Shown: piece by piece, positions 1 to 51,075 of the stretch
Layout: every line of letters starts with the position of its first letter
How positions within the stretch are numbered: position 1 is the stretch's first letter
DNA from: a virus
Taxonomy: Duplodnaviria; Heunggongvirae; Uroviricota; Caudoviricetes
Direction: 5' to 3' (one strand)
Length of the DNA stretch: 51,075 nucleotides
IMG/VR virus record: IMGVR_UViG_2872698443_000004
Location: 1 to 51,075 of that record
Notes under the pieces: model-generated
What the model saw: the letters and a program-made list of their open reading frames with translations, nothing else
Told to the model about the DNA's origin: nothing
Database searches by the model: none
Position numbers and translations under genes: made by a program

Positions 1-192
1 TCAGGAGCATTTCTGATTAACACCACCGTTAAGAATCCACCCCTCAACAGCTTCACGAAGGTATGATTTGGGGTGGGTTCTGACTGGCTTCGGAAATCCG
101 TGCCGTTTGGTATAGTTCCAGATTGTCTGACGTGATGAAACACCGAGCTTGTTCATCACTTCTTTCTCAGGAATCAGGCTGGTATCGGTCAT
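1..192 (-). CDS. AlpA-family excisionase / DNA-binding regulator (Xis-like)
   Basis: Complete 63-aa ORF with stop at 1-3; small basic HTH-like protein at distal end of leftward early operon, where int-xis sit in lambdoid prophages; int presumably left of window. Confidence 0.55.
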   Translation of the reverse strand: MTDTSLIPEKEVMNKLGVSSRQTIWNYTKRHGFPKPVRTHPKSYLREAVEGWILNGGVNQKCS

Positions 193-205
193 CTTAATTC
201 TCCAG

Positions 206-231
206 GCAAAAATAAACCGCCATCAGGCGGC
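206..231 (-). terminator. Putative rho-independent terminator (minus strand)
   Basis: Hairpin CCGCC-ATCA-GGCGG followed on minus strand by U-tract (plus A-run 206-216). Confidence 0.35.
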
Positions 232-273
232 TTGGTGTTCTTTCAGTTCTTCAATTCGAATATTGGTTACGTC

Positions 274-585
274 TTATTCGATGCGCAATCCTGGTATTTC
301 GCCTTTTGATATTGCTAAGTCATAAATTTGCGCAGCACTATACCCATCTCGCATCCATGAATCTAAGGCGCGAACAGTCTCGCTACGCTTTTTATCTTCT
401 CTCTCATTTTTGATATCAACGAGGACATCAACGCAATTAAGGCAAATGTGGATTTTGTCCTTACATTCAATCATGGCGGCTTTACCATAATTTCCGCCAC
501 ACAGTGAGCATAAATCTTCAGGGTCTGGCTGGTATTTCTGTAACGTTAGAGGGTTGAATGTTGAACAGACCATAATCATCTCCAT
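274..585 (-). CDS. Hypothetical phage protein with two CxxC pairs (Zn-ribbon-like)
   Basis: 103-aa ORF; CSLCGG and CLNCV motifs; in leftward early operon. Confidence 0.5.
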   Translation of the reverse strand: MEMIMVCSTFNPLTLQKYQPDPEDLCSLCGGNYGKAAMIECKDKIHICLNCVDVLVDIKNEREDKKRSETVRALDSWMRDGYSAAQIYDLAISKGEIPGLRIE

Positions 586-666
586 AAAACAAAACTCGCC
601 GTAGCGAGTTAAGATAAAAGAAAACCTCGACGGTGCGAGGTTTGTTAGTTGCGCTCTGCTGCTGAT

Positions 667-948
667 TTAGCCATCAATATTTACCTTTATCGCGAACACC
701 TTTACCGGTTTATCACCGAAGTGCGGATGTGTGATTGTCTTGATTTCATATCCGTCATACGGGACGTCAATTCTACGACTGGAATCGTCACGCTTCGGAT
801 ATCCCTTTGTGATAATCAGTCGGTCATACTCGCGGAACATAATTCGCTTATTCCAGTAGTCATTACACAGGCGATACTCTTCCGTTTTCTCCCCGCGAAT
901 CATGGCATCGAAGTATTCACCTTTGACGGCAAGTTGCAGGTTAGCCAC
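667..948 (-). CDS. Hypothetical phage protein (possibly ASCH-like)
   Basis: 93-aa ORF, 8-nt overlap with upstream gene; family assignment from weak recalled resemblance only. Confidence 0.4.
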   Translation of the reverse strand: MANLQLAVKGEYFDAMIRGEKTEEYRLCNDYWNKRIMFREYDRLIITKGYPKRDDSSRRIDVPYDGYEIKTITHPHFGDKPVKVFAIKVNIDG

Positions 949-1225
949 GACCTTCCTCCTTTGGCTTGTGAATTTGTATCGTCATGCCGCTTTGAGTGGT
1001 GACTACAATGACAGAACCAGGCTGAAGGCTGTTAAGATTGAATGCTTCGTAAAACGAATCCAATGCCAGTGCTTTTTTATTCTTTCTGTTCCACCAACGC
1101 CATCCCTTGCTACAGGCTACACTGACAATCCACTGTCCACTCCTGTAAGCCATATAAAACCAGATGAGCAAAACCTGAAGGAAGGCAATCCAGTCAATAA
1201 TCGTATATTTCGCGAAGGAGTCCAT
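941..1225 (-). CDS. Hypothetical small membrane protein
   Basis: ATG at 1223-1225 overlaps TAA of upstream gene (TAATG coupling); hydrophobic segment IDWIAFLQVLLIWFYMAY; ORF-track start at 1300 is an upstream extension. Confidence 0.4.
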   Translation of the reverse strand: MDSFAKYTIIDWIAFLQVLLIWFYMAYRSGQWIVSVACSKGWRWWNRKNKKALALDSFYEAFNLNSLQPGSVIVVTTQSGMTIQIHKPKEEGRG

Positions 1226-1866
1226 TACTTCATCTCCTGCGGCGGTTCTGGTAGCGGCATCCAGTGTGACGGTTTCCACGACGCCCCAGGAATGATCCAC
1301 CCATCATTAGCGTCAGGATGCCCCGGGATGTAAGTCGCCCATTTCATTCGCCAGTCACCTTTCCTATCAAACTCCTTGGCAACAAGAACGGCTGTTTTGG
1401 TATCCGGCATTCGCTCACTACAGCTTATCCAACTATCCGGAGTTACCGGAGAGTTGCCAGATAGCTCGTTCAACTTGTAAGTTTGGCTTACAGGTTCGGC
1501 ACCATGAAGCATGGCAGCACGGCAGGCGTTCCAGCCAGCTGTTCGCCCAAGCGAGTAAACTTCAGATGGCTCAAGATAATCAATGTCATGCCCGTCCTCA
1601 TCGTCGTTCTCAGGTAATGCAGCAGGTACTACTGGTACTGGAGGGGCGGCATAAACAGGAATAACGTCCGATTGATCTTTATTGCTTTCATCCGTTAAAG
1701 CCCAGAATAATTTCCCGGCCGGATGTTTGAAAATATAAGCAACTGGCTCTGCTTCCAGTGATGCCAGTGCAATTCGTGCCAGTTCCATTTGTTCGCCACG
1801 GGTAAGCCCGTTTTCAAGCGGGGATTTAATGAACAATTCGATACGTTCTTTAGTGATAGTGCTCAT
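1225..1866 (-). CDS. Phage protein, DUF551-like C-terminal domain
   Basis: Start trimmed to ATG 1864-1866 preceded by AGGAGA; C-terminal W/P-rich segment resembles DUF551 (recalled). Confidence 0.5.
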   Translation of the reverse strand: MSTITKERIELFIKSPLENGLTRGEQMELARIALASLEAEPVAYIFKHPAGKLFWALTDESNKDQSDVIPVYAAPPVPVVPAALPENDDEDGHDIDYLEPSEVYSLGRTAGWNACRAAMLHGAEPVSQTYKLNELSGNSPVTPDSWISCSERMPDTKTAVLVAKEFDRKGDWRMKWATYIPGHPDANDGWIIPGASWKPSHWMPLPEPPQEMK

Positions 1867-1867
1867 A

Positions 1868-2407
1868 TCACTCTCCTTTGATGCGAATACCAGCAGTGCG
1901 CTCGGCTTCACTTTGTTCCCAAAACCACTTGTGAAGCTCCATAAGCTTTTCGTCAATCGGTGCATATTTGCGATTAAAGTAGGCCTGAGCATCTTTCTCA
2001 GATTCGTCCGGCAATTCGCCTGGGCCAAACAGTGTGTTATAAATCCATGCCAGTCCGCTTTTAGCGTCGCCAGTTGCCTGCCATTCGATAATCGCAGCCT
2101 GCATGACCAGAATGTTTTTCCCGATTAACAGGTCCAGTTCTTTGAACCGGTTGCGGATGTATGCATTCTCGCTTTGTAATTTTGCGTTGCGCTTCTCTGC
2201 GGCTTCCAGCTCATCCAGCAGTTCCAGCACGGTTTCTGGTCCGGCCAGAAATTTGAAGGCGTTGAGCGCATCAATATCCACACCGTAATCTTTAAGTTCC
2301 TGTTCGCTTATCAGATCATCATCAACTGGCAACATTAACAGGCGTTCCATTGCCGGAATTGCACGCTCTGCCGCTTCACGCAGTGCCTGATAGTCAATCT
2401 TGCTCAC
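1868..2407 (-). CDS. Hypothetical phage early protein
   Basis: GTG start at 2405-2407 with strong AAAGGAGG SD 6 nt upstream; ORF-track start 2428 is also GTG. Confidence 0.5.
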
Positions 2408-2604
2408 TGGTTGCCTCCTTTGCGCCACATCGCATTCAGATATCTGTTGTCGTTAACAGAACCGAAACTCTTTCTCTTAAGCAATTCCTCTCTCGATGGC
2501 ATTGGCTTTACGCGTTGGCGAATAATCATTTCTGCCGGAAGAATGCCGGGATTGTATGCAAGTCCTCTCATGGTAAATTCCTCAGTCATTACTGATAGCG
2601 CCAT
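2404..2604 (-). CDS. Hypothetical small protein
   Basis: Track ORF begins with TTG at 2724 and overlaps neighbour; first ATG at 2602-2604; weak SD. Confidence 0.3.
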
Positions 2605-2878
2605 AGCGTGAGCGGTAATTACGCAGGCGCGGGTCGATATATTCAGGGAAGTGGGTATATGTGGCTTTGCGGAATGGTCGGATTGATGTCTGGTAAATTC
2701 GCTCGCGTTCTTCTTTCTCTGCAAGCCATATACAGTGGCGAAATTCCTTTTCCTCTTTCGTTTCCTGCGGTAGCGACATTATCCGGTCGTAGTTTTTTCT
2801 GAATTTATCCAGCACCTCCGATACGGAATTGCCGGAACAGCGGCGCACGTCATCCGCACCATACAGAGGCGCTGGCAT
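2582..2878 (-). CDS. Hypothetical phage protein
   Basis: 98-aa ORF, ATG preceded by AGGAGAAA SD. Confidence 0.5.
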
Positions 2879-2891
2879 GATTTTCTCCTGA

Positions 2892-3407
2892 TTAAATTGC
2901 GTGAATAGCGTGACGAGGGAAGGGGAGAGTTACTGGTGCAAAGGGTATATCGTCGTCAAAATCCATAGGTGGTTCGCTATGATTCCCCTGCTGCTGAGGT
3001 TGCTGTCTTTGTTGCTGACCGTTATTTCGCTGAGGTGAAGACTGTTCATTGCCTCCTTGCTTGCCACCAAGCATTTGCATAGTTCCACCAACGCCCACGA
3101 TGACTTCAGTAGTGAACCGATCCTGTCCGCTTTGATCCTGCCATTTTCTTGTCCGCAATTTGCCTTCAAGATAAACCTCAGAGCCTTTTCGCAGATATTC
3201 GCTGGCAATTTCTGCCAGTTTCCCGCTCATTACCACGCGGTGCCACTCCGTCTGCTCCTTTTGCTCTCCAGTTTGCTTATCACGCCATTGTTCTGACGTA
3301 GCAACTGTAAGGTTTGCAAATGCCGTTCCTGATGGTGAATATCTGATTTCTGGATCATGCCCAAGGCGACCAATAATGATCACCTTATTTACGCCTCTAC
3401 TTCCCAT
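2892..3407 (-). CDS. ssb: Single-stranded DNA-binding protein with 15-aa C-terminal extension
   Basis: OB-fold N-terminus ([16 protein letters not shown]), Gly/Gln-rich linker, acidic [10 protein letters not shown] motif; ORF continues 15 codons past the usual terminal Phe. Confidence 0.85.
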
Positions 3408-4115
3408 TTATGCCGCCTGTTTTAGTTCGTTAACTCTGATGTTCATTACCTGAACGCATTTAGCCTGCGCCTCCTCGTTGCCAGCCATTAATTGCCAGTC
3501 ACGCTGATAACGCTCGATGAGTTTTTTCTTGTCAGTTTCTGTTGACGCATAATCGCTGAAGTCTTTCAGGATTTGTTCGCAGTCAACCGATGGAGATTTC
3601 TGGTTGGTATTTTCTGGTGATGGTTTGTTATCTGATGCTGGGATTGCCCAGCCCGGCAGCGATGGAGGGAGCCAGTAAAATCCTGTTCCATCCTTCAGTT
3701 TTGCCCTGTGCCACCCCTGCTTTTTATCGGGAGATGTTTGTGCGAAACCTTCCTCAAGGTTATACAGATACCGACCGATTCCCCACTGAACGGCAGCGCG
3801 CTTCATTGCACCGGAACGACCACCTTTGACGGCTTCTACCTGCGTGTTTTCAGCAGCATCCCATTTGGTTACCCATTCGGAATCAATCTTTATTGATATG
3901 CCGCATTCAACGCCGCCGTTGTTGGGAATATCGCGGTATTCATTGCGCCATCCTGCTTTGCCACAAACATCGTCAAGGCGTTTCATGATTGCCCGGTTCG
4001 TGACATAAGCCAGCACCATAGCCCACACTTTTCCATCGCGTGTTTTACCGCTTTGCTGTATTCGCCATTCGATATCTTCGGGGCTGAATGGCTCATCGAA
4101 TTTATTCAAATCCAT
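3408..4115 (-). CDS. Rad52-like single-strand annealing (recombination) protein
   Basis: 235 aa; GIGRYLY-type motif; directly upstream of ssb in leftward operon; GAGGTG SD. Confidence 0.6.
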   Translation of the reverse strand: MDLNKFDEPFSPEDIEWRIQQSGKTRDGKVWAMVLAYVTNRAIMKRLDDVCGKAGWRNEYRDIPNNGGVECGISIKIDSEWVTKWDAAENTQVEAVKGGRSGAMKRAAVQWGIGRYLYNLEEGFAQTSPDKKQGWHRAKLKDGTGFYWLPPSLPGWAIPASDNKPSPENTNQKSPSVDCEQILKDFSDYASTETDKKKLIERYQRDWQLMAGNEEAQAKCVQVMNIRVNELKQAA

Positions 4116-4123
4116 AATTCACC

Positions 4124-4294
4124 TCAGAATGGACATGGCCCAAGGAAATAACGCTGATTTAATACTTCAGTCTTTGCCGCATTTAAAAATACGCGAACAC
4201 CTTCACGATCTCCCTTCTGGCGATACATTAACGCCTGCTGCGTGTACATGCGTCTCTGTAACTTGCTCTCCTTCACTGTGGTTGCAAGTGACAT
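4124..4294 (-). CDS. Small hypothetical protein (56 aa)
   Basis: ATG preceded by strong AAGGAGATATTC SD; overlaps 4203..4373 in another frame, so only one may be real. Confidence 0.3.
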   Translation of the reverse strand: MSLATTVKESKLQRRMYTQQALMYRQKGDREGVRVFLNAAKTEVLNQRYFLGPCPF

Positions 4295-4373
4295 GAATAT
4301 CTCCTTCGTTACCGATTAATTCTTTCATCTGACGAATGAATTCTTCGTCTGACCAGTTATCTGTAAAACTCAT
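4203..4373 (-). CDS. Small acidic hypothetical protein (56 aa)
   Basis: ATG overlaps kil stop (ATGA coupling); acidic N-terminus MSFTDNWSDEEF. Confidence 0.3.
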   Translation of the reverse strand: MSFTDNWSDEEFIRQMKELIGNEGDIHVTCNHSEGEQVTETHVHAAGVNVSPEGRS

Positions 4374-4522
4374 TTCCTGCGATACCACGGAAGGTTGATA
4401 GCTGATTTCATCGCTTTATTTGCTTCAATCCACATTTTTGAATCACCAATAAATCTGGCTATTACTGCTTTGTTCTGTGCTGCACGAAGCATCTGGTGAT
4501 TGATGGCTATTTCATTGCGCAT
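4370..4522 (-). CDS. kil: Kil-like host division inhibitor (50 aa)
   Basis: MRNEIAINHQ...IARFIGDSKMW resembles recalled lambda Kil core; GAGG SD; start overlaps end of cIII as in lambda. Confidence 0.5.
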   Translation of the reverse strand: MRNEIAINHQMLRAAQNKAVIARFIGDSKMWIEANKAMKSAINLPWYRRK

Positions 4523-4638
4523 AATAAGACCTCAACTCTTTTCCATCCGTCACGTAATTTACGGGTGATTCGTTCAAGTAAAGATTCATTTAGTTGGAAG
4601 GCACCCATGCGAGCGCCTCCCGCGATTGCGTAAATCAT
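4507..4638 (-). CDS. cIII: CIII-like protease inhibitor (43 aa)
   Basis: MIYAIAGG...ESLLERITRKLRDGWKR matches lambda CIII core; AAGGA SD. Confidence 0.65.
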   Translation of the reverse strand: MIYAIAGGARMGAFQLNESLLERITRKLRDGWKRVEVLLCAMK

Positions 4639-4662
4639 GGGTGGTTCCTTATGTTGGTTTTA

Positions 4663-5631
4663 TTAGTAGGTTATTTTTGTTGCGAATACTTCGCCTTTTA
4701 CGATGGCTGTTATGATATTTTTAGCAACATCTTCTGATGCGCCAACCTTGATAAGGTCAGCAAGTATTTTGTTATTTACTTCTTTCCGGTGAGCTTTATC
4801 CTTTGCTCTACGCTCTTCTTCGTCCTTGATTCTTTTTTCTTCTGCTATTCTGGCTTGCTCTTTTGCTTCAGCTTCGCGCCGGATTCGTTCAGCCTCCTCC
4901 TGTGCTTTTCGGCGTTCTGCTTCAATTGCCGCCTGCTTTTCTCTTTCAGCTCGTTCTGCTGCCTCTTTTGCTTCGCGCTGTGCTCGTTGCTCGGCTTCAA
5001 TGCGTTCACGCTCTGCACGTTCCGCTGCGGCCTTAGCTTCTGCTTCTCGCCTTGCTGCTGCTTCAATTTCGGCTTTTGCCTTTGCTTCGGCTTCAGCTCT
5101 GGCTTTCTCTTCAGCTTCTCTTTTTAAGCGTTCTTCATGCTCTCGCTTTTCCTGCTCCGCTTTGAGTCTTGCCTCTTCTCTTTGGCGGTCAAATTCGCGA
5201 TCCATCAAAATCGCTATTTCATGGTCAGACTCAATTTGCTTTGCGAGAGCTTCAGCTGCTGCCTTAGCTTCTTCTTCGGCTTTAATTCGCGCCTGTTCTT
5301 CCTCATAATCAGTAAGAGGCTGGCGCGCCTTGGCTTTCAGTTCATCAAGGCGATCACGCACTGTCTTGCGGTTGGCATCAATTAGCTTTGGAATTTCCTT
5401 CAGTTCAGCAACAAGGTCTTTGCCAAGACCATCGAGATATGTTTTCGTCTGCGCAACTTTATACGCCAGAGAAGCGATCTCCTTTCTGCCCTTTGCCGTT
5501 GTGATATCAGGCACAAAGGACATAACTTCACGTTCAACCTTTTGGAGAATTTCTTCAATCTGGTCAGCAGACTGAAATACAATCATTGCATTTGCTTTTT
5601 CAATAACAACTAAATCTGTTACTTCACTCAT
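4663..5631 (-). CDS. Hypothetical coiled-coil protein with long E/A/K/R-rich repeat region
   Basis: 322 aa; GGAGGA SD; central ~150 aa of AEAKAKAE/REAEEK-type repeats; first gene after tL1-like terminator. Confidence 0.6.
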   Translation of the reverse strand: MSEVTDLVVIEKANAMIVFQSADQIEEILQKVEREVMSFVPDITTAKGRKEIASLAYKVAQTKTYLDGLGKDLVAELKEIPKLIDANRKTVRDRLDELKAKARQPLTDYEEEQARIKAEEEAKAAAEALAKQIESDHEIAILMDREFDRQREEARLKAEQEKREHEERLKREAEEKARAEAEAKAKAEIEAAARREAEAKAAAERAERERIEAEQRAQREAKEAAERAEREKQAAIEAERRKAQEEAERIRREAEAKEQARIAEEKRIKDEEERRAKDKAHRKEVNNKILADLIKVGASEDVAKNIITAIVKGEVFATKITY

Positions 5632-5643
5632 ATATCCTCCATC

Positions 5644-5669
5644 AAAAAAATGCCCTCACACTGGAGGGC
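5644..5669 (-). terminator. Rho-independent terminator (tL1-like)
   Basis: Hairpin GCCCTC-ACACTG-GAGGGC with 7-nt U-tract on minus strand. Confidence 0.5.
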
Positions 5670-5762
5670 AAAGAAGATTTCCAATAATCAGAACAAGTCG
5701 GCTCCTGTTTAGTTACGAGCGACATTGCTCACATAGCAGACTCGTAAATCTGCTATAGGCGC

Positions 5763-5921
5763 TTATTCGCATCGCATGACAACATCAAATTTTTCGAGAT
5801 TACTTTGTCGCAACAATCCTTCTTCTACTCGGTCAGCTTTTCTATAATTATCAAATTCGAAGTGTTTAATTACTTCTTTTGTTTCTCGCTCTATAACTTC
5901 AACGATGTATCTCTTATTCAT
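5763..5921 (-). CDS. Small hypothetical protein (52 aa)
   Basis: ATG overlaps TAA of upstream gene (TAATG); not in ORF track (<60 aa). Confidence 0.35.
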   Translation of the reverse strand: MNKRYIVEVIERETKEVIKHFEFDNYRKADRVEEGLLRQSNLEKFDVVMRCE

Positions 5922-6190
5922 TACTCATCACCTAGGGCTTTTTTGATAGCTTCGCGAGCCTTATTAACAGCTCCATACCATTCTGGATATGTTGTCGTTG
6001 TTCTATTTTCGGCTTGCTTAAGTAATAACTGAAGTGCTTCAAGTAAATCCGGTGCAGCCATAGCCAACCTTCCATTTGCTACGGCCTCTTCTGTTTCTTT
6101 ACCGGATAGGGCCATTCCAGGGTGTGAAAATAAAATTAAGCCTGCAAAATTGGCTTCTCGCCAATTTTTCCTAGTACCTTTAAATTCCAT
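5921..6190 (-). CDS. Hypothetical protein
   Basis: 89 aa, AGAGG SD. Confidence 0.45.
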   Translation of the reverse strand: MEFKGTRKNWREANFAGLILFSHPGMALSGKETEEAVANGRLAMAAPDLLEALQLLLKQAENRTTTTYPEWYGAVNKAREAIKKALGDE

Positions 6191-6227
6191 GTTAGCCTCT
6201 GTTGTTTATGCCAAAAATAAAGGCCGA

Positions 6228-6412
6228 CTATGCGGCCTCGGAAGGAAGTCCAATCATCTTATTCAAATCTTCTACCCGTAAAGCAGGAAGTGCTGTACTT
6301 GCTTTATCTGCTTCTTTTGGTAGCAATTCTTTGCTTTCAGGCCAAACTTCAATAAGTCGCTTAACTGTTGTGACTGAGTTCAAAGCAGCCCATACATTTG
6401 ATTCGATATCCT
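6228..6412 (-). pseudogene. C-terminal part of early-left gene split by IS1
   Basis: Reading frame of the 7181..7628 fragment continues across the IS1 target duplication into this segment, ending at TAG 6228-6230. Confidence 0.5.
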
Positions 6413-6427
6413 GGTAATGACTCCAAC

Positions 6428-6931
6428 TTATTGATAGTGTTTTATGTTCAGATAATGCCCGATGACTTTGTCATGCAGCTCCACCGATTTTGAGAACGAC
6501 AGCGACTTCCGTCCCAGCCGTGCCAGGTGCTGCCTCAGATTCAGGTTATGCCGCTCAATTCGCTGCGTATATCGCTTGCTGATTACGTGCAGCTTTCCCT
6601 TCAGGCGGGATTCATACAGCGGCCAGCCATCCGTCATCCATATCACCACGTCAAAGGGTGACAGCAGGCTCATAAGACGCCCCAGCGTCGCCATAGTGCG
6701 TTCACCGAATACGTGCGCAACAACCGTCTTCCGGAGCCTGTCATACGCGTAAAACAGCCAGCGCTGGCGCGATTTAGCCCCGACATAGCCCCACTGTTCG
6801 TCCATTTCCGCGCAGACGATGACGTCACTGCCCGGCTGTATGCGCGAGGTTACCGACTGCGGCCTGAGTTTTTTAAGTGACGTAAAATCGTGTTGAGGCC
6901 AACGCCCATAATGCGGGCAGTTGCCCGGCAT
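6428..6931 (-). CDS. insB: IS1 transposase InsB
   Basis: 167-aa ORF inside IS1. Confidence 0.9.
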
Positions 6932-7125
6932 CCAACGCCATTCATGGCCATATCAATGATTTTCTGGTGCGTACCGGGTTGAGAAGCGGTGTAAGTGAAC
7001 TGCAGTTGCCATGTTTTACGGCAGTGAGAGCAGAGATAGCGCTGATGTCCGGCGGTGCTTTTGCCGTTACGCACCACCCCGTCAGTAGCTGAACAGGAGG
7101 GACAGCTGATAGAAACAGAAGCCAC
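6850..7125 (-). CDS. insA: IS1 protein InsA
   Basis: 91-aa ORF with CPSC...CSHC zinc motif inside IS1. Confidence 0.9.
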
Positions 7126-7180
7126 TGGAGCACCTCAAAAACACCATCATACACTAAATCAGTAAGTTGGCAGCATTACC

Positions 7181-7628
7181 CGATATCCTTTTTCTTGGCT
7201 TCAAGTTTTTGTTGCAATGCGCAGATTTCATCAAACCTTTTTGTTATTTCGTGTTCTGCGCTAAACATGCATTTATCTTCGTTCGGAGCAGGGAGCAATA
7301 TATCTTCGCCGTTGCCGTCTTTCCCATATGAAAGCCATCCAACCCTTCTGCCAGATACAGTCAGATAAATTGAAGTAGAACGAACATCGTATGAGTAAAA
7401 TGAACATCCCATCTTTTCAAGTTCTTCACTTATAGCTACCAACTTGGATGATAACTGATCCACTTCCTCAGTTTTCTTTTTACCGCCAAACGCAATAACT
7501 CTGGCGTCAAGTGCAAGCTGGTTCTTTAACTTTGTTACTTCTTCAAGTTCAGTGAAAACCCCAGACTTAATTAAAGCGTTACGAGCGATTTCCTCTTTCA
7601 TTCTCGTAGTTAAGCGGATTGATGACAT
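7181..7628 (-). pseudogene. N-terminal part of early-left gene interrupted by IS1
   Basis: Likely start ATG 7626-7628 with GAGG SD; frame runs into IS1 where a stop at 7176-7178 truncates it. Confidence 0.5.
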
Positions 7629-7693
7629 ATTAATTCCTCTCAAATAAGTGCTTTGCTGCCAAAACAATGAACCATCCGGAAATTCCAGATAGT

Positions 7694-7921
7694 TCATAAT
7701 TCACTCTTCAATACTTCCAACTTACTAATCGCCGATAGATATCCGCGCTGATAGGGCATCATCATTCCTTCGAGCTTGCCACTTCTTAACTCCTCCCTGA
7801 GCAATTGTATTGCTTGATCAATAACCTCTGCCTTAGCGTCCTTTATGGCTTGCTTGCGGGGCTTTGCTTTCTGCTTTGGCAGATTTCTCAAGCATGATGG
7901 AATGTATGTCTGATTCATCAC
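7694..7921 (-). CDS. Hypothetical protein downstream of N
   Basis: 75-aa ORF, GTG immediately after N stop, ATG one codon later. Confidence 0.4.
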   Translation of the reverse strand: MMNQTYIPSCLRNLPKQKAKPRKQAIKDAKAEVIDQAIQLLREELRSGKLEGMMMPYQRGYLSAISKLEVLKSEL

Positions 7922-8194
7922 TTACCTCGCCGTCAGTTGTTTTGATTTCCGGTATCCTGCCGCGTAAATGGCTACGTTTGGCAGGCAAATACTTCCACTG
8001 CATTCTTCTGCCTTCTTGCAGCGAAGGCTTCCGAGCGATGCTGCTTTGTCTGCTCTGACGCAACCAGAGAGCTTTAGCGCAATTTTTCGCGCCAGTGCTT
8101 CATTACTGCGTCGCTCGGCAATAAGTTCTGCTCTGCGAGCTTTGTAGCGGCTTTTTGCCGTACCTTTGGATTCTTTCCAGACAATGGTTACCAT
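7922..8194 (-). CDS. N: N-like transcription antitermination protein
   Basis: Arginine-rich N-terminus (GTAKSRYKARRAELIAERR); first gene downstream of pL and nutL; AAGGAG SD. Confidence 0.7.
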   Translation of the reverse strand: MVTIVWKESKGTAKSRYKARRAELIAERRSNEALARKIALKLSGCVRADKAASLGSLRCKKAEECSGSICLPNVAIYAAGYRKSKQLTAR

Positions 8195-8304
8195 GATGGT
8201 CTCCTTTAAGTGGCTTTGGCGCATGACGCGTCGAGGTGCTTATCTTCTCGATCGCTGTCTTGCAGCTGCAATTCGCGCCATCCCCAAAACCACTCAAGTT
8301 CTGG

Positions 8305-8345
8305 TCTCAACGGTTAGGTTGAGAGTCCGTCGATGTTAAAGAGCA
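8305..8345 (-). promoter_or_regulatory. nutL (boxB hairpin 8305-8324, boxA 8334-8344)
   Basis: Minus-strand GCTCTTTAACA then hairpin UCUCAAC-CUAACC-GUUGAGA between pL and N; boxA identical to nutR. Confidence 0.6.
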
Positions 8346-8391
8346 TGCCAATCTGTTCCGTTTGGCTTCCAGCGTCCTGCTGATGGCTTAA

Positions 8392-8419
8392 ATTTAAGAC
8401 TTCTTAATTTATTGGTCAA
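8392..8419 (-). promoter_or_regulatory. pL promoter with OL operator
   Basis: Minus-strand -35 TTGACC (8414-8419), 16-nt spacer, -10 TTAAAT (8392-8397); palindrome TTAAGACTTCTTAA at 8394-8407. Confidence 0.5.
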
Positions 8420-8483
8420 GTGTATTTTTGAAGAAAACTTAATTTTATGGGCGTGAATTTAGTTTGTCTTTGATTTTTAACGG

Positions 8484-8508
8484 GAAATAAAAAAGGGGCG
8501 AAAGCCCC
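8484..8508 (-). terminator. Rho-independent terminator after cI
   Basis: GGGGC-GAAA-GCCCC hairpin right after cI stop, U-tract on minus strand. Confidence 0.6.
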
Positions 8509-9159
8509 TTAAGGAAGGTTTGCTAGCTTGGCATCAACGACAACGCCAATGATTTTACAGTTCCCATTGATTTCAATCATTGGGTATTGTGGATTGAGTG
8601 GTTTCAGGAATTTTCTCCCGGCATCAATAACTAACTTTTTGAATGTCGCCTCGTTTTCTCCTTCAAGTTTGGCGACTACCAGCTTTCCATTACGTGGTTC
8701 GACTTCTGGGTCGACGAGAATAATCATCCCCTCAGGAATACTCAGTCCTGCCGGGGCAGTCATTGAGTCGCCTTTAACGTCGAGCCAAAAAGAGTCTTCA
8801 GAACAATCTACCGTTGTGTCGTACCAGTTATCTATTGCACGCCTATGATATGGCTCTACAGCTTCCATCCAACATCCTGCGCTTACCCAACTAATTAGAG
8901 GATACGAACCTCTTGGATCATGCCTGCTGTGATAGGCAATGTTTGAAAGACTATCCTCTCCTTTCAACAGGTAATCAGGGGAGCACTGCAAAGCCTTGGC
9001 TAAGGCCAATAGGTTTTCGCCATTGGGCTCAGTTTCAGATCGCTCCCATTGGGAAATAGCAACATTAGACACGCCAACCATCTTGCCAAGGGCAGCCTGC
9101 CTAATCTTGAGTTCTTTTCTGCGAGCGCGAATACGCTCACCCATCAGTTGTGTATTCAT
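8509..9159 (-). CDS. cI: CI repressor (HTH + S24 LexA-like autopeptidase)
   Basis: N-terminal XRE-type HTH; Ala-Gly cleavage site (VSAGCW); GDSM and VVAKL catalytic motifs; divergent from cro. Confidence 0.85.
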   Translation of the reverse strand: MNTQLMGERIRARRKELKIRQAALGKMVGVSNVAISQWERSETEPNGENLLALAKALQCSPDYLLKGEDSLSNIAYHSRHDPRGSYPLISWVSAGCWMEAVEPYHRRAIDNWYDTTVDCSEDSFWLDVKGDSMTAPAGLSIPEGMIILVDPEVEPRNGKLVVAKLEGENEATFKKLVIDAGRKFLKPLNPQYPMIEINGNCKIIGVVVDAKLANLP

Positions 9160-9239
9160 AGTTAAGACATCTTAAATAAACTTGACTTAAGATTCCTTTG
9201 GTGGATAATTTAAGTGTTCTTTAATTTCGGAGCGAGTCT
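9160..9239. promoter_or_regulatory. OR operators with divergent PR/PRM
   Basis: PR -35 TTGACT (9182-9187), 16-nt spacer, -10 GATAAT (9204-9209); palindrome TTAAGACATCTTAA (9162-9175) and related site around 9209-9224. Confidence 0.6.
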
Positions 9240-9425
9240 ATGTACAAAAAAGATGTTATTGACCACTTCGGAACCCAGCGTGCTGTTGCTAAAGCACTAG
9301 GCATTAGCGATGCAGCAGTCTCTCAGTGGAAAGAAGTTATCCCAGAGAAAGACGCCTATCGATTGGAAATCGTTACAGCTGGCGCCCTGAAGTATCAAGA
9401 AAGTGCTTACCGCCAAGCGGCATAA
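9240..9425 (+). CDS. cro: Cro repressor
   Basis: 61 aa, HTH QRAVAKALGISDAAVSQW; divergent from cI. Confidence 0.8.
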   Translation: MYKKDVIDHFGTQRAVAKALGISDAAVSQWKEVIPEKDAYRLEIVTAGALKYQESAYRQAA

Positions 9426-9432
9426 GCAAATT

Positions 9433-9473
9433 GCTCTTTAACAGTTCTGGCCTTTCACCTCTAACCGGGTGAG
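9433..9473 (+). promoter_or_regulatory. nutR (boxA 9433-9443, boxB hairpin 9454-9473)
   Basis: GCTCTTTAACA followed by hairpin UCACC-UCUAACC-GGUGA just after cro. Confidence 0.6.
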
Positions 9474-9540
9474 CAAACATCAGCGGCAAATCCATTGGGT
9501 GTGCCGCTATAACTCAATATCAATATAGGAAAATTAACAA

Positions 9541-9837
9541 ATGGCACAAGCAAGCTACAGCAAGCCAACACAGCGAGAAATTGATCGCGCTGAAACTGAT
9601 TTACTCATCAACCTGTCAACGCTTACCCAGCGCGGTCTGGCAAAGATGATTGGCTGTCATGAATCGAAGATAAGCAGAACGGACTGGAGATTTATTGCTT
9701 CGGTCTTGTGTGCTTTCGGAATGGCATCAGACATCAGTCCGATTAGCAGGGCTTTTAAGTATGCGCTTGATGAAATCACAAAGAAAAAATCCCCGGCCGC
9801 CACCGAGGATTTTAAGCAAATTGATATGCAATTCTGA
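9541..9837 (+). CDS. cII: CII-like transcriptional activator
   Basis: 98 aa; C-terminus KKKSPAATEDFKQIDMQF parallels lambda CII; HTH in middle. Confidence 0.75.
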   Translation: MAQASYSKPTQREIDRAETDLLINLSTLTQRGLAKMIGCHESKISRTDWRFIASVLCAFGMASDISPISRAFKYALDEITKKKSPAATEDFKQIDMQF

Positions 9838-9869
9838 GGGAATTACTGGATCAATCCACAGGAGTAATT

Positions 9870-10031
9870 ATGACAAAACGTCGTAAGAAATACCAGGAAA
9901 AAGAAGAGATTCGACACCCTGATTCACCTGAGGGATTAGTGGTAGCCGCAGCAAATAACAGGGCGTTCGCAGAGCGCCTTGTTGGTGTTTACAGACTAGC
10001 CAAAGCAGGAGTGAAACATGGGCGTCGTTAA
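9870..10031 (+). CDS. Small basic hypothetical protein (53 aa)
   Basis: AGGAG SD; stop overlaps start region of O; below ORF-track size cutoff. Confidence 0.4.
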   Translation: MTKRRKKYQEKEEIRHPDSPEGLVVAAANNRAFAERLVGVYRLAKAGVKHGRR

Positions 10032-10839
10032 GTTAGCTGATTACAGGCCTCAACTGGAGGTCGTGGAGCATCGCGTGGCAGATACCGAAGATGGTTTCAT
10101 GCGCGTTGCTAACGAGATTACCGACAGTCTGCTGATGGCTGATTTAACCGTCCGGCAGTTGAAGGTGATGCTCGCTATCATGCGCAAGACATACGGATTC
10201 AATAAGCCGATGGATCGACTCACAAACACGCAGATAGCAGCCATGACAGGTATTCATCACACTCATGTTTGCGCTGCCAAGCGCCAGCTTATTGAGCGTA
10301 AATTCCTCATTGCTGATGGCGTGAAAATCGGAGTGAACAAGGTGGTTTCTCAGTGGATTAGCCAGGACAGCTTAACATTAGCCAAAACAGCTAATAAAAC
10401 ATTAGCCAAGTCAGCTAATGGGTATAAGCCAAGTCAGCTAAACACAAAAGACAATATACAAAAGACAATAAATACAAATACCCCCTTACCCCCTAACGGG
10501 GGCGGCGATGGGCAGGTTAAACCTGAACGTCGCAAGGCAGAACGCATCGACTACGAATCCTTCCTGAACGCCTACAACACCGAAGTCGGTGACAGGCTGC
10601 CACACGCTGTTGCGGTCAACGAGAAACGCAAACGTCGCCTGAAGAAAATCATCCCGCAACTGAAAACGCCAAACGTGGACGGTTTCAGAGCGTATGTCAG
10701 GGCGTTTGTACATCAGGCCAAGCCGTTTTACTTCGGAGACAACGACACGGGCTGGACGGCCGATTTTGATTACCTGCTGAGGGAAGACTCGTTAACGGGA
10801 GTTCGGGAAGGGAAGTTTGCAGACAGGGGGATTGCATGA
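10018..10839 (+). CDS. O: Replication initiation protein O-like
   Basis: 273 aa; position after cII; iteron array inside its coding sequence; followed by helicase. Confidence 0.7.
10355..10485 (+). repeat. Origin iterons plus A-rich tract within O
   Basis: Four tandem ~18-20 bp repeats (TTAGCCAGGACAGCTTAA / TTAGCCAAAACAGCTAA / TTAGCCAAGTCAGCTAA / TAAGCCAAGTCAGCTAA) then A-rich 10441-10485. Confidence 0.6.
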
Positions 10840-12212
10840 GACAGGATATCGAAGCGAGCGTTATCGGTGGCCTGCTGATTGGTGGATTAACACCAACCGC
10901 CAGCGACGTTCTGGCAACGCTGGAGCCGGAGGCGTTTTCAATTCCGCTCTACAGAAAAGCCTTCGAGGTTATCCGGAAGCAGGCGCGAAACAGAAACCTC
11001 ATTGACGCGCTGATGGTTGCCGAGGAGTGCGGAGAGGAGCATTTCACGTCAATCCTGATGACCAGCAAAAACTGCCCGAGTGCCGCAAACCTGAAGGGAT
11101 ATGCCGGAATGGTCGCGGATAACTATCACCGCCGTCTGGTGCTGGAAATCATGGATGAAATGCGTGAACCAATTCAGAGCGGAACCATCGACGCATCGAG
11201 TCAGGCGATGGATGAGCTTGTAAAGCGTCTCTCAGCCATCAGAAAGCCCCGTGACGAGGTTAAACCTGTACGGTTAGGGGAAATCATCACTGACTACACC
11301 GACACGCTTGACAGGCGTCTGAGGAACGGAGAAGAGTCAGATACCCTGAAGACCGGAATCGAAGAACTTGACGCCATCACCGGAGGGATGAACGCAGAAG
11401 ACCTTGTGATAATCGCTGCTCGTCCTGGTATGGGGAAAACCGAACTGGCGCTGAAGATTTCCGAAGGCGTTGCAAGCCGCGTTATTCCTGGTTCTGACGT
11501 CCGGCGCGGGGTATTGATTTTCTCAATGGAAATGAGCGCATTGCAGATTGCAGAGCGAAGCATTGCCAACGCCGGGAGGATGTCGGTTAGTGTGCTGCGA
11601 AATCCTGCAGCGATGGATGACGAAGGCTGGGCACGTGTTGCTAACGGCATGAGTCAGCTTGCAGATTTGGATGTATGGGTTGTCGATGCCTCGCGGTTAT
11701 CGGTCGAAGAAATACGCTCAATCGCAGAACGGCACAAACAGGAAAACCCAAACCTGTCACTCATCATGGCGGATTATCTTGGCCTGATTGAGAAGCCGAA
11801 AGCAGACCGCAACGACCTTGCAATTGCTCACATCTCCGGAAGCCTGAAGGCGATGGCGAAGGACCTGAAAACGCCTGTTATCTCCCTGAGTCAGCTTTCG
11901 CGCGATGTTGAGAAGCGACCAAACAAACGCCCGACAAACGCAGATTTGCGTGATTCAGGAAGCATTGAACAGGACGCAGACTCAATCATCATGCTCTATC
12001 GGGAAGCGGTATATGACGAGAACAGTAGCGCCGCGCCATTTGCTGAAATCATCGTGACGAAAAACCGTTTTGGCTCGCTTGGTACGGTTTACCAGCGGTT
12101 CTGTAACGGACACTTTGTTGCATGTAACCAGGATGAAGCCAGACAGATTTGCACAGCATCAAATGCACCTGCTGCGCGTGGCAGACGATATGCACAAGGG
12201 GCGGACGTATGA
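10836..12212 (+). CDS. Replicative DNA helicase (DnaB family)
   Basis: 458 aa; Walker A (ARPGMGKTE), DnaB-type motifs; start overlaps O stop. Confidence 0.85.
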
Positions 12213-12238
12213 CCATCTACATCACTGAGCTAATAACA

Positions 12239-12266
12239 GGCCTGCTGGTAATCGCAGGCCTTTTTA
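12239..12266 (+). terminator. Rho-independent terminator after helicase (tR2-like)
   Basis: GGCCTGC-TGGTAATC-GCAGGCC hairpin followed by TTTTT. Confidence 0.55.
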
Positions 12267-12607
12267 TTTGGGGGAGAGGGAATTGTGGCTGACTGGTAAA
12301 TTCCAATCATCATTCTTGCCGGAGCTTCGCTGGTTTCTGGCTTTATCCTGCTGAAAAAGCATAAAGACCGTGATCAAAAAGTCGAAGTTCTCTATGGGTA
12401 TCCAGCGAACAGCACAACATGGCTGACCATTTACCACTACCGAAAATCAGGACGCTGGGTATTCGAATGGGATGATCTGTTCGCTGAAAAGCGACCAAAG
12501 TCATGGGGAGACATCAGCGAATGCATGATGTTTGAAGAAAGAAAATCCGGCGCAACCCGAGAAGAGTTTAACGAAGCGTGGGCGCGATTAAGTGAGAGAG
12601 GGTATTT

Positions 12608-12808
12608 GTGAGCAAGTACGAAAAATTAGATCAAAACATTCTTTCAATGCTGAGTGAAAGACCAACACCTGTTTTTGATATCTGGCTTAAATGGCGGAGC
12701 AATGGAATGTATATCGAAACCATCGATCGCCGTATGCAATACCTGAGAAAGAAAGGGCTTGTTGCAAATGTGCGTGGGAAGGGTTGGGTGAAAATTAACC
12801 TGTCATAA
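12608..12808 (+). CDS. Hypothetical small protein
   Basis: 66 aa, GTG start. Confidence 0.4.
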   Translation: MSKYEKLDQNILSMLSERPTPVFDIWLKWRSNGMYIETIDRRMQYLRKKGLVANVRGKGWVKINLS

Positions 12809-12819
12809 CGGGGATTGAT

Positions 12820-13092
12820 ATGGACGAATCAAGAAAGCAGTTTTTGGAGTTCGCGAAAAAGCAAAATTTAAGCCTTGCATATGGTGATTGCGGGTATGTT
12901 TATTCATCCACGGAAATGGCATGGAGGGCATGGCAGGCATCTCGCGCAGCTATCGAGATTGAGTGTCCTGGAAAAAGAGAGCGTGAGGCATTTTCTACCG
13001 ATTTCGAGGATGGGGTCACATTTGGTTATAACGACGCAATTAGTGAATGCGAAGGACGGATTCGCGCTGCTGGAGTCAAAGTGAAGGAGTAA
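12820..13092 (+). CDS. Hypothetical nin-region protein
   Basis: 90 aa ORF. Confidence 0.45.
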   Translation: MDESRKQFLEFAKKQNLSLAYGDCGYVYSSTEMAWRAWQASRAAIEIECPGKREREAFSTDFEDGVTFGYNDAISECEGRIRAAGVKVKE

Positions 13093-13094
13093 CG

Positions 13095-13541
13095 ATGAAG
13101 CAAATATACATGCTTCGCAACGAAGAAATCAGAAACAACGCCATAGACGCAATACTCTCACTTCCCATCGACGACAAGTCACCTCACGAAGTCCACGTTA
13201 GAGAACCCAAACGCAGCAAAGCGCAGAATGACCGTATGTGGCCGATGCTGAACGATGTTTCGCGTCAGGTGCTATGGCATGGTCAACGGCTGGCACCGGA
13301 AGACTGGAAAGACCTGTTCACTGCCCTGTGGCTTAAGACCAAAAAACTGGAGCAACGAAGTGTGCCTGGTATCGACGGTGGCGTTGTCATGCTTGGCGTG
13401 CGTACCAGCAAAATGCGAAAGGCCAGCATGACTGAGCTTATCGAAATCATGTTCTGGTTCGGCTCAGAGCGCAACGTGCGGTGGAGTGATGACTCCCGGC
13501 GAGAGTATGAATGGTCACAACGAAAAGGTAGGGCTGCATGA
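13095..13541 (+). CDS. ninB: NinB recombination protein
   Basis: Start trimmed to ATG 13095 with AAGGAG SD; DQN...DVSRQV.WHG...KWSD motifs as recalled for lambda NinB. Confidence 0.8.
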   Translation: MKQIYMLRNEEIRNNAIDAILSLPIDDKSPHEVHVREPKRSKAQNDRMWPMLNDVSRQVLWHGQRLAPEDWKDLFTALWLKTKKLEQRSVPGIDGGVVMLGVRTSKMRKASMTELIEIMFWFGSERNVRWSDDSRREYEWSQRKGRAA

Positions 13542-14065
13542 CTATCAAATCAAATACGCCAGCACACGACAAGGACTGCTGGCAAACGCCGCTTTGGCTT
13601 TTTGATGCACTGGATATTGAGTTTGGATTCTGGCTGGATTCGGCAGCGAGCGACAAAAATGCTCTGTGCGCTCACTGGTTAACTGAGGCCGACGACGCGC
13701 TCAATTCTGAGTGGGTAAGCCACGGTGCAATATGGAATAACCCACCGTACAGCAATATCAGGCCGTGGGTGGAAAAAGCCGCTGAGCAGTGCATACAACA
13801 GCGACAGACGGTAGTTATGCTTGTGCCAGAGGATATGTCAGTCGGATGGTTCAGCAAGGCTCTGGAGAGTGTCGACGAAGTTCGCATTATCACTGATGGA
13901 CGGATTAATTTTATCGAACCATCGACAGGGCTGGAGAAGAAGGGAAACAGCAAAGGCTCCATGCTGCTGATTTGGCGACCGTTCATCAGTCCTCGACGGA
14001 TGTTTACTACCGTATCCAAAGCGGCATTGATGGCGATCGGGCAGGGCGTCAGGAGGGCGGCATGA
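13538..14065 (+). CDS. Phage DNA N6-adenine methyltransferase
   Basis: NPPY catalytic motif ([10 protein letters not shown]); 175 aa; nin region. Confidence 0.8.
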
Positions 14066-14244
14066 GGCGACAGCGACGAAGTATCACCGACATAATCTGC
14101 GAAAACTGCAAATACCTTCCAACGAAACGCTCCAGAAATAAACGCAAGCCAATCCCAAAAGAATCTGACGTAAAAACCTTCAATTACACAGCTCACCTGT
14201 GGGATATCCGGTGGCTAAGACATCGTGCGAGGAATACAAGGTGA
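14062..14244 (+). CDS. ninE: NinE protein
   Basis: [20 protein letters not shown]... matches recalled lambda NinE; ATGA overlap with upstream stop. Confidence 0.75.
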
Positions 14245-14411
14245 TTGACCCAAATCGAAGTTACGAACAAGAAAGCGTCGAGCGGGCTTTAACGTGCGCT
14301 AATTGCGGTCAGAAGCTGCATGTGCTGGAAGTTCACGTATGTGAGCACTGCTGCGCAGAACTGATGAGCGATCCGAATAGCTCAATGTACGAGGAAGAAG
14401 ACGATGAATGA
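14241..14411 (+). CDS. ninF: NinF protein
   Basis: GTG start with GAGGAA SD; [28 protein letters not shown] matches recalled lambda NinF. Confidence 0.7.
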
Positions 14412-15126
14412 GTTAATAAATGGCAATGCCATAAAAATGACAAGCATTGAAATCGCTGAGTTGGTTGGTAAGCGTCATGACAATGTGAAACGTACCATCG
14501 AAACGCTGGCTAAAAATGGTGTTATCCGGCTTCCTCAAATTGAGGATTGTGGAAGAATCAATGGGTTAGGCTTAAATCAAAGTTTTTGTGTGTATGTATT
14601 CGAAGGCGAACAAGGAAAGCGAGACAGTATTGTCGTTGTAGCCCAGTTGTCGCCGGAATTCACGGCTCGCCTTGTTGACCGTTGGCGAGAGCTTGAAGAA
14701 GCTGCGGTTAATATCCCAAAAACGCTACCAGAAGCGTTGCGCCTTGCTGCTGATCTTGCTGAGCAGAAAATGCAACTGGAAAACCAGCTCGCAATTGCCG
14801 CACCTAAAGTTGAGTTTGCCGATCGCGTTGGCGAGGCCAGCGGAATTTTGATTGGAAACTTTGCAAAGGTTGTCGGTATTGGTCCAAACAAACTGTTTGC
14901 GTGGATGCGCGATCACAAAATCCTTATTGCTTCAGGTTCCCGGCGAAATGTGCCAATGCAGGAATATATGGAGCGCGGCTATTTCACAGTGAAAGAAACA
15001 GCGGTCAACACAAATCACGGAATACAGATATCGTTCACCACAAAAATCACCGGGCGTGGTCAACAGTGGCTGACCAGAAAGCTGCTCGATAACGGAATGC
15101 TGAAAGTAACAGGTGAGGCTGCTTAA
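14404..15126 (+). CDS. Rha-family regulator / KilA-C antirepressor-like protein
   Basis: N-terminal TSIEIAELVGKRHDNVKRTIE (Rha-type), C-terminal antirepressor-like domain; 240 aa. Confidence 0.65.
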   Translation: MNELINGNAIKMTSIEIAELVGKRHDNVKRTIETLAKNGVIRLPQIEDCGRINGLGLNQSFCVYVFEGEQGKRDSIVVVAQLSPEFTARLVDRWRELEEAAVNIPKTLPEALRLAADLAEQKMQLENQLAIAAPKVEFADRVGEASGILIGNFAKVVGIGPNKLFAWMRDHKILIASGSRRNVPMQEYMERGYFTVKETAVNTNHGIQISFTTKITGRGQQWLTRKLLDNGMLKVTGEAA

Positions 15127-15416
15127 TGGCTAATCTACGCAAAGAAGCACGCGGCAGAGAATGCCAGGTACGTATTTACGGCGTATGCAATGGCAACCCT
15201 GAAACTACAGTTCTGGCACATTACCGGATGGCTGGAATTTGCGGAACGGGAATGAAACCTGACGACCTGATCGGAGCATGGGCTTGTAGCGCGTGTCACG
15301 ATGAAATCGACCGACGCACCCATAACCTCGACAACAAAGACGCCAGACTTTACCACCTCGAAGGCGTGATCAGGACGCAGGCGATACTGCTGGAGGAGGG
15401 GAAGATTAAGCCATGA
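15126..15416 (+). CDS. YbcO-like (DUF1364) nin-region protein
   Basis: 96 aa with conserved Cys/His; directly upstream of rusA as in DLP12. Confidence 0.55.
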   Translation: MANLRKEARGRECQVRIYGVCNGNPETTVLAHYRMAGICGTGMKPDDLIGAWACSACHDEIDRRTHNLDNKDARLYHLEGVIRTQAILLEEGKIKP

Positions 15417-15775
15417 ACGAATATCAGTTTGTGCTTCCATACCCGCCGTCGGTGAACACCTACTGGCGAAGACGGGGAAGCCAATACTACATCAGCGATA
15501 AAGGCCAGAAATACCGAAAAGACGTTCAGCAAATCATCCGCCAACTCAAGTTAGACATTTTCACCAAATCACGACTCCGCATCAAAGTCATCGCAGACGT
15601 TCCAGACTCCCGCCGCCGCGACCTCGACAACATCCTGAAAGGTTTACTCGACTCCCTTATCCACGCCGGATTTGCGGAAGACGACGAGCAATTCGATGAC
15701 ATTCGCGTAATTCGTGGTGTGAAAGTACCAGGCGGACGGCTTGGAATAAAAATCACCGAACTGGAGAACGCATGA
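15413..15775 (+). CDS. rusA: RusA Holliday junction resolvase
   Basis: 120 aa; PPSVNTYWRRR and RRRDLDN catalytic motifs. Confidence 0.85.
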   Translation: MNEYQFVLPYPPSVNTYWRRRGSQYYISDKGQKYRKDVQQIIRQLKLDIFTKSRLRIKVIADVPDSRRRDLDNILKGLLDSLIHAGFAEDDEQFDDIRVIRGVKVPGGRLGIKITELENA

Positions 15776-15960
15776 ACGCCACAATTCAAACGATACCAGA
15801 GCTTCTTATCCAGACACGAGGCAATCAGACCGAAGTGGCGAGGATGCTTTCCTGCGCAAGAGGAACAGTGCTCAAGTACAACCGAGACAGCAAAGGCGAT
15901 CGTCACGTAATAGTTAACGGCGTCCTGATGGTCAAACAGGGAAAGAGGGGAAGACGATGA
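15772..15960 (+). CDS. ninH: NinH-like protein
   Basis: 62 aa; GNQTEVARMLSCARGTVLKY HTH resembling lambda NinH. Confidence 0.6.
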   Translation: MNATIQTIPELLIQTRGNQTEVARMLSCARGTVLKYNRDSKGDRHVIVNGVLMVKQGKRGRR

Positions 15961-16445
15961 GCATAAGAGAACTAAACCTCACCAAAGAGCAGCACGAGTG
16001 GCTGAATGGCTGGCTTGAACTGTGGGGAGCATGGGTTTATTCAGGCCGCCTGGAAAAGCGCATGAGCAGCGTAATAGCGAAGTTCATGGAGAGCGTAGAG
16101 CCGGGAAGAGTTATGACAAGGCCAATGTGTAATGATGATGATGGAATGTTGATTTCTCAGGTCGTCGATTCCGTCATGTACATTGACAAGAAAGCCTTTG
16201 GCATCCTCCTCAGCTACTACGCTCATGGATCTTCCAAGCATGCCATTGCATCTTACTATCATCGTGTCGCAAGACCTCGCAAGATGTTATGCCGGGGCGG
16301 CGGGCGTATTCAAAAACCATCGCTCGCAACCTGTCGCCGGGAAGTTGACGAAATCCTCAATGCTTCGTTGTTTATGATTTACCCGGTTCTGGATAGTGCG
16401 TTTAAAAATCGGAAACGTGTAGAGAAAATTAAACATGTAGCATAG
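15957..16445 (+). CDS. Q: Late-gene antiterminator Q-like protein
   Basis: 162 aa; last gene of nin region, directly upstream of promoter-like element, tRNAs and lysis cassette; not lambda Q. Confidence 0.55.
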   Translation: MSIRELNLTKEQHEWLNGWLELWGAWVYSGRLEKRMSSVIAKFMESVEPGRVMTRPMCNDDDGMLISQVVDSVMYIDKKAFGILLSYYAHGSSKHAIASYYHRVARPRKMLCRGGGRIQKPSLATCRREVDEILNASLFMIYPVLDSAFKNRKRVEKIKHVA

Positions 16446-16448
16446 AAC

Positions 16449-16535
16449 TTGTTGACATCATTGAGCAAATGAGCAACACTATTGGCATAAGCTGCCGTTA
16501 GTGACTCTTAAGTTGCAACGGTGGCTTTTTTTATT
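16449..16535 (+). promoter_or_regulatory. Putative late promoter pR' / qut with downstream terminator-like hairpin
   Basis: -35 TTGACA at 16452-16457; weak -10; imperfect hairpin 16493-16526 followed by TTTTTTT. Confidence 0.4.
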
Positions 16536-16536
16536 T

Positions 16537-16611
16537 GGGTCAGTCGTATAAAGGTCATTACGGAAGGCTGTTAACCTTCTTATCGTGGTTCGAGTCCACG
16601 CTGTCCCGCCA
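16537..16611 (+). tRNA. tRNA, anticodon GUU (Asn) by manual fold
   Basis: 75 nt cloverleaf: acceptor with one mismatch, perfect anticodon stem GAAGG/CCTTC, loop CTGTTAA, T-arm CGTGG-TTCGAGT-CCACG, 3' CCA; D-stem weak. Confidence 0.5.
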
Positions 16612-16616
16612 AATAT

Positions 16617-16692
16617 GCTGGTTTAGCTCCAATGGTAGAGCAGTCGCCTTGTAAGCGAATGGGTAGCGGTTCAAGTCCGTTAACCAGCACCA
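16617..16692 (+). tRNA. tRNA, anticodon UGU (Thr) by manual fold
   Basis: 76 nt: acceptor GCTGGTT/AACCAGC, D-stem GCTC/GAGC, loop CTTGTAA, T-loop TTCAAGT, 3' ACCA. Confidence 0.65.
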
Positions 16693-16934
16693 TAACTGAG
16701 CCGTAGCCACTGGCTATCCTGAATTCATCAGTGATAGTTACGCTGCGGCATTCTACGCATGACCTTCGTGAAAGCGGGTGGCATGAGGTTGCCCTAACAA
16801 CCTCCTGCCGTTTTGCCCGTGCATATCGGTCACGAACAAATCTGATTACTAAACACAGTAGCCTGGATTTGTTCTATCAGTAACCGACCATATTCCTAAT
16901 TAAATAGAGCAAATCCCCTTATTGGGGGTAAGAC

Positions 16935-17258
16935 ATGAAGATGCCAGAAAAACATGACCTGTTAGCCGCCATTCTCGCGGCAAAGGAACAAGGCATCGGG
17001 GCAATCCTTGCGTTTGCAATGGCGTACCTTCGCGGCAGATATAATGGCGGTGCGTTTACAAAAACAGTAATCGACGCAACGATGTGCGCCATTATCGCCT
17101 GGTTCATTCGTGACCTTCTCGACTTCGCCGGACTAAGTAGCAATCTCGCTTATATAACGAGCGTGTTCATCGGCTACATCGGTACTGACTCGATTGGTTC
17201 GCTTATCAAACGCTTCGCTGCTAAAAAAGCCGGAGTAGAAGATGGTAGGAATCAATAA
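16935..17258 (+). CDS. S: Holin S (lambda-type, dual-start MKM)
   Basis: Matches lambda S as recalled; Met1-Lys2-Met3 dual start; hairpin CCCC-TTATT-GGGG just upstream. Confidence 0.9.
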
Positions 17259-17718
17259 TCAACGTAAGGCGTTCCTCGATATGCTGGCATGGTCAGAGGG
17301 AACTGATAACGGACGTCAGAAAACCAGAAATCATGGTTATGACGTCATTGTAGGAGGAGAGCTATTCACTGATTACTCCGATCACCCTCGCAAACTTGTC
17401 ACGCTAAACCCCAAACTCAAATCAACAGCAGCCGGACGTTATCAGCTTCTTTCCCGTTGGTGGGATGCCTATCGTAAGCAGCTTGGCCTGAAAGACTTCT
17501 CCCCCAAAAGCCAGGACGCAGTGGCATTGCAGCAGATTAAAGAACGTGGCGCTTTACCTATGATTGATCGCGGTGATATCCGTCAGGCAATCGACCGTTG
17601 CAGCAATATCTGGGCTTCACTGCCGGGTGCTGGTTATGGTCAATTCGAGCATAAGGCTGACAGCCTGATTGCAAAATTCAAAGAAGCAGGCGGAACGGTC
17701 AGAGAGATTGATGTATGA
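17242..17718 (+). CDS. R: Endolysin R (lambda-type lytic transglycosylase)
   Basis: 158 aa, matches lambda R as recalled. Confidence 0.9.
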
Positions 17719-18152
17719 GCAGAGTCACCGCGATTATCTCCGCTCTGGTTATCTGCATCATCGTCTGCCTGTCATGGGCGGTTAATCATTACCGTGATAA
17801 CGCCATCGCCTACAAAGAGCAGCGCGATAAAGCCACGTACATCATCGCTGACATGCAGAAGCGTCAACGTGATGTAGCAGAACTTGACGCCAGATACACA
17901 AAGGAGCTTGCTGATGCTAACGCGACTATCGAAAGTCTCCGTGCTGATGTTTCTGCTGGGCGTAAGCGCCTGCAAGTCGCCGCCACCTGTGCAAAGTCAA
18001 CGACCGGAGCCAGCAGCATGGGCGATGGAGAAAGCCCAGGACTTACAGCAGATGCTGAACTCAATTATTACCGTCTCCGAAGTGGAATCGACAGGATAAC
18101 CGCGCAGGTTAACTACCTGCAGGAGTACATCAGGACTCAGTGCCTGAAATAA
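17715..18152 (+). CDS. Rz: Spanin inner-membrane subunit Rz
   Basis: N-terminal TM helix then coiled-coil; follows R; contains embedded Rz1. Confidence 0.8.
17947..18099 (+). CDS. Rz1: Spanin outer-membrane lipoprotein Rz1 (embedded in Rz, +1 frame)
   Basis: MFLLGVSAC lipobox then proline-rich [13 protein letters not shown]; entirely within Rz. Confidence 0.7.
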
Positions 18153-18184
18153 TTTTTTTGCAAATCACAAAGTCCATTTAATGA

Positions 18185-18208
18185 GCCTCGCGATGCGGGG
18201 CTTTTTTA
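18185..18208 (+). terminator. Rho-independent terminator after lysis cassette
   Basis: GCCTCGC-GAT-GCGGGGC hairpin followed by TTTTTT. Confidence 0.5.
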
Positions 18209-18351
18209 TATCTGAATTTCACAGCGCATCTCACGCGCATATTAACGAGAGCCTTTCAGTAAGCGAGCCTGAGAAATGCCGTTATAGGTGGCGACCTCTC
18301 TCGGGCGGCTTTTCTGTGAGACAGGCTCACTTTCTAAAAGGTAAAGACGCT

Positions 18352-18870
18352 ATGAATCATCAATTGGCTAATCTCGATTTCCGGGACATGGTGGTTGTTT
18401 CTGGTGATCGCGTGATCACAACCTCCCGCAAGGTAGCAGCTTACTTCGACAAGCAGCATCACCACATCATTCAGAAAATCGAAAAGCTAGACTGTTCGGA
18501 TGAATTTCTAACCAGCAACTTTTCGCGGGTTACCTATGAACACAAGGGTAATCAGTATGTTGAATATGAAATTTCCAAAGACGGTGCGATGTACATCATC
18601 ATGTCGTTTACCGGCAAAAAAGCTGCCGCCATCAAAGAGGCGTTTATCAAAGCATTTAATTGGATGCGTGACAGGCTGATGGAGTTGGCTCACTCATACC
18701 AAAGAGAGCACAACGAGTTAATGCTGGAGTTCATGAAGGAAAAGGATGTTGCCAGTATGTCAGGACGCTTGCTGAACCGCTGGGGCAGGATCAAAAAACC
18801 GCAACTCATAGCAAGAATCGAAAGGCTTGAGCAGCAGGCGCAAATATCGATCCCCGGACTGCCAAAGTGA
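18352..18870 (+). CDS. rha: Rha-family phage regulatory protein
   Basis: Start trimmed to ATG 18352 (track ORF begins inside the terminator); Rha-like N-terminal domain. Confidence 0.6.
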   Translation: MNHQLANLDFRDMVVVSGDRVITTSRKVAAYFDKQHHHIIQKIEKLDCSDEFLTSNFSRVTYEHKGNQYVEYEISKDGAMYIIMSFTGKKAAAIKEAFIKAFNWMRDRLMELAHSYQREHNELMLEFMKEKDVASMSGRLLNRWGRIKKPQLIARIERLEQQAQISIPGLPK

Positions 18871-19291
18871 CCATTCCAAAGCCCATCTACTGGTGGGCTT
18901 GATAATGAAACCGTGATTTACATCCCTCACAATCCAGGTATGTAAAAGCTGGATCATGCGAGAACGGATTTAACTAAATCTGTACGCCACCAGTTAACGG
19001 CAGTACCACGAAGCAACCCAAGCCAGAAAGTGGGGAAATAACACTGGCAGCCACTGAAAGATGAACCTCCTGCCTTATGGCAAAAAAGATTCTTTGTGGT
19101 GGCGGACTGATGGAAAGACATCGGTTATTGCAGAGACCATTCAATGAGTGGTCTCGACAATGGCTTATACCCTGCACGGGATAACTTAACTGATATCCCC
19201 ACAAGCGGATAAAGAGGTCCTCAATGTCAGGAATCTACTTTTAGTCCTAGTAATGATGAACTAGATATCAGTTGAGTCGCTTGGGTGGTGA

Positions 19292-19528
19292 TTACGATTC
19301 TGCTTCAAACTCAGAAATTAGTTGATGAACACGTTCAGTATATGATGGGTTAGAACCTAGAAACTCTTCCACTGTCTGAATGGTTTCATCACCCTCCCAT
19401 TCAAAATGGCTCACAGGTGACGAATGACCAGCCCTGACTTGGTAGGAGCCATTGTCCAATTTGTCCAGGAATATATAAGTTTCATTATCATGACCTGTAT
19501 TTCGGTAAAAAATTTGCTTTGAGTTCAT
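19292..19528 (-). CDS. Hypothetical moron protein (78 aa), antisense to late operon
   Basis: AT-rich ORF with GAGGAT SD, divergent from terS with 24-bp spacer; sits in the lambda bor-type slot. Confidence 0.5.
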   Translation of the reverse strand: MNSKQIFYRNTGHDNETYIFLDKLDNGSYQVRAGHSSPVSHFEWEGDETIQTVEEFLGSNPSYTERVHQLISEFEAES

Positions 19529-19552
19529 TAAAGAAATCCTCTAGAGAAAACT

Positions 19553-20104
19553 ATGGCACTCACCGACAAGCAAGAAATGTTCTGTCGCGAGTACCTCATC
19601 GATTTAAACGCCACGCAAGCGGCTATTCGGGCGGGGTACAGCGCAAAGACAGCTAACCGTACCGCATCCGAAAACCTGTCAAAACCTGACATACAATTCA
19701 GAATCGCCGAACTGAAAGCGCAACGCAATGATCTTGTTGGTATTAATGCAGAATATGTACTTAATCGCCTTATTGAAATCGACCAGATGGATGTGCTCGA
19801 CATTCTCCTGCAAAACGGTGAGCTAAAGCCCATTAAAGACTGGCCTAAGGTATGGCGCACAACGCTATCAGGAATGGATGTCGTGGAGATAGTATCCGCA
19901 GATAGCGCCGCACTTCTGAAGAAAATCAAATGGCCTGATAAGGTTAAAAACCTTGAGTTGCTCGGGCGTCATGTTTCTGTTCAGGCGTTTAAAGACAATG
20001 TCAAAAATGAAGTGACTGGTGCTGACGGAGGACCAGTCAGAACAGAAATTACCAACTTAACGCCGGAGCAGGCTGCAGAAGCGTATAAAAAAATGATGGG
20101 CTAA
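19553..20104 (+). CDS. Terminase small subunit
   Basis: 183 aa; N-terminal [33 protein letters not shown] typical of TerS; directly upstream of TerL. Confidence 0.75.
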
Positions 20105-20106
20105 GT

Positions 20107-21729
20107 ATGCCGTTACCATTTCCCTTCGATTTTAAACATCCTGATTACCAGATGGTTTTTGAATGGCGGATGGAACGCTTACAGCGCATTCGTCAGAACC
20201 CTGAAATATTGCCAGCACTAAAACAGTTTTACCGGACCAACCCGGCTCAGTTCATCATCGACTGGGGCATGACAACGGACCCGCGTAATATTGATTATGG
20301 CCTGCCGGTGACCATTCCGTTTTTACTCTTCCCTAAGCAGGAGGAGTGGATCCACTGGATTATGGAACGCTGGGGTAATCGGGAGAATGGTATTACCGAA
20401 AAATCCCGTGAAATGGGGCTCAGTTGGACCGCGATCGGACTGGCCTGCTCGCTTTGTCTCTTCAACAAAGAAATGGTTATCGGTTTCGGCTCCCGTAAAG
20501 AGGAATACGTCGACAGCACTGGTGACCCGAAAGCATTGTTCTGGAAGGCACGCAAGTTCGTGGAAACGCTACCTGTAGAGTTTCGCGGTTCGTGGAGCGA
20601 GAAGAAGCACGCGCCATATATGCGTGTTGAGTTTCCTGAAACTGGTGCCGTTATCAAAGGCGAGGCTGGCGATAATATTGGTCGTGGTGACCGTACCACG
20701 CTTTATCTGGTTGATGAGGCTGCATTCCTTCAGCGTCCTCTGCTGATTGATGCGGCGTTGTCACAAACGACGCGTTGCCGTATCGACCTGAGTTCAGTTA
20801 ACGGCATGGCTAACCCGTTCGCTCAGAAGCGTCATGGCGGGAAGATACCGGTATTCACATTCCACTGGCGGGATGATCCTCGCAAGGATGAAGAGTGGTA
20901 TCGCAGGGAATGCGAGAAAATCGATAATCCGGTGGTGGTGGCACAGGAACTTGATCTGAACTACAGCGCATCAGCGGAAGGCGTCCTGATTCCATCCGAA
21001 TGGGTACAGGCTGCTGTCGACGCGCATATCAAGCTGGGCATCCAGCCAACAGGCAAACGACTTGGCGCGATGGATGTCGCTGATGAAGGCAGGGACAAAA
21101 ATGCCTTTTCCACCCGTCATGGCTTCCTCCTGGAGAATGTGCGGGAATGGTCCGGTGTGGGCAGCGACATTTATCAGTCCGTCGAGAAGGTTTTCGGCTT
21201 TTGCGAACAGGACAACCTCGAAGAGTTTCGCTTTGACGAGGACGGGCTGGGCGCTGGCGTTCGCGGCGATGCACGCGCTATCAACGAACTGCGTAACGCT
21301 GCGCGTCGACCGTCAATACTCGCTACACCGTTTCGCGGTAGCGGCGCGGTGTTTGATCCGGACGACGAAGCGGTGCGCGGTGACAACGGGCAAGCCGCAC
21401 GTCTGAACAAGGACTTCTTCGCTAACGCCAAAGCCCAGAGCTGGTGGCGGTTACGTAAACTTTTCCAGAACACCTGGCGTGCCGTGGTTGAAGGTATGGC
21501 TTACAACCCGGACGAAATCATCTCAATCAGCAGTAGCATGGCACTCAAAGATAAACTCATCATCGAGCTTTCGCAGCCGACCTATTCCATTAATGGTGTG
21601 GGAAAAATCGTTATTGATAAACAGCCTGATGGAACCCGGTCGCCAAACCTTGCCGACTCGGTGATGATCAGCTACGCGCCAATGAATTCAGCCCTGAACA
21701 TCTGGGAGCTGCTAGGGAGACAGGCCTGA
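20107..21729 (+). CDS. Terminase large subunit
   Basis: 540 aa; ATPase then nuclease domain (LYLVDEAAF Walker B-like). Confidence 0.85.
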
Positions 21730-23195
21730 TGGCACGAAACAAACAAGCCACGCGGCGAACGGCACAGGCCACCGCTGATGGCTATGAGAACTTTGTTGCC
21801 CGCGTGGGGATGCAGACACCTAACCAGCACTCAGCATCGACCTACCGGGCTAACTTCACCAGCCGCAACCGCATGCTGGTGGAATGGTCATATCGCGGAT
21901 CGTGGGTTATCGGCGAAGCGGTCGACGCTATCCCGGATGATATGACCCGCAAAGGCATTCGCATCACTTCGGAAATTGATGCAAAAGATCGCGGCATTCT
22001 CGAATCACAACTGGATGAGTTGCAAATCTGGGATGCGCTGAATGACGTGCTGAAATGGTCGCGTCTCTATGGCGGCGCGGTCGGCTTCATCATGATCGAG
22101 GGGCAGGCACCAATGACCCCGCTGCGGCTCGAAACCATTGGAGAAGGCAAGTTTAAGGGCATTCTCCCGCTCGACCGCTGGATGATTAACCCGGTCCTGA
22201 CCCGCCGCATTAAAGAGATGGGGCCAGATCTCGGCAAACCTGAGTTTTACGACGTAGTGACCACTGCAACGGGCATCCCGGCCTGGCGCATCCATCACAG
22301 CCGCCTGATTCGCTTCGATGGCGTCACGCTGCCATTCCAGCAGAAGATGACCGAGAACGAATGGGGAATGTCGGTTGTAGAGAGAATCTGGGATCGGCTT
22401 ACTGCGTTCGACAGCGCCACTGTCGGCGCGGCGCAGCTGGTCTACAAAGCGCATTTGCGTACCTACAGCGTGGAGAAGCTACGCGAGCTTATCGCACTTG
22501 GTGGTCCTGCGTATGAAGCGCTGCTGAAGAACATCGACCTGATCCGCCAGTTCCAGAGCAATGAAGGCATGACGCTCATGGACTCGCGGGATAAGTTCGA
22601 AACCCACCAGTACAGCTTCAGTGGTCTGGATGACATTCTTTCGCAGTTCGCTGAGCAGATCAGCGGTGCCGTCGGCATCCCGCTGGTACGCCTGTTTGGT
22701 CAATCCCCGAAAGGCTTCTCAACTGGTGACGCAGACCTCGCCAACTATTATGACCGGGTGAGTTCATTGCAGGAGCGCCGCTTACGGATGCCGATGCGCC
22801 GGATACTGGACATTATGCACCGCTCGGAACTCGGTAAGCCGCTGCCGGACGATTTCACGTTTGAGTTTAACCCGCTCTGGCAAATGTCTGATGTCGATCG
22901 CTCAACGGTGGCGTTAAACACTACCAACGCAATCAGTACGGCGCTGGGTGATGGTCTGATGACACTGAAAGCCGCTATGACCGATTTGCGCGAAAATTCT
23001 GACGTAACCGGCATCGGGGCGTCCATTACCGACGAGGACATAGAGAATGCCGAAGACGAAGCGCCGCCAGGCATCGGCGAACTTGGCGACAAACCGCCAG
23101 AGTCGCCAGGCGGAGATCCGATATCGAACGAGCCTACGGCAGATAGCGCGGGCGGTCGGGGATATCGTAAATGGTCGCTACGATGGTTCAAATGA
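21729..23195 (+). CDS. Portal protein
   Basis: 488 aa, immediately after TerL; acidic disordered C-terminus. Confidence 0.8.
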   Translation: MARNKQATRRTAQATADGYENFVARVGMQTPNQHSASTYRANFTSRNRMLVEWSYRGSWVIGEAVDAIPDDMTRKGIRITSEIDAKDRGILESQLDELQIWDALNDVLKWSRLYGGAVGFIMIEGQAPMTPLRLETIGEGKFKGILPLDRWMINPVLTRRIKEMGPDLGKPEFYDVVTTATGIPAWRIHHSRLIRFDGVTLPFQQKMTENEWGMSVVERIWDRLTAFDSATVGAAQLVYKAHLRTYSVEKLRELIALGGPAYEALLKNIDLIRQFQSNEGMTLMDSRDKFETHQYSFSGLDDILSQFAEQISGAVGIPLVRLFGQSPKGFSTGDADLANYYDRVSSLQERRLRMPMRRILDIMHRSELGKPLPDDFTFEFNPLWQMSDVDRSTVALNTTNAISTALGDGLMTLKAAMTDLRENSDVTGIGASITDEDIENAEDEAPPGIGELGDKPPESPGGDPISNEPTADSAGGRGYRKWSLRWFK

Positions 23196-23820
23196 CAGTG
23201 TCACCGAAATAATGGATGCGCTGGAGCGCTACAGCGAAATCATCACCCCCTGGGCGACGAAGGTTGCTGAGAACTTTACCGCCGACATTGCGCGCCAGAA
23301 TGAAAAGCAGTGGCGTCAGCACAGCAGGAACATCAGCGCAGAGCTGCGCAACATGGTCGACCGCGCCCCGGTAGGCCAGGTGATGAAATCCATCGTCGCC
23401 GAGCAAATTAAGTACATCAAGTCACTGCCTCTTGAGGCCGCCGATCGGGTGTATGACATTCAGAACAAGGCCATCGAGGCCGTTGTGTCTGGTGGCCGCG
23501 CTGAGCCATTCGCGAAAGAGATAGCTGCGTCCGGTGACGTGTCACGCTCACGAGCGAACCTTATCGCCCGTACTGAACTTGGACGTGCAACCGGCGCGCT
23601 GGATCAGGCGCGTGCGCTGTCAATCGGCTCGAATGGTTATATCTGGCGTACAGCCGAAGATGGTGACGTCAGGCATTCTCATCGGGAAATGGAAGGTAAA
23701 TTTGTCGAATGGGGCAAACCTCCAACGCTTGATGGCATGACCGGTCACGCTGGCGAGCTCCCGAATTGTCGCTGTTATAAAGAAATCGTTTTTCCCAACC
23801 CTCATTCTTATCTCGCCTGA
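23047..23820 (+). CDS. Head morphogenesis protein (Mu F / SPP1 gp7-like)
   Basis: 257 aa; overlaps portal 3' end by 149 nt; alternative start ATG 23212. Confidence 0.6.
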   Translation: MPKTKRRQASANLATNRQSRQAEIRYRTSLRQIARAVGDIVNGRYDGSNDSVTEIMDALERYSEIITPWATKVAENFTADIARQNEKQWRQHSRNISAELRNMVDRAPVGQVMKSIVAEQIKYIKSLPLEAADRVYDIQNKAIEAVVSGGRAEPFAKEIAASGDVSRSRANLIARTELGRATGALDQARALSIGSNGYIWRTAEDGDVRHSHREMEGKFVEWGKPPTLDGMTGHAGELPNCRCYKEIVFPNPHSYLA

Positions 23821-23834
23821 ATCGCAGGTAAACC

Positions 23835-25055
23835 ATGAAATATTTTTTCAATACCCGGCTGGGAGAAACCCGCTACCAGCTGGCTGACGGCTCGTTGCTG
23901 TGCAAAGACGTGCCGATAGGACGAACAGGTAAGCAGCTCTATGGTGCTGATGATCTGCCAAAACTGAAACCCGATAAGTTCGGTGAAATAGTCGTCACGC
24001 GTTCTCCTGAGCAGGTATTCCATCCCGCCACGCTTGCCTCATTCGAAGGAATGAGTATCACGGTGTTGCATCCCGAGGATGAAAACGGGGATGTGCGGCT
24101 GGTGAATCCAGAGAACTGGAAAGAGCTTGCTGTCGGGCATCTTCAGAATGTCCGGCGCGGGACGGGTGTGCAGTCTGATTTGATGCTGGCTGACCTTATC
24201 GTCAAAGACGAAAGCGCCATTCAGCTTATCGAAGATGGCCTGCGCGAAGTGTCGTGTGGCTATGACGCGGAGTACGAGCAGACCGAGCCAGGTAAAGCCG
24301 AGCAGGTCGATATTACCGGAAACCATGTGGCTCTTGTCCCTAAAGGCAGAGCCGGAAATCGTTGTGCAATTGGAGACAGAGACACAATGGCAAATCAAAA
24401 GAAAAGCTGGTGGACCCGCATGCGCACGGCCATCAAAACGGGTGACGCTGACACCATGAACGAACTGCTGGACTCTGCGCCAGCGGCGGTAACTGGCGAT
24501 GAAGGGGATCTGCCGAGCGGCGTTAACCTCAACATTAACCTTTCACCGCAACAACCATTGCCGGACAAAAAGCCGGAAATGGGCGGAGAGCCAACCGGCG
24601 ACGGCGAGGACGATATCAAAACCTTGCTCAAAGCCCTGCTGGCTAAGCTGGAAGGAAATGTGACGGGCGATAACGATAATAAGCCTGACGATAATCCGAC
24701 CGGTGATGGCGAGGATGATGAAGAGGAAACCACGATTACTGGTGACTCAGCCTGGCGTGCCGAAGTTATCGTTCCGGGTATCGATCTGAGCCGTAAGATG
24801 AAACCGACCGCGTTCAAACGCGAGGTTCTGGCTTCCGCAGATAAAACGCTGGTTCGCCAGATAGTCGGTGATGCGGATATCCGCAAATTACCGAAACAAT
24901 CGGTCAACATGGCGTTTAATGCCGTGTCTGAGATTGCCAAAGGGCGAAACACCCGCGCCACCACCGGCGATGCACAGCGCCCAAACATGGGCATGACCAG
25001 TATCGCTTCCCTGAACAAACAAAACGCTGAATTCTGGGCAAACCGTAAAGGGTAA
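23835..25055 (+). CDS. Putative scaffolding / prohead protein
   Basis: 406 aa with acidic Gly/Asp-rich linker; between head morphogenesis and capsid genes. Confidence 0.45.
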   Translation: MKYFFNTRLGETRYQLADGSLLCKDVPIGRTGKQLYGADDLPKLKPDKFGEIVVTRSPEQVFHPATLASFEGMSITVLHPEDENGDVRLVNPENWKELAVGHLQNVRRGTGVQSDLMLADLIVKDESAIQLIEDGLREVSCGYDAEYEQTEPGKAEQVDITGNHVALVPKGRAGNRCAIGDRDTMANQKKSWWTRMRTAIKTGDADTMNELLDSAPAAVTGDEGDLPSGVNLNINLSPQQPLPDKKPEMGGEPTGDGEDDIKTLLKALLAKLEGNVTGDNDNKPDDNPTGDGEDDEEETTITGDSAWRAEVIVPGIDLSRKMKPTAFKREVLASADKTLVRQIVGDADIRKLPKQSVNMAFNAVSEIAKGRNTRATTGDAQRPNMGMTSIASLNKQNAEFWANRKG

Positions 25056-25058
25056 AAA

Positions 25059-25565
25059 ATGAATAATGTATTTCTGTACCGGATGCCTGTTGGCATTGCC
25101 GGGGCTATCTCTCGCCCGCAGGACTTAACCGTCGAACCGGTGGTCCTTAAATCCGATAACGCCTTTGCTGCCTATGGGCTGGCTGGTAAATACGATGCTG
25201 ACGGTTTTTTCGTACCGCTGGCAGATGGTGATACCGCAGACAAGGTGAAGGGGATCTATGTGCGCCCTTATCCGACCACGTCGCAGCCGGACATGGTTCG
25301 CCAGGTGGGGAGTGGCAAGAACTTCCCGGGCGACGCAATGAAGCGTGGCTACGTGACCGTTAATCTCGGTTCTGATTTTGATGCCAGCACCATCAAAAAA
25401 GGCGACCCGGTATACGTTGTCGTCTCCACTGATGGATCCATCAAAGTGCCGCTGGGTGGATTCATGTCCACGTCAGTCAGTGGCAAAAATGTGGTGCTGA
25501 CCAACGCTGAATTCACAGGTGCCGGTGATGCTAACGGCAATGCAGAAATTTCCTGGAAGATTTAA
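25059..25565 (+). CDS. Putative head structural / decoration protein
   Basis: 168 aa, directly upstream of major capsid gene. Confidence 0.4.
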   Translation: MNNVFLYRMPVGIAGAISRPQDLTVEPVVLKSDNAFAAYGLAGKYDADGFFVPLADGDTADKVKGIYVRPYPTTSQPDMVRQVGSGKNFPGDAMKRGYVTVNLGSDFDASTIKKGDPVYVVVSTDGSIKVPLGGFMSTSVSGKNVVLTNAEFTGAGDANGNAEISWKI

Positions 25566-25576
25566 GGAACAGACGA

Positions 25577-26518
25577 ATGATTACTTTTGATCAGGCAACC
25601 GTTGACAGCTCTGGTGCCTTTCTCATCGGGGAGCTGGAGCGACTCGACCAGACGCTGAACCTGCCACTGGTGGGGTACACCTGGACCCGCGATATTCAGT
25701 TGCGTGAAGATGTCTCCATCGCAGATGACATTTCCAGCTGGACGAATACCAGCTTCGCCGCTGCGGGTACTGGCGCAAATCCGAATGGCAAAAACTGGGT
25801 AGGCAAAGACTCAACCGCTATTGCTGGCGTGAACGTGGATATCGGCAAATCCGGTAACCCGCTGAACCTGTGGGGGATGGAGCTTGGCTGGACGGTCATA
25901 GAATTGCAGGCTGCTCAGCAGGTCGGACGCCCGATTGATACGCAGAAGTATGACGGGATGCAACTGAAATGGCAGATGGATAACGATGAACAGGTGTATG
26001 TTGGCGATTCCGCATTAAACCTGAAAGGCCTTGTTACCCTGAACGGTGTTCCTGTCAACAACGCTGCCAAAACGTGGGCAACCTCAACACCGGACGAAAT
26101 CCGCGCAAGCATTAACCAGGTGCTGTCTGATGCGTGGGCCGCTTCCGGTTACTCTGTGGTTCCGAGTGATTTGCTGATCCCACCTGAGCAGTTTGCTCTG
26201 TTGTCCAGCATCATCGTTTCATCTGCTGGTAACCAGTCCCTGTTGACGTACCTTCAGACCAACACCATCAGCTATCACCAGAACGGTGTTCCGCTGAATA
26301 TCCGCGCGGTTAAATGGCTGAAAGGCCGTGGTGTGGGGGATAAGGATCGCATGGTTGCGTACACCAACGATAAAAAATACGTCCGCTACCCGCTGGTTCC
26401 GCTTCAGAGCGTGCCGGTGCAGTATCGCGGTCTGTATCAGATCGTCACTTACTACGGCAAGCTGGGTGCAGTCGAGCCAGTGTACAAAGAAACCATTTCG
26501 TACGTTGATGGCATTTAA
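25577..26518 (+). CDS. Major capsid protein
   Basis: 313 aa, synteny; hairpin ATGGCCCC-CTGGC-GGGGCCAT immediately downstream. Confidence 0.65.
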   Translation: MITFDQATVDSSGAFLIGELERLDQTLNLPLVGYTWTRDIQLREDVSIADDISSWTNTSFAAAGTGANPNGKNWVGKDSTAIAGVNVDIGKSGNPLNLWGMELGWTVIELQAAQQVGRPIDTQKYDGMQLKWQMDNDEQVYVGDSALNLKGLVTLNGVPVNNAAKTWATSTPDEIRASINQVLSDAWAASGYSVVPSDLLIPPEQFALLSSIIVSSAGNQSLLTYLQTNTISYHQNGVPLNIRAVKWLKGRGVGDKDRMVAYTNDKKYVRYPLVPLQSVPVQYRGLYQIVTYYGKLGAVEPVYKETISYVDGI

Positions 26519-26559
26519 CAGCCATATGGCCCCCTGGCGGGGCCATTAAGGATGACCCG

Positions 26560-26781
26560 ATGGTAAAAAATAATGCAGTAATACACGTACATACCCCGTT
26601 TGTGCTCACGCTTCCCGACGGTTCACGGCGCGAGTTTGTTAAAGGCCGTCATGCTGTGGAGGAAGAAGTTGCCACGCACTGGTTCACTCGTGCGCACGCG
26701 GAAGTATCCGTTGGCAAAGCCACAGACGCGCGTAACGAGGTAAAAAATGCCAAAGAATCAAAGTCTGCCAGCGGTAAGTGA
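26560..26781 (+). CDS. Hypothetical head-associated protein
   Basis: 73-aa ORF with AAGGA SD. Confidence 0.35.
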
Positions 26782-27154
26782 TTTTCGCCGCGACTTCCCG
26801 CAGTTTGCTGACCCTGCCAAATATCCCGAAGCGCAAATCCAGTTTCGTCTGAATCTGGCCGATGAACTGCTGAGCGAAAACGTCACCGGAAAAAAGTTGT
26901 TTCCGTACTTTGCCGAGTTGTTCGTGGCTCACTACATGACGCTATGGGCGGCAGATAGTCGGGCAATGCTGGTTGGCGGCCCGGGCGGTTCAACCAATGG
27001 TGTTCAATCCTCAAAGTCTGTTGACAAGGTAAGCGTCAGTTATGACACCAGCGCGACGCTGAATCCTGATGCAGGCTTCTGGAATAACACCCGATATGGC
27101 GCTGAATTTTATCAGCTGATCACGATGTTCGGTGCGGGAGGTCGCCAGCTATGA
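26747..27154 (+). CDS. Putative head-tail connector protein
   Basis: 135 aa, GAGG SD, synteny. Confidence 0.45.
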
Positions 27155-27705
27155 GCTTCAAAAGCGGTGTAACAACGAGGGTGGATAACGCTCAGGCCAT
27201 TCTGGATGCGCTCAGGTCGCTAACCAAAAAGGATGTGCTGGTCGGCATCCCTTCGGAAGACAGCGAGCGTGAAGATGTTCCGTTTGGTAATGCGGGGATC
27301 GGCTATGTCAACGAATACGGCTCACCAGCGCAAAACATCCCCCCACGCCCGCACCTGACCCCCGGCGTTAAATCGGTAGAGGGACAGACAGTGCCGCAGC
27401 TCAAAGCAGCGGCGCAGGCTGCGCTTGATGGTAATGCGTCGGGTGCGGAAAGAGCGCTCAACCGTGCCGGAACGCTGGCCGCTAATGGCGTCAGGCGTTA
27501 CATGACTATTACCGGCTTTACGCCGCTTGCTGACAGCACTGTTGAAGCCCGCGCACGTCGAGGGCGCAAAGGGGCGAAAGCTGAGCTTGCCCGACGCGCT
27601 GCTGGCGAGTCACCCGGAACCGATCTGGTGAAACCGCTAATTGACACCGGACAGTACCGCAGAGCTATTACCCATGTAGTGAGGGATAAAGATGCCGACT
27701 CTTGA
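27151..27705 (+). CDS. Putative head-tail joining / completion protein
   Basis: 184 aa, overlapping coupled starts. Confidence 0.4.
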
Positions 27706-28081
27706 TGTAACAGACGTGCTTTTTGACCCCGATTTTTGCGACTTCAACCTGTGGGTAACGCGTCGCGTGCAAACGGTGGACGATGACGGGATCGGCAGTG
27801 ACAGCGAAGTTAAAACGCAGTTTGCCGGAGTTGTTACCGTTGACCGCTCCCTGGAGAACCGCCGTATGCAGTCCGGGCAAGTTATCAGTGGCGCGATTCT
27901 TATCGTGACAACTGAGCGGCTGACACAGGGGCAGACTGGCCGTGATGCAGATATCGTGACGTATCAGGGCCGTGATTATCGTGTGACTTTCGTCGACCCG
28001 TATACAGCTTATGGGTCCGGATTCGTTCAGGCGCATTGTGAGTTGCTGCCGTTTGATGGGGGAATTCCGGTTGAGCAATAA
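27692..28081 (+). CDS. Putative tail completion protein
   Basis: 129 aa, synteny. Confidence 0.4.
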   Translation: MPTLDVTDVLFDPDFCDFNLWVTRRVQTVDDDGIGSDSEVKTQFAGVVTVDRSLENRRMQSGQVISGAILIVTTERLTQGQTGRDADIVTYQGRDYRVTFVDPYTAYGSGFVQAHCELLPFDGGIPVEQ

Positions 28082-28619
28082 CACCAGCACAGAGCGCGGA
28101 TGGTTAATACCAACCAGTGGCGATCCGGATTATGACGAAGCGCTCGACAGGCTGTTAAGCCAGTGGATGCGTAACGTTTCCGGTCTGTCTGCCGGGATGG
28201 TTCGTCCGCGCTGGCAGAAAGAGCAGCCGCCACTGCTACCGGTTGAAACGAACTGGTGTGCGTTTGGGGTTATCGGATGGTCAGGTGATGACAGTCCGGC
28301 ATTCACCAGACAGACCGATGATGGCTCTCAGCTCTGGCGGCATGAAACGATTGAGTGTATGGCTTCGTTTTATGGTCCGGCTGGGATGGTGTATGCGTCC
28401 CGGTTTCGTGACGGTATATCTGTGCCGCAGAACAATGCAGCACTGAATGCGCTGGGGCTGTCTCTTGGCGATTACACAGGTCTGACTCCCTTCCCTGAAC
28501 TTATTAATCAGCAATGGGTCCGCCGCTACGATATGACGGTGCGCCTGCGCCGGAAGGTTGTGCGCGAGTACGGTATTAAATCGCTGGTGGAAGCACCAGT
28601 CATCTTTTTCGGAGATTAA
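28056..28619 (+). CDS. Putative tail-associated protein
   Basis: Start uncertain (track 28011; ATG 28056). Confidence 0.4.
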   Translation: MGEFRLSNNTSTERGWLIPTSGDPDYDEALDRLLSQWMRNVSGLSAGMVRPRWQKEQPPLLPVETNWCAFGVIGWSGDDSPAFTRQTDDGSQLWRHETIECMASFYGPAGMVYASRFRDGISVPQNNAALNALGLSLGDYTGLTPFPELINQQWVRRYDMTVRLRRKVVREYGIKSLVEAPVIFFGD

Positions 28620-28622
28620 GCT

Positions 28623-29768
28623 ATGGCACAGGGCTTGCCTGTATCAAACGTTGTTAATGTTGATGTGATCATGTCGCCGCGTGCAGCATCAGGGCGAAAT
28701 TTTGGTGCATTACTCATTCTCGGCCCGTCCACAATCATTCCGGTAAGTGAGCGCATTCGTCGTTATTCTGCCGCGGAAGATATTGGAAAAGATTTTGGCG
28801 TGGAATCACCAGAATATAAAGCTGCGCAGGTGTTTTTCTCACAATCACCGAAACCTCAGGAGGTTTTTGTTGGTCGTTGGGTGAAAACGAAGGGAGACAG
28901 CGAACAGGCCACGACTGAGACGCTGGAGCAGGCTGTGAATGCCATGCTCGATTATACTTCATGGTATGGGTTGGGGATTGCAGACGATGCAGATATTCCG
29001 GATGCAGACTGGCTGAAAGTGGCTGCGGCGATCGAATCCTCTTCTGTAAGCCGTATTCTGGCGATTACGACAAGCGATGAGAAATGCCTGCAGACTGCAT
29101 CCAGCGATGATTTGGCATCAAAACTGAAAACCGCCGGATATTCACGCAGTTTTATTCAGTATTCATCGGGTAATAAATACGCTGCGTTATCTGCATTTGG
29201 CCGGGCATTCACGGTTAATTTCAATGGCAGTAATACCGCGATTACGCTCAAGTTTAAGCAGGAGCCGGGTGTCGGGTATGAAACACTGACAGTCAGTCAG
29301 GCATCGGCACTTGATGCAAAAAACTGCAATGTGTTCGTGTACTACCAGAATGATACAGCTATCCTCCAGCAGGGAGTGATGGCTAACGGCGATTTCTTTG
29401 ATGAACGCCACGGCCTGGACTGGTTACAGAATTATGTGCAGACCAACCTCTATAACCTGCTTTATACCAGCACCACGAAAGTTCCCCAGACTGAAGCCGG
29501 TATTACCCGACTGTTATCAAATGTTGAAAAATCACTGGATCAGGCCGTTCAGAATGGACTGATTGCTCCGGGCGTATGGAACGGGGGCGACCTTGGTCAG
29601 TTGTCATCAGGTGACACACTGCCCAAAGGTTATTACGTATACGCCCAGCCGCTGGATGAACAGGCACAATCAGAACGTGAAGCCCGTAAGGCTCCGGTGA
29701 TTCAGGCTGCAATAAAACTTGCAGGCGCGGTTCATTACGCTGACGTACAGATTAACGTTGTTCGCTAA
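28623..29768 (+). CDS. Tail sheath protein (contractile tail)
   Basis: 381 aa, followed by tube gene, chaperone and tape measure; classic myovirus order. Confidence 0.6.
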
Positions 29769-29778
29769 GGGGAAGTGA

Positions 29779-30219
29779 ATGTCTACCTATTCTTTTATGG
29801 ATGTCACTGCGACGCTGACCGGGCCGACCGGTTCGATTGACCTCGGGTACGGTTCTGCAAGTTCTGAAGAGGGGATTGTGGTTGCGATGGGCGGTCCTAA
29901 AAACACCATGACCATCGGTGCTGATGGCGAAGTGATGCACAGTCTCCATGCAGATAAAAGCGGGACGATTACCGTTAATCTTCTGAAGACATCACCGACA
30001 AATAAAAAATTGTCGCTGGCGTATAACGCACAGAGCCAGTCTTCTGCCACATGGGGGAATAACGTTATTGTGATCCGAAACAAGGTCAGCGGCGACATCA
30101 TCACGGCACGTAGTGTTGCGTTCCAGAAACAACCGGATAACGCCAACGCTAAAACCGGTAATACGATGCCGTGGGTGTTTGACTGCGGCAAGATTGACCA
30201 GGTTCTCGGGGAGTTTTAA
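29779..30219 (+). CDS. Tail tube protein
   Basis: 146 aa, between sheath and chaperone. Confidence 0.55.
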   Translation: MSTYSFMDVTATLTGPTGSIDLGYGSASSEEGIVVAMGGPKNTMTIGADGEVMHSLHADKSGTITVNLLKTSPTNKKLSLAYNAQSQSSATWGNNVIVIRNKVSGDIITARSVAFQKQPDNANAKTGNTMPWVFDCGKIDQVLGEF

Positions 30220-30222
30220 TAC

Positions 30223-30675
30223 ATGGAATTCGAAATCAAAGGCGTGAAATATCGCGCGGCAAAACTCAGCGTTTTTGACCAGCTGAAAGTGACCCGCAAA
30301 CTTCTGCCGGTGCTGGCAGGAATGATGTCAGATTTCGGGAGCATTCGCTCCCGTTTGCCTGCTGATGGCAAAATCGACACCGTGAAATTCGAGCAGTTAA
30401 AACCGGTGTTTGAAACCATGCTCCCGCGTATCGCTGAGGAACTGTCTTCCCTGACCGAAGATGACACCAGTGCGATTATTCATCCTTGCCTGGCCGTAGT
30501 GTCACGTAAGCACATGGACGGATGGACGCCGGTATTCAACAGCGGTCAGCTGATGTTCGATGATATCGACCTGCTAACCATGCTGCAGCTGGTGGCGCGG
30601 GTGGTCGCCGATTCGCTGGGAAATTTTTTGCCTACACCCCTTACCAGCACGGCGCAGAGCCTGCAACAGGGCTGA
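30223..30675 (+). CDS. Tail assembly chaperone
   Basis: 150 aa immediately upstream of tape measure; slippery heptamer T-TTT-TTG at 30624-30630. Confidence 0.6.
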   Translation: MEFEIKGVKYRAAKLSVFDQLKVTRKLLPVLAGMMSDFGSIRSRLPADGKIDTVKFEQLKPVFETMLPRIAEELSSLTEDDTSAIIHPCLAVVSRKHMDGWTPVFNSGQLMFDDIDLLTMLQLVARVVADSLGNFLPTPLTSTAQSLQQG

Positions 30676-30861
30676 CGTTTAACAGCCTGCCGGACGGGCT
30701 GTCTTACCTTCTCAATCCGGTTGACGCCGGGTTAATTCCTTATACAGCACTTAAAGATGGCTCTGTCGATTTGTACGACATTGCTCTCTTGAATGACCAT
30801 CTGGCGGTAAAAGCGGATAACCAGCGGCGCATTGAGAAATGGAGAGAGGATAATGAACGCT
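30624..30861 (+). other. Candidate -1 programmed frameshift site and extension of tail chaperone
   Basis: After TTTTTTG the -1 frame stays open for ~77 codons and stops at 30859-30861 just inside the tape-measure gene. Confidence 0.45.
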
Positions 30862-32841
30862 GAAACTATTAAAGATTTCCTCGTCTCGCTTGGCTTCAGT
30901 GTGGATGAGGCAGGCGCGAAAAAGTTCGGTTCTGTCCTCGCCGGTACAACTGCAAATGTCATCAAAATGGGGCTGGCTGTTGAAGGAGCTGCACTGTCCG
31001 TGGTGGCCTTTACGGCTAAGATTGCCTCCGGCCTGGATAATCTTTACTGGGCGTCACAGCGCACCGGCGCGACAGTCCAGGGAATTCAGTCTATTGGCTA
31101 TGCGGTTTCGCAGGTTGGCGGCAGCGTGGACGCTGCGCGATCTTCTCTGGAAAGCCTCTCCCGGTTTATTCGTAACAATCCCGGAGCAGAAGGCTTTCTG
31201 AATCGCCTGGGCGTACAGACCCGTGATGCAAGCGGTAACATGCGTGACATGGCCGCTATTTTTACGGGCGTTGGACAGAAACTCAGCAGCATGCCGTATT
31301 ACCGGGCTAACCAGTATGCGCAGATGCTGGGCATTGACGAAAATACCCTTATGGCGATGCGCCGGGGTGTGGGTGGTTTCTCCGGGCAGTACAGCGCAAT
31401 GGCGAAAGCTATCGGTTTCAATGCTGACGAGGCGGCCAGAAGCTCCAACAAATTCATGACCTCCCTGCGCGAGTTCGGCTCGATGGCAGGCATGGCCCGT
31501 GACAAAATCGGCTCTAATCTTGCGGGTGGGCTTGCGGGTTCGCTGGACACCCTGCGCCGCCATATCCTGGACAACTTCCCTCGTATCGAGCAGACCCTGA
31601 CGAAAGCCATAAAAGGCATTCTGGCGATCGGGGATATTATCGGGCGGCTGTTCTTCAGGCTAATTGAGGGAACATCCAGCCTTATCACCTGGTGGCAATC
31701 GCTGGATAAGCAAACGCGGGAGCTTATCTCGCTGTTTGGCGCGCTGACGATTGCGCTGCGCATTCTGAACAGTACGTTCTGGATGTCGCCGATTGGCCTC
31801 ATTACCGCGCTGGCGGCGGGGATTGCCCTTCTGTGGGAGGACTATCAGACCTGGAAGGAAGGCGGCGACAGCCTGATTGACTGGGGCAAGTGGAAGCCGG
31901 AGGTCGATGCCGCGCTGAAGATGGTTCGTGACCTGAAAGGGTCTGTTAATGAACTGGCGAAAGCGCTGGCGAAACTGCTCAATATTGACCCCAAATCATG
32001 GTCCCTGAAGTGGGATTTCAGCAACTTCATCGACCAGATGGGCGAATTCAGCAAAATGCTGAACATGATCGCCGACCTGCTCAACGCTATCAAAGATGGC
32101 CGCTGGGCTGATGCCGTCAGCATCGGCAAACAGATACTTAATCAGGGCAGCGAAAATCCGTCAGCGATGCCGATGGTTACAGACAGCGCTAACAGTACTG
32201 CCGACTGGATTAAAGAGCACTGGGGATTCGATCCCCGCAGTGTGGGCCGGACGGTACGCGGCTGGTTTGGTGATGATGAGCCGGAACAATATGCACAGGC
32301 TACGAAACGAGGAGAACGGAATAACAATCCGGGAAACCTTAATTTTGCTGGTCAGGCAGGGGCTTCTCTTGAACGCCCGGGCGGGCGATTTGCCAGATTT
32401 GAAACTGCTTTTGATGGATTACGGGCTCTTGCTCGTCAGTTAATGCTGTACGCCGGACGTGGAATAAACAGCGTGGAGAAAATTATCTCTACCTGGGCAC
32501 CTGCGGCTGATAATAACAACACAACTGCGTATATCAGGGCTGTATCGCAACGACTGGGAGTGGATCCCCGGGCTGCCCTGAATATGAGCAATCCGCAAAC
32601 CATGTCAGCATTGATGAGCAGCATTATCCAGCATGAGAATGGAAGAAATATCTATTCTCGAGAGCTGATTAATAAGGCTGCCGTGGCGGGAATTAGTGGC
32701 AAAGTGACAGAGGTTAACCAGCAAAATACCTACCACATTTACGGTGGCGGAGATCCGCACGCTGTCGGTAATGAGGTTGCACGTCGGCAACAGTCTGCAA
32801 ATGCTCAGGTCATGCGAAGTAATCAGGTGAGGGTGGGTTAG
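30853..32841 (+). CDS. Tail tape measure protein
   Basis: 662 aa from ATG 30853 (GAGAGGATA SD); long helical/TM-rich protein. Confidence 0.75.
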   Translation: MNAETIKDFLVSLGFSVDEAGAKKFGSVLAGTTANVIKMGLAVEGAALSVVAFTAKIASGLDNLYWASQRTGATVQGIQSIGYAVSQVGGSVDAARSSLESLSRFIRNNPGAEGFLNRLGVQTRDASGNMRDMAAIFTGVGQKLSSMPYYRANQYAQMLGIDENTLMAMRRGVGGFSGQYSAMAKAIGFNADEAARSSNKFMTSLREFGSMAGMARDKIGSNLAGGLAGSLDTLRRHILDNFPRIEQTLTKAIKGILAIGDIIGRLFFRLIEGTSSLITWWQSLDKQTRELISLFGALTIALRILNSTFWMSPIGLITALAAGIALLWEDYQTWKEGGDSLIDWGKWKPEVDAALKMVRDLKGSVNELAKALAKLLNIDPKSWSLKWDFSNFIDQMGEFSKMLNMIADLLNAIKDGRWADAVSIGKQILNQGSENPSAMPMVTDSANSTADWIKEHWGFDPRSVGRTVRGWFGDDEPEQYAQATKRGERNNNPGNLNFAGQAGASLERPGGRFARFETAFDGLRALARQLMLYAGRGINSVEKIISTWAPAADNNNTTAYIRAVSQRLGVDPRAALNMSNPQTMSALMSSIIQHENGRNIYSRELINKAAVAGISGKVTEVNQQNTYHIYGGGDPHAVGNEVARRQQSANAQVMRSNQVRVG

Positions 32842-33428
32842 TGGATATTCTCTCTACACTTTTTCATCAGCAGAGCAGAAAAATAGGAATGATTGTTCCC
32901 AGTGTTGTTATTTCAGAGAAGCATACAGATATGCTTGAAATAACAGAGCATCCGGTAGAGGTCGGGGCCGCTGTCGCTGATCATGCCTATAAAAAACCGT
33001 CAGAAGTGGTGATGGAGGTTGGTTTCGCCGGTGGCGGTGCATTGCTGGATTTTGCCAGTAATCTGACGGCTACCAGCATGCTCGGCCTGAGTCCTCAGCA
33101 GACGTATCAGGAGCTACTGGATCTGCAGGAAAGCCGTATCCCCTTCGATGTGGTAACCGGTAAACGGCTGTACAGCAACATGTTGATCCGGGCGCTGGAA
33201 GTGACGACGGACAAGACAACCGAAAACGTCCTGTCCGCCGTCCTCACCCTGAGGGAGGTCCTTATCTCCCGGACACAGCAGATCACTGTCGCTGATAAAA
33301 CCAACATGAAGGAAGGGGCCAGCACGTCGGCGGTACAGAACAGCGGCAACAAAACCACAAAGCCTCCAGATACTTCACTGCTGAAAAGCATCACGGGTAA
33401 CGTGGCGTCATTACTGGGGGGCGGTTGA
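32841..33428 (+). CDS. Tail protein (Mu gp43-like position)
   Basis: 195 aa, synteny after tape measure. Confidence 0.45.
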   Translation: MDILSTLFHQQSRKIGMIVPSVVISEKHTDMLEITEHPVEVGAAVADHAYKKPSEVVMEVGFAGGGALLDFASNLTATSMLGLSPQQTYQELLDLQESRIPFDVVTGKRLYSNMLIRALEVTTDKTTENVLSAVLTLREVLISRTQQITVADKTNMKEGASTSAVQNSGNKTTKPPDTSLLKSITGNVASLLGGG

Positions 33429-33730
33429 TGACAATTCAGGAAATTCCGCTGACAGCGGATAACCAGCAGTTCAGTATCGCCCTGAGCGGTGTCACCTGGC
33501 GGATTAGCATCATATGGCGAGATCCTTACTGGATTATGGACCTGCAGAACGACAGAGGAGAGCCGGTAATCTCCGGTATTCCTCTCGTCACTGGCGCTGA
33601 TCTGCTGGCGCAGTACGCCTGTATGGGGCTTGGTTTTAAGCTGTTGGTGGTCTGCGATGACAACACACAGGATTATCCCACGAAAACTGACCTGGGCAGT
33701 CGCAGCCATTTACTGGTATCAACGGAGTAA
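33425..33730 (+). CDS. Small tail/baseplate protein
   Basis: 101 aa, coupled. Confidence 0.4.
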   Translation: MMTIQEIPLTADNQQFSIALSGVTWRISIIWRDPYWIMDLQNDRGEPVISGIPLVTGADLLAQYACMGLGFKLLVVCDDNTQDYPTKTDLGSRSHLLVSTE

Positions 33731-33732
33731 GC

Positions 33733-34800
33733 ATGTCACAGAACTGGATGAGACATTTCGAGCTGCAGCTTGTGGACGGGAACGGTCAGGGAATTGAGCT
33801 AAGTGATTTCAAAGTCACCTTTACGATCGACTGGTTCAACATCAGCAGCGCGTCCCGGGTAGGGACTATCAAAATTTATAACCTCTCGGCAGATACTGTG
33901 AACCGAATTACCGGGCAGGAGTTTTCGAAAGTGCGTCTGATTGCGGGTTACGACGGTATCGCGCCGGAGGTGTCGGCAAGCGATGTCGGGACCGTGCGGG
34001 AGGTTGATGCGGCGGACGTGGGCCAGAGTGATGGCCGCAACTACGGACTGATTTTCAGCGGTGAAATTCGCTACTCGGTCACAGGAAAAGACAGCCCGGT
34101 TGATTCCTACGTCCTGATTCAGGCAGCCGATACAGATCTGGCTTTTGCCACCAGTATAACCTCACAGACGCTGGCTGCCGGTTACACGGTCGCTGATGTG
34201 AACCGTGCGCTGATGAAAGACTTCGAAGCCAAAGGTGCGACCGAAGGCCTGACGCCTGAAATGCCTGCTACTGTATTCCCCCGGGGGCGGGTACTCTTTG
34301 GCATGACGCGGCATCTTATGGATAATGTAGCCGGGCAATGTGGCGCAACATGGCAATTCGTGGATGGTCAACGCCAGATGGTGGCGAATAATGAATATGT
34401 TCACGAAGCGATTGTGCTCAACAGCGCTACCGGGCTTATTGGCATGCCGCAGCAGACTATCGGTAACGGCGTAAACGTCCGCGCGCTTATTAATCCGAAC
34501 ATCCGGGTTAACGGGCTCATTCAACTGGATCAGGCTTCAGTGTATCGTACCGCGTTGTCGAACAACGATATCGCGATGGCCGGTGGGCAGATCACCGACC
34601 AGAACACGGACGGAAATATTACGCTAAGCGGCACCACATCGCAGCCTGCCAGCATCGCAACGGATGGCGTTTATATTGTGCGTGGGATTATGTACACTGG
34701 CGACACAAGGGGGCAGGCGTGGTACATGGATATGATGTGTGAAGCACGTGGCGCGGCTGATCTACTTTCGTCCTCAGCGCAGCAAAGGATTTATTCATGA
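33733..34800 (+). CDS. Baseplate hub protein (Mu gp44 / P2 gpD-like)
   Basis: 355 aa, synteny. Confidence 0.5.
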   Translation: MSQNWMRHFELQLVDGNGQGIELSDFKVTFTIDWFNISSASRVGTIKIYNLSADTVNRITGQEFSKVRLIAGYDGIAPEVSASDVGTVREVDAADVGQSDGRNYGLIFSGEIRYSVTGKDSPVDSYVLIQAADTDLAFATSITSQTLAAGYTVADVNRALMKDFEAKGATEGLTPEMPATVFPRGRVLFGMTRHLMDNVAGQCGATWQFVDGQRQMVANNEYVHEAIVLNSATGLIGMPQQTIGNGVNVRALINPNIRVNGLIQLDQASVYRTALSNNDIAMAGGQITDQNTDGNITLSGTTSQPASIATDGVYIVRGIMYTGDTRGQAWYMDMMCEARGAADLLSSSAQQRIYS

Positions 34801-35144
34801 AGCGTATGAAGTTAGTTTTGACAATTTCGTTATTATTTTCTTGTTCAGCAGCTTTTGCTGATTTGCAATGCGGCGGATATCTACTTCATGCAGCTGATAA
34901 CGGTTGGACAAAAATCAACGGTGAGCAGGTAACATCACAGAAGATTACGTTTCTTGGTAAGAAAGATGACTGGGACAACGTTAAAACTAACATGGGCCTG
35001 ATGCCTTCTCGCGATGGCAACAATTACGGCTTTGAGTTTGTGAAGCGTAACGGAAAAGCTTTCCTGAACGTCCAGCTTCTGCAGAACAGCATGGATGCGC
35101 CTAAAATCATCGGATCTTTCCCGTGTAAAAAGGTTGATGGTTAA
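34797..35144 (+). CDS. Cargo gene A: small secreted protein with cleavable signal peptide
   Basis: MKRMKLVLTISLLFSCSAAFA then DLQCGG; two Cys; AT-rich; ATGA-coupled to baseplate hub stop; AAGGA SD. Confidence 0.6.
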   Translation: MKRMKLVLTISLLFSCSAAFADLQCGGYLLHAADNGWTKINGEQVTSQKITFLGKKDDWDNVKTNMGLMPSRDGNNYGFEFVKRNGKAFLNVQLLQNSMDAPKIIGSFPCKKVDG

Positions 35145-35312
35145 CCAAAAGTTACATTTCTGCATAGTGTTGAGTTTGTTCACATTCACTAAATAATGAT
35201 TTTTTATCGCTTGCTAGGTGGTTGCATGATCACTAAACTTTGCGAACTTTTAGCGCTCAGCTAACTTTGAATAAGTGGTGTATAGTCGTTTAAAACGACA
35301 GAGGGATTGGGT

Positions 35313-35885
35313 ATGGCGATTAGCTACGCATTTGCGCTGGCAACAATTACACAACAAATGAATCAGGTTCAGGAAGCTGTTAACGGTGCTTTCAAACCCC
35401 TGATCTCTAATGCTTGTGAACTGCCACAACGATTAGATGCTGAAGAGGTATTTCGTCGTTGTACCGCGATTGCTGCACGCGCTCAAGAAATCGAAAATAC
35501 CGCGAAGGAAGGCATGTCTCATCTCGAAGCTTTTCGAAATGGGAGAATCATTGTTGATGAGCTTCCGGAAGAGTTTTTATCCCATCTCGAAGGTCTTGCC
35601 AAGGCATGCCGAAATGCTAAAGGACATTTAGTGGATATGTTCTCTGAAGCGGAAAGATCCCCTATGTGGCAAGGCCATCTGCAAATGTTGCGCCCATTAA
35701 AACGCAAATATGTTCGTGCGTTGACCGCCGTCGAGAACACTGCAACTCAGTTGGCCGCTGAAGTTAGGCAATCGCAGCCTTTCCAGGCTGAACTCTTGTC
35801 AGATAATGTTACCCGTGAAGAGGCTATTGAACTGATCTCAACATCGCATAAGATGCTGGGAGCCAACGCCCCTAAATGGATGTGA
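35313..35885 (+). CDS. Cargo gene B: hypothetical helical protein (190 aa)
   Basis: ATG 35313 with GAGGG SD (track ORF begins with TTG 35307); no signal peptide; stop 1 nt before gene C start. Confidence 0.55.
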   Translation: MAISYAFALATITQQMNQVQEAVNGAFKPLISNACELPQRLDAEEVFRRCTAIAARAQEIENTAKEGMSHLEAFRNGRIIVDELPEEFLSHLEGLAKACRNAKGHLVDMFSEAERSPMWQGHLQMLRPLKRKYVRALTAVENTATQLAAEVRQSQPFQAELLSDNVTREEAIELISTSHKMLGANAPKWM

Positions 35886-35886
35886 C

Positions 35887-36303
35887 ATGGCAAAAGTCAG
35901 TATCACGGGAGAATTGCGTCATTTAGCTGCAGCACATAAGTATGCTCAAATGCTTGCCGATTATATTTCAAAGGGTTCCCAGTTCTGGTGTTTTGGTTCG
36001 TTAGGCGGTTTTGAACGTAACTATGATGCGATGGCTGCCAACATCAGGAAAATTCACTTAAAGCTACCTGGCGATAAACCCTGGCCTCCAGAAGCATCTC
36101 TGAGTGAACGGACATGTGATAATTTTTTGGTATATGCTCAGCATCTTTATATCGATGAACACTATCAGATATTGGCAATCATCAGCCCAAACGCTCATCA
36201 GCAAGCTGATTCGATGCTTCCCCGGCTGATAAAATTAGCAGAGGAAACCTTCATAGAACTTCCTCCTGATGAACTCGAAAAATTGAAAACCTACGATTCA
36301 TAA
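35887..36303 (+). CDS. Cargo gene C: possible YafO-like toxin (138 aa)
   Basis: Central segment IHLKLP...RTCDNFLVYAQH...ILAIISPNAH resembles recalled YafO-family pattern; tightly coupled to gene B. Confidence 0.4.
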   Translation: MAKVSITGELRHLAAAHKYAQMLADYISKGSQFWCFGSLGGFERNYDAMAANIRKIHLKLPGDKPWPPEASLSERTCDNFLVYAQHLYIDEHYQILAIISPNAHQQADSMLPRLIKLAEETFIELPPDELEKLKTYDS

Positions 36304-36304
36304 A

Positions 36305-36326
36305 CCCGCCACCCGGCGGGTTTTTT
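36305..36326 (+). terminator. Rho-independent terminator closing the cargo cassette
   Basis: CCCGCC-ACCC-GGCGGG hairpin followed by TTTTTT. Confidence 0.6.
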
Positions 36327-36345
36327 GCTTTCTGGAGCCTACTAA

Positions 36346-37101
36346 ATGGCAGTATCTGACCAGACCCGCAGCGGCGACCTTGCTGAAACATTCAAATCTG
36401 AACGGGAAACAACAAAGAACCAGATCCGAGTCGCTTTGCCTGGCATCGTCCAGTCATTCGATCCTGACGCTGTGACGGCGGTTGTGCAGCCTTCTATCCG
36501 TTCGGTTGAAACGGATAACGACGGCAATCGCGTTACCAAAAATTACCCGCTGCTGGTGGATGTGCCGGTGGTATTCCCGCGCGGCGGAGGCTGCACGCTG
36601 ACCTTTCCGGTAAAAGAAGGCGACGAGTGCCTGCTGATCTTTTCCGACCGTTGTATCGATTTCTGGTGGCAGAGCGGCGGCGTTCAGGAGACCGTCGACC
36701 CGCGCCAGCATGACTTGTCTGATGCGTTCGCCATCGTTGGCCCGCAGTCGCAAGCACAGAAAATCAGCGGTATCAGTACCAGCGCCGCGCAGCTGCGAAC
36801 CGATGATGGTGCGGCGTTCGTAGAGGTTGCCGCAGGACATAACATCACCGTTCAAACACCGGGCCAGCTCACGGCTACGGCTGAAGGTGGAACAACAATC
36901 ACATCCCCGACTATCACGCTGAACGGCAACGTAACGATTAATGGCAATCTGTCTCAGGGAATGGGCGAAAGTGGCGGTACTGCGACGATGCTTGGGCCGG
37001 TGACGGTGACTAACGATGTAAAAGCTGGTGGTAAGAGCCTGATGACGCACACGCACGGCGGAGTACAGACCGGCGGCGGTAACACAGGAGCGCCTAACTG
37101 A
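36346..37101 (+). CDS. Baseplate spike protein (Mu gp45 / P2 gpV-like)
   Basis: 251 aa, Gly-rich C-terminus; synteny. Confidence 0.5.
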   Translation: MAVSDQTRSGDLAETFKSERETTKNQIRVALPGIVQSFDPDAVTAVVQPSIRSVETDNDGNRVTKNYPLLVDVPVVFPRGGGCTLTFPVKEGDECLLIFSDRCIDFWWQSGGVQETVDPRQHDLSDAFAIVGPQSQAQKISGISTSAAQLRTDDGAAFVEVAAGHNITVQTPGQLTATAEGGTTITSPTITLNGNVTINGNLSQGMGESGGTATMLGPVTVTNDVKAGGKSLMTHTHGGVQTGGGNTGAPN

Positions 37102-37454
37102 TGCGATACAGACGTGAAGACGCCGATGGCGATTATACCTTTGGCAGCGGTGATGACACCTGGCTGATTAACTCACCGGAGGCCGTGGCGCAGGCGGTAA
37201 AAACGCGATTCGAATTGTGGTATGGGCAATGGTTTCTCGATACCACAGAGGGAACACCGTGGATCCAGTCCGTGCTGGGCAGGCAAAAACCAGAAACTTA
37301 CAACCTGGCGATCCGTAAGCGCATCCTCGAAACGCAGGGCGTTAAATCAATCCTCTCTTTCAATACGACGGTGGATACCACGACCCGACGTGTCATGTTT
37401 TCCGCTGAAATCGACACTCTCTATGGAATAACGACTGTTACATCGGAGGCGTAA
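37101..37454 (+). CDS. Baseplate protein (gp46 / gpW-like)
   Basis: 117 aa, synteny. Confidence 0.5.
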   Translation: MRYRREDADGDYTFGSGDDTWLINSPEAVAQAVKTRFELWYGQWFLDTTEGTPWIQSVLGRQKPETYNLAIRKRILETQGVKSILSFNTTVDTTTRRVMFSAEIDTLYGITTVTSEA

Positions 37455-38653
37455 TGGCTCTGAACCTTGATTCTCTCGGTTTATCTGCAAAGGTAACCGT
37501 GGAGGGGATCAGTGCGCCTGATTATCAGACGATACTCAGCACCCTGATTAGCTATTTTCAGCAGATTTATGGCAGTGATGCCTACCTCGAACCGGACAGC
37601 AAAGACGGCCAGATGGTGGCTCTGATGGCGCTGGCGATTCATGATGCCAATAATACTGCGATAACTGTCTACAACTGTTTTTCACCGGCAACCGGCTATG
37701 GGGCTGCACTGACCAGTAACGTGAAAATAAATGGTATTTCACGTAAAGGCGCGACGAACTCTACGGTTGATTTGCTTCTTACAGGAACTGCCGGAACAAC
37801 CATCATTAATGGCAGCGTGAAAGACAGTAATAATGTGATATGGCGTTTGCCTGCTTCAGTGGTGGTCGGCGTGGATGGTACAGTGATGGTGACCGCAACA
37901 TGTTCCGTCAGTGGTGCAGTGGCGGCGCTGGCTGGAACTATCACTGAAATTAATACGCCAACCCGTGGCTGGGTTTCGGTAACTAATCCTGCTGCGGCTA
38001 CTGTTGGCTCTCCGGCAGAAACTGACGCGGAGTTACGTATCCGCCAGTCACAAAGTGTTGCGTTGCCATCAATAACCCCATTTGAAGCACTGGATGGTGC
38101 TGTTTCTAATGTTACCGGTGTAACCCGCCACAAACTCTATGAAAACGATACTGGTTCGGAGGACGGTAACGGGTTACCGCCACACTCTGTTGCTGTAATT
38201 GTGGATGGCGGTGATGTGACGGATATTGCTCAGGCTATCAGAGGGAATAAAGGCCAGGGGACAGCCACTCACGGTACAACATCCGTTACGGTTCCGGATA
38301 AATACGGCAATCCCCATGTAATCAAATTCTCGCGTTCCAGTGATGTGCCTGTTTATGCCCTGATTAAATTAAAAGTTTTTACGGGTTATACCTCACAGAT
38401 AGGGCAGCAGATCCAGCAGGCTATTTCCGACTATATCAATAGTCTGACGATTGGTGATTCGGTCCTTTTAAGTCGCATTTACTCACCGGCGAATCTTGGC
38501 GTGGTGAGTGGCGGGAATGCACGCTATTACGATATTCAGGAACTGACGATTGGGAAATCCCCGGGGGCTTTGTCGTCATCAAACATTGATATCAGATACA
38601 ACGAATCTGCGTCCTGTACACCGGAAAATATCGTTATAACGGTGGAGTCATGA
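37454..38653 (+). CDS. Baseplate J-like protein
   Basis: 399 aa, synteny. Confidence 0.55.
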   Translation: MALNLDSLGLSAKVTVEGISAPDYQTILSTLISYFQQIYGSDAYLEPDSKDGQMVALMALAIHDANNTAITVYNCFSPATGYGAALTSNVKINGISRKGATNSTVDLLLTGTAGTTIINGSVKDSNNVIWRLPASVVVGVDGTVMVTATCSVSGAVAALAGTITEINTPTRGWVSVTNPAAATVGSPAETDAELRIRQSQSVALPSITPFEALDGAVSNVTGVTRHKLYENDTGSEDGNGLPPHSVAVIVDGGDVTDIAQAIRGNKGQGTATHGTTSVTVPDKYGNPHVIKFSRSSDVPVYALIKLKVFTGYTSQIGQQIQQAISDYINSLTIGDSVLLSRIYSPANLGVVSGGNARYYDIQELTIGKSPGALSSSNIDIRYNESASCTPENIVITVES

Positions 38654-39330
38654 GCAAATACACCGAACTGATCACGAACTACCACGCCACCAAACCTAAA
38701 TTTCTTGCACATGTTGATCTGATGACCCGGCCGCTTATTGATGTTGCGGCTGCCACCAGAGGGCTGATTACTGCATTTGATATTGACTCTGCGGTTGGTG
38801 TGCAACTTGACATTCTTGGATTGTGGATCGGACGTAGCCGTGTTGTCAGCCAGCCTATCTCAGGTGTCTATTTCAGCTGGGATACCGACGGGCTTGGATA
38901 TGATCAGGGTGTATGGCAGGGGCCATACGATCCTGATTCCGGATACATGTACCTCAGCGATGAAACTTATCGTGTCATCCTTAAAGCGAAGATTGCGATT
39001 AATAACTGGGACGGACGGAATGATTCGCTTCCAGCAATTCTTGACGCGGCGACAGCAGGATCCGGGCTGCGAATGCAGATCGTCGACAACCAGGACATGA
39101 CGATATCGGTCTGGGTCTTTCCCGATAATGATATTTCAGATGTATCGCGTGAGTTAATTGCTGCAATTAAACAGGGATATCTCACAGTAAAAGCCGCCGG
39201 TGTGTGGGCGGGCGGCATTGAAACACCTTCGGTGGAAGCCCCATCGGAAGGCTCAAAATTTTTTGGTTTTGATATGGATAACGAATACATCGATGGGTTC
39301 GATGTTGGAGCATGGGGGACAATACTCTAA
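38650..39330 (+). CDS. Tail protein (gp48 / P2 gpI-like)
   Basis: 226 aa, synteny. Confidence 0.5.
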   Translation: MSKYTELITNYHATKPKFLAHVDLMTRPLIDVAAATRGLITAFDIDSAVGVQLDILGLWIGRSRVVSQPISGVYFSWDTDGLGYDQGVWQGPYDPDSGYMYLSDETYRVILKAKIAINNWDGRNDSLPAILDAATAGSGLRMQIVDNQDMTISVWVFPDNDISDVSRELIAAIKQGYLTVKAAGVWAGGIETPSVEAPSEGSKFFGFDMDNEYIDGFDVGAWGTIL

Positions 39331-40364
39331 TGGCAACAAACAACTTTAAACCGTTCGCGACAGCGGCAAATGCTAACGTGACGGCCCAGGCTGACTGGGA
39401 AGCGCTTCCGGCTCTACTCTCTGGTTTCATGGCAGGAAAAGCATCCAGTGCGCAGGTAAACAAAGCCATTCGACAGGCCAGCTTTATTGCGGCAGCGCTT
39501 GCGCAGTACACAGCCAACAAAAGTGGGCTGGACGTGCTTGATGATGGTGACCTGAACGGCTTTATCTCCAAAATGGGAACCGCTTTTGGGAAGGATTTCC
39601 AGGCACTTGATGCCACGCTGACGGCATTGGCAGGGCTGGCAACCGGTGAAAATAAACTCCCGTATTTCACTGGAAATGATACAGCAGCGCAGACTGATTT
39701 AACTTCTGTCGGCCGCGACATTATTGGTAAAAGCACTATTGCTGACATTCTCACATACCTTGGTTTACCGGAATTACTGAACCTGAAGAGAGATAAGACA
39801 GATAACAGATTCTCGACTTTCGTGTTTGAGTCTGGCAGGCCAGAGGATAGTCTTTGGCTGGCATATGATGAACAGAAGAAACAATTTGCTATCGCTTTTA
39901 AAGTCGACGGTGCCGCAAAATACGTATATCTGCAAAACAAAGGAGGAAGTCTTGCTCTTGAAGAACAGGTAACGGCGCAGGCAATACTGACAAAACTGCT
40001 TCAGGTTGATGGTTCCGGGTCAGGGCTTGATGCCGATTTGGTGCGCGGGCTACCTGCTGATTTTGGTAGTTCACCGTCAACTAATGGATATCAGAAGTTA
40101 CCGTCCGGCATGATTATACAGTGGGGGATGTCAGAGGTTACACCAACGGATGTCTACGTAAAATTCCCGGTGGCTTTCACAAGACCACCACTGTTTGTCG
40201 GCGAGTCTTCGCCGGGCGGCGGACAAACGACATCAGTGTGGACAGCTAATGCTATAACGAATGTCGGATTTAATGCCACACAGATTTGCGTGTTAAGCAA
40301 CACATCAGACAGAGTGCTCCTTCCCGATAATAACGCCACCACCTGGCTAGCGATAGGATTTTAA
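39312..40364 (+). CDS. Tail fiber protein
   Basis: 350 aa, directly upstream of tail fiber assembly gene. Confidence 0.6.
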   Translation: MGDNTLMATNNFKPFATAANANVTAQADWEALPALLSGFMAGKASSAQVNKAIRQASFIAAALAQYTANKSGLDVLDDGDLNGFISKMGTAFGKDFQALDATLTALAGLATGENKLPYFTGNDTAAQTDLTSVGRDIIGKSTIADILTYLGLPELLNLKRDKTDNRFSTFVFESGRPEDSLWLAYDEQKKQFAIAFKVDGAAKYVYLQNKGGSLALEEQVTAQAILTKLLQVDGSGSGLDADLVRGLPADFGSSPSTNGYQKLPSGMIIQWGMSEVTPTDVYVKFPVAFTRPPLFVGESSPGGGQTTSVWTANAITNVGFNATQICVLSNTSDRVLLPDNNATTWLAIGF

Positions 40365-40366
40365 TT

Positions 40367-40801
40367 ATGGATATGTGCTTCTCAGCCACAACGTTGGCGT
40401 TTTATCCTCTGGATATGAAAGACGGCTATATCGCCGCCGGAACATGGCCGGATGATATCGTTAAACTGACGGATTCAGAGCGTGATAAATACTGGATGAA
40501 ACCGGCTCCGGAAGGAAAAGAACTCGGCAGTGTCAAAGGTCGACCTGCCTGGGTGAATGTCACTCTGCCTACCCATGAGGAATTGGTGCATCAGGCGGAA
40601 GTCAAAAAAGTATTTCTGATATCAGAAGTGAAATCGGAAACAGAGATGCTACGGACAAGACTGGCGCTCAAACGCATCAAGCCAGATGAAGAAGCACTTT
40701 TGAACGCCTGGTTTGATTATCTGGACGCACTGGAACTGGTCGATACTTCCAGTGCGCCAGATATTGAATGGCCTACGCCTCCGGCAGTTCAGGCCAGATG
40801 A
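40367..40801 (+). CDS. Tail fiber assembly protein (Tfa)
   Basis: 144 aa; N-terminal FYPLDMKDGYIAAG and C-terminal LDALELVDTS...WPTPP motifs. Confidence 0.6.
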   Translation: MDMCFSATTLAFYPLDMKDGYIAAGTWPDDIVKLTDSERDKYWMKPAPEGKELGSVKGRPAWVNVTLPTHEELVHQAEVKKVFLISEVKSETEMLRTRLALKRIKPDEEALLNAWFDYLDALELVDTSSAPDIEWPTPPAVQAR

Positions 40802-41510
40802 CATCCGGCGCACATGACAAAACTGAGACACACAAATATTTGCACTGGATTGCAAGGCTTTGTGCTATTCGATAGTTAAGGTGGATCACTCCACCTTTTC
40901 ATCAAGCCAATCCGCCCACCACTGCATCATTTCTCTGCGCTTATCGTGGCAGATGCCTCACTATCACACGGTGATGGTTCATTACTGGTTTGCATAATGG
41001 ATAGAGAACTGCGGATAAAAGATATCCCAAAACCCCAAAATCTCATCTTTAGGATTTGCAGAAAGGGAGGCGTGAACAAATACCTGCGCATGAAAGCGGA
41101 ACTAGTCCAGATGTGATGCTTGTGGTGATCACATACATCATTAACGATGCTCGTTATGGTGAGTTTGATGACTACCCTCTGAAGTGAAAATTGTGTTGTG
41201 TACCAAATTGCGTACCAAACTAAAATCACAAATCATGAAACCCTTGTTCATGGCGGTTCTCAGGGGTGTTGCGCGTAATCGTGAAACAAAAAGGTAGATT
41301 GTTGCTTACCGTCATTCATCATTAGGTTAAATCCGTTATTTCTGCTGTCTGCCAGAGTATCAAATATCACCGTACTAATCAGCTTTAGCGCCACAAGATC
41401 ATGTCAGATAAAAATGAGAGGGTAGTCACATTTTCTTGCACTTTATTCCAGCCAGTTCATAAGTATTTCCGTAAAAAGAACAGCTATTTGAAACTCCTGA
41501 GGGTTTGCTG

Positions 41511-42677
41511 TTGAAACGCCGTCTTATTATTGCTGCTTCTTTGTTCGTTTTTAACTTATCGTCTGGTTTTGCGGCGGAAAACATTCCTTTTTCACCTCAG
41601 CCTCCAGAGATTCGTGCCGGGTCCTGGGTATTGATGGATTACACCACCGGTCAGATCCTCACCGCGGGTAATGAGCATCAACAGCGCAATCCCGCCAGCC
41701 TGACAAAGCTGATGACGGGTTATGTCGTGGATCGCGCTATCGATAGTCATCGCATTACGCCAGACGATATTGTCACCGTGGGGCGCGATGCGTGGGCGAA
41801 AGATAATCCGGTGTTTGTCGGTTCTTCACTGATGTTTTTGAAAGAGGGCGATCGCGTATCGGTACGTGATTTAAGCCGTGGTTTAATTGTGGATTCCGGA
41901 AATGACGCTTGTGTTGCTCTGGCTGACTATATTGCCGGTGGGCAACGGCAGTTTGTTGAAATGATGAACAACTATGCCGAGAAGCTGCATCTCAAGGATA
42001 CGCATTTTGAAACAGTGCATGGTCTGGATGCACCTGGCCAGCATAGCTCGGCTTATGATTTAGCTGTGCTTTCTCGCGCTATCATCCACGGCGAGCCCGA
42101 GTTTTATCATATGTACAGTGAGAAAAGTCTCACCTGGAACGGTATCACCCAGCAAAACCGTAACGGGTTGTTGTGGGATAAAACCATGAATGTTGACGGC
42201 CTGAAAACGGGTCATACTTCTGGTGCCGGGTTTAATCTCATTGCTTCGGCTGTAGATGGGCAGCGTCGTCTCATTGCAGTGGTAATGGGGGCTGACAGTG
42301 CAAAAGGTCGTGAGGAAGAGGCAAGAAAATTACTGCGTTGGGGGCAACAAAACTTTACTACGGTGCAAATTTTGCACCGTGGGAAAAAGGTCGGAACGGA
42401 ACGCATCTGGTATGGCGATAAAGAAAATATCGACCTGGGAACGGAACAAGAGTTCTGGATGGTGCTACCGAAAGCCGAAATTCCACATATCAAAGCCAAA
42501 TATACCCTTGATGGTAAAGAGCTCACCGCGCCAATTAGCGCCCATCAGCGGGTAGGGGAAATTGAACTTTACGACCGTGATAAACAGGTGGCGCACTGGC
42601 CGCTGGTTACCCTGGAATCTGTCGGGGAAGGCGGCATGTTTTCCCGCCTGAGTGATTATTTCCACCATAAGGCCTGA
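41511..42677 (+). CDS. dacD: D-alanyl-D-alanine carboxypeptidase DacD (PBP6b)
   Basis: SLTK active-site motif, signal peptide; likely TTG start 41511 with AGGG SD (track start 41505 also TTG). Confidence 0.85.
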   Translation: MKRRLIIAASLFVFNLSSGFAAENIPFSPQPPEIRAGSWVLMDYTTGQILTAGNEHQQRNPASLTKLMTGYVVDRAIDSHRITPDDIVTVGRDAWAKDNPVFVGSSLMFLKEGDRVSVRDLSRGLIVDSGNDACVALADYIAGGQRQFVEMMNNYAEKLHLKDTHFETVHGLDAPGQHSSAYDLAVLSRAIIHGEPEFYHMYSEKSLTWNGITQQNRNGLLWDKTMNVDGLKTGHTSGAGFNLIASAVDGQRRLIAVVMGADSAKGREEEARKLLRWGQQNFTTVQILHRGKKVGTERIWYGDKENIDLGTEQEFWMVLPKAEIPHIKAKYTLDGKELTAPISAHQRVGEIELYDRDKQVAHWPLVTLESVGEGGMFSRLSDYFHHKA

Positions 42678-42795
42678 CCTTTCTTTTGCAGCAGACTGGC
42701 AGGAGTGCGAGTCTGCTCGCATAATCAACACTCATTCCTTGTGGTTTTAATATTGCAACTATACTGTATATAAAAACAGTGTTAATGGAGGCGTC

Positions 42796-43269
42796 ATGAA
42801 CTACGAGATTAAGCAGGAAGAGAAACGTACCGTTGCAGGTTTCCATCTCGTTGGCCCGTGGGAACAGACGGTAAAGAAAGGCTTTGAGCAGTTGATGATG
42901 TGGGTAGATAGTAAAAATATTGTGCCGAAGGAGTGGGTTGCTGTCTATTACGACAATCCAGATGAAACACCCGCCGAAAAATTACGCTGCGGCACCGTCG
43001 TGACGGTGCCGGGTTACTTTACGCTTCCCGAAAACAGTGAGGGCGTCATTCTGACAGAAATTTCAGGTGGTCAGTATGCGGTGGCGGTAGCTCGTGTAGT
43101 CGGTGATGATTTTGCTAAACCCTGGTATCAGTTCTTTAATAGCCTCTTGCAGGACAGTGCTTATGAAATGTTACCAAAGCCCTGCTTCGAGGTTTACTTG
43201 AACAATGGCGCGGAAGATGGGTACTGGGATATCGAAATGTATGTTGCGGTGCAGCCAAAACATCACTAA
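42796..43269 (+). CDS. sbmC: DNA gyrase inhibitor SbmC (GyrI)
   Basis: 157 aa, GGAGG SD; matches recalled SbmC. Confidence 0.85.
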
Positions 43270-43466
43270 TTCATCTCAGGGCGGTGTGTTAACGCGATGA
43301 CCACTCTTTTTTTGAAAGCGAAAAGAGTAAGATGCGCCTTTCAAATTTTTCGCTCCTGCCGGGAAATTACACTGTTCCCGGTATGTCCGTCGGATAATTC
43401 AGAGGCGCGCCTTCTGGCCGACAGATGAGTTATGAGCGCTTTTAATCTTCATTACGGAGTTTCTGC

Positions 43467-44525
43467 GTGCGTGCCGATAAGTCATTAAGCCCGTTTGAAA
43501 TCCGGGTATACCGCCATTACCGCATTGTGCATGGTACTCGGGTCGCGCTGGCATTCCTGCTCACTTTTCTCATTATCCGCCTGTTTACTATCCCGGAAAG
43601 CACCTGGCCGCTGGTCACCATGGTGGTGATTATGGGGCCAATCTCGTTCTGGGGTAACGTTGTCCCTCGCGCCTTCGAACGTATTGGCGGTACGGTGTTG
43701 GGTTCGATTTTGGGTCTTATCGCTCTGCAACTGGAGTTAATTTCGTTACCGCTGATGTTAGTCTGGTGCGCGGCGGCGATGTTTCTTTGCGGTTGGCTGG
43801 CGCTGGGCAAGAAACCGTATCAAGGATTATTGATTGGGGTGACGCTGGCAATTGTTGTTGGTTCCCCGACAGGTGAAATTGATACGGCGTTATGGCGAAG
43901 CGGCGATGTGATCCTCGGCTCTTTACTGGCAATGTTGTTTACCGGTATCTGGCCACAACGGGCGTTCATCCACTGGCGCATTCAACTGGCGAAAAGTCTG
44001 ACCGAGTATAATCGGGTCTATCAATCTGCATTCTCACCGAACTTACTCGAACGCCCACGTCTGGAAAGCCATCTACAAAAACTCTTGACCGATGCCGTGA
44101 AAATGCGTGGGCTGATTGCGCCCGCCAGCAAAGAAACTCGTATTCCAAAATCGATATATGAAGGTATCCAGACCATTAATCGCAATCTGGTTTGTATGCT
44201 GGAGTTGCAAATCAATGCATACTGGGCCACGCGCCCCAGCCATTTCGTGTTATTGAACGCGCAAAAACTTCGTGATACCCAGCATATGATGCAGCAAATA
44301 CTGCTGAGCCTTGTTCATGCGCTGTACGAAGGTAATCCGCAGCCGGTTTTTGCCAATACGGAAAAATTGAACGATGCTGTGGAAGAGCTGCGTCAGTTGC
44401 TGAATAACCACCATGACCTGAAGGTTGTGGAAACACCAATCTATGGTTATGTGTGGCTGAACATGGAAACGGCACATCAGCTTGAGTTGCTATCGAATCT
44501 GATTTGCCGGGCCTTGCGCAAATAA
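43467..44525 (+). CDS. yeeA: Inner membrane protein YeeA
   Basis: 352 aa multi-TM; GTG start with GGAG SD; synteny sbmC-yeeA-yeeX. Confidence 0.8.
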   Translation: MRADKSLSPFEIRVYRHYRIVHGTRVALAFLLTFLIIRLFTIPESTWPLVTMVVIMGPISFWGNVVPRAFERIGGTVLGSILGLIALQLELISLPLMLVWCAAAMFLCGWLALGKKPYQGLLIGVTLAIVVGSPTGEIDTALWRSGDVILGSLLAMLFTGIWPQRAFIHWRIQLAKSLTEYNRVYQSAFSPNLLERPRLESHLQKLLTDAVKMRGLIAPASKETRIPKSIYEGIQTINRNLVCMLELQINAYWATRPSHFVLLNAQKLRDTQHMMQQILLSLVHALYEGNPQPVFANTEKLNDAVEELRQLLNNHHDLKVVETPIYGYVWLNMETAHQLELLSNLICRALRK

Positions 44526-44696
44526 TTCCTGAACTTCAGAATCATCTTGCTGCTGCTTCGATTCAGCAAGGATAAAGGGTATGATAGTGAAAAGGGATAA
44601 AAGCATTGTCATCTGCGGCAGCTATGAGTAATGTTGGCCCTAACGAATAGCGGTTGCTTAAACGAATCCGACTCTCACATTATCAGGGGTATAAAA

Positions 44697-45026
44697 ATGG
44701 AAACTACCAAGCCTTCATTCCAGGACGTACTGGAATTTGTTCGTCTGTTCCGTCGTAAGAACAAACTGCAACGTGAAATTCAGGACGTTGAGAAAAAGAT
44801 TCGTGACAACCAGAAGCGCGTCCTGTTGCTGGACAACCTGAGCGATTACATCAAGCCGGGGATGAGCGTTGAAGCAATCCAGGGCATCATCGCCAGCATG
44901 AAAGGTGACTATGAAGATCGCGTTGACGATTACATCATCAAAAATGCCGAGCTCTCCAAAGAACGCCGCGATATCTCCAAAAAGCTGAAAGCTATGGGCG
45001 AAATGAAAAACGGCGAAGCGAAGTAA
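44697..45026 (+). CDS. yeeX: YeeX (UPF0265 family)
   Basis: 109 aa from ATG 44697; downstream hairpin GAGGGTTGCC-CG-GCAACCCTC. Confidence 0.8.
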
Positions 45027-45126
45027 TTCCCGTTTTATTCAATGAGGGTTGCCCGGCAACCCTCATTGCTCATTGATTCTTATCTGTGTATCACCGTCAT
45101 CATTCTCATCTGAGAACCTGTCGAAA

Positions 45127-45309
45127 TTAACAACAGCCTTCTTCTGTATGCAGCAAGGCAAAAAGTTCTGTAACTCCATTGTTATTAACTGCACTGGTTA
45201 CTAACACGTTGTGCGCTCCAGCTTCCCGTAACCAACTTTTCACCAAAGATATTTGTTCCATGCTGGCTAAATCTGCTTTGGTTACTACTCCAATGACCGG
45301 GTGATTCAT
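45127..45309 (-). pseudogene. yoeF: EutP/PduV-like GTPase C-terminal fragment (yoeF-like)
   Basis: Only C-terminal ~60 aa (VIGVVTKADLA...) look protein-like; N-terminal part of track ORF is antisense to a transposase remnant. Confidence 0.4.
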
Positions 45310-45368
45310 GGCCCGGTAGGGCGTTTTTACCTCTAATTCCTGCTTCAGCGCTGAGATTCCTGCTTGTT

Positions 45369-45509
45369 GCCGGAAAAGCAGGCACCTGCCGTCTGAACGG
45401 TATCGATCCGGAAGCGTATCTGCGCCATATTCTGAGCATACTGCCGGAATGGCCCTCCAACCGTGTTGACGAACTCCTGCCATGGAACGTAGTTCTCACC
45501 AATAAATAA
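45369..45509 (+). pseudogene. Transposase C-terminal remnant
   Basis: Open frame ending ...GIDPEAYLRHILSILPEWPSNRVDELLPWNVVLTNK; no start or N-terminal part; followed by hairpin. Confidence 0.4.
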
Positions 45510-45923
45510 GCGTCAATACGGTGCTCCGTTGACGCTTACTTTAATCCGTTTTCTGAGCTTAGATTTTTCTGTTCCTACCCAGACCGTGGATTTGGAATTC
45601 ATTTTTTGTCAGGTCAATGCTAATCGTTAAAACGGCCATAACGCACCTCCACTGGAAGGTTTATCAGTAATATCCTACCGTTGCTTCATGGTCGGGGCGT
45701 CCATTCCATTATTATCGGTTTTCCTTTCTGTTTATAAATGAAAACGCCAGCTGTATTCAGGCTGGCGTCAGGGGAAATGAAGCCTGTTGAGTGAGATTCA
45801 CCGGTTCTGGTGCAGAAGCTGCAGATGGCGCAGGGTAAGGACATCTTCTCTTGCCTGCTTAATACAGGACAACAGTGCTGTTTCTGTGGTTAATGGCACT
45901 ATACCCTGCATCACTGCATTGTC

Positions 45924-46118
45924 TTACAGCAACTGGTGAGGGCTGGCATAAGTTGCCGGTGTTTCGGTAGAGTCACGGTCATCCACCACGCGGAGTGAAT
46001 AACCTTTTTCAGCGGCCTTATTAATCAGTTCAGTGATATTAACACCATCAATGTCAACGACAATGTGCCCCATATCCAGCGCCTGTACGTTAACGCTGTC
46101 GGCTTCCAGTGTCATCAT
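45924..46118 (-). CDS. yeeW: YeeW-like protein
   Basis: 64 aa; start overlaps cbtA stop (ATGA). Confidence 0.75.
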   Translation of the reverse strand: MMTLEADSVNVQALDMGHIVVDIDGVNITELINKAAEKGYSLRVVDDRDSTETPATYASPHQLL

Positions 46119-46488
46119 TTCGCCTCCGGATACTTACCCAGGGTAATGTTATTTACCGTTCTGTAATTGTCGCGGGTCATCAGGCCGGTCGCCCTGCGAG
46201 CCCGGAGGATATCGATGCTGTTTATTAACTGAGAGCGGGTACAGGCGCTGAATCCCGGCTGGTCGGTAGCACCAGCGCGTATTTTTCCACGAGAAAGTTC
46301 ACCGCATCACACAGTGAAATGCCTGCCTCAATATGCTGCTCAATCACACGTTCATCGGCAAAAGGTGTGTCATTCAGTGTGAGGCCATAGTGCTGGTCCA
46401 GCAGTCGGGACAGCAGTATCTGCCAGATTTCAACAGGAGACGGGCGAGAACTGGTCGCCTGCCCGGGTAATACAGGTAATGTTTTCAT
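46115..46488 (-). pseudogene. cbtA: CbtA (YeeV) toxin gene, frameshifted
   Basis: N-terminal 73 aa read normally then 14 out-of-frame codons to a stop at 46225; recognisable C-terminus continues in another frame down to 46115. Confidence 0.7.
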
Positions 46489-46576
46489 ACTGAAGATTTT
46501 CCTGATATGCAGATATAAAAATGGAAAAGTGGCGTGGTGAAAACACCAGGCCGTAGCAGAAGGCTATTCTGGAGAG

Positions 46577-46945
46577 TTAATTTTTCATTTCGGGCGTCGG
46601 ATAAACAGCCAGATAAACGTAACCACAACTGCTGAGGGTATCGGCTTTGCAGGTCAGCCCTTTTGCATACAGCGTGACGGTATGCTGATGGCGGGGATTC
46701 AGTTCACCGCTGGTGAGCATGAGTTCCAGTTGTTTCATCAGCAGCGGAAAGGCCTGGTCCAGGTGGTACGCATCTGCATCGCTGAACAGGCCTCTGATAC
46801 CGGCGCGGTCGGCAAGGTAATGCAACCGGTTACCCTCCTGCACCAGACGTGCCCCGAAACAGGGCGTCACGGTGCAGGGCAGCCCCCACCAGGGGCGGTC
46901 GTGATTGTCGTCGGGAAGTGTTGTCCCGGGGAGTGTGTCTGACAC
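46577..46945 (-). CDS. cbeA: CbeA (YeeU) antitoxin
   Basis: 122 aa, intact. Confidence 0.85.
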   Translation of the reverse strand: MSDTLPGTTLPDDNHDRPWWGLPCTVTPCFGARLVQEGNRLHYLADRAGIRGLFSDADAYHLDQAFPLLMKQLELMLTSGELNPRHQHTVTLYAKGLTCKADTLSSCGYVYLAVYPTPEMKN

Positions 46946-47018
46946 GATAAAATCCTTACAGAAAATCGGCTAAGAATGGTCCGGTAGTGGCGATAATTCT
47001 GCTCATCAGAATTCCCAC

Positions 47019-47240
47019 TCAGTTCAGGGTGACGCTCATCAGCCGGACATACGGACCAAAACTGTCCTTACGGCGTTCAGCAAACACGGCCAGCACACCG
47101 GGAATATCCTGCACTTCACGACCGGTATACGCTTCAGCACTGCCGTGCCAGCGGTATTTACCGGTACAGAACGGAAAAAGACGGGATGTCGGATGTTGTT
47201 GGTGAATACGCATGGCTTCACCACGGGTGATAATTTTCAT
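47019..47240 (-). CDS. yeeT: YeeT-like protein
   Basis: 73 aa, synteny. Confidence 0.75.
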   Translation of the reverse strand: MKIITRGEAMRIHQQHPTSRLFPFCTGKYRWHGSAEAYTGREVQDIPGVLAVFAERRKDSFGPYVRLMSVTLN

Positions 47241-47302
47241 AATGGGATACCTCTGAAGACAGAAGATAAAAGTGAAAACAGGTGTGATGTGGTTGTGAAG
47301 GG

Positions 47303-47794
47303 TTAAAGCAGACCATGTTCGGCAAAGGAGAAAACCTGGTTGCCACCGACTATCAGATGGTCCGGCACCCGGATATCCACCAGGCCCAGTGCCTGTACCA
47401 GACGTTCCGTGATAAGGCGGTCTGCCTTACTGGGTGTGACTTCACCGGAGGGGTGATTGTGTGCCAGCACCACGGCAGCGGCATTGTGGTACAGGGCGCG
47501 TTTAATCACTTCCCGGGGATGGACTTCCGTGCGGTTGATGGTGCCGGTAAAGAGGGTTTCACCGGCAATCAGTTGATTCTGGTTATTCAGATACAGCACC
47601 CGGAATTCTTCACGCTCCAGTCCCGCCATGTTCAGAATCAGCCATTCCCGTGCTGCACGGGTGGAGGTGAAGGCCACGCCGGGTTCATGAAGATGGCGGT
47701 CCAGGGTTTTCAGGGCCCGTTGAATGAGGCTGCGCTCGCCGGGCGTCATCTCTCCGGGCAGAAAGGAAAGTTGTTGCATTGTGCTTCTCTCCAT
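47303..47794 (-). CDS. yeeS: RadC-like JAB-domain protein (YeeS)
   Basis: HNHPSG JAMM motif; start may be the internal Met (MQQLSF). Confidence 0.8.
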   Translation of the reverse strand: MERSTMQQLSFLPGEMTPGERSLIQRALKTLDRHLHEPGVAFTSTRAAREWLILNMAGLEREEFRVLYLNNQNQLIAGETLFTGTINRTEVHPREVIKRALYHNAAAVVLAHNHPSGEVTPSKADRLITERLVQALGLVDIRVPDHLIVGGNQVFSFAEHGLL

Positions 47795-48274
47795 TCAGTC
47801 GATGATGCGCATAATGGCGCTGCATTCCGGATGCTGCAGGGCGTAATCCCGCAACCGGTAATAATGGACCGTCATGGCATAATTCTCCGTACGACAGGCA
47901 TGATGACTGTACGTCATCAGACAGGCGGCAATACCGGCGGCTTCCGGGCTCATTTCTGCGCGGTTACCGTTCATGGCATTGAACAGTACCCATGTTTCGT
48001 CATCATCGTCATCCGGTTCGGGTGCCATAAATGCCCCGCCGTTGTTCAGGGTGTACAGATTCCAGATACCACCGCAGTAGTCTTCGCACAGACGGTCCAT
48101 CCAGCCGAAGACACGGGGCTCCAGGGTCACCCACTGTGGAATGAGGCCAAAATGCTGCGGCCAGAAGCTGATGCGCTGTTCATCAGGGACGAGGCTGGCA
48201 ACCAACTGAGGCGGATTATTCTCTGGTGTTGTAGCTGAATAAATTGTGGGGGTATTCTGAGAAACGGTTTTCAT
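47795..48274 (-). CDS. Antirestriction protein (KlcA/ArdB-like)
   Basis: 159 aa with acidic patch EPDDDDDE; usual position upstream of radC-like gene. Confidence 0.65.
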   Translation of the reverse strand: MKTVSQNTPTIYSATTPENNPPQLVASLVPDEQRISFWPQHFGLIPQWVTLEPRVFGWMDRLCEDYCGGIWNLYTLNNGGAFMAPEPDDDDDETWVLFNAMNGNRAEMSPEAAGIAACLMTYSHHACRTENYAMTVHYYRLRDYALQHPECSAIMRIID

Positions 48275-48355
48275 GAGATAACTCCTTAAATAACAAATAA
48301 ATGTGTGTTTTTCAGGAACGAAAGCTGAATGATTCCCTCACTCAGGGAAACGGCA

Positions 48356-49177
48356 TCAGCGCAGGCTCTCCAGCATCGTTTCTGCCATCACCCACAATGC
48401 GCGATTGAGCTTAATGTCGGTATCAATGCTGTGAATGGCCCGGGTATGGATACGTTTTCCTTTTGCACTGCGACCGGAAATCCCGCCTTTCAGCATATTC
48501 TCCTGGATGGTCTGATATGCGCTCCACAGGTCCTTACCGTAATCCTCCCGGCGTCGCGGCGTCAGAATGTCGGCGGTGGTGACGGGCTGATGTTCGTCAC
48601 CATAACGGTAAGTCAGTGCCGCCTGTGCCAGCGCCTGGCGTGCCGGTGGCGGCAGGACCAGCGACTGCATGGCATCACGCTTCTCCTCTATCCGGTCAAA
48701 CACGCCCACCACCTCGTAAGCCCCTTCGATAACTTTCTCCACTACATTTCCCCGGTGTGGAACACGCACTTCCCCCAGAGACTGGCCACAGACGCACCCG
48801 TTCTGGCAGACGAACCTGAAGTAACCCGGCAGCATCTGGTAGCTGGAGGTACCGTCATGAGAGTTGAGCAGAATAATTTCAGGGACATGTTCTCCGTTTA
48901 TCTCTCCGGCCCGCCGCAGACGCAGCATGTGTTTTGTGTATCCCCGGCGGCCCGGGTCGCGCACACGGGTCTGGCAGGCGAAGAACGGCTGAAAGCCTTC
49001 CCGCTGCAGATTTTCCAGGACGGTAATGGTGGGAATGTACGCATACCGTTCACTGCGGGAGGTGTGCCGGTCTTCCCCAAAAATACTGGGTACATGGCGT
49101 ATCAGTTCTTCATGTGTCAGCGGACGGTCACGGCGTATCTGGTTTGCAGCATAACCAAAACGACTTGCTAATCGCAT
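48356..49177 (-). CDS. DUF932-like protein
   Basis: 273 aa; synteny with antirestriction/radC cluster. Confidence 0.6.
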   Translation of the reverse strand: MRLASRFGYAANQIRRDRPLTHEELIRHVPSIFGEDRHTSRSERYAYIPTITVLENLQREGFQPFFACQTRVRDPGRRGYTKHMLRLRRAGEINGEHVPEIILLNSHDGTSSYQMLPGYFRFVCQNGCVCGQSLGEVRVPHRGNVVEKVIEGAYEVVGVFDRIEEKRDAMQSLVLPPPARQALAQAALTYRYGDEHQPVTTADILTPRRREDYGKDLWSAYQTIQENMLKGGISGRSAKGKRIHTRAIHSIDTDIKLNRALWVMAETMLESLR

Positions 49178-49221
49178 ACTTTGCTCCTTATCGGTGGTTA
49201 AGATTTACTGGTGCAATAAAT

Positions 49222-49254
49222 GAAAAAAGCCGCGTCTCCCGGAGAAGACGCGGC
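49222..49254 (-). terminator. Rho-independent terminator (minus strand)
   Basis: GCCGCGTCT-CCCGGAGA-AGACGCGGC hairpin with U-tract on minus strand; downstream of secreted-protein operon. Confidence 0.45.
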
Positions 49255-49397
49255 CTGACGGGTGAAATGAATAAGGTTTATTGTCTGAGAGGCCTTTCAC
49301 TGGCGAGCCACGCATTAAGCGGCTTTCCGGTAACAATGGCTGGGGCTGTATTTACCTTTGATATTAATAATGTGCAGAGAAACGCATGGTTTACTCC

Positions 49398-49808
49398 TTA
49401 GATTTTAAGTTTGTCCTGGGCTACAACGACAGGTTTTCCGGATGTGTCGATGACTCCTACCGTCGGTACGCCATTTTTGATTTCGAAGAACGGTTTGTTG
49501 CTACCTGAGCACAGTTGATTGTCCCCGTATTCAATCATTTGTGCTTTCCCGGTTTTCAGGTTAACTACCGAGACAGTGTAGTCGTAGCACCAGGCACCAC
49601 CACGTTCAAGCACGAAAACATAGCTGTTATCTTTATAGTTGAACTGATTCTTTGTCTGGCAATTCATACCGTCAATTTCGGTACAGGAAAACGCTTCTGT
49701 AGTATTAACGTATTTGATGTTATTTGGCAGTTTTACTTGTTTCGCAGTAGCGAAGACAGAGAACAGAATAGTTACAGCAACGAGTAAAGTTTTGATAAAA
49801 GTTTTCAT
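49398..49808 (-). CDS. Hypothetical secreted protein (136 aa)
   Basis: Signal peptide MKTFIKTLLVAVTILFSVFATA; four Cys; AT-rich. Confidence 0.55.
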   Translation of the reverse strand: MKTFIKTLLVAVTILFSVFATAKQVKLPNNIKYVNTTEAFSCTEIDGMNCQTKNQFNYKDNSYVFVLERGGAWCYDYTVSVVNLKTGKAQMIEYGDNQLCSGSNKPFFEIKNGVPTVGVIDTSGKPVVVAQDKLKI

Positions 49809-49823
49809 GATAGACTCCTTAAA

Positions 49824-50312
49824 TTAGTTAACCGCAGCTACGTAGTTTTTCACCAGATACGCGAATTCATGCACGCCAATTTCACCGAACCAAACCAGGT
49901 AGGCCGGGTCATCTAAACCAAAGTAACGGTAGCCAACAACTTCATGGGTTTTTGGGTTATAGAGTGTTACGATAAAGTCCCAGCCGCAGGTATTGGCTTT
50001 GCAACCGTCGCCCTGGAACCAGACTGTACCGTTAATGTTTACTGGCGTGATACCTCCACCAGGGCCATCCATATAGCCGCCTTTACCGAACATGCCGCTC
50101 AGTCCGACCGGTTTTAATGCTTTGTCGATAGCGGCTTTGTAGGTAGCGTCACCTTCGTACAACTCGTACGTTGATGGACACGCTCCAGGTTGTTCAGCCC
50201 AGGCTTCCGGGTTACAACTAAGAGCTTGTTTTACGGTAGCCGCTTCTGCGTTAAAGTTAAAGCCCGTGAACAGAACCGCCAGAAATAACATAAGGGTATG
50301 TAAACGTTTCAT
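49824..50312 (-). CDS. Hypothetical secreted protein (162 aa)
   Basis: Signal peptide MKRLHTLMLFLAVLFTGFNFNAEA; Gly-rich, several Cys; AT-rich. Confidence 0.55.
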   Translation of the reverse strand: MKRLHTLMLFLAVLFTGFNFNAEAATVKQALSCNPEAWAEQPGACPSTYELYEGDATYKAAIDKALKPVGLSGMFGKGGYMDGPGGGITPVNINGTVWFQGDGCKANTCGWDFIVTLYNPKTHEVVGYRYFGLDDPAYLVWFGEIGVHEFAYLVKNYVAAVN

Positions 50313-50614
50313 TGTAAATATTCTTCCGTTGTAAATGGCGCTGGAAAATTTCTCATCAGTGAAACCTTCCGGAAGTTTCCCCCCTTGTATGATGTATATC
50401 GCCAGTATTTTATTTCATCCCGGCTGTGATTTTTATATTCCCCGGCACGTGCAATAACGCTGACCAGAGATATAAGGCTCATTAATAACTTTACAGGTAA
50501 TTTCATAATTAAATTTCCAGTGAGTGAATTGACAGGTGAGGGGTAAAACTTTCTCTCAGGTAATATATATCTGAAAATATTTTCAATAACACCAGACAGG
50601 AAAAACACCACCAC
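50309..50614 (-). CDS. Hypothetical small protein
   Basis: 101-aa ORF overlapping start of downstream gene; internal Met MKLPVKLLMSLISLVSVIA may be true start; weak SD. Confidence 0.3.
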   Translation of the reverse strand: MVVFFLSGVIENIFRYILPERKFYPSPVNSLTGNLIMKLPVKLLMSLISLVSVIARAGEYKNHSRDEIKYWRYTSYKGGNFRKVSLMRNFPAPFTTEEYLQ

Positions 50615-50682
50615 AGGCGGTGGCGTTTCTTTGGGGCGTCTTTATTTAATCCGGGCCATCGCGTTTCTCAGTGCCAAATCTG

Positions 50683-51075
50683 GGTAATGACTCCAACTTA
50701 TTGATAGTGTTTTATGTTCAGATAATGCCCGATGACTTTGTCATGCAGCTCCACCGATTTTGAGAACGACAGCGACTTCCGTCCCAGCCGTGCCAGGTGC
50801 TGCCTCAGATTCAGGTTATGCCGCTCAATTCGCTGCGTATATCGCTTGCTGATTACGTGCAGCTTTCCCTTCAGGCGGGATTCATACAGCGGCCAGCCAT
50901 CCGTCATCCATATCACCACGTCAAAGGGTGACAGCAGGCTCATAAGACGCCCCAGCGTCGCCATAGTGCGTTCACCGAATACGTGCGCAACAACCGTCTT
51001 CCGGAGCCTGTCATACGCGTAAAACAGCCAGCGCTGGCGCGATTTAGCCCCGACATAGCCCCACTGTTCGTCCAT
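50683..51075 (-). mobile_element. IS1, second copy (partial, runs off window end)
   Basis: Same terminal repeat and sequence identical to first copy over 393 bp; same orientation. Confidence 0.9.
50698..51075 (-). CDS. insB: IS1 transposase InsB (truncated by window end)
   Basis: Identical to InsB C-terminal 125 aa of first copy. Confidence 0.85.

What the first reader, a model, noticed from the sequence alone, without database searches (positions are those of the whole stretch)
6404..7189. IS1 insertion with 9-bp target duplication splits a gene of the leftward early operon
A complete 768-bp IS1 is flanked by the direct repeat CGATATCCT. The interrupted reading frame is continuous across the duplication (7181..7628 joins 6228..6412 into a ~210-aa protein). 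Transcripts from pL must cross IS1 to reach kil, the recombination genes, ssb and xis, so the insertion may be polar and render the prophage defective for excision or recombination.
Basis: seen in the sequence. Interest (0 to 1): 0.5.

Follow-up and report, generated by a model that had tools for sequence, protein, structure and literature searches.

The report
IS1 insertion splitting prophage gene Nmad5
A common bacterial jumping gene (IS1) has recently landed in a non-essential accessory gene of a lambda-like prophage in E. coli; this is a real but ordinary event, and it probably does not cripple the prophage, because the phage's anti-termination system sits upstream of the insertion.

Summary
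A complete 768-bp IS1 lies at 6413..7180. It differs from K-12 IS1A at 3 positions and has intact insA, insB' and the A6C frameshift site. It is flanked by the 9-bp direct repeat CGATATCCT (6404..6412 and 7181..7189).

Removing IS1 and one repeat copy restores a 207-aa ORF that matches Pfam Nmad5 (PF18757) end to end (E 2e-71). E. coli S163-2 carries the same prophage early region with the empty site. It matches the window exactly from 3996 to 16950 apart from IS1 plus one repeat copy. The insertion removes residues 150-207, which hold 16 of the family's 18 invariant alignment columns, so Nmad5 is almost certainly inactivated.

The polarity claim is weak. pL with its operators, nutL (boxA plus boxB) and an N gene of the type I recall for phage 21 all lie upstream of IS1. 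The leftward operon also carries several intrinsic terminator-like hairpins downstream of IS1, so it must depend on N antitermination anyway. The infectious phage SfIV carries a full IS1 between Q and its lysis genes.

No other public genome searched has this junction, so the insertion looks recent and private. Interest is low.

The parts
6404..6412 (.). Left copy of the 9-bp target-site duplication CGATATCCT
   Evidence: The single copy in the empty site of E. coli S163-2 is at L001 9505..9513.
6413..7180 (-). Complete IS1 (768 bp, IS1A-like), with its transposase genes pointing the same way as pL transcription
   Evidence: 99.6% identical to K-12 IS1A. 100% identical to the IS1 at 16016..16783 of S163-2. 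GC 53% against about 40% in the flanks.
7158..7180 (-). IS1 left inverted repeat (IRL, GGTAATGCTGCCAACTTACTGAT); position 4 is A where K-12 IS1A has G
   Evidence: A promoter-like site at 7173..7146 lies at the position where I recall the insA promoter to be.
6413..6435 (+). IS1 right inverted repeat (IRR, GGTAATGACTCCAACTTATTGAT)
   Evidence: 19 of 23 positions match IRL.
6850..7125 (-). insA (91 aa, GTG start), identical to K-12 InsA
   Evidence: (PF03811, PF12759).
6868..6874 (-). A6C programmed -1 frameshift motif (AAAAAAC, IS1 positions 307-313); shifting here gives a 232-aa InsAB' transposase
6428..6931 (-). insB' frame (167 aa; DDE_Tnp_IS1), 2 amino-acid differences from K-12 InsB
   Evidence: (PF03400, E 2e-78).
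7181..7189 (.). Right copy of the 9-bp target-site duplication CGATATCCT
7176..7628 (-). 5' part of the Nmad5 gene: codons 1-149, then Gly and a TAA stop supplied by the first bases of IS1 (150-aa truncated product)
   Evidence: PGAP calls the same start codon in S163-2.
6228..6412 (-). 3' part of the Nmad5 gene (codons 147-207 plus stop, including the repeated 9 bp), now detached from its start
   Evidence: It holds 16 of the 18 invariant columns of the family alignment.
6220..6239 (-). Intrinsic terminator-like hairpin (GAGGCCGCATAGTCGGCCTT followed by a T-run) overlapping the Nmad5 stop codon
7694..7921 (-). 75-aa ORF of unknown function between N and Nmad5 (phrog_5305)
7922..8194 (-). N antiterminator gene (90 aa from MVTIVWKESKGTAKSRYKARRAELIAERR...; the longest ORF extends to 8224), intact and upstream of IS1
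   Evidence: Pfam N_peptide PF25694, E 4e-17. PGAP start in S163-2. Sequence.
8305..8344 (-). nutL: boxA GCTCTTTAACA (8344..8334) and boxB hairpin TCTCAAC-CTAACC-GTTGAGA (8324..8305)
   Evidence: The matching nutR lies at 9433..9475 on the + strand.
8391..8419 (-). pL-like promoter (TTGACC, 17 nt, TAAATT) overlapped by the operator-like palindrome TTAAGACTTCTTAA (8394..8407)
8509..9159 (-). cI-type repressor (LexA/S24 family, 216 aa)
   Evidence: Annotated as a LexA family protein in the identical S163-2 region.
5921..6190 (-). First gene downstream of IS1 (89 aa, phrog_1273, unknown function)
4370..5631 (-). Downstream early-left genes: TolA-like 322-aa protein (5631..4663), cIII (4638..4507), kil (4522..4370)
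2582..4115 (-). Downstream recombination module: Rad52/Rad22-type recombinase (4115..3408), ssb (3407..2892), anti-RecBCD Abc2 (2878..2582)
1..192 (-). Excisionase-like HTH gene (63 aa), the last gene of the leftward arm within the window, preceded by a terminator-like hairpin at 233..214
   Evidence: phrog_66, E 2e-8.
50683..51075 (-). Second IS1 copy (cut by the window end), in the same orientation and 100% identical over the 393 nt visible; a candidate donor and a partner for recombination

Best explanation
A simple, recent transposition of an intact IS1A-type element into the accessory early-left gene Nmad5 of a lambdoid prophage integrated next to dacD in E. coli.

Shown:
- IS1 inserted by its normal mechanism and duplicated 9 bp of target.
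- The insertion truncates Nmad5 after codon 149 and removes the most conserved third of the protein. The direct effect is therefore loss of Nmad5, a non-essential phage protein of unknown biochemical function.

Inferred:
- In the lysogen pL is repressed, so the insertion is silent.
- On induction, RNA polymerase leaving pL is modified at nutL by N. Both nutL and N are intact and about 1 kb upstream of IS1. The modified polymerase reads through IS1, as it must read through the natural terminators further down.
- kil, cIII, the Rad52-type recombinase, ssb, abc2 and xis are therefore still expressed, possibly at a somewhat lower level, and the prophage is not made defective by this insertion alone.

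Side effects:
- The phage genome grows by 777 bp.
- If the phage is viable it now carries IS1 as cargo.
- Two identical direct IS1 copies 44 kb apart make the segment between them prone to deletion.
For: Anatomy of IS1 and the target duplication.

IS1 protein domains.

The reconstructed ORF covers the Nmad5 profile at positions 1-206 of 206 and phrog_1965 at 2-208 of 208.

Empty site: the reconstructed 1274 nt are 100% identical to S163-2. The two flank alignments overlap by exactly the 9-bp target. All 12 differences lie at 3543..3995, so 3996..16950 is identical apart from IS1 plus one repeat copy.

Full-length orthologues: 152 phage records.

Conservation: 16 of 18 invariant columns fall at residues 153 and beyond. 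Distant phage homologues align only to residues about 103-207.

Dispensability: deleting nmad5 gave a viable Dhillonvirus phage (PMC11846954). Frameshifted variants are common in the protein database.

Antitermination system upstream of IS1:
- N peptide domain.
- The exact boxA 11-mer occurs only at the two expected places, each followed by a hairpin with a CUAACC loop.
- Operator palindromes cluster on both sides of cI.

Terminators: hairpins at 6239..6220, 5670..5651, 643..622, 610..593 and 233..214 lie on the transcribed strand, and none lies inside IS1 on that strand.

Precedent: SfIV, an induced and plaque-forming phage, carries a 99.5% identical full IS1 between Q and its holin gene. P1 also carries an IS1.

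Background: the lambda N complex is part of established antitermination biology (review PMC12360218). N-dependent readthrough from a lambda prophage reaches the gal operon (PMC2147009).
Against: - No expression data exist. IS1 is strongly polar in ordinary operons (my own knowledge), and N antitermination is not 100% efficient, so partial polarity on distal genes such as xis, about 7 kb further on, is possible.
- The position of pR' relative to IS1 in SfIV was not established, so that precedent is suggestive rather than exact.
- int and the left attachment site are outside the window, so the integrity of the whole prophage could not be checked.
- The extra 777 bp could matter if packaging is tight.
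- My identification of N as 'phage 21 type' rests on my recollection of the published peptide and boxB sequences.
Confidence: 0.72

Rival explanations
1. IS1 is strongly polar. pL transcripts stop inside IS1 by Rho-dependent termination in the largely untranslated insB' region. As a result kil, the recombination genes, ssb and xis are under-expressed, and the prophage is locked in or defective for excision and recombination.
For: All these genes lie downstream on the same strand, and no convincing independent promoter was found: only one weak 9-of-12 match at 4367..4340, with promoter-like sites overall below the chance expectation. After the premature stop, only the 91-codon insA is normally translated within IS1. 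IS1 polarity in the gal and lac operons is classical knowledge (my own).
Against: nutL and an intact N gene lie upstream. The operon already contains at least five terminator-like hairpins downstream of IS1 that must be overridden. No intrinsic terminator-like site lies on this strand inside IS1. The insB' part of the transcript is G-rich rather than C-rich (C/G 0.6-0.9), which is not typical of a strong Rho loading site, although this is weak evidence. SfIV and P1 tolerate an IS1. In the sister prophage int is on the other strand.
Confidence: 0.2
2. The knock-out was selected rather than neutral. Loss of Nmad5 benefits the lysogen or the phage, for example by removing a toxic product or a protein that a host defence system senses.
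For: In Dhillonvirus phages, nmad5 point mutants escape the Tmn defence system, and attempts to clone nmad5 failed, apparently because it is toxic (PMC11846954). Frameshifted Nmad5 variants recur in databases.
Against: In that study, deleting nmad5 did not give escape from Tmn. Intact Nmad5 is present in hundreds of E. coli prophages. This insertion is seen in a single genome only. pL genes are repressed in a lysogen, so toxicity would not be felt. One event gives no signal of selection.
Confidence: 0.06
3. Assembly artefact: a repeat-induced misjoin placed an IS1 copy inside the prophage.
For: IS1 is multicopy. An identical copy lies 43.5 kb away in the same window, and no other public genome has this junction.
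Against: A misjoin would not create a perfect 9-bp duplication of the target with both halves of one reading frame in register, nor leave flanks that match an empty site exactly.
Confidence: 0.02

Closest known systems
IS1A of E. coli K-12 (IS1 family insertion sequence)
   Same: 768 bp and 99.6% nucleotide identity. The inverted-repeat architecture is the same. InsA is identical, insB' is in the -1 frame with the A6C slippery site, and the target duplication is 9 bp.
   Different: Three substitutions: IRL position 4 is A rather than G, and there are two InsB' residue changes (S5C and S65R relative to K-12). The insertion site was not found in any other genome searched.
IS1 carried by infectious phages: Shigella phage SfIV (between Q and the lysis cassette) and phage P1
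   Same: A full-length IS1 (99.5% and 98.8% identical) resides inside a functional temperate phage genome. In SfIV it lies just downstream of an antiterminator gene.
   Different: Those copies lie in the late (Q) region or in a plasmid prophage, not in the N-dependent pL operon, and no interrupted gene is described for them. Whether the phage studied here is viable is untested.
Classical IS insertions in N-antiterminated transcription units (polar IS mutations in gal read from lambda pL; IS insertions in the lambda pR operon)
   Same: The logic is the same. A polar IS element lies downstream of a nut site and is transcribed by N-modified polymerase, which overrides the polarity (Adhya, Gottesman and de Crombrugghe 1974, cited; content from my own knowledge).
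   Different: Those cases were tested genetically in lambda. Here the system appears to be the phage 21 type and the readthrough is inferred.
Intact Nmad5 genes just downstream of N in lambdoid phages (HK244, HK542, mEp235, Stx1a and Stx2a phages, E. coli S163-2 prophage)
   Same: The gene, its position and its orientation are the same, with 93-100% protein identity.
   Different: They are uninterrupted. The copy here is split after codon 149.

Membership tests
IS1 family insertion sequence (IS1A type) | Length of about 768 bp with imperfect terminal inverted repeats of about 23 bp beginning GGT(A/G)ATG | tested here: met
   6413..7180 is 768 bp, and 19 of 23 inverted-repeat positions match.
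IS1 family insertion sequence (IS1A type) | insA followed by insB' in the -1 frame, with an A6C slippery site that yields the InsAB' transposase | tested here: met
   A6C at IS1 position 307. The simulated -1 shift gives a 232-aa fusion protein.
IS1 family insertion sequence (IS1A type) | InsA zinc-ribbon and HTH domains plus the IS1-type DDE domain | tested here: met
   PF03811, PF12759 and PF03400 (E 2e-78), and NCBIfam NF033558.
IS1 family insertion sequence (IS1A type) | Target-site duplication of 9 bp (occasionally 8-10) flanking the element | tested here: met
   CGATATCCT on both sides, and a single copy in the empty site of S163-2.
IS1 family insertion sequence (IS1A type) | Transposition activity | not testable with these tools
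   All coding and end features are intact, and the element is identical to another genomic copy. Activity itself needs an experiment.
Nmad5 (Pfam PF18757, nucleotide modification associated domain 5) | Sequence match to the family profile above the gathering score and over its full length | tested here: met
   The reconstructed 207-aa protein scores 240.6 bits (cut-off 27) over profile positions 1-206 of 206. As it stands, the gene encodes only residues 1-149.
Nmad5 (Pfam PF18757, nucleotide modification associated domain 5) | A role in DNA or nucleotide modification (the basis of the family's name) | not testable with these tools
Lambda-type N/nut processive antitermination (apparently phage 21 type) | N protein with an arginine-rich N-terminal motif, encoded as the first gene of the pL operon | tested here: met
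   PF25694 N_peptide, E 4e-17. The sequence contains GTAKSRYKARRAELIAERR. It is the first ORF downstream of the pL-like promoter.
Lambda-type N/nut processive antitermination (apparently phage 21 type) | nutL and nutR sites (boxA followed by a boxB hairpin), downstream of pL and downstream of cro | tested here: met
   The exact boxA 11-mer occurs only at 8344..8334 (-) and 9433..9443 (+). Each is followed by a stem-loop with a CUAACC loop. The fold z-score of nutL alone is unremarkable (-1.06).
Lambda-type N/nut processive antitermination (apparently phage 21 type) | Demonstrated readthrough of terminators, including IS1 | not testable with these tools
   This needs transcript measurements after induction.
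IS1-flanked composite transposon (Tn9-like), considered because of the two direct IS1 copies | One target duplication flanking the whole IS1-cargo-IS1 unit, rather than each IS1 separately | tested here: not met
   The left IS1 has its own 9-bp duplication on both of its sides. The right IS1 is also present in S163-2, which lacks the left copy. These are therefore two independent insertions. The far side of the right copy lies outside the window.

The most novel reading that the evidence does not exclude
The insertion is not neutral. One version: the Nmad5 knock-out was selected because Nmad5 is toxic or is sensed by a host defence system, in the way that Tmn escape maps to nmad5 in Dhillonvirus phages. 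Another version: the IS1 makes expression of the distal early-left genes (kil, recombination genes, xis) more strictly dependent on N, which would alter induction dynamics. In addition, the pair of identical direct IS1 copies turns 44 kb (most of the prophage plus dacD, sbmC, yeeA and a CP4-44-like island) into a unit that can be deleted or mobilised.
Probability: 0.05. Interest if true: 0.35.

Novelty: already known. Interest (0 to 1): 0.12.

Why it matters
This matters mainly for annotation. The two ORF fragments at 7628..7176 and 6412..6228 should be called one Nmad5 pseudogene interrupted by IS1, not two hypothetical genes. The prophage should not be scored as defective on the strength of this insertion alone.

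It is one more example of an IS element riding inside a temperate phage genome, which is a possible route for IS1 to spread. It also shows how paired IS copies can set up prophage decay by deletion.

The empty-site and occupied-site pair (S163-2 and this strain) would make a clean natural system for measuring how well a non-lambda N system suppresses IS1 polarity. That question is classical, not open.

Tried and rejected
- Searches for the same insertion elsewhere all found nothing. No complete E. coli genome out of 5,426 covers at least 80% of 5700..7900. Exact 30-mer junction scans of the GTDB representative genomes (both junctions) and of JGI metagenomes gave no match. Exact look-ups of the truncated 150-aa and 173-aa products gave nothing on record.
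- I computed the C/G ratio along the pL-direction transcript to look for a Rho loading region in IS1. The only C-rich stretch lies in the translated insA region and insB' is G-rich. This is inconclusive and I give it little weight.
- Literature support for N overriding IS polarity: full-text searches found no open-access primary paper. Adhya et al. 1974 (PMC388494) is cited but is not held, so that point rests on my own knowledge.
- A composite-transposon reading was rejected because each IS1 is an independent insertion.
- The idea that the 12 differences from S163-2 relate to IS1 was rejected. They all lie at 3543..3995, near a mosaic boundary in the recombinase gene.
- vB_EcoM-606R2, the best phage-database match for the late region, is a different phage in its early region, so it could not serve as a whole-genome reference.

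Full report
**1. The observation**

The stated feature is present exactly as described. Window 6404..6412 and 7181..7189 both read CGATATCCT, and the repeat stops there: the next base to the left is T in one copy and C in the other.

The 768 bp between the repeats (6413..7180) carry imperfect terminal inverted repeats, with 19 of 23 positions matching. They are 99.6% identical, with 3 substitutions and no gaps, to IS1A of E. coli K-12.

On the minus strand the element encodes:
- insA (7125..6850), whose product is identical to K-12 InsA.
- insB' (6931..6428), with 2 residue changes relative to K-12.
- the A6C slippery motif at IS1 position 307. A -1 shift there gives the 232-aa InsAB' fusion.

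Pfam and NCBIfam recognise the InsA domains and the IS1 DDE domain. IS1 has 53% G+C against about 40% in the flanks. By sequence the element is complete and potentially active.

**2. The interrupted gene**

Deleting IS1 and one repeat copy joins 7628..7190 to 6412..6228 on the minus strand. The result is one 207-codon frame.

This protein matches Pfam Nmad5 (PF18757) over the whole profile, positions 1-206 of 206, at 240.6 bits and E 2e-71. It also matches phrog_1965 over its whole length.

As it stands, the gene yields 149 native residues, then Gly and a TAA stop that come from the first bases of IS1.

The lost part, residues 150-207, is the best-conserved part of the family:
- In an alignment of 48 homologues with 33-95% identity, 16 of the 18 invariant columns lie at residues 153 and beyond.
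- Distant phage homologues (Pseudomonas, Bordetella, Dhillonvirus-type coliphages) align only to residues about 103-207.

The truncation should therefore inactivate the protein.

**3. The empty site**

The reconstructed 1274 nt are 100% identical to the chromosome of E. coli S163-2, where PGAP annotates an intact "Nmad5 family putative nucleotide modification protein" with the same start codon.

Alignments of the two window flanks to S163-2 overlap by exactly the 9-bp target, and that genome region holds one copy of CGATATCCT.

All 12 differences between the window and S163-2 in this arm lie at 3543..3995. From 3996 to 16950 the two are identical except for IS1 plus one repeat copy. The host flank 41122..51075 is 99.9% identical as well.

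Full-length orthologues are found in 152 phage records (HK244, HK542, mEp235, many Stx phages) and in hundreds of E. coli prophages.

**4. Operon context, read leftward on the minus strand**

- The cI-type repressor gene lies at 9159..8509.
- Operator-like palindromes TTAAG-N4-CTTAA cluster on both sides of cI, accounting for 4 of the 5 matches in the window.
- A pL-like promoter lies at 8419..8391 and overlaps one of these palindromes.
- nutL lies at 8344..8305. The boxA 11-mer GCTCTTTAACA occurs exactly twice in 51 kb: here and downstream of cro at 9433..9443. Each copy is followed by a hairpin with a CUAACC loop.
- The N gene lies at 8194..7922 (Pfam N_peptide, E 4e-17). Its arginine-rich motif GTAKSRYKARRAELIAERR and the boxB sequences are those I recall for phage 21, which is my own knowledge.
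- A 75-aa ORF follows, then Nmad5::IS1, then a terminator-like hairpin overlapping the Nmad5 stop (6239..6220).
- Next come an 89-aa ORF, another terminator-like hairpin (5670..5651), a TolA-like 322-aa protein, cIII and kil.
- Then come a Rad52-type recombinase, ssb, abc2 and several small ORFs.
- Three more terminator-like hairpins follow (643..622, 610..593, 233..214), and last an excisionase-like gene at 192..1.

In the S163-2 prophage int lies just beyond the window's left end, on the opposite strand.

IS1's own genes point the same way as pL.

**5. Is the insertion polar?**

This cannot be settled by computation, but the evidence leans against a strong effect.

- The complete N/nut system is upstream of IS1 and untouched.
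- The leftward arm contains five intrinsic terminator-like hairpins downstream of IS1. Expression of the distal genes must therefore already rely on terminator-resistant, N-modified polymerase.
- No intrinsic terminator-like site lies on the transcribed strand inside IS1.
- IS polarity is Rho-dependent. The lambda N complex protects against Rho (review), and release of IS-type polarity by N is a classical result (Adhya et al. 1974, listed; content from my own knowledge).
- N-dependent readthrough from a lambda prophage is known to reach the neighbouring gal operon.
- There is a natural precedent. Shigella phage SfIV was obtained by induction, forms plaques and lysogenises. It carries a 99.5% identical full IS1 between its Q gene and its lysis cassette. 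Phage P1 also carries an IS1.

A C/G scan for a Rho loading region was inconclusive. I estimate about 70% that the insertion costs the phage only Nmad5, perhaps with mild attenuation of distal genes, and about 20% that polarity is strong enough to impair excision or recombination.

**6. What is lost**

The function of Nmad5 is unknown. The name comes from genomic association with DNA-modification genes.

In Dhillonvirus phages, an nmad5 point mutation gave escape from the Tmn defence system. Deleting the gene gave a viable phage that did not escape, and attempts to clone it failed, apparently because it is toxic (PMC11846954).

Frameshifted Nmad5 variants are common in the protein database, which fits a dispensable accessory gene.

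**7. Age and origin of the insertion**

None of the 5,426 complete E. coli genomes carries this junction. Neither do the GTDB representative genomes or the JGI metagenomes. The truncated product is not on record.

The flanks are identical to an empty-site relative, the duplication is perfect, and IS1 is 100% identical both to a second copy 43.5 kb to the right (50683 to the window end, same orientation) and to that copy's orthologue in S163-2. This points to a recent event private to this strain. The neighbouring copy is a plausible donor, although any identical copy elsewhere in the genome would do.

**8. Comparison with known systems, and novelty**

The element passes every sequence-level test for IS1 (see the membership table). 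The target passes the Nmad5 profile test. The N/nut features pass the sequence-level tests for lambda-type antitermination.

A Tn9-like composite transposon was considered and rejected, because each IS1 is an independent insertion.

Nothing here departs from textbook IS1 biology. Only the insertion site is new, so I rate the finding as already known and of low interest. Its practical value is for annotation (one IS-interrupted pseudogene, not two ORFs) and as a caution against calling the prophage defective on this basis.

**9. Limits**

- int, attL and anything left of position 1 are unseen.
- Viability of the prophage, the efficiency of readthrough and the activity of IS1 all need experiments.
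- The identification of N as phage 21 type, and the classical IS-polarity literature, rest partly on my own knowledge.

Noticed in passing
window 50683..51075 (with 6413..7180): A second IS1 copy, cut by the window end, lies in the same orientation and is 100% identical over the 393 nt visible. E. coli S163-2 and other strains share it. The two direct copies lie 44.27 kb apart and bracket the immunity region, the replication and late genes of the prophage, dacD-sbmC-yeeA and a CP4-44-like island. This makes the segment a ready substrate for deletion by IS1 x IS1 recombination.
   Followed up: partly
window 9431..9475 (+) and 8305..8344 (-): There is a clear nutR/nutL pair. The exact boxA GCTCTTTAACA occurs only at these two places in 51 kb. 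Each copy is followed by a boxB hairpin with a CUAACC loop (nutR TTCACC-TCTAACC-GGGTGAG). From memory these match the phage 21 N system.
   Followed up: partly
window 17800..41100 compared with S163-2 (L003/L004): This prophage and the one in S163-2 share the integration site next to dacD and an identical early region. Their late modules are completely different: a myovirus-type module here (baseplate J, tape measure; closest to vB_EcoM-606R2 and SEN34) and a P22-like podovirus module in S163-2. This is a textbook case of lambdoid mosaicism.
   Followed up: partly
window 1..3405 compared with S163-2 L001: The distal left arm is mosaic relative to S163-2. The ssb/abc2 region is only 84% identical, and the HNH endonuclease gene that lies between the recombinase and ssb in S163-2 is absent here. 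All 12 substitutions in the otherwise identical segment cluster at 3543..3995, inside the Rad52-type recombinase gene, which marks a recombination boundary.
   Followed up: partly
reconstructed Nmad5 (window 7628..7190 + 6412..6228, minus strand); model m2fe485da48f1: The Nmad5 family gives a confident AlphaFold model (pLDDT 86) made of long helices plus a small beta unit. It has no significant relative among solved structures and no enzyme-like fold, so the 'nucleotide modification' label is unsupported for these lambdoid copies. The conserved core is the C-terminal segment, roughly residues 150-205.
   Followed up: partly
window 16537..16692 (+): Two phage-borne tRNA genes, Asn(GTT) and Thr(TGT), lie between the Q-type antiterminator gene and the lysis genes.
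   Followed up: no
window 4663..5631 (-): A 322-aa early-left protein has a long, highly charged, Ala/Glu/Lys/Arg-rich repetitive central region. PGAP names it 'cell envelope biogenesis protein TolA', probably a low-complexity artefact. It belongs to phrog_1376, of unknown function.
   Followed up: no
L006 (Shigella phage SfIV, NC_022749.1 35186..35953): SfIV carries a full IS1 between Q and its lysis cassette. The original paper annotated only 'IS1 transposase B' and interpreted the region as a moron. The position of pR' relative to this IS1 was not examined.
   Followed up: partly

Follow-up and report, generated by a model that had tools for sequence, protein, structure and literature searches.

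IS1, as known from the IS1A form of E. coli and plasmid R100, is a 768-bp element with terminal inverted repeats whose insA and insB′ frames are joined by a −1 frameshift at an A6C motif and whose insertion leaves a 9-bp target duplication. Composites bounded by direct IS1 repeats are known, Tn9 among them. The IS1-flanked r-determinant of R100/NR1, Tn9 and the argF segment of E. coli K-12 are units of 2.6–23 kb for which movement or amplification has been demonstrated; in each, direct IS1 copies surround a dispensable segment, which can undergo circle excision, amplification or pickup by homologous recombination. In the long-term evolution experiment with E. coli, recombination between IS copies accounted for about 70% of 110 large rearrangements, with deletions of up to ∼55 kbp and prophage DNA strongly over-represented (PMC4173774); deletions between same-orientation IS1 copies are documented in that work (Raeside 2014, PMC4173774). 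IS copies that lack a target duplication have been attributed to IS-IS recombination or to adjacent deletion (PMC11708052).

Geometry and identity of the IS1 pair

The window, by which we mean the whole 51,075-nt stretch of DNA that was analyzed, was described in an earlier note as carrying two identical IS1 copies in the same orientation around 43.5 kb, and both the coordinates and the identity proved exact. Copy 1 is a complete element of 768 bp (6413–7180). Copy 2 (50683–51075) lies on the same strand and is identical to the first 393 bp of copy 1 at 393 of 393 positions, with 0 mismatches. The copies are 44,270 bp apart from start to start and enclose 43,502 bp of DNA. A perfect repeat of 393 bp cannot have arisen by chance. 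The shared identity ends precisely at the IS boundary, with 0 bp shared further to the left, and on this ground we rejected a larger segmental duplication; at a length of at least 40 nt, the window contains no other long repeats besides the IS1 family.

The window does not reach the last 375 bp of copy 2 or the flank to the right of it, and we inferred their state from relatives. In S163-2, the closest genome, which is identical across the copy-2 junction, copy 2 is full length (L001 9685–10452) and matches copy 1 at 768 of 768 positions; in 19SZHZ886Rt, the coordinates imply a full-length copy like that of S163-2. The pair has the repeat arrangement of an IS-bounded, deletion-prone interval, with direct repeats of long perfect homology, over 393 bp in the window and over 768 bp by way of S163-2. 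The chromosomes of the nearest relatives each hold at least 39–40 places that match IS1, and a pair at such spacing is unremarkable in an IS1-rich lineage.

The copies do not share a history: copy 1 is a fresh insertion in a prophage, and copy 2 is an old deletion scar. The best joint explanation, to which we assign a probability of roughly 0.87, is that separate IS1A events, on an IS1-rich E. coli chromosome of commensal type with many IS1A copies, produced a recent copy 1 and an older scar at copy 2, and that the interval between them can recombine and is no transposon. The features on which this reading draws are collected in Table 1.

Table 1. Positions of the IS1 copies and of the prophage and chromosomal features in and beside the bracketed interval.
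Feature	Position	Strand	Remarks
Target-site duplication, left 9 bp CGATATCCT	6404..6412	.	same 9-mer on both sides of copy 1
IS1 copy 1 (IS1A type), complete	6413..7180	-	IRR at 6413, IRL at 7180
Target-site duplication, right 9 bp CGATATCCT	7181..7189	.	same 9-mer on both sides
insA of copy 1	6850-7125	-	91-aa InsA
insB frame of copy 1	6428-6931	-	
A6C frameshift motif of copy 1	6868-6874		IS position 307
Nmad5-family gene, prophage pL operon, split by copy 1	6228..7628	-	5′ part 7181-7628, 3′ part 6228-6412
SEN34-like lambdoid myovirus prophage, part between the IS1 copies	7181..41286	+	
N-type antiterminator gene	7922..8224	-	Pfam N_peptide 4e-17; pL operon, upstream of IS1, inside bracket
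cI-type repressor (HTH + S24 peptidase)	8509..9159	-	inside bracket; LexA family protein by S163-2 annotation
Prophage replication genes	10018-12212		
Prophage Q	15957-16445		
Prophage tRNA-Asn/Thr	16537-16692		
Prophage lysis genes	16935-18152		
Prophage terminase to tail-fibre assembly	19553-40801		
YafO-family toxin gene, intact	35887-36303		inside interval
attR core CGTAATCGTGAAA	41274..41286	.	also at attL beside sbcB in S163-2
Chromosomal genes dacD to tmaR/yeeX, as a block	41511..45026	+	annotation transferred from S163-2
dacD	41511-42677		annotation transferred from S163-2
sbmC	42796-43269		annotation transferred from S163-2
yeeA	43467-44525		annotation transferred from S163-2
tmaR/yeeX	44697-45026		annotation transferred from S163-2
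CP4-44-like islet remnant	45924..50614	-	yeeW, cbtA, cbeA, yeeT, yeeS, antirestriction gene, DUF932 gene, two hypothetical genes
cbtA toxin gene, frameshifted	46115-46488	-	
cbeA	46577-46945	-	
IS1 copy 2, first 393 bp from IRR, to window end	50683..51075	-	left flank CCAAATCTG

IS1 copy 1 and the prophage that holds it

Copy 1 conforms to the IS1 family in length (∼768 bp) and in its termini, where the family has imperfect inverted repeats of ∼23 bp (GGTAATG...) and copy 1 has the imperfect pair GGTAATGACTCCAACTTA / GGTAATGCTGCCAACTTA. It encodes insA and insB′, joined by the −1 frameshift at A6C. The NCBIfam profile transpos_IS1 is matched at profile positions 1–81 in InsA and 75–199 in the InsB frame; each half falls under the whole-protein NCBIfam cut-off, as is expected for a split gene. 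The transposase frames run leftward, in the direction of pL transcription. Over its entire length (768/768) copy 1 is identical to an element of S163-2 that is annotated as “IS1-like element IS1A family transposase.” The element itself is no different from IS1A, and only its insertion site is new.

A simple insertion of IS1 duplicates 8–9 bp of its target, and copy 1 is flanked by a perfect 9-bp duplication. In S163-2 the same site is empty, with flanks that are 100% identical and a single copy of the 9-mer; window positions 6412 and 7181 map there to overlapping reference positions (11052/11044), so that the two flanks are contiguous. The occupied site was absent from all 5,426 complete E. 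coli genomes, among which the best match was the empty site (73% coverage). The exact 40-nt pattern of the left junction had no match in IMG/VR or in JGI metagenome contigs, and there was no exact-sequence record for either of two start variants of the truncated Nmad5-IS1 read-through ORF. To the right of the prophage, the window is identical to S163-2 from 41296 to 50682 save for one 1-nt indel, and this identity over 9.4 kb indicates that copy 1 arrived after this genome and its near-clonal relative had separated. Copy 1 is a simple transposition of very recent date and a strain-private marker, with an insertion site that is new among the 5,426 genomes. The accessory gene that it interrupts, at about codon 150 of 207, belongs to the Nmad5 family (the intact 207-aa homologue in S163-2 matches Pfam Nmad5 at 2.3e-71) and is inactivated by the insertion.

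An insertion seen in no other genome, in a lineage with this many IS1 matches per chromosome, could also reflect an assembly artefact, with one copy misplaced, because misjoins arise most often at repeats of this kind. However, copy 1 shows both junctions and a textbook 9-bp duplication at an otherwise contiguous site, which a misjoin would not make, and the copy-2 junction is found with exactly this sequence in four independent complete genomes. We regard an artefact as highly improbable.

The prophage is integrated at sbcB/dacD, at the 5′ end of sbcB, and its integrase falls just beyond the window. The attR core, which was found by a longest-common-substring search, marks the start of homology to the prophage-free strain W2-5. 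The order N, cI, cro, cII, replication, nin, Q and lysis, together with the terminal att repeats, identifies the prophage as lambdoid. Its late module (19553–40801) is 94% identical to Escherichia phage vB_EcoM-606R2 over 82% of its length and 83% identical to Salmonella phage SEN34, described in PMC5261728, over 79%. As in these two lambdoid myoviruses, the early region here is lambdoid; unlike them, this prophage carries an IS1. S163-2 has a P22-like prophage at this att site whose early region is nearly identical (99.6–99.8%) to the one here, and the present prophage is therefore a mosaic.

IS1 copy 2 and the eroded island

The second copy has a different character. Its junction is common to at least four genomes. 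The earlier note had proposed checking the right flank of this copy for a target duplication, and there is none: the left flank is CCAAATCTG and the right flank, read in S163-2, is CGGTCCGTG. In W2-5 the left flank runs on into a patatin-like gene; in BL21 the right flank leads into a TonB-receptor fragment. Since copy 2 lacks a target duplication and joins regions that lie far apart in other strains, it has the appearance of an IS1-associated deletion scar. From its junctions we take copy 2 to be the product of deletion or recombination rather than of simple insertion, and to be the older, lineage-shared member of the pair. Judged by the relatives, it is expected to extend to 51450 and to be followed by CGGTCCGTGGAAAACGG.

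The deletion would have taken the interior of a CP4-44-like island, including the patatin, RdcB and dynamin genes and genes beyond them, and would have joined the islet to the cobU-proximal backbone. We sought the right flank of copy 2 in W2-5 in order to size the loss and found no match within 52 kb, owing to an island in W2-5 that is much larger and different; BL21 served for the right side in its place. Related strains display differing, progressively larger losses on either side of the IS1 at this spot, and their IS1 alleles there vary by 0–20 mismatches. Roughly 10 strains have an IS1 at the boundary of the islet and cobU. They may reflect nested adjacent deletions from a single ancestral IS1 or, since the alleles differ between strains, independent events at this spot. 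IS1 has eroded the CP4-44-like island in this lineage.

Copy 2 resembles the scars described previously (PMC11708052) in that it is without a duplication and bridges regions that are separate in other strains. It differs from them in that no original simple insertion was recovered for it. CT30 and similar strains were considered as keepers of that insertion and were rejected, as their IS1 lies elsewhere, inside a neighbouring gene. For annotation, copy 1 can serve as a strain-private marker, while copy 2 should be recorded as a scar rather than as an insertion.

Fate of the bracketed interval

The earlier note had also considered the segment potentially mobilisable as a composite unit, a suggestion that neither the flanks nor the interior support. 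Under such a scheme, the IS1 pair together with the enclosed DNA would form a very large Tn9-like composite transposon, moved or movable via its outer ends. Both of these ends are intact (for copy 1 the IRR at 6413, for copy 2 the IRL as seen in relatives), and the IS1 encodes intact insA/insB′. However, the 9-bp duplication on both of its own sides indicates that copy 1 inserted alone, into continuous prophage DNA. The outer flanks of the supposed unit, CGATATCCT and CGGTCCGTG, differ, where transposition of the whole would have left one duplication around it. The interior has a standard order in strains without either IS1; the arrangement sbcB, prophage, dacD, sbmC, yeeA, tmaR, islet and cobU is, apart from the prophage, the normal chromosomal order of prophage-free strains. 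A mobile unit should recur in multiple contexts, and the block was not found elsewhere in the 5,426 genomes, IMG/VR or JGI metagenomes. Chandler, Clerget and Galas reportedly found in 1982 that the transposition frequency of IS1-flanked units drops steeply with length, a dependence that would leave a 45-kb unit practically immobile. A composite transposon is therefore exceedingly improbable; the 44-kb segment is no transposon, nor did it arrive in one piece. Unlike the r-determinant, Tn9 and argF units, it is 44 kb long, chromosomal and syntenic, its IS1 copies were acquired in separate events, and it showed no movement.

In the preferred reading of two separate IS1A events, the interval is nevertheless a substrate for recombination. 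The copies are identical direct repeats, through which host recombination could delete the DNA between them, as the earlier note had proposed. Its account of the chromosomal content (dacD-sbmC-yeeA-yeeX and cbeA/cbtA) was right, but its statement that the late half of the prophage would be lost was not. The bracket holds ∼34.1 of the ∼41.9 kb of the prophage (∼80%), comprising N, pL/oL, cI, cro, cII, the replication genes, nin, Q, the tRNAs, lysis, all morphogenesis genes and attR; only int/xis and the early-left recombination, kil and cIII genes lie outside and would stay after a deletion. Homologous (RecA-type) recombination of the host could loop out a circle of 44,270 bp and leave one IS1 behind, and this would delete ∼80% of the prophage together with dacD, sbmC, yeeA, tmaR and the islet. 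Unequal sister exchange could instead duplicate the interval. The four chromosomal genes are probably dispensable, as they are in knockouts of E. coli K-12.

Among the 5,426 E. coli genomes we found no deletion variant of the kind the earlier note had suggested looking for, and no left flank joined directly to IS1; nor were deletion, duplication or circle junctions observed in those genomes, in IMG/VR, in JGI metagenomes or in exact-ORF look-ups. Since only this genome carries copy 1, none of the sequenced relatives could have lost the interval by this route. The instability of the interval is thus potential only. The setting is similar to that of experimental evolution in E. coli B (PMC4173774), where same-orientation IS1 copies gave deletions of 8–55 kb, compared with an interval of 44 kb here, and where prophage and horizontally acquired DNA was lost preferentially, compared here with a prophage, an island and four genes of non-core function. 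Unlike in that study, where deletions were observed, the substrate alone is present here and the deletion product was not found. Deletability of an IS1 pair is an already known mechanism, routine in an IS1-rich strain, and our results leave the current understanding of IS1 and of IS-mediated genome plasticity unchallenged. Flagging the 44-kb interval as a possible site of loss or amplification during culture is of modest practical value.

The looped-out 44.27-kb circle might itself be a lytic-competent, lambda-bio-like specialized transducing genome that replicates and is perhaps packaged after induction. By coordinates, it would hold pL/oL, N, cI, cro, cII, the replication genes, nin, Q, lysis, the small and large terminase genes and all structural genes, and would be without only int/xis and the early-left accessory genes. 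It would also carry 9.4 kb of host DNA (dacD, sbmC, yeeA, tmaR, cbeA and the antirestriction and DUF932 genes), with the islet genes downstream of IS1 and co-directional with pL. Related free phages measure 40.7–42.7 kb, and at 44,270 bp the circle would amount to ∼106% of the ∼41.9-kb native phage. However, this length may exceed the packaging capacity, IS1-IS1 recombination is rarer than normal Int/Xis excision, and the proposal is purely inferential. We consider a transducing circle very unlikely; if it did form, the IS1 pair would give dacD-sbmC-yeeA-tmaR-cbeA a route of horizontal transfer.

Protection of the interval by CbtA/CbeA was rejected because the cbtA toxin gene is frameshifted. 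The YafO-family toxin gene is intact and, if it is part of an active toxin-antitoxin pair, could select against loss of the interval.

The IS1 pair and the predicted effect of recombination

Scanning the whole window for repeats of at least 40 nt returned IS1 as the sole family. Base-by-base comparison confirmed that, as an earlier note on this DNA had claimed, there are two identical, directly oriented copies; the first 393 bp of copy 1 align to the visible part of copy 2 on the same strand without mismatch (393/393), and identity ends exactly at the element boundary. The copies start 44,270 bp apart and enclose 43,502 bp. The element has terminal inverted repeats of IS1 type (GGTAATGACTCCAACTTA / GGTAATGCTGCCAACTTA), and an identical element is annotated as IS1A in RefSeq. 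Copy 1 carries a 91-aa insA, an insB frame and the A6C frameshift motif, and both frames match the NCBIfam IS1 transposase model (profile positions 1–81 and 75–199).

A crossover between these direct repeats would retain one IS1 and lose the start-to-start interval; unequal sister exchange would duplicate it instead. The predicted loss comprises 34.1 kb of prophage (N, pL/oL, cI, cro, cII, replication, nin, Q, lysis, all structural genes and attR) and 9.4 kb of chromosome, while int/xis and the early-left genes would stay, without their promoter. The earlier note described this as deletion of the prophage’s “late half.” The mechanism is documented, but the extent was understated, because ~80% of the ~41.9-kb phage lies inside the bracket. 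In the long-term evolution experiment, where same-orientation IS1–IS1 deletions were described, IS–IS recombination was behind ~70% of 110 large rearrangements, with deletions of up to ~55 kbp and an over-representation of prophage DNA (P = 3e-21) (PMC4173774). The pseudogene state of cbtA bears on viability after loss of the interval, and the intact YafO-family toxin gene might counter such loss. The corresponding IS1 × IS1 circle is predicted to hold all lytic phage functions plus the chromosomal DNA, resembling a lambda-bio-type transducing genome; we consider this reading very improbable. The circle would be ~106% of native genome length and may exceed capsid capacity.

Origins of the two copies

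Copy 1 arose by a recent simple insertion. A perfect 9-bp target duplication, CGATATCCT, stands on both sides of the element, which interrupts an Nmad5-family gene near codon 150 of 207. The window is E. coli chromosome, and among complete genomes strain S163-2 (NZ_CP058709.1) is its closest relative; there the gene is uninterrupted and the flanks of the site are 100% identical. The chromosome nearby is nearly the same in both strains (one 1-nt indel is the sole difference across 41296–50682), so the insertion is younger than the split from this near-clonal relative. Across 5,426 complete E. coli genomes the occupied site was not covered by any record, exact-sequence look-ups of the truncated Nmad5 ORF found none on record, and the exact 40-nt junction had no match in IMG/VR and JGI metagenomes.

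Copy 2 is an old deletion scar. Its junction sequence (49000–51075) was found 100% identical in four complete genomes. Beyond the window’s end it is neither truncated nor diverged in S163-2, where the full-length element, at L001 9685–10452, is identical to copy 1 (768/768), and coordinates imply the same copy in strain 19SZHZ886Rt. The earlier note had proposed looking for a target duplication at its right flank; the flanks, CCAAATCTG and CGGTCCGTG (the right one read in S163-2), differ. In strain W2-5 the left flank continues into a patatin-like gene and then RdcB, dynamin-family and GTPase genes, and in BL21 the right flank continues leftwards into a TonB-receptor fragment ~1.4 kb from cobU. 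Thus, this IS1 joins two points lying apart in other strains. BL12, H9Ecoli and HCP8S3_I1 also carry a same-orientation IS1 at the boundary between cobU and the islet (a CP4-44-like remnant), none with a duplication. The strain pattern fits a published account in which duplication-less IS copies arise by IS–IS recombination or by adjacent deletions growing over time (PMC11708052).

This boundary (50424–50682 and beyond) is an IS1 hotspot. Each of four strains has one same-orientation IS1 there, with all left (4/4) and right (4/4) junctions distinct, distinct alleles and no target duplication; in a fifth, CT30, a different IS1 is a simple insertion in the neighbouring gene and the island interior is intact. 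The hotspot could reflect nested adjacent deletions, or else independent events that recurred there.

The suggestion that the segment is mobilisable as a composite unit was not supported. As to origin, a composite transposon is rejected on the strength of copy 1’s own duplication, the differing outer flanks and the interior, whose gene order is the universal one (sbcB-dacD-sbmC-yeeA-tmaR-islet-cobU). As to capacity, units bracketed by IS1 transpose much less often the longer they are. IS1-containing queries found at least 39–40 matching places per chromosome in relatives. By our own arithmetic, ~40 copies on 4.6 Mb give a mean spacing of ~115 kb, and random placement would yield about a dozen neighbouring pairs within 44 kb, half of them direct. 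The pair is not special; it is the ordinary result of IS1 abundance, one fresh insertion plus one old deletion scar, and the structure is already known in kind.

Prophage and islet

Features of the window and of compared strains (L001 and L003, pieces of S163-2; L008–L011, pieces of other strains)
Feature	Position	Strand	Remarks
IS1 copy 1	6413-7180	- (transposase strand)	768 bp, complete
IS1 copy 2, visible part	50683-51075	same as copy 1	window ends inside copy
IS1 hotspot	L001 9685-10452; L008 46372-47139; L009 4143-4910; L010 3927-4694; L011 3697-4394
Left IS1 junctions, window-equivalent	BL12 50641; H9Ecoli 50484; HCP8S3_I1 50424
Right IS1 junctions			bp further towards cobU: BL12 448; H9Ecoli 883; HCP8S3_I1 873
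IS1 allele differences			bases: BL12 8; H9Ecoli 4; HCP8S3_I1 20
pL operon		leftward	N-type antiterminator, small ORF, Nmad5-family gene, TolA-like gene, cIII, kil, recombination genes, xis
N-type antiterminator	7922-8224	leftward	pL operon; Pfam 4e-17
cI	8509-9159		right of pL operon
Right of cI			cro, cII, replication genes, nin region, Q, tRNA-Asn + tRNA-Thr, lysis genes, 21-kb morphogenesis module
tRNA-Asn(GTT) + tRNA-Thr(TGT)	16537-16692	+	phage-borne; directly downstream of Q antiterminator gene
Rha / ORF11CD3-domain regulatory gene	18181-18870	+	between lysis cassette and small terminase
192-aa ORF + YafO-family gene	35307-36303	+	between baseplate genes
YafO-family toxin gene	35887-36303	+	intact; Pfam 4e-17; baseplate cluster
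att core CGTAATCGTGAAA	41274-41286; L003 1493-1505
Right of attR			dacD, sbmC, yeeA, tmaR/yeeX, islet, IS1 copy 2
CP4-44-like islet			yeeW, frameshifted cbtA, cbeA, yeeT, yeeS, antirestriction gene, DUF932 gene, two hypothetical genes
cbtA toxin gene	46115-46488	-	87-aa ORF instead of intact toxin ORF
cbeA antitoxin gene	46577-46945		intact
Hypothetical gene	49824-50614	-	split into 162-aa + 101-aa ORFs

A prophage is integrated at the 5′ end of sbcB, and the window begins just past its integrase gene. The att core lies within the first codons of sbcB. Integration gives exonuclease I a replacement N-terminus; the enzyme has 475 aa in S163-2, a lysogen, and 476 aa in prophage-free strains. The morphogenesis module, with small terminase, DUF1073 portal, DUF2213, DUF3383 and baseplate J genes, shares 94% identity with Escherichia phage vB_EcoM-606R2 and 83% with Salmonella phage SEN34, which is lambdoid and has myovirus morphology (PMC5261728). 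The early region (3405–17831) shares 99.6–99.8% identity with the S163-2 prophage, whose late module is P22-like, unlike the SEN34-like one here; both prophages are therefore mosaics. The two near-clonal chromosomes hold, at the same att site, unrelated late modules, of a myovirus here and a podovirus in S163-2. The segment that differs (17832–41121 versus the S163-2 pieces L003/L004) has its left breakpoint in the lysis cassette and its right one ~150 bp before attR. The stretch 17832–19552 matches neither S163-2 nor H9Ecoli, save for a 214-bp S163-2 match at 18986–19199. The 192-aa ORF preceding the YafO-family gene has no family match; the two genes, also present together in H9Ecoli, resemble a moron that possibly acts as a toxin-antitoxin pair or in defence.

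In the islet, cbtA is annotated in the same pseudogene state in S163-2, W2-5, H9Ecoli and CT30. The split hypothetical gene encodes 227 aa in S163-2, relative to which the window has a 1-nt deletion near 50378 that causes the split; the gene is also annotated as frameshifted in W2-5 and BL12.

Follow-up and report, generated by a model that had tools for sequence, protein, structure and literature searches.

Is the run of short repeats in the middle of the O-like gene of this prophage the origin from which the phage replicates? The location of the lambda origin inside the lambda O gene is textbook knowledge, and a comparable arrangement is found in the window analysed here, the whole 51,075-nt stretch of the Caudoviricetes record IMGVR_UViG_2872698443_000004 (positions 1 to 51,075). 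We consider that the repeats and the adjoining A-rich tract are very probably the vegetative replication origin of a lambdoid prophage, similar to ori-lambda and located within its own initiator gene, in the middle part that encodes the linker.

The open reading frame, domain matches, and megablast define a gene for an O-family replication initiator of 273 residues at 10018..10839 on the plus strand. Its product matches Pfam Phage_rep_O (PF04492) at residues 19-113 (E = 6e-33; 113.7 bits against a cut-off of 28.7) and NCBIfam phage_O_Nterm (TIGR01610; 97.4 bits against 45.5), and corresponds over its full length to phrog_345, 'replication initiation O-like'. The N-terminal DNA-binding domain, a predicted winged helix with limits taken from the Pfam and NCBIfam matches, is encoded by 10072..10356 (plus strand). 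A proline/glycine linker and the C-terminal domain, which is probably the helicase-recruiting module, are encoded by 10480..10836 (plus strand). The O stop codon overlaps the start of a gene for a DnaB-type replicative helicase of the P22 gene 12 / HK97 'P' type (10836..12212, plus strand). The helicase matches Pfam DnaB_C (E = 4e-77), the DnaB N-terminal domain, and phrog_19, and its matches to TIGR00665 and TIGR03600 are both under the curated cut-offs. Upstream of O are a LexA-like repressor (8509-9159, minus strand), a P22-type cro (9240-9425), cII (9541-9837), and a 53-residue ORF (9870-10031; phrog_1331) equivalent to HK97 gp53 and P22 orf48. This order, repressor-cro-cII-ORF-O-helicase, is the standard lambdoid early-right operon. 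Between cII and O, positions 9845-9877 are identical to the 33-bp oop sequence of lambdoid phages, described as the conserved segment that holds the promoter of this antisense RNA together with its 5' end (PMC3349717); they overlap the start of the 53-residue ORF. An Rfam search of the whole window at gathering thresholds returned two tRNAs only, and nothing at the origin or at oop.

A PDB sequence search with O gave nothing at E <= 1, and an AlphaFold2 model built from 35 homologues (identity at least 70%) has low confidence scores, with a pTM of 0.30 and a pLDDT of 50 on average and of 62-72 in the N-terminal winged-helix stretch. The predicted elements (helices 45-57, 70-77, and 81-93, and strands 97-100 and 103-106, which form a β-hairpin at 97-106) follow the winged-helix order. 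Residues 108-176, which are encoded by the origin, have pLDDT values below 50 and no confident structure, in keeping with the flexible linker reported in lambda O (PMC6022878).

A repeat finder located four copies in the window, at 10354-10375, 10374-10395, 10398-10419, and 10421-10442. The 17-bp iteron cores within them follow the pattern TTAGC-N7-GCTAA, begin at 10358, 10378, 10402, and 10425 with start-to-start spacings of 20/24/23 bp, and have the consensus TTAGCCAAGaCAGCTAA. Since the 5-bp arms TTAGC and GCTAA are mutually reverse-complementary, each iteron is a hyphenated dyad. Iterons 1 to 4 carry 1, 0, 0, and 1 mismatches to the pattern, respectively. Iteron 1 (10358..10374, TTAGCCAGGACAGCTTA) begins at codon 114 of the O gene, right after the N-terminal domain; it is the most degenerate copy, with two mismatches to the consensus, and its slot at -86 from the ACAAAAGA anchor matches that of lambda iteron 1. 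The 5-bp dyad arms are perfect in iteron 2 (10378..10394, TTAGCCAAAACAGCTAA) and iteron 3 (10402..10418, TTAGCCAAGTCAGCTAA), and iteron 4 (10425..10441, TAAGCCAAGTCAGCTAA) ends 2 nt before the conserved ACAAAAGA, as in lambda.

Counting single sites with up to three mismatches over the whole window was not discriminating (4 seen versus 1.4 expected, with 9 of 100 shuffles reaching 4), and a cluster test that counts matches within 100 nt was used instead. By this measure four matches were observed, while none of 300 dinucleotide-preserving shuffles gave more than one. Elsewhere in the 51-kb window, TTAGC-N7-GCTAA with at most one mismatch occurs at one site, 29752. The repeat finder, the shuffles, and the ORF thus agree with the first-pass annotation, which had placed four tandem repeats and an A-rich tract inside the O gene; its coordinates, 10355-10485, are accurate. 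Iteron number and spacing vary inside the specificity class of the window. IMG/VR contig 3300013025_000050 carries six TTAGC..GCTAA sites at 1842-1969 through a 39-bp duplication of the first two, and in phiES15 iterons 2 and 3 are set further apart by additional bases.

The array (10358-10441) runs into an A-rich, strand-asymmetric tract (10439..10480) with two copies of ACAAAAGACAATA, and TACCCCCTTACCCCCT comes after the tract. Positions 10439-10478 comprise 27 A, 5 T, 6 C, and 2 G (80% A+T). The nearest-neighbour stability of the tract over 40 bp is -43.8 kcal/mol, compared with a window mean of -56.7 (sd 4.0). This value is 3.2 sd above the mean and ranks 39th of 51,035 positions, within the least stable 0.1% of 40-mers. 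The bases that open the tract are common to the window and lambda (ACACAAAAGACA..T.ACAAAAGA). The lambda tract reads ACACAAAAGACACTATTACAAAAGA, and near-identical tracts are present in lambda and in P22, Klebsiella, Providencia, and Erwinia phages. The lambda AT-rich region is also strand-asymmetric (PMC4488673, PMC5043065). The A-rich tract is probably the DNA-unwinding element of the origin.

To the right of the tract, a G+C dyad, CCCCC-taac-GGGGG (10489..10502), was read directly from the sequence, and its membership of the origin is tentative; it is followed by a 29-bp imperfect palindrome, GCGATGGGCAGGTT a AACCTGAACGTCGC (10505-10533). C-run/G-run dyads occur at varying positions in many relatives, with a mean best stem of 5.6 versus 4.1 in shuffles, a small excess that is confounded by proline and glycine codons. 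Between 9800 and 10900, a scan for DnaA boxes found one DnaA-like site with a single mismatch, in the spacer between iterons 3 and 4, and a scan for the IHF consensus found no site.

For comparison with known origins, 12 phages were aligned on the octamer ACAAAAGA (window position 10444): the window, HK97, a Yersinia phage, phiES15, an Erwinia phage, P22, BTP1, a Providencia phage, two Klebsiella phages, 4A7, and lambda. In all 12, dyad-symmetric iterons lie upstream of the octamer, in register except in phiES15 (which has extra bases before the last two), the last iteron ends 2 nt before ACAAAAGA, and the A tract is nearly alike. The iterons themselves belong to the classes TTAGC..GCTAA, TTACC..GGTAA, TTTACC..GGTAAA, and TCCCTC..GAGGGA. 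The array is kept, in the same slots, by O genes that bear ACAAAAGA, both in the 11 reference phages and in 323 of 329 loci. The refuting condition set in the first-pass annotation, absence of the repeats from homologous O genes, was thus not borne out.

In lambda, the four iterons within gene O are bound by dimers of the O protein, which open the AT-rich DNA next to them (PMC5043065, PMC6022878, PMC7466680). The lambda iterons, at 39034, 39054, 39078, and 39101 of the lambda record, have the same 20/24/23 spacing as those of the window. They also lie right after the Phage_rep_O domain, with iteron 4 abutting a strand-asymmetric A-rich tract of ~40 bp that starts with ACACAAAAGACA, and an oop promoter element is located upstream. 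The lambda-type arrangement proposed in the first-pass annotation therefore holds for the dyad sites, the spacing, the position behind the N-terminal domain, and the start of the A tract. On the other hand, lambda has TCCCTC..GAGGGA arms where the window has TTAGC..GCTAA, the two N-terminal domains are 36% identical, the C-terminal domain of lambda O is unrelated to that of the window, and its partner is P, the loader of host DnaB. The window lies outside the ori-lambda class (lambda, 434, 21, 933W, and P27), having TTAGCCAAGaCAGCTAA and GIHHTHVC in place of TCCCTCAAAACGAGGGA and LPVKRCNE. The Stx phages 933W and P27 likewise have their origin inside O, with iterons followed by an AT-rich tract (PMC7466680), but they combine six lambda-type iterons with a P-type loader, whereas the iterons of the window number four and are of the HK97 type.

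P22 shares other parts with the window. The origin-in-O arrangement has been noted for P22 and phage L, and P22 gene 18 has four different repeats of ~20 bp in the same place (PMC8022706). P22 gene 18 and gene 12 agree with the window in the C-terminal class, the kind of helicase, an A tract identical over ~45 nt, and the layout of four slots. However, the P22 iterons are TTTACC..GGTAAA, the motif of gene 18 is MAPTKCST, and its N-terminal identity to the window is 37%. The window is thus outside the gene 18 class (TTTACCGAATCGGTAAA, MAPTKCST), as both arms and motif differ, and only its C-terminal domain and helicase are of the P22 kind.

The closest known system is HK97. Its gene O (gp54) is 98.7% identical to that of the window over 822 nt, and none of the 11 substitutions falls in an iteron arm; two are synonymous and lie at central positions of iterons 2 and 3. 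HK97 has the same four iterons, A tract, downstream helicase (gp55), and small upstream ORF. By megablast, the O genes of HK97, HK544, HK446, mEp213, the Stx phages 1717, 2851, and Nil2, and Salmonella SPN9CC are 98.4-98.9% identical to that of the window. With O, iterons, and helicase near-identical to the gp54/gp55 set and in the same gene order, the window belongs to the HK97-type replication module. Its specificity type is that of HK97, neither lambda nor P22, and O is partnered by a DnaB-type helicase of the phage where lambda has the P-type loader. The origin is already known in kind, a routine copy of a well-understood element that is near-identical to the one in HK97. In the open-access literature we found no experimental study or description of the HK97-type iterons or origin, and the sole match of a full-text search for the iteron sequence was an unrelated Salmonella paper.

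The immunity region and virion module of HK97 are unlike those of the window prophage. The early and replication region (200-19200) is close to P22-like and HK97-like phages (CUS-3, Kapi1, Sf6, and mEp213), and the tail and baseplate region (26076-39800) is close to myoviruses (vB_EcoM-606R2, 94.6%; Salmonella SEN34, 81%). The combination of a P22/HK97-like early region with a myovirus-type tail module marks the prophage as a lambdoid mosaic. From about 40 kb on, the window is covered by none of the phage matches listed and is probably host chromosome. Adjacent phage-borne genes for tRNA-Asn(GUU) and tRNA-Thr(UGU) lie at 16537-16692; phage copies of tRNA-Thr(UGU) are reported to counteract the P2 OLD tRNase (preprint 10.64898/2026.07.10.737580).

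A mosaic prophage, whose early region is lambdoid and whose tail module is of the myovirus type, could be defective, and the element could be a lambda-type origin by descent that is now inactive, either as a relic or because replication starts elsewhere. We regard this as unlikely. The reading frames of O, the helicase, cro, cII, and the repressor are all uninterrupted. The iteron arms are likewise undamaged, with the sequence found in the viable phages HK97, HK544, HK446, and mEp213, and there is no second iteron cluster in the window. HK97 in particular is a viable, plaque-forming phage with a near-identical replication module.

The iterons and the N-terminal domains of O co-vary. The 329 loci gave 111 unique combinations of N-terminal domain and iterons (a lambda-first scan of viral contigs returned lambda-identical loci only and added no diversity). 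The co-varying segment comprises the residues aligned with residues 73-88 of the window protein. Across the 111 combinations, which are related by descent and so less independent than their number suggests, each helix motif pairs with one iteron type. GIHHTHVC, the window class, goes with TTAGCCAA..CAGCTAA, and KHxTHCSTAK, the Erwinia-phage class, with TTAGCGGAA..TGCTAA. The motif [I/M]LPHKCSAAK is paired with TTACCCGAATCAGGTAA, MAPTKCSTAK or IDSTKCSTAK (the P22 class, xTKCST) with TTTACCGAAWCGGTAAA, LPETRCSTER with TTTACAGAATCTGTAAA, and LPVKRCNEAK of lambda with TCCCTCAAAACGAGGGA. The few loci that do not fit, such as phiES15, can be explained by iterons outside the four fixed slots, which scramble the extracted consensus.

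In the low-confidence AlphaFold2 model, the co-varying residues map to the start of the third helix. We infer that residues 79-93, encoded by 10252..10296 (plus strand), are the recognition helix; the HHTH motif within this predicted helix co-varies with the iteron arms. Since the model is of low confidence, this assignment rests on the order of secondary-structure elements and the usual helix-turn-helix pattern. It is quite possible, if a little short of an even chance, that a few residues at the start of this helix set the specificity of the origin. Under that reading the code may be H-x-T-H for TTAGC/GCTAA, [T/H]-K-C-S for TTACC/GGTAA-type arms, and V-K-R-C for TCCCTC/GAGGGA. The Erwinia-phage class is 55% identical to P22 and 46% to the window, yet has H-x-T-H and TTAGC/GCTAA arms. 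With a P22-like domain backbone, HxTH, and TTAGC arms, it looks like a natural swap.

The other half of O follows a different partner. Clustering of the C-terminal parts showed the window-type N-terminal half together with at least five unrelated C-terminal classes. Among 72 unique cases of the window C-terminal class, 53 have a DnaB-type helicase gene downstream and none has a gene of the P or DnaC type. The lambda C-terminal class is followed by P, and a third class by a DnaC-like protein. P22 gp18, BTP1 O, and Stx2a-phage O share the window C-terminal class while their N-terminal halves differ. BTP1 O, for example, consists of the P22 N-terminal half with P22 iterons and a window-type C-terminal half, and in many Stx2a phages the similarity to the window O gene begins only at gene position 445, inside the A tract. 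The iterons thus follow the DNA-binding half, the C-terminal half follows the partner gene, and in these sequence comparisons the A tract is the joint where O modules exchange.

In the Stx2a-converting phage Stx2_EH0505 (locus L006, 1228-2175), the N-terminal half of O is unrelated to the Phage_rep_O type. Many Stx2a-phage O genes have such an unrelated N-terminal half fused, just after the A-tract position, to a window-type C-terminal domain, and carry a mid-gene array of their own with about seven or more 12-bp repeats (CCGCACAnGAnG). A 2,692-bp record named 'Staphylococcus phage SA 1298 Kay' (OR850084.1) is 94% identical to the C-terminal half of the window O gene and is probably mislabelled or contaminated.

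Could the conserved segment then be mainly a recombination joint for module swapping, which owes its conservation to exchange and not to origin function? The near-identity of the A tract across otherwise unrelated O genes and the mosaic boundaries that sit exactly at it, in BTP1 and the Stx2a phages, would be accounted for in this way. However, a joint leaves unexplained why the iterons are class-specific and co-vary with the DNA-binding domain. The two roles are also compatible, and in lambda deletions of the AT-rich region are ori-minus (PMC6022878). We therefore consider a joint without origin function very unlikely.

Conservation within the gene bears on whether the repeats act as DNA or as protein. 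The four iterons are read at frame offsets 1, 0, 0, and 2 and encode ISQDSL, LAKTAN, LAKSAN, and KPSQLN, respectively; since they are read in three frames, the repeat resides in the DNA and not in the protein. In 15 non-redundant relatives of the window-type O from viral contigs, with pairwise amino-acid identities of 48-99%, conservation was measured as the frequency of the majority base at third codon positions. It was 0.86 in the iterons against 0.58 in the N-terminal domain (Mann-Whitney p = 3e-9, optimistic because of kinship) and 0.93 in the A tract against the same 0.58 (p = 3e-5, likewise optimistic). Amino-acid conservation was equal across the iterons, the A tract, and the N-terminal domain (0.77-0.78). 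Inside the iterons, the arms were more conserved than the centre (0.96 versus 0.79; p = 2e-6, in related sequences). Despite the relatedness of the sequences, the effect in these alignments is clear in direction and size. Synonymous conservation thus indicates that selection acts on the DNA of the iterons and the A tract, independently of the protein that they encode.

The O genes of Klebsiella phages 6 LV-2017 and KO-TP1 and of Providencia phage PSTNGR2lys gave blastn matches to the window only in the iteron and A-tract segment (79-91% identity over 55-105 nt), and the remainder of these genes has diverged beyond detection. In these comparisons the origin DNA is therefore the most conserved part of the gene. 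It is hardly credible that the repeats are a by-product of an LAKxAN peptide repeat in the interdomain linker of O with no function as DNA: iterons 2 and 3 do share a frame and encode LAKTAN and LAKSAN within a region predicted to be unstructured, but iterons 1 and 4, which are read in the two remaining frames, encode unrelated peptides. Compared with the folded domain, whose amino-acid conservation is the same, the iterons have much more strongly conserved synonymous sites. A peptide repeat would not call for the inverted repeat within each copy, and the spacing is that of lambda.

Together with the co-variation of iterons and helix, the synonymous-site conservation indirectly supports the proposal, also made in the first-pass annotation, that the coding region of O is a binding site for its own product. 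On the model of lambda and P22, a vegetative origin at this place would work as follows. Rightward early transcription from pR would lead to synthesis of O, and dimers of its N-terminal winged-helix domain would bind the four TTAGC-N7-GCTAA iterons at 10358-10441 and bend the DNA. With the help of negative supercoiling and of pR transcription, the nucleoprotein complex so formed would open the A-rich tract at 10439-10480. In lambda, helicase loading takes place at the A+T-rich region, which is opened by bound O aided by supercoiling and pR transcription (PMC5043065, PMC6022878, PMC7466680, PMC4488673). The C-terminal domain of O would then bring in the DnaB-type helicase of the phage itself, instead of the lambda complex of P and host DnaB. 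The partner in P22 is a phage-encoded DnaB-type helicase, according to a passage in PMC8022706 that cites Wickner 1984. Since the partner in the window is also phage-encoded and of the DnaB type, recruitment probably occurs directly through the O C-terminal domain, without a P-type loader. After helicase loading, the host primase and polymerase would take over.

Of 5,426 complete E. coli genomes, 445 (about 8%) carry the 221-bp origin segment. Being nearly identical to that of HK97 and present in hundreds of E. coli prophages, the origin is an ordinary one. Its use lies in annotation: the prophage type whose origin it marks is found in about 8% of complete E. coli genomes and includes Stx phages, in which toxin production is driven by phage replication. 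The comparative data amount to a natural experiment that could help in planning swaps of specificity or in designing origin decoys against Stx phages. If the helix residues are causal, origin specificity in the O family would be readable from sequence and could be re-engineered, and the A tract, conserved throughout, would be the joint at which a specificity module, made up of the N-terminal half and its iterons, and a helicase-recruiting module reassort freely.

Follow-up and report, generated by a model that had tools for sequence, protein, structure and literature searches.

The window (the whole 51,075-bp stretch of DNA analysed here) contains exactly two tRNA genes, both on the plus strand, which encode a tRNA-Asn(GUU) and a tRNA-Thr(UGU) and are almost certainly functional members of the known phage 21-type cassette. 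On the whole of the evidence, they probably form an intact pair of elongator tRNAs in a Q-dependent late cassette, serving mainly as nuclease-resistant replacements for host tRNAs and secondarily as a supply of decoders for ACA. The original prediction had placed two adjacent tRNA genes at positions 16537-16692, between Q and the lysis cassette, with the anticodons GUU and UGU, encoded CCA ends and a gap of 5 nt; ARAGORN, run over the whole window, called both genes with these anticodons, and Rfam and the sequence itself agreed with the remaining details.

Two tRNA genes at the head of the late operon

Both genes matched Rfam RF00005 in cmscan, tRNA-Asn with 55.3 bits (E = 2.7e-9), nearly twice the gathering score of 29, and tRNA-Thr with 61.5 bits (E = 5.5e-11). 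Both are also 100% identical to the annotated genes of phage 21 and Sf6, and to the corresponding genes of HK446. A chance origin is excluded by these E-values together with the complete identity to annotated tRNA genes of other phages. The sequence and the cmscan alignment showed that the universal tertiary and loop nucleotides U8, A14, the D-loop GG and U33 are present in both tRNAs, as are G53-T54-T55-C56, A58 and C61, and the 3' CCA is encoded in each gene. The elements that define synthetase identity are well established for E. coli, and they are found here: tRNA-Asn carries the AsnRS set, consisting of the anticodon G34-U35-U36 and the discriminator G73, and tRNA-Thr carries the ThrRS elements G1-C72, C2-G71, G35 and U36 with the discriminator A73. 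The weak D-stem and the single acceptor mismatch that had been ascribed to the first tRNA are real, since in the cmscan alignment of tRNA-Asn the acceptor-stem pair U4.U69 is non-standard and U13.U22 does not pair in the D-stem, which is left with three Watson-Crick pairs. A non-pair at 13:22 is common among ordinary tRNAs. The tRNA-Thr contains one non-pair, G27.A43, at the base of the anticodon stem.

The surrounding features are listed in Table 1. The coordinates of the late promoter were moved from the annotated phage 21 record by a fixed offset of 15199 taken from the alignment. The hairpin of the terminator tR' folds at -20.2 kcal/mol (z = -4.56), and 0 of 200 shuffled sequences folded as well; tRNA-Asn adjoins it, starting at 16537 directly past the U-tract. 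A sigma-70 promoter scan called nothing between Q and S, and the same scan also missed pR' and tR', so that its result is uninformative.

Table 1. Features of the late-operon head in the window, with the evidence for each.
Feature	Position	Strand	Evidence and remarks
Q antiterminator gene, phage 21 type, 162 aa	15957-16445	+	PF06530 Phage_antitermQ, E = 8.8e-25
Late promoter pR', whole span	16452-16487	+	assigned by homology only
pR' -35, TTGACA	16452-16457	+	homology to phage 21 and Sf6 records; sequence read; begins 7 nt past the Q stop codon
Two-part Q-binding element (QBE), ATTGAGCA/AATGAGCA	16460-16475	+	homology to phage 21 and sequence read
pR' -10	16475-16480	+	homology to phage 21
Transcription start of pR'	16487	+	homology to phage 21
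tR' intrinsic terminator, hairpin and U7 tract	16489-16536	+	RNA fold; terminator annotation in phage 21 and Sf6
tRNA-Asn(GUU), anticodon gtt	16537-16611	+	75 nt; ARAGORN, Rfam RF00005
Spacer AATAT, 5 nt	16612-16616	+	read from the sequence
tRNA-Thr(UGU), anticodon tgt	16617-16692	+	76 nt; ARAGORN, Rfam RF00005
3' trailer hairpin	16700-16749	+	RNA fold, -28.2 kcal/mol, z = -4.89
S, R, Rz lysis cassette, next genes on the late transcript	16935-18152	+	Pfam, position
S (holin), lambda-type lysis cassette	16935-17258	+	Pfam Phage_holin_3_1, E = 2.4e-30
R	17242-17718	+	position and an endolysin/lysozyme ORF at the equivalent place in Sf6 and HK446; no Pfam match
Rz	17715-18152	+	Pfam Phage_lysis/Rz, E = 6.3e-35

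Among the closest counterparts of this region is that of phage 21 (GenBank OL657228), which is 98.3% identical in nucleotide sequence over positions 16400-16754 and whose record annotates the first gene as an antiterminator. The Q21-type gene, the -35 element, the QBE, the terminator and the 3' trailer hairpin are all shared with the window. The two differ in the spacer, which is AACAT in phage 21 and AATAT in the window, and by one base in the promoter region. They part about 62 nt beyond tRNA-Thr: phage 21 continues with a T-run past the hairpin and then with its pinholin and SAR-endolysin genes, whereas the window lacks the T-run and switches at about 16754 to the lambda-type S, R and Rz genes.

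The region that regulates the late genes in phage 21, comprising Q21, pR', the QBE, tR' and the tRNAs, was reportedly described by Guo, Kainz and Roberts in 1991 (PMID 1704887), and according to the literature cited in the GenBank record, transcripts from pR' are said to end at tR' unless QBE-bound Q21 modifies the paused polymerase. Near-identity to phage 21 makes it very probable that the cassette in the window's prophage, too, is expressed late and in a Q-dependent manner. RNA polymerase starting at pR' would then halt at tR' unless modified by Q21; once Q is made, read-through would make both tRNAs the first products of the late transcript, before S, R, Rz and the virion genes, and RNase P together with 3' trimming by exonucleases would release the mature tRNAs with their encoded CCA. 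A literature search for expression, processing or charging of the cassette in its natural context, for example in BTP1 transcriptomics, found none.

Distribution and reassortment of the cassette

The Asn/Thr tRNA pair at the start of the late operon of lambda-like phages is already known. Tandem Asn(GUU) and Thr(UGU) genes were described downstream of Q in SfI, with one or both likewise in Sf6, ST64T, PS3 and p21 (PMC3636060), and the phage L paper gives the same pair and position for Sf6, while counting lambda and P22 among the lambdoid phages that lack this cassette (PMC8022706). In a megablast search, positions 16400-16950 matched 180 phage records, and tRNA-Asn and tRNA-Thr are annotated at this place in phage 21, Sf6, BTP1, SPN9CC, Kapi1, mEp506 and others. 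The 156-bp pair was also found in 369 of 5426 complete E. coli genomes (~7%), mostly at identities of at least 99%, and in most of these genomes PGAP annotates it as tRNA-Asn/tRNA-Thr. When one representative genome per species was searched, the matches came only from Enterobacteriaceae, barring two contigs of metagenome-assembled genomes (MAGs) that are probably misbinned.

The suggestion that GUU and UGU would be an unusual pair of anticodons therefore did not hold: the combination is in print, is canonical in the late-leader module of phage 21 and recurs in all the records and genomes counted above. Thr(UGU) is moreover the commonest 3' partner of tRNA-Asn(GUU) among the IMG/VR matches listed: it occurs in 13 of the 80 contigs and in 8 of the 69 lineages, ahead of Tyr (7 lineages), Met (6) and Pro (6). 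The sample for this count was unbiased as to partner and took in contigs having a tRNA of any kind behind tRNA-Asn(GUU) within a range of 62-92 nt. An earlier version of the scan with a range of 72-100 nt was discarded, because tight class-I pairs, with their 70-nt spacing, fell outside it, which favoured Tyr and Ser. The scan specific to the Asn/Thr pair is biased by its ascertainment and was used for collecting variants and for establishing the existence of unrelated lineages, not for enrichment. The "Met(cat)" gene of family 3 was considered as an initiator tRNA, which is an OLD target, and was rejected by eye; it resembles an ileX-type tRNA-Ile2. As a genome feature, then, the pair is a matter of routine annotation, a known cassette at a known place.

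Among viral contigs, the cassette stands behind at least five different upstream modules and ahead of two major lysis modules. Upstream we found a Q21-type region at 38 loci, a Q-lambda-type region at 15 and four further types at 6 loci; downstream, a lambda S-type lysis region as in the window was present at 36 loci and a phage 21-type lysis region at 14. Homology of the cassette begins at the T-tract of the terminator, and the trailer including the hairpin is kept for about 60 nt past tRNA-Thr in all 61 of 61 cassette copies, after which the two alternative downstream modules start. The cassette always follows the terminator T-tract and precedes the first late gene. Judged from these junctions, the cassette is an independently reassorting mosaic unit, and selection would act on the cassette itself.

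HK446 illustrates such an exchange. Its tRNA-Asn, spacer, tRNA-Thr, trailer hairpin and lambda-type lysis genes match those of the window (96.8% identity over 16527-18257), but upstream a lambda-type Q, pR' and long leader stand where the window has the Q21 type, and homology starts exactly at the terminator T-tract. Sf6, SfI, ST64T, BTP1 and other lambdoid phages, mostly P22-like, share the pair and its position after a Q-like gene, although their virion modules and integration sites are unlike those of the window. The window itself is an E. coli prophage of ~41 kb, which combines a lambdoid early region with a SEN34-like myovirus virion module.

Related arrangements carry other tRNAs. Stx-converting lambdoid phages have ileZ-argN-argO downstream of Q, again a small tRNA cluster that opens the late transcript and separates Q from the lysis genes; these three decode the rare codons AUA and AGA/AGG, which are the codons most enriched in the window prophage, although it carries none of those tRNAs. 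An ileX-type example of a tRNA behind Q has also been cited (PMC3636060). Phage L has Asn and Leu(UAA) rather than Asn and Thr (PMC8022706).

Anti-phage tRNases and codon use

The anticodon of Thr(UGU) is a target of three anti-phage nucleases, OLD, AriB and HepS, and that of Asn(GUU) is a target of AriB. P2 OLD cleaves host Thr(UGU) after nt 27-29, and HK446 Thr(UGU), supplied from a plasmid and not from the late operon, brought the plating of HK97, HK542 and Bas34 on OLD cells back to near wild-type, whereas E. coli Thr(UGU) gave no rescue (bioRxiv 10.64898/2026.07.10.737580). According to the same preprint, Bas32 Thr(UGU) resists cleavage as seen by Northern blot; a single viral Thr(UGU) neither rescued lambda nor relieved OLD toxicity in recB cells; and its authors are guarded about the HK446 tRNA, which in their view may offset a host tRNA broken by integration. 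In our alignment the window tRNA-Thr is identical to the HK446 Thr(UGU) reported to counter OLD, and rescue in trans by this identical gene implies that tRNA-Thr is functional. The OLD-countering gene is thus not peculiar to HK446 but is one half of a widespread, reassorting cassette. As to the other half, ARAGORN finds a tRNA-Asn gene right next to tRNA-Thr in HK446. The tRNAs are not annotated in the HK446 GenBank record, and the preprint, which mentions "a single" tRNA, overlooked the tRNA-Asn(GUU) that is the constant partner of Thr(UGU).

AriB of the PARIS system, a nuclease related to OLD, cleaves host Lys(UUU), Thr(UGU) and, secondarily, Asn(GUU) at 40|41 within U36-A-A-U39-C40; T5 escapes it by changes at positions 39 and 41, and determinants beyond the anticodon stem also matter (PMC12409363). 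HepS of Gifsy-1 cleaves Thr(UGU) (PMC13043305). The window tRNA-Thr reads U36-A-A-G39-C40-G41 where thrU of K-12 has U-A-A-U-C-A, and the window tRNA-Asn reads U36-A-A-C39-C40-U41 where asnT of K-12 has U-A-A-U-C-C. Both phage tRNAs therefore differ from the host at positions 39 and 41, and tRNA-Thr differs at 27-29 as well; its anticodon stem is its most diverged helix, with 2 of 10 positions identical to the host as against 8 of 8 in the D-stem. T5 offers a parallel in this respect: position 39 is not U in either set, so that the UAAU motif of the host, adjacent to the 40|41 cut, is broken in both, and the T5 and window tRNA-Thr have the same C31-G39 pair. In other respects the two differ: the T5 tRNA sequences are unrelated to those of the window, T5 is a virulent phage whose tRNA genes belong to an array of over 20 and have promoters of their own, and of the three anticodons relevant to AriB the window shares two and lacks the Lys(UUU) variant that T5 also has.

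The differences at 39 and 41 are weak evidence of resistance, because phage tRNAs differ from those of the host at many stem positions. Nor did we accept as a test the rule that a broken UAAU makes a tRNA resistant to AriB, given that a related enterobacterial family of Asn tRNAs retains the UAAUCA motif and that determinants outside the anticodon stem contribute (PMC12409363). The prophage has a homolog, 96% identical, of gp33, the reported trigger of OLD. HK446 also carries the anti-OLD protein Oad2 (gp27); Oad2 is absent from the window prophage, and the homology breakpoints with HK446 flank exactly that ORF. The phage has no tRNA-Lys(UUU), the primary target of AriB, and lacks four of the five OLD targets, so that the pair alone cannot neutralise AriB or OLD as these have been characterised.

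With these limits, we consider the chances about even that evasion of host defence is the chief benefit of the pair and ACA supply a secondary one. The diverged phage copies would sustain late translation once anti-phage tRNases have cut the host copies. Both the resistance of tRNA-Asn to AriB and the relative weight of the two benefits are what we infer from these comparisons. In a stronger and more tentative form, which we think possible but would not favour, the Asn(GUU)-Thr(UGU)-hairpin unit might be a dedicated, horizontally shuffled means by which temperate enterobacterial phages counter OLD-family Toprim tRNases (P2 OLD, PARIS AriB and possibly HepS), with tRNA-Asn acting as an AriB-resistant replacement as tRNA-Thr would be an OLD-resistant one, and with U4.Y69, the 3-bp D-stem and the A/U-rich D-loop serving to evade nucleases. 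If true, this would explain why Asn(GUU) and Thr(UGU) recur in many unrelated phage lineages as their only pair of tRNAs. The remaining interest of the cassette lies here, in the possibility that tRNA-Asn is an AriB-resistant companion to a putatively OLD-resistant tRNA-Thr. The anticodon of tRNA-Asn is that of a documented secondary target of AriB.

The pair would at the same time enlarge the pool of tRNAs decoding ACA and AAC/AAU during the bulk synthesis of structural proteins, and the main alternative to a defence role is that it does nothing else, the tRNAs only supplying decoders of these codons for late synthesis. We compared codon use in 63 prophage ORFs with that in 42 annotated K-12 genes, which alone make up the host baseline. 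ACA stood at 14.2 per 1000 codons in the prophage and 5.4 in the K-12 sample (2.6-fold, p = 1.5e-13), in agreement with the enrichment reported for SfI (PMC3636060). For asparagine, AAU was only 1.45-fold more frequent than in the K-12 sample (p = 8.8e-5) and AAC was unchanged (odds ratio 1.06, p = 0.47). Of the enrichment expected for both tRNAs, the part concerning ACA was thus borne out and the part concerning the Asn codons essentially was not. E. coli has four genes for tRNA-Asn, of which asnT was the one compared here, and a single gene, thrU, for UGU. AGG (7.6-fold), AGA (6.6-fold), AUA (3.2-fold), CGA, GGA and UCA were all enriched above ACA, yet the phage has no tRNA for any of them. 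Codon use therefore explains Thr(UGU) only partly and does not explain tRNA-Asn, the significance of which the SfI authors had called not clear in 2013 (PMC3636060).

A role confined to codon supply is in keeping with the ACA excess and the single thrU gene, with the place of the cassette at the head of the late operon, which suits late translation, and with the coat gene of phage L, in which 24 of 25 Asn codons are AAC (PMC8022706). We nevertheless consider it rather unlikely. Apart from the near-absence of Asn codon enrichment in the presence of four host tRNA-Asn genes, and the more strongly enriched codons left unserved, it does not explain why the tRNAs have diverged so far from those of the host, the anticodon stem most of all, and it offers no account of why E. 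coli Thr(UGU) failed against OLD where the HK446 copy worked.

Constraint on the two tRNAs

We next consider the evidence that both genes are maintained as tRNAs. Among the phage 21-type copies in viral contigs, 47 of 60 have a tRNA-Asn identical to that of the window. The tRNA-Asn alignment comprised 13 distinct variants, including one divergent relative whose acceptor stem is the same while its D, anticodon and T stems differ, the D-stem being canonical with a perfect 4 bp. Over these 13 variants, 89.7% of the cells of the cloverleaf were paired and 7 pairs showed compensatory double changes, while controls with slid partners reached at most 53.8% of cells paired. For tRNA-Thr, 95.8% of cells were paired and 6 pairs had double changes, the slid-partner controls pairing far worse than the cloverleaf, and G1-C72 and C2-G71 were invariant in 16 variants. 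The covariation scores were equalled by 0 of 500 shuffles for either tRNA, counts that are not probabilities because the sequences in each alignment are related. The conservation of anticodon loops, identity elements and T-loops, together with the compensatory changes in the stems, argues that these are decoding tRNAs and not mere processing signals.

The same observations bear on a possible role in cis, in which RNase P and RNase E, cutting at the two tRNAs and at the 3' hairpin, would detach the leader and set the 5' end or the stability of the late mRNA, decoding being incidental, or in which the cassette is a neutral hitch-hiker. The invariable place of the cassette past the terminator T-tract and ahead of the first late gene, the strong hairpin found in every one of the copies and the lack of the cassette in many lambdoid phages, such as lambda and P22, would agree with this. 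It would not lead one to expect, however, that loops, identity elements and compensated stems are conserved, that the same cassette is kept behind unrelated leaders, or that HK446 Thr(UGU) acts in trans from a plasmid, and we regard it as improbable.

Still less probable is that tRNA-Thr alone is functional and tRNA-Asn a decaying pseudo-tRNA, as had been suggested for the first gene. Besides the U4.U69 mismatch and the D-stem of three Watson-Crick pairs, a few singleton variants have broken D-stem pairs, and the anticodon stem of one viral copy has lost 1 nt. Against this stand the Rfam score, the identity of most viral copies, the compensatory pairs and the shuffle result, the retained G73 and GUU, and the PGAP calls of tRNA-Asn in most of the E. 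coli genomes; covariation and conservation together rule the pseudo-tRNA out for practical purposes. Positions 4 and 69 are unpaired, as U.U or U.C, in 13 of 13 variants, including the divergent relative with the canonical D-arm, and for this reason we take U4.Y69 to be a retained feature of this tRNA and not a sign of decay.

Temperate phages frequently integrate into tRNA genes. It is very improbable that the pair offsets a host tRNA gene disrupted by prophage integration: the HK446 attP does resemble thrW, but thrW encodes Thr(CGU), another isoacceptor than Thr(UGU), the position behind tR' ties expression to Q and hence to lytic growth and not to lysogeny, nothing is offered for tRNA-Asn, and in the window the right end of the prophage adjoins an intact gene that we take to be dacD, with no other tRNA or tRNA fragment at the junction or elsewhere in the window (ARAGORN).

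The chromosomal genes that follow the prophage are a Peptidase_S11/PBP5 carboxypeptidase gene, a GyrI-like gene, a cbtA/cbeA toxin-antitoxin pair and IS1. From their Pfam domains and from recognition of the protein sequences, the first two are presumably dacD and sbmC. A 5' truncation of dacD at the prophage junction was considered and rejected, as the gene is intact and has a TTG start.

The Asn-Thr pair and OLD-related genes of HK446

Phage HK446 (locus L127) is said to encode a single tRNA-Thr(UGU), and its gp33 and gp27/Oad2 are reported as a trigger of the P2 anti-phage tRNase OLD and as an anti-OLD protein, respectively (bioRxiv 10.64898/2026.07.10.737580). No tRNA is annotated in the GenBank record of HK446 (JQ086372); when ARAGORN was run on the same sequence, it called tRNA-Asn(GUU) at 1511-1585 and a second tRNA at 1591-1666, placing Asn 5 nt upstream of Thr(UGU), and both genes are identical to those of the window. 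The prophage and HK446 also have homologs of gp33 and Abc2 in common, whereas gp27/Oad2 is absent from the prophage: the blastn breakpoints bracket precisely that ORF, with the junction at 2423/2424 in the window. The prophage thus carries a trigger homolog and the presumably resistant tRNA-Thr without the protein inhibitor.

Positions of features in the window and in two altered cassettes
Feature	Sequence	Position	Strand	Remark
HK446 Abc2 homolog	window	2585-2878	-	97% identity
HK446 gp33 homolog	window	4206-4373	-	96% aa identity
Phage Dam-type N6-adenine methyltransferase	window	13538-14065	+	nin region; Pfam Dam, E = 6e-65
Rha+ANT antirepressor-like protein	window	14404-15126	+	nin region
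tRNA-Asn positions 4 and 69	window	16540 and 16605		pyrimidine-pyrimidine mismatch, acceptor stem
Strong hairpin	window	16700-16749	+	within ~60-nt trailer 3' of tRNA-Thr; -28.2 kcal/mol, z = -4.9
Rha+ORF11CD3 protein	window	18181-18870	+	immediately 3' of Rz
Chromosomal flank of prophage	window	41504-51075
Altered cassette, phage 21-type	L014	1135-1368
Altered cassette, phage 21-type	L056	1207-1440

Conserved features of the cassette

The 4:69 mismatch of tRNA-Asn was retained in all 13 of the 13 distinct Asn variants, as U.U or, in three loci, as U.C. Since these variants include a divergent family (e.g. loci L012, L055 and L093) that differs in each of the D, anticodon and T stems, the sequence comparison suggests that the mismatch itself is under selection. 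The trailer hairpin was likewise kept in every cassette copy examined (61/61). In phage 21-type contexts it looks like an intrinsic terminator, because a T-run comes next; no T-run lies 3' of it in the window or HK446. The hairpin may serve in processing or stabilisation, or else be what is left of a terminator.

Asn(GUU) and Thr(UGU) in other contexts

Asn(GUU) and Thr(UGU) are the sole tRNAs within 4-14 kb in numerous viral lineages whose tRNA sequences are unrelated (loci L017, L023, L039, L047, L053, L070, L074, L077, L079, L080, L096, L103, L110 and L124). When sampling was unbiased, Asn(GUU) was most often partnered by Thr(UGU), though narrowly, with 8 lineages against 7 for Tyr. A second, enterobacterial-looking family with Asn(GUU) and Thr(UGU) 2 nt apart, in which Asn starts with GATGGTG (L020, L022, L049, L059 and 14 other loci), retains the host-like UAAUCA sequence in its Asn; often a gene called as "Met(cat)" lies ~1.5 kb away, which resembles an ileX-type tRNA-Ile2, the AUA decoder, and sometimes there is a Ser(UGA) gene. 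In L014 and L056, tRNA-Asn is followed by an 84-nt stretch and then by tRNA-Gly(UCC), reported as another OLD target; the stretch retains CTTGTAA yet is not called as a tRNA, and is probably a decayed tRNA-Thr. The tRNA-Asn core was also matched exactly on short contigs binned as gut anaerobes, a Segatella copri MAG (L312) and a Collinsella MAG (L316); these contigs most likely come from enterobacterial phages and were misbinned.

Cargo genes and the chromosomal flank

The Dam-type methyltransferase, Rha+ANT and Rha+ORF11CD3 genes look like moron-type cargo flanking the late-operon start, and the slot after Rz that holds the Rha+ORF11CD3 gene in the window is occupied by a KilA-N protein gene in HK446. 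At the right junction of the prophage there is neither a tRNA gene nor a tRNA fragment. The flank contains an intact carboxypeptidase gene with a TTG start, which we take to be dacD, and a GyrI-like gene, presumably sbmC. It also contains a CbtA toxin of 87 aa, which looks truncated in that it covers 73 of 112 profile positions, together with its antitoxin CbeA, and an IS1 transposase lies at the edge of the window.

Follow-up and report, generated by a model that had tools for sequence, protein, structure and literature searches.

orf78 is an accessory cargo gene in a hypervariable slot divergent from the terminase small-subunit gene of a lambdoid prophage

The window, a 51,075-nt stretch of viral DNA analysed here at its full length, is a lambdoid prophage with its late region on the plus strand. 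Its genes are arranged in the order holin (16935), endolysin (17242), Rz/Rz1 (17715/17884), rha (18181–18870), which encodes a Rha-family regulator, orf78, terS, terL, and portal. The ORF call, dN/dS comparison, and an AF2 model define orf78 (19292..19528, minus strand) as a 78-aa CDS with an ATG start. The neighbouring terS (19553..20104, plus strand) encodes the terminase small subunit (Terminase_2; Pfam E 7e-40, with a PHROG match), and its 5' part is also the upstream region of the divergent cassette. A sequence-only reading had described a 78-aa AT-rich ORF with a good Shine-Dalgarno sequence on the opposite strand, starting 24 bp from the terS start in the slot where lambda carries bor, and this description held throughout. 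The gene has a G+C content of 39% against 49.7% for the window (40–41% over 19200–19600 in sliding windows), its AGAGGA Shine-Dalgarno sequence on the minus strand (plus-strand TCCTCT, 19537–19542) lies 8 nt 5' of the ATG, exactly 24 nt (19529–19552) separate this ATG from that of terS (19553), and lambda bor is likewise encoded on the opposite strand directly after Rz. The same reading held that the 5' regions of the two genes overlap, and this also stands, since with only 24 nt between them the orf78 mRNA leader must cross terS.

Comparison with homologues at 60–81% amino acid identity revealed that the differences fall mainly at third positions (for example, 9/5/35 at codon positions 1/2/3), and dN/dS was 0.046–0.068 where dS was unsaturated. 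The remaining reading frames over orf78 mostly gave ratios of about 1 or higher; the exception was the antisense frame sharing third positions, where a low ratio is an expected artefact and a long ORF is absent. The start codon and length of orf78 were kept in relatives down to approximately 30% identity. orf78 is a genuine protein-coding gene under purifying selection.

The cassette that carries orf78 spans 19239–19552 (314 bp) and consists of a 53-nt tail, the 237-nt ORF, and a 24-nt spacer. The spacer (19529..19552) is cassette-specific and holds two back-to-back ribosome-binding sites, AGAGGA for orf78 and AGAGA for terS (19543–19547). Sequence comparison showed that it differs among cassette types and that identity restarts exactly at the terS ATG, which is the right junction. 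On the other side, the 3' untranslated stretch (19239..19291, minus strand) is also cassette-specific, and folding of the region gave only a weak A+T-rich hairpin. The left cassette edge lies at about 19239, where similarity to loci with other cassettes stops after ATGTCAGGAATCTAC. This junction is marked by a five-codon stump (ATG TCA GGA ATC TAC TTT TAG; 19224..19244, plus strand), left from a small plus-strand gene whose intact form occurs in relatives. The left flank of the slot is formed by a conserved structured element of approximately 230 nt (18985..19215, plus strand), which contains P22 'orf25', occurs in 200 phage records at 80–99% identity, and has a folding z of −3.98 on the plus strand. 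It had no Rfam match, and an Rfam search of the whole window, plus 18800–19700 at a relaxed threshold, returned two tRNAs only.

No promoter was found inside the 314-bp cassette by a sigma-70 scan or by our own scan; only the 24-nt leader and the 53-nt tail lie outside the ORF, leaving no space for one. The sequence 3' of orf78 (below 19292) lacks a G+C-rich stem with a subsequent T run. A terminator scan gave a single site (minus strand, 19087–19066), a weak stem with three G-C pairs located outside 19239..19291. The orf78 homologues at loci L004 and L006 have stronger 3' hairpins than that of orf78.

To compare the slot with known phages, we used a 601-nt query across it, which matched P22 and BTP1 in two pieces with orf78 itself uncovered; the flanks were 91–95% identical to both phages. 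In BTP1, the annotated gene between the two matching pieces is pid, on the minus strand. Alignment to P22 placed the left block at window positions 18988 to approximately 19180 (P22 'orf25'), and the right block starts exactly at the terS ATG. In P22, the right block consists of the decayed 5' end of a Terminase_2 gene, with GTG in place of the ATG and a broken frame; downstream come orf80, orf59c, and then an unrelated gene 3. The slot is thus the homologue of the pid moron locus of P22 and BTP1, and the word 'terminase' is absent from both papers on pid (PMC3573128, PMC8835761).

We tabulated 90 loci: the window, nine loci collected earlier, and 80 IMG/VR contigs retrieved with terS. A divergent ORF starting 0–30 nt from the terS ATG was present in 74 of them, and the other 16 were cassette-less; in cassette-less relatives, the conserved left element continues directly into the terS ribosome-binding site. 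The 63 cassettes of the IMG/VR set fell into 19 mutually unrelated clusters, which puts the number of unrelated genes in the slot at 19 or more. Unrelated divergent ORFs of 72, 90, and 143 aa, starting 20–24 nt from the terS ATG, occupy it in other E. coli prophages that have these flanks. The 90-aa slot ORF has two predicted membrane spans. When ten cassette types were compared with Pfam, one reached the curated threshold (DUF2158) and three others were sub-threshold; none of the ten had a match among the PADLOC models. In a Pfam scan of ten cassette types together with ten neighbouring genes (L005, L026, L027), the threshold-level matches were all to domains of unknown or uncharacterised function (DUF2158, YfbU, DUF6173), with HEPN, CxxCxxCC, DUF2441, and PFIN seen at sub-threshold level only. 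orf78 is therefore accessory cargo in a hypervariable slot antisense to the late operon.

In the classical definition, a strict moron is autonomous, carrying both a promoter and a terminator of its own. orf78 shares with morons a deviant base composition (39% vs. 49.7% G+C) and a patchy distribution: 11 of 5,426 genomes carry it, compared with 1,022 that match part of the 601-nt query across the slot. The pair of promoter and terminator within the insert was not found. The label of antisense moron given in the sequence-only reading can accordingly be kept in the sense of accessory cargo in a variable, moron-type slot, and has to be given up in the sense of an autonomous unit, because the cassette has no promoter or convincing terminator of its own. 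It is not an autonomous moron, and its promoter seems to be borrowed, most likely from the terS coding sequence.

The relatives of orf78 are few. The protein had no match among the Pfam, PHROGs, NCBIfam, and PADLOC models (Pfam at E ≤ 0.1; PADLOC at E ≤ 1), and orf78 had none by tblastn in 50,697 phage records or in a scan of one genome per species. It was present in 11 of the 5,426 complete E. coli genomes and in 14 IMG/VR contigs. E. coli PD7 (NZ_CP074047) and BY63 (NZ_CP090570) are examples of natural lysogens. A protein database of 5.8 billion clusters contained 13 Orf78 relatives, all unnamed or 'hypothetical' and, where the source was named, from E. coli, while only 16 of 1.84 billion representative proteins matched in a profile search, about 12 of them true relatives of approximately 80 aa. 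These approximately 80-aa proteins have in common the motifs E-x-YIFLD, VR-G-S, and EFL...V..LI.EFE.

Close relatives were nearly always directly divergent from a Terminase_2 terS or its remnant. A Serratia relative (49% identity) lies antisense between a spanin gene and Nu1 in a lambda-type prophage, and the L026 relative is located within a multi-gene island, 2.2 kb from terS. Distant relatives are single genes elsewhere on mobile elements, beside an integrase/AlpA module, near a resolvase, or, in another case, downstream of a methyltransferase/PRTase-CE/ORC-CDC6-like cluster. One distant homologue was considered as a possible member of an integron array; this was rejected, as L116 contains no repeats. 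Judging from the contexts of the Serratia prophage, the integrase/AlpA module, the resolvase, and the L026 island, the family therefore behaves as stand-alone cargo of mobile elements and not as part of the packaging machinery.

Orf78 has a pI of 4.59 and a net charge of −9, and its acidity is conserved in the family. It has no hydrophobic segment (maximum 19-residue hydropathy, −0.33) and is predicted to be a soluble cytoplasmic protein; a membrane or secreted protein was rejected, given that neither a signal peptide nor a hydrophobic segment is present. The AlphaFold2 model, built from a 10-sequence alignment (pLDDT 84.7, pTM 0.69), shows four antiparallel strands (residues 2–52) followed by two helices (53–77). 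The top Foldseek match of this model was Borrelia Pur-alpha (E 2e-3, TM 0.58–0.60), followed by a PC4 homologue, and two independent methods agreed on a PUR-type fold as the best structural match. No informative match came from a Foldseek search of viral predicted structures, and the Orf78 HMM against PDB sequences gave only noise (E ≥ 0.25). Orf78 may thus be described as weakly PUR-repeat-like, a fold-level resemblance of modest strength without sequence support. The homology and structure search that the sequence-only reading had proposed therefore placed Orf78 in none of the Pfam, PHROG, NCBIfam, or PADLOC families and yielded this modest resemblance in its place.

On the basis of its charge, its size, and analogy, Orf78 is most likely a protein-binding modulator, and an enzymatic or nucleic-acid-binding role is less likely; the conserved acidity and the lack of a hydrophobic segment speak for a role in protein binding or mimicry and not for the binding of nucleic acids. 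The proteins that match best in fold are themselves nucleic-acid binders, an observation that runs against the protein-binding idea.

A candidate promoter for orf78 lies inside terS. The candidate −10 hexamer GATTCT (19700..19705, minus strand) falls on terS codons Arg50–Ile51 (AGA ATC) and is the homologue of the P22 Ppid −10, AATCCT. The candidate −35 hexamer TTGCGT (19723..19728, minus strand) is located 17 nt upstream of it, and P22 has TTGCTT at the same 17-nt spacing. The transcription start of pid was mapped 174 nt upstream of its start codon, and the substitutions C-182A and C-183A in the eroded P22 −10 (AATCCT) raise pid expression four- to six-fold (Wolput et al., PMC8835761). The mapped Ppid aligns base for base with terS codons 50–59, with the −10 on codons 50–51, and terS alleles such as L101 and L105 read AATCCT itself at Arg50–Ile51. 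By homology, we infer that orf78 transcription starts at approximately 19692, which would give a leader of approximately 164 nt antisense to terS codons 1–47.

The invariant final T of the −10 requires Arg50 to be AGA or AGG. These rare codons were used in 61 of the 63 distinct alleles, whereas AGR made up only 15 of 369 codons (4%) at other conserved arginine columns of terS. Among the 90 tabulated loci, Arg50 was AGR in 73 of the 74 cassette-bearing loci and in one of the 16 cassette-less loci, of which 13 had CGN and two had another residue at position 50. The cassette-less alleles read AATGCG, AATACG, or GATCCG at the −10 position. Over terS codons 51–60, synonymous diversity was lower in the cassette-bearing clade (0.20) than in the cassette-less one (0.46). 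Where orf78 or pid lies beside a foreign terminase (L003, L027, P22), a terS 5' fragment has been brought along. The promoter hexamers are conserved and tied to cassette presence, an association that is largely one phylogenetic split (the MAL vs. MAK clade) plus the singletons L097 and L029 and thus reflects few independent events. The candidate is weak, with three of six consensus matches in each hexamer, and a sigma-70 scan of 18700–19900 found no site, with the terS-internal candidate below threshold. Locus L026 is an exception, having a divergent gene and yet CGC at Arg50, and in L027 no more than 32 terS codons remain upstream of the orf78 homologue, too few to include the promoter at codons 50–59. 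These observations together suggest that a weak promoter inside terS drives exchangeable cargo that is promoterless.

The proposed leader itself contains a predicted hairpin (19555..19595, minus strand), reaching from the terS start codon to codon 15, the first base of which is 19595. Its folding energy is −19.4 kcal/mol (z −3.6) on the minus strand and −13.7 kcal/mol (z −2.2) on the plus strand, so that the minus-strand form is the more stable, and 96.7% of cells were paired across 21 distinct sequences. No covariation was detected in these 21 sequences, with no two-sided changes and shuffles not exceeded; the hairpin sequence is too conserved for this comparison to be informative, and the structure stands as a prediction and not as one demonstrated by covariation. 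The same hairpin was predicted in the P22 pid leader, where this region lies in the part needed for a second, shorter pid transcript (Wolput et al., PMC8835761). Synonymous diversity at terS codons 11–30 was 0.05–0.08, compared with 0.25–0.46 elsewhere, and the cassette-less clade showed a similar but weaker dip at the terS 5' end.

Several other explanations of the locus were weighed against this evidence. That orf78 is a chance or decaying frame without function might be argued from its rarity (11 of 5,426 complete E. coli genomes) and from the fact that every family library scanned leaves it unannotated. This view is effectively refuted by a dN/dS of about 0.05 with saturated synonymous sites, by the conservation of length and start codon down to approximately 30% identity, and by the confident predicted fold. 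It is very unlikely, although less so than a chance frame, that the relevant product is an antisense RNA, with minus-strand RNA over 19553–19692 pairing with the terS ribosome-binding site and 5' codons to silence the terminase in lysogens and the ORF being secondary. Every promoter upstream of orf78 would yield RNA complementary to the terS start, and both the greater minus-strand stability of the 19555–19595 hairpin and the very low synonymous diversity at codons 11–30 fit such a role. However, the Orf78 protein is under strong purifying selection, the orf78 family is also found away from any terS, and the dip in 5' synonymous diversity is shared, in weaker form, by the cassette-less clade. 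In P22, L003, and L027, moreover, the functional terminase is a different one and the terS piece next to it is a dead fossil, which leaves an antisense RNA without a target in these cases.

With respect to the protein, Orf78 could be a single-stranded nucleic-acid binder of the PUR-repeat/Whirly/PC4 type, dimerising like Borrelia Pur-alpha and acting on DNA or RNA. Foldseek independently put Borrelia Pur-alpha first and a PC4 homologue next, and the size (74–84 aa) and topology are the same; against this stand the net charge of −9, the pI of 4.59, and the family-wide acidity, as well as the lack of a sequence match to Pfam, including the PUR families (E < 0.1), or to PDB sequences (none below E 0.25), and we regard such a binder as improbable. 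Somewhat better placed, although still doubtful, is a promoter of the cassette's own at the junction, consisting of an extended −10, TGcCATAGT (19550..19558, minus strand; own scan), which overlaps the terS ATG; transcription from it would leave a leader of approximately 15 nt that keeps the Shine-Dalgarno sequence and would make the terS hexamers irrelevant. This is the sole −10-like site with a correctly placed upstream TG, it is kept in L006 (TGcCATAAT) and in L026 (TGaCATAAT), where terS is otherwise a decayed fossil, and it would account for the retention of no fewer than the first 25–32 terS codons in all orf78 homologues. Its match frequency, however, equals chance (3 observed, 3.4 expected), and the hexamer is poor in L003 (AATTTT), L027 (CATTGT), L005 (CATAAC), and other cassette types. 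In P22, the probe fragment Ppid232, which lacks the region upstream of approximately −240, was inactive (PMC8835761), but P22 has lost the CAT.

Taken as a whole, we favour, at a probability of roughly 0.55, the explanation that orf78 is a real cargo cassette in a pid-homologous slot, with a promoter embedded in terS and a protein-binding product. The compact 314-bp cassette, comprising a ribosome-binding site, the ORF, and a short 3' tail, lies divergent from the Terminase_2 terS of a lambdoid prophage. In the proposed mechanism, transcription would proceed from a weak constitutive sigma-70 promoter in terS codons 50–59 (TTGCGT, 17 nt, GATTCT), starting at about 19692 and producing an mRNA whose leader, of approximately 164 nt, would be complementary to the ribosome-binding site of terS and to its first 47 codons. 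This promoter would be usable while late transcription is off, in the prophage or in an unintegrated carrier state. Since the late operon is transcribed in the opposite direction, its strong activity should counteract orf78 expression, and during lytic growth convergent late transcription would override the orf78 promoter. Orf78 would then most likely bind and modulate a protein encoded by the host or by a rival phage, in the manner of Pid, which derepresses the dgo operon of the host.

Data on pid bear on the timing. In BTP1 lysogens, pid ranks in the top five prophage genes by transcription, with TPM > 100 (PMC7067206), whereas P22 Pid acts only in carrier-state cells (PMC3573128), and leaky lysogen expression of pid in P22 is insufficient for the Pid phenotype, which is seen in carrier-state cells (PMC3573128, PMC8835761). 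By analogy, orf78 would be expressed in lysogens, as the sequence-only reading had also suggested.

A genuine promoter inside terS would explain how tiny cassettes without signals of their own are expressed, and would make the long P22 pid 5' UTR a relic of a terminase gene. A bolder extension of this idea, which we offer only tentatively, is a fixed expression platform in which the promoter in terS codons 50–59 drives any promoterless ORFan cassette placed between the 230-nt element and the terS 5' end, in an integron-like manner through homologous exchange. The 174-nt 5' UTR of P22 pid would be its fossil, and Orf78 would be the founder of a family of acidic, PUR-like small effectors, for example, nucleic-acid mimics or signal sponges in phage-host or phage-phage conflict. 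Taken alone, orf78 is one more uncharacterised prophage cargo gene whose value lies in its context: a single terS-adjacent slot is a concentrated pool of uncharacterised genes that are candidates for lysogenic conversion, exclusion, and counter-defence.

Among known proteins, Orf78 as modelled weakly resembles the single PUR-repeat protein of Borrelia burgdorferi (Pur-alpha, PDB 3n8b/3nm7) and the Whirly/PC4 class in having approximately 75–84 aa arranged as four beta strands followed by a helix. Lambda bor is lysogen-expressed cargo, and orf78 is like it in being small, on the opposite strand, and located between Rz/Rz1 and the packaging genes. Unlike Orf78, in which a lipoprotein signal is absent, Bor is annotated as an outer-membrane protein, and the two show no sequence similarity (BLASTP E 3.1). 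A Bor homologue was rejected.

The closest known system is pid, whose locus received the name moron on the grounds that the site is empty or differently filled in related phages (PMC3573128). Both loci follow the lysis genes and rha, precede the terminase, and are antisense in orientation, and homology extends to the left flank (the orf25 element) and to the upstream sequence derived from terS. At both, the insert varies among related phages, with cassette-less relatives existing, the product is small and acidic, and the −35 and −10 hexamers, candidates in the window, are homologous. The differences concern the protein, the terminase, and the 3' end. Orf78 is unrelated to Pid (hhalign probability 0.3%) and was rejected as a Pid homologue on this basis, so that the Pid/dgo phenotype cannot be assumed for it. 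The window terS is intact, functional, and 24 nt away, in contrast to the P22 terS fossil, and orf78 does not have the G+C-rich Rho-independent terminator that pid has (PMC8835761). The orf78 locus thus belongs to an already-known type, the pid slot, and of more interest than the gene itself are three by-products: how large the cassette repertoire is, the hypothesis of a promoter embedded in terS, and the proposed origin of the long P22 pid leader as a terminase fossil.

To the left of the cassette that carries orf78 (the 78-aa gene divergent from the small terminase gene terS), a plus-strand element of approximately 230 nt (window 18985-19215) showed 80-99% identity across 200 records of lambdoid phages, among them HK022, HK106, CUS-3, Sf101, ST64T, and P22 (in which it is 'orf25'), and was also contained in 45 of the 107 fetched comparison loci. 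The element is modular, with segments 1-138, 1-191, 1-231, or 143-231 held by different phages. Its plus strand was predicted to fold into four hairpins, with an MFE of -71.4 versus -53.1 for shuffles (z -3.98), and searching Rfam with the element returned no match. Within the predicted hairpin at 19135-19157, the window differs from P22 by a compensatory exchange (A-T to G-C); the element varies too little for a covariation test.

Further upstream on the plus strand lie two tRNA genes (16537-16689), just before the holin gene (16935), and rha (18181-18870), which was mechanically called as a 229-aa ORF. Translation of rha probably starts later, at Met57 (18349): residue 57 is where similarity to the PHROG sets in, the Pfam match starts at residue 80, and the RefSeq annotation of related loci gives rha a length of 172-201 aa.

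At the left edge of the cassette, comparison with intact copies revealed a five-codon remnant (MSGIYF*) of a small gene on the plus strand (window 19224-19244). The full-length version encodes approximately 58 aa (MSDIYQIMLTTQTGETF...) and is intact in three comparison loci (L003, L027, and L010), where it is convergent with the cassette.

The slot adjoining terS holds other cassettes elsewhere; their products include one protein of 182 aa, proteins of 174-190 aa with a weak HEPN-like match, and two small proteins, 92 and 81 aa long, that are predicted to be membrane proteins. For the cassette types considered here (L031, L098/L073, L043, and L048), PADLOC returned no match. A distant orf78 family member, 39% identical, was found in Candidatus Thiodiazotropha (L110, 5001-5231), approximately 335 nt downstream of a possible defence island, a cluster encoding an N6/N4 methyltransferase, PRTase-CE, an ORC-CDC6-like ATPase, and a protein of 322 aa.

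Among sequenced phages, the closest are Escherichia phages vB_EcoM-606R2, -689R2, -611R5, and -683R1. They match the window in the packaging and head genes, and their similarity begins only at nt 370 of terS (window 19922), which indicates a mosaic junction within this gene. Across 63 terS alleles, synonymous diversity at codons 11-30 (window 19583-19642) was 0.05-0.08 versus 0.25-0.46 over the remaining codons, with a weaker dip in the clade of relatives that have no divergent ORF at the slot. Possible causes of this low diversity are an RNA element in the leader, a boundary of recombination, and constraints on translation initiation.

In P22, alignment against window 19553-19760 located the decayed 5' part of a small-terminase gene of the Terminase_2 type at about 40,706-40,960 of NC_002371.2. 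The word 'terminase' is absent from the two searched papers on pid, the P22 gene in the homologous slot (PMC3573128 and PMC8835761); the promoter of pid, its transcription start, and its 5' UTR of 174 nt all lie wholly inside this terminase fragment.
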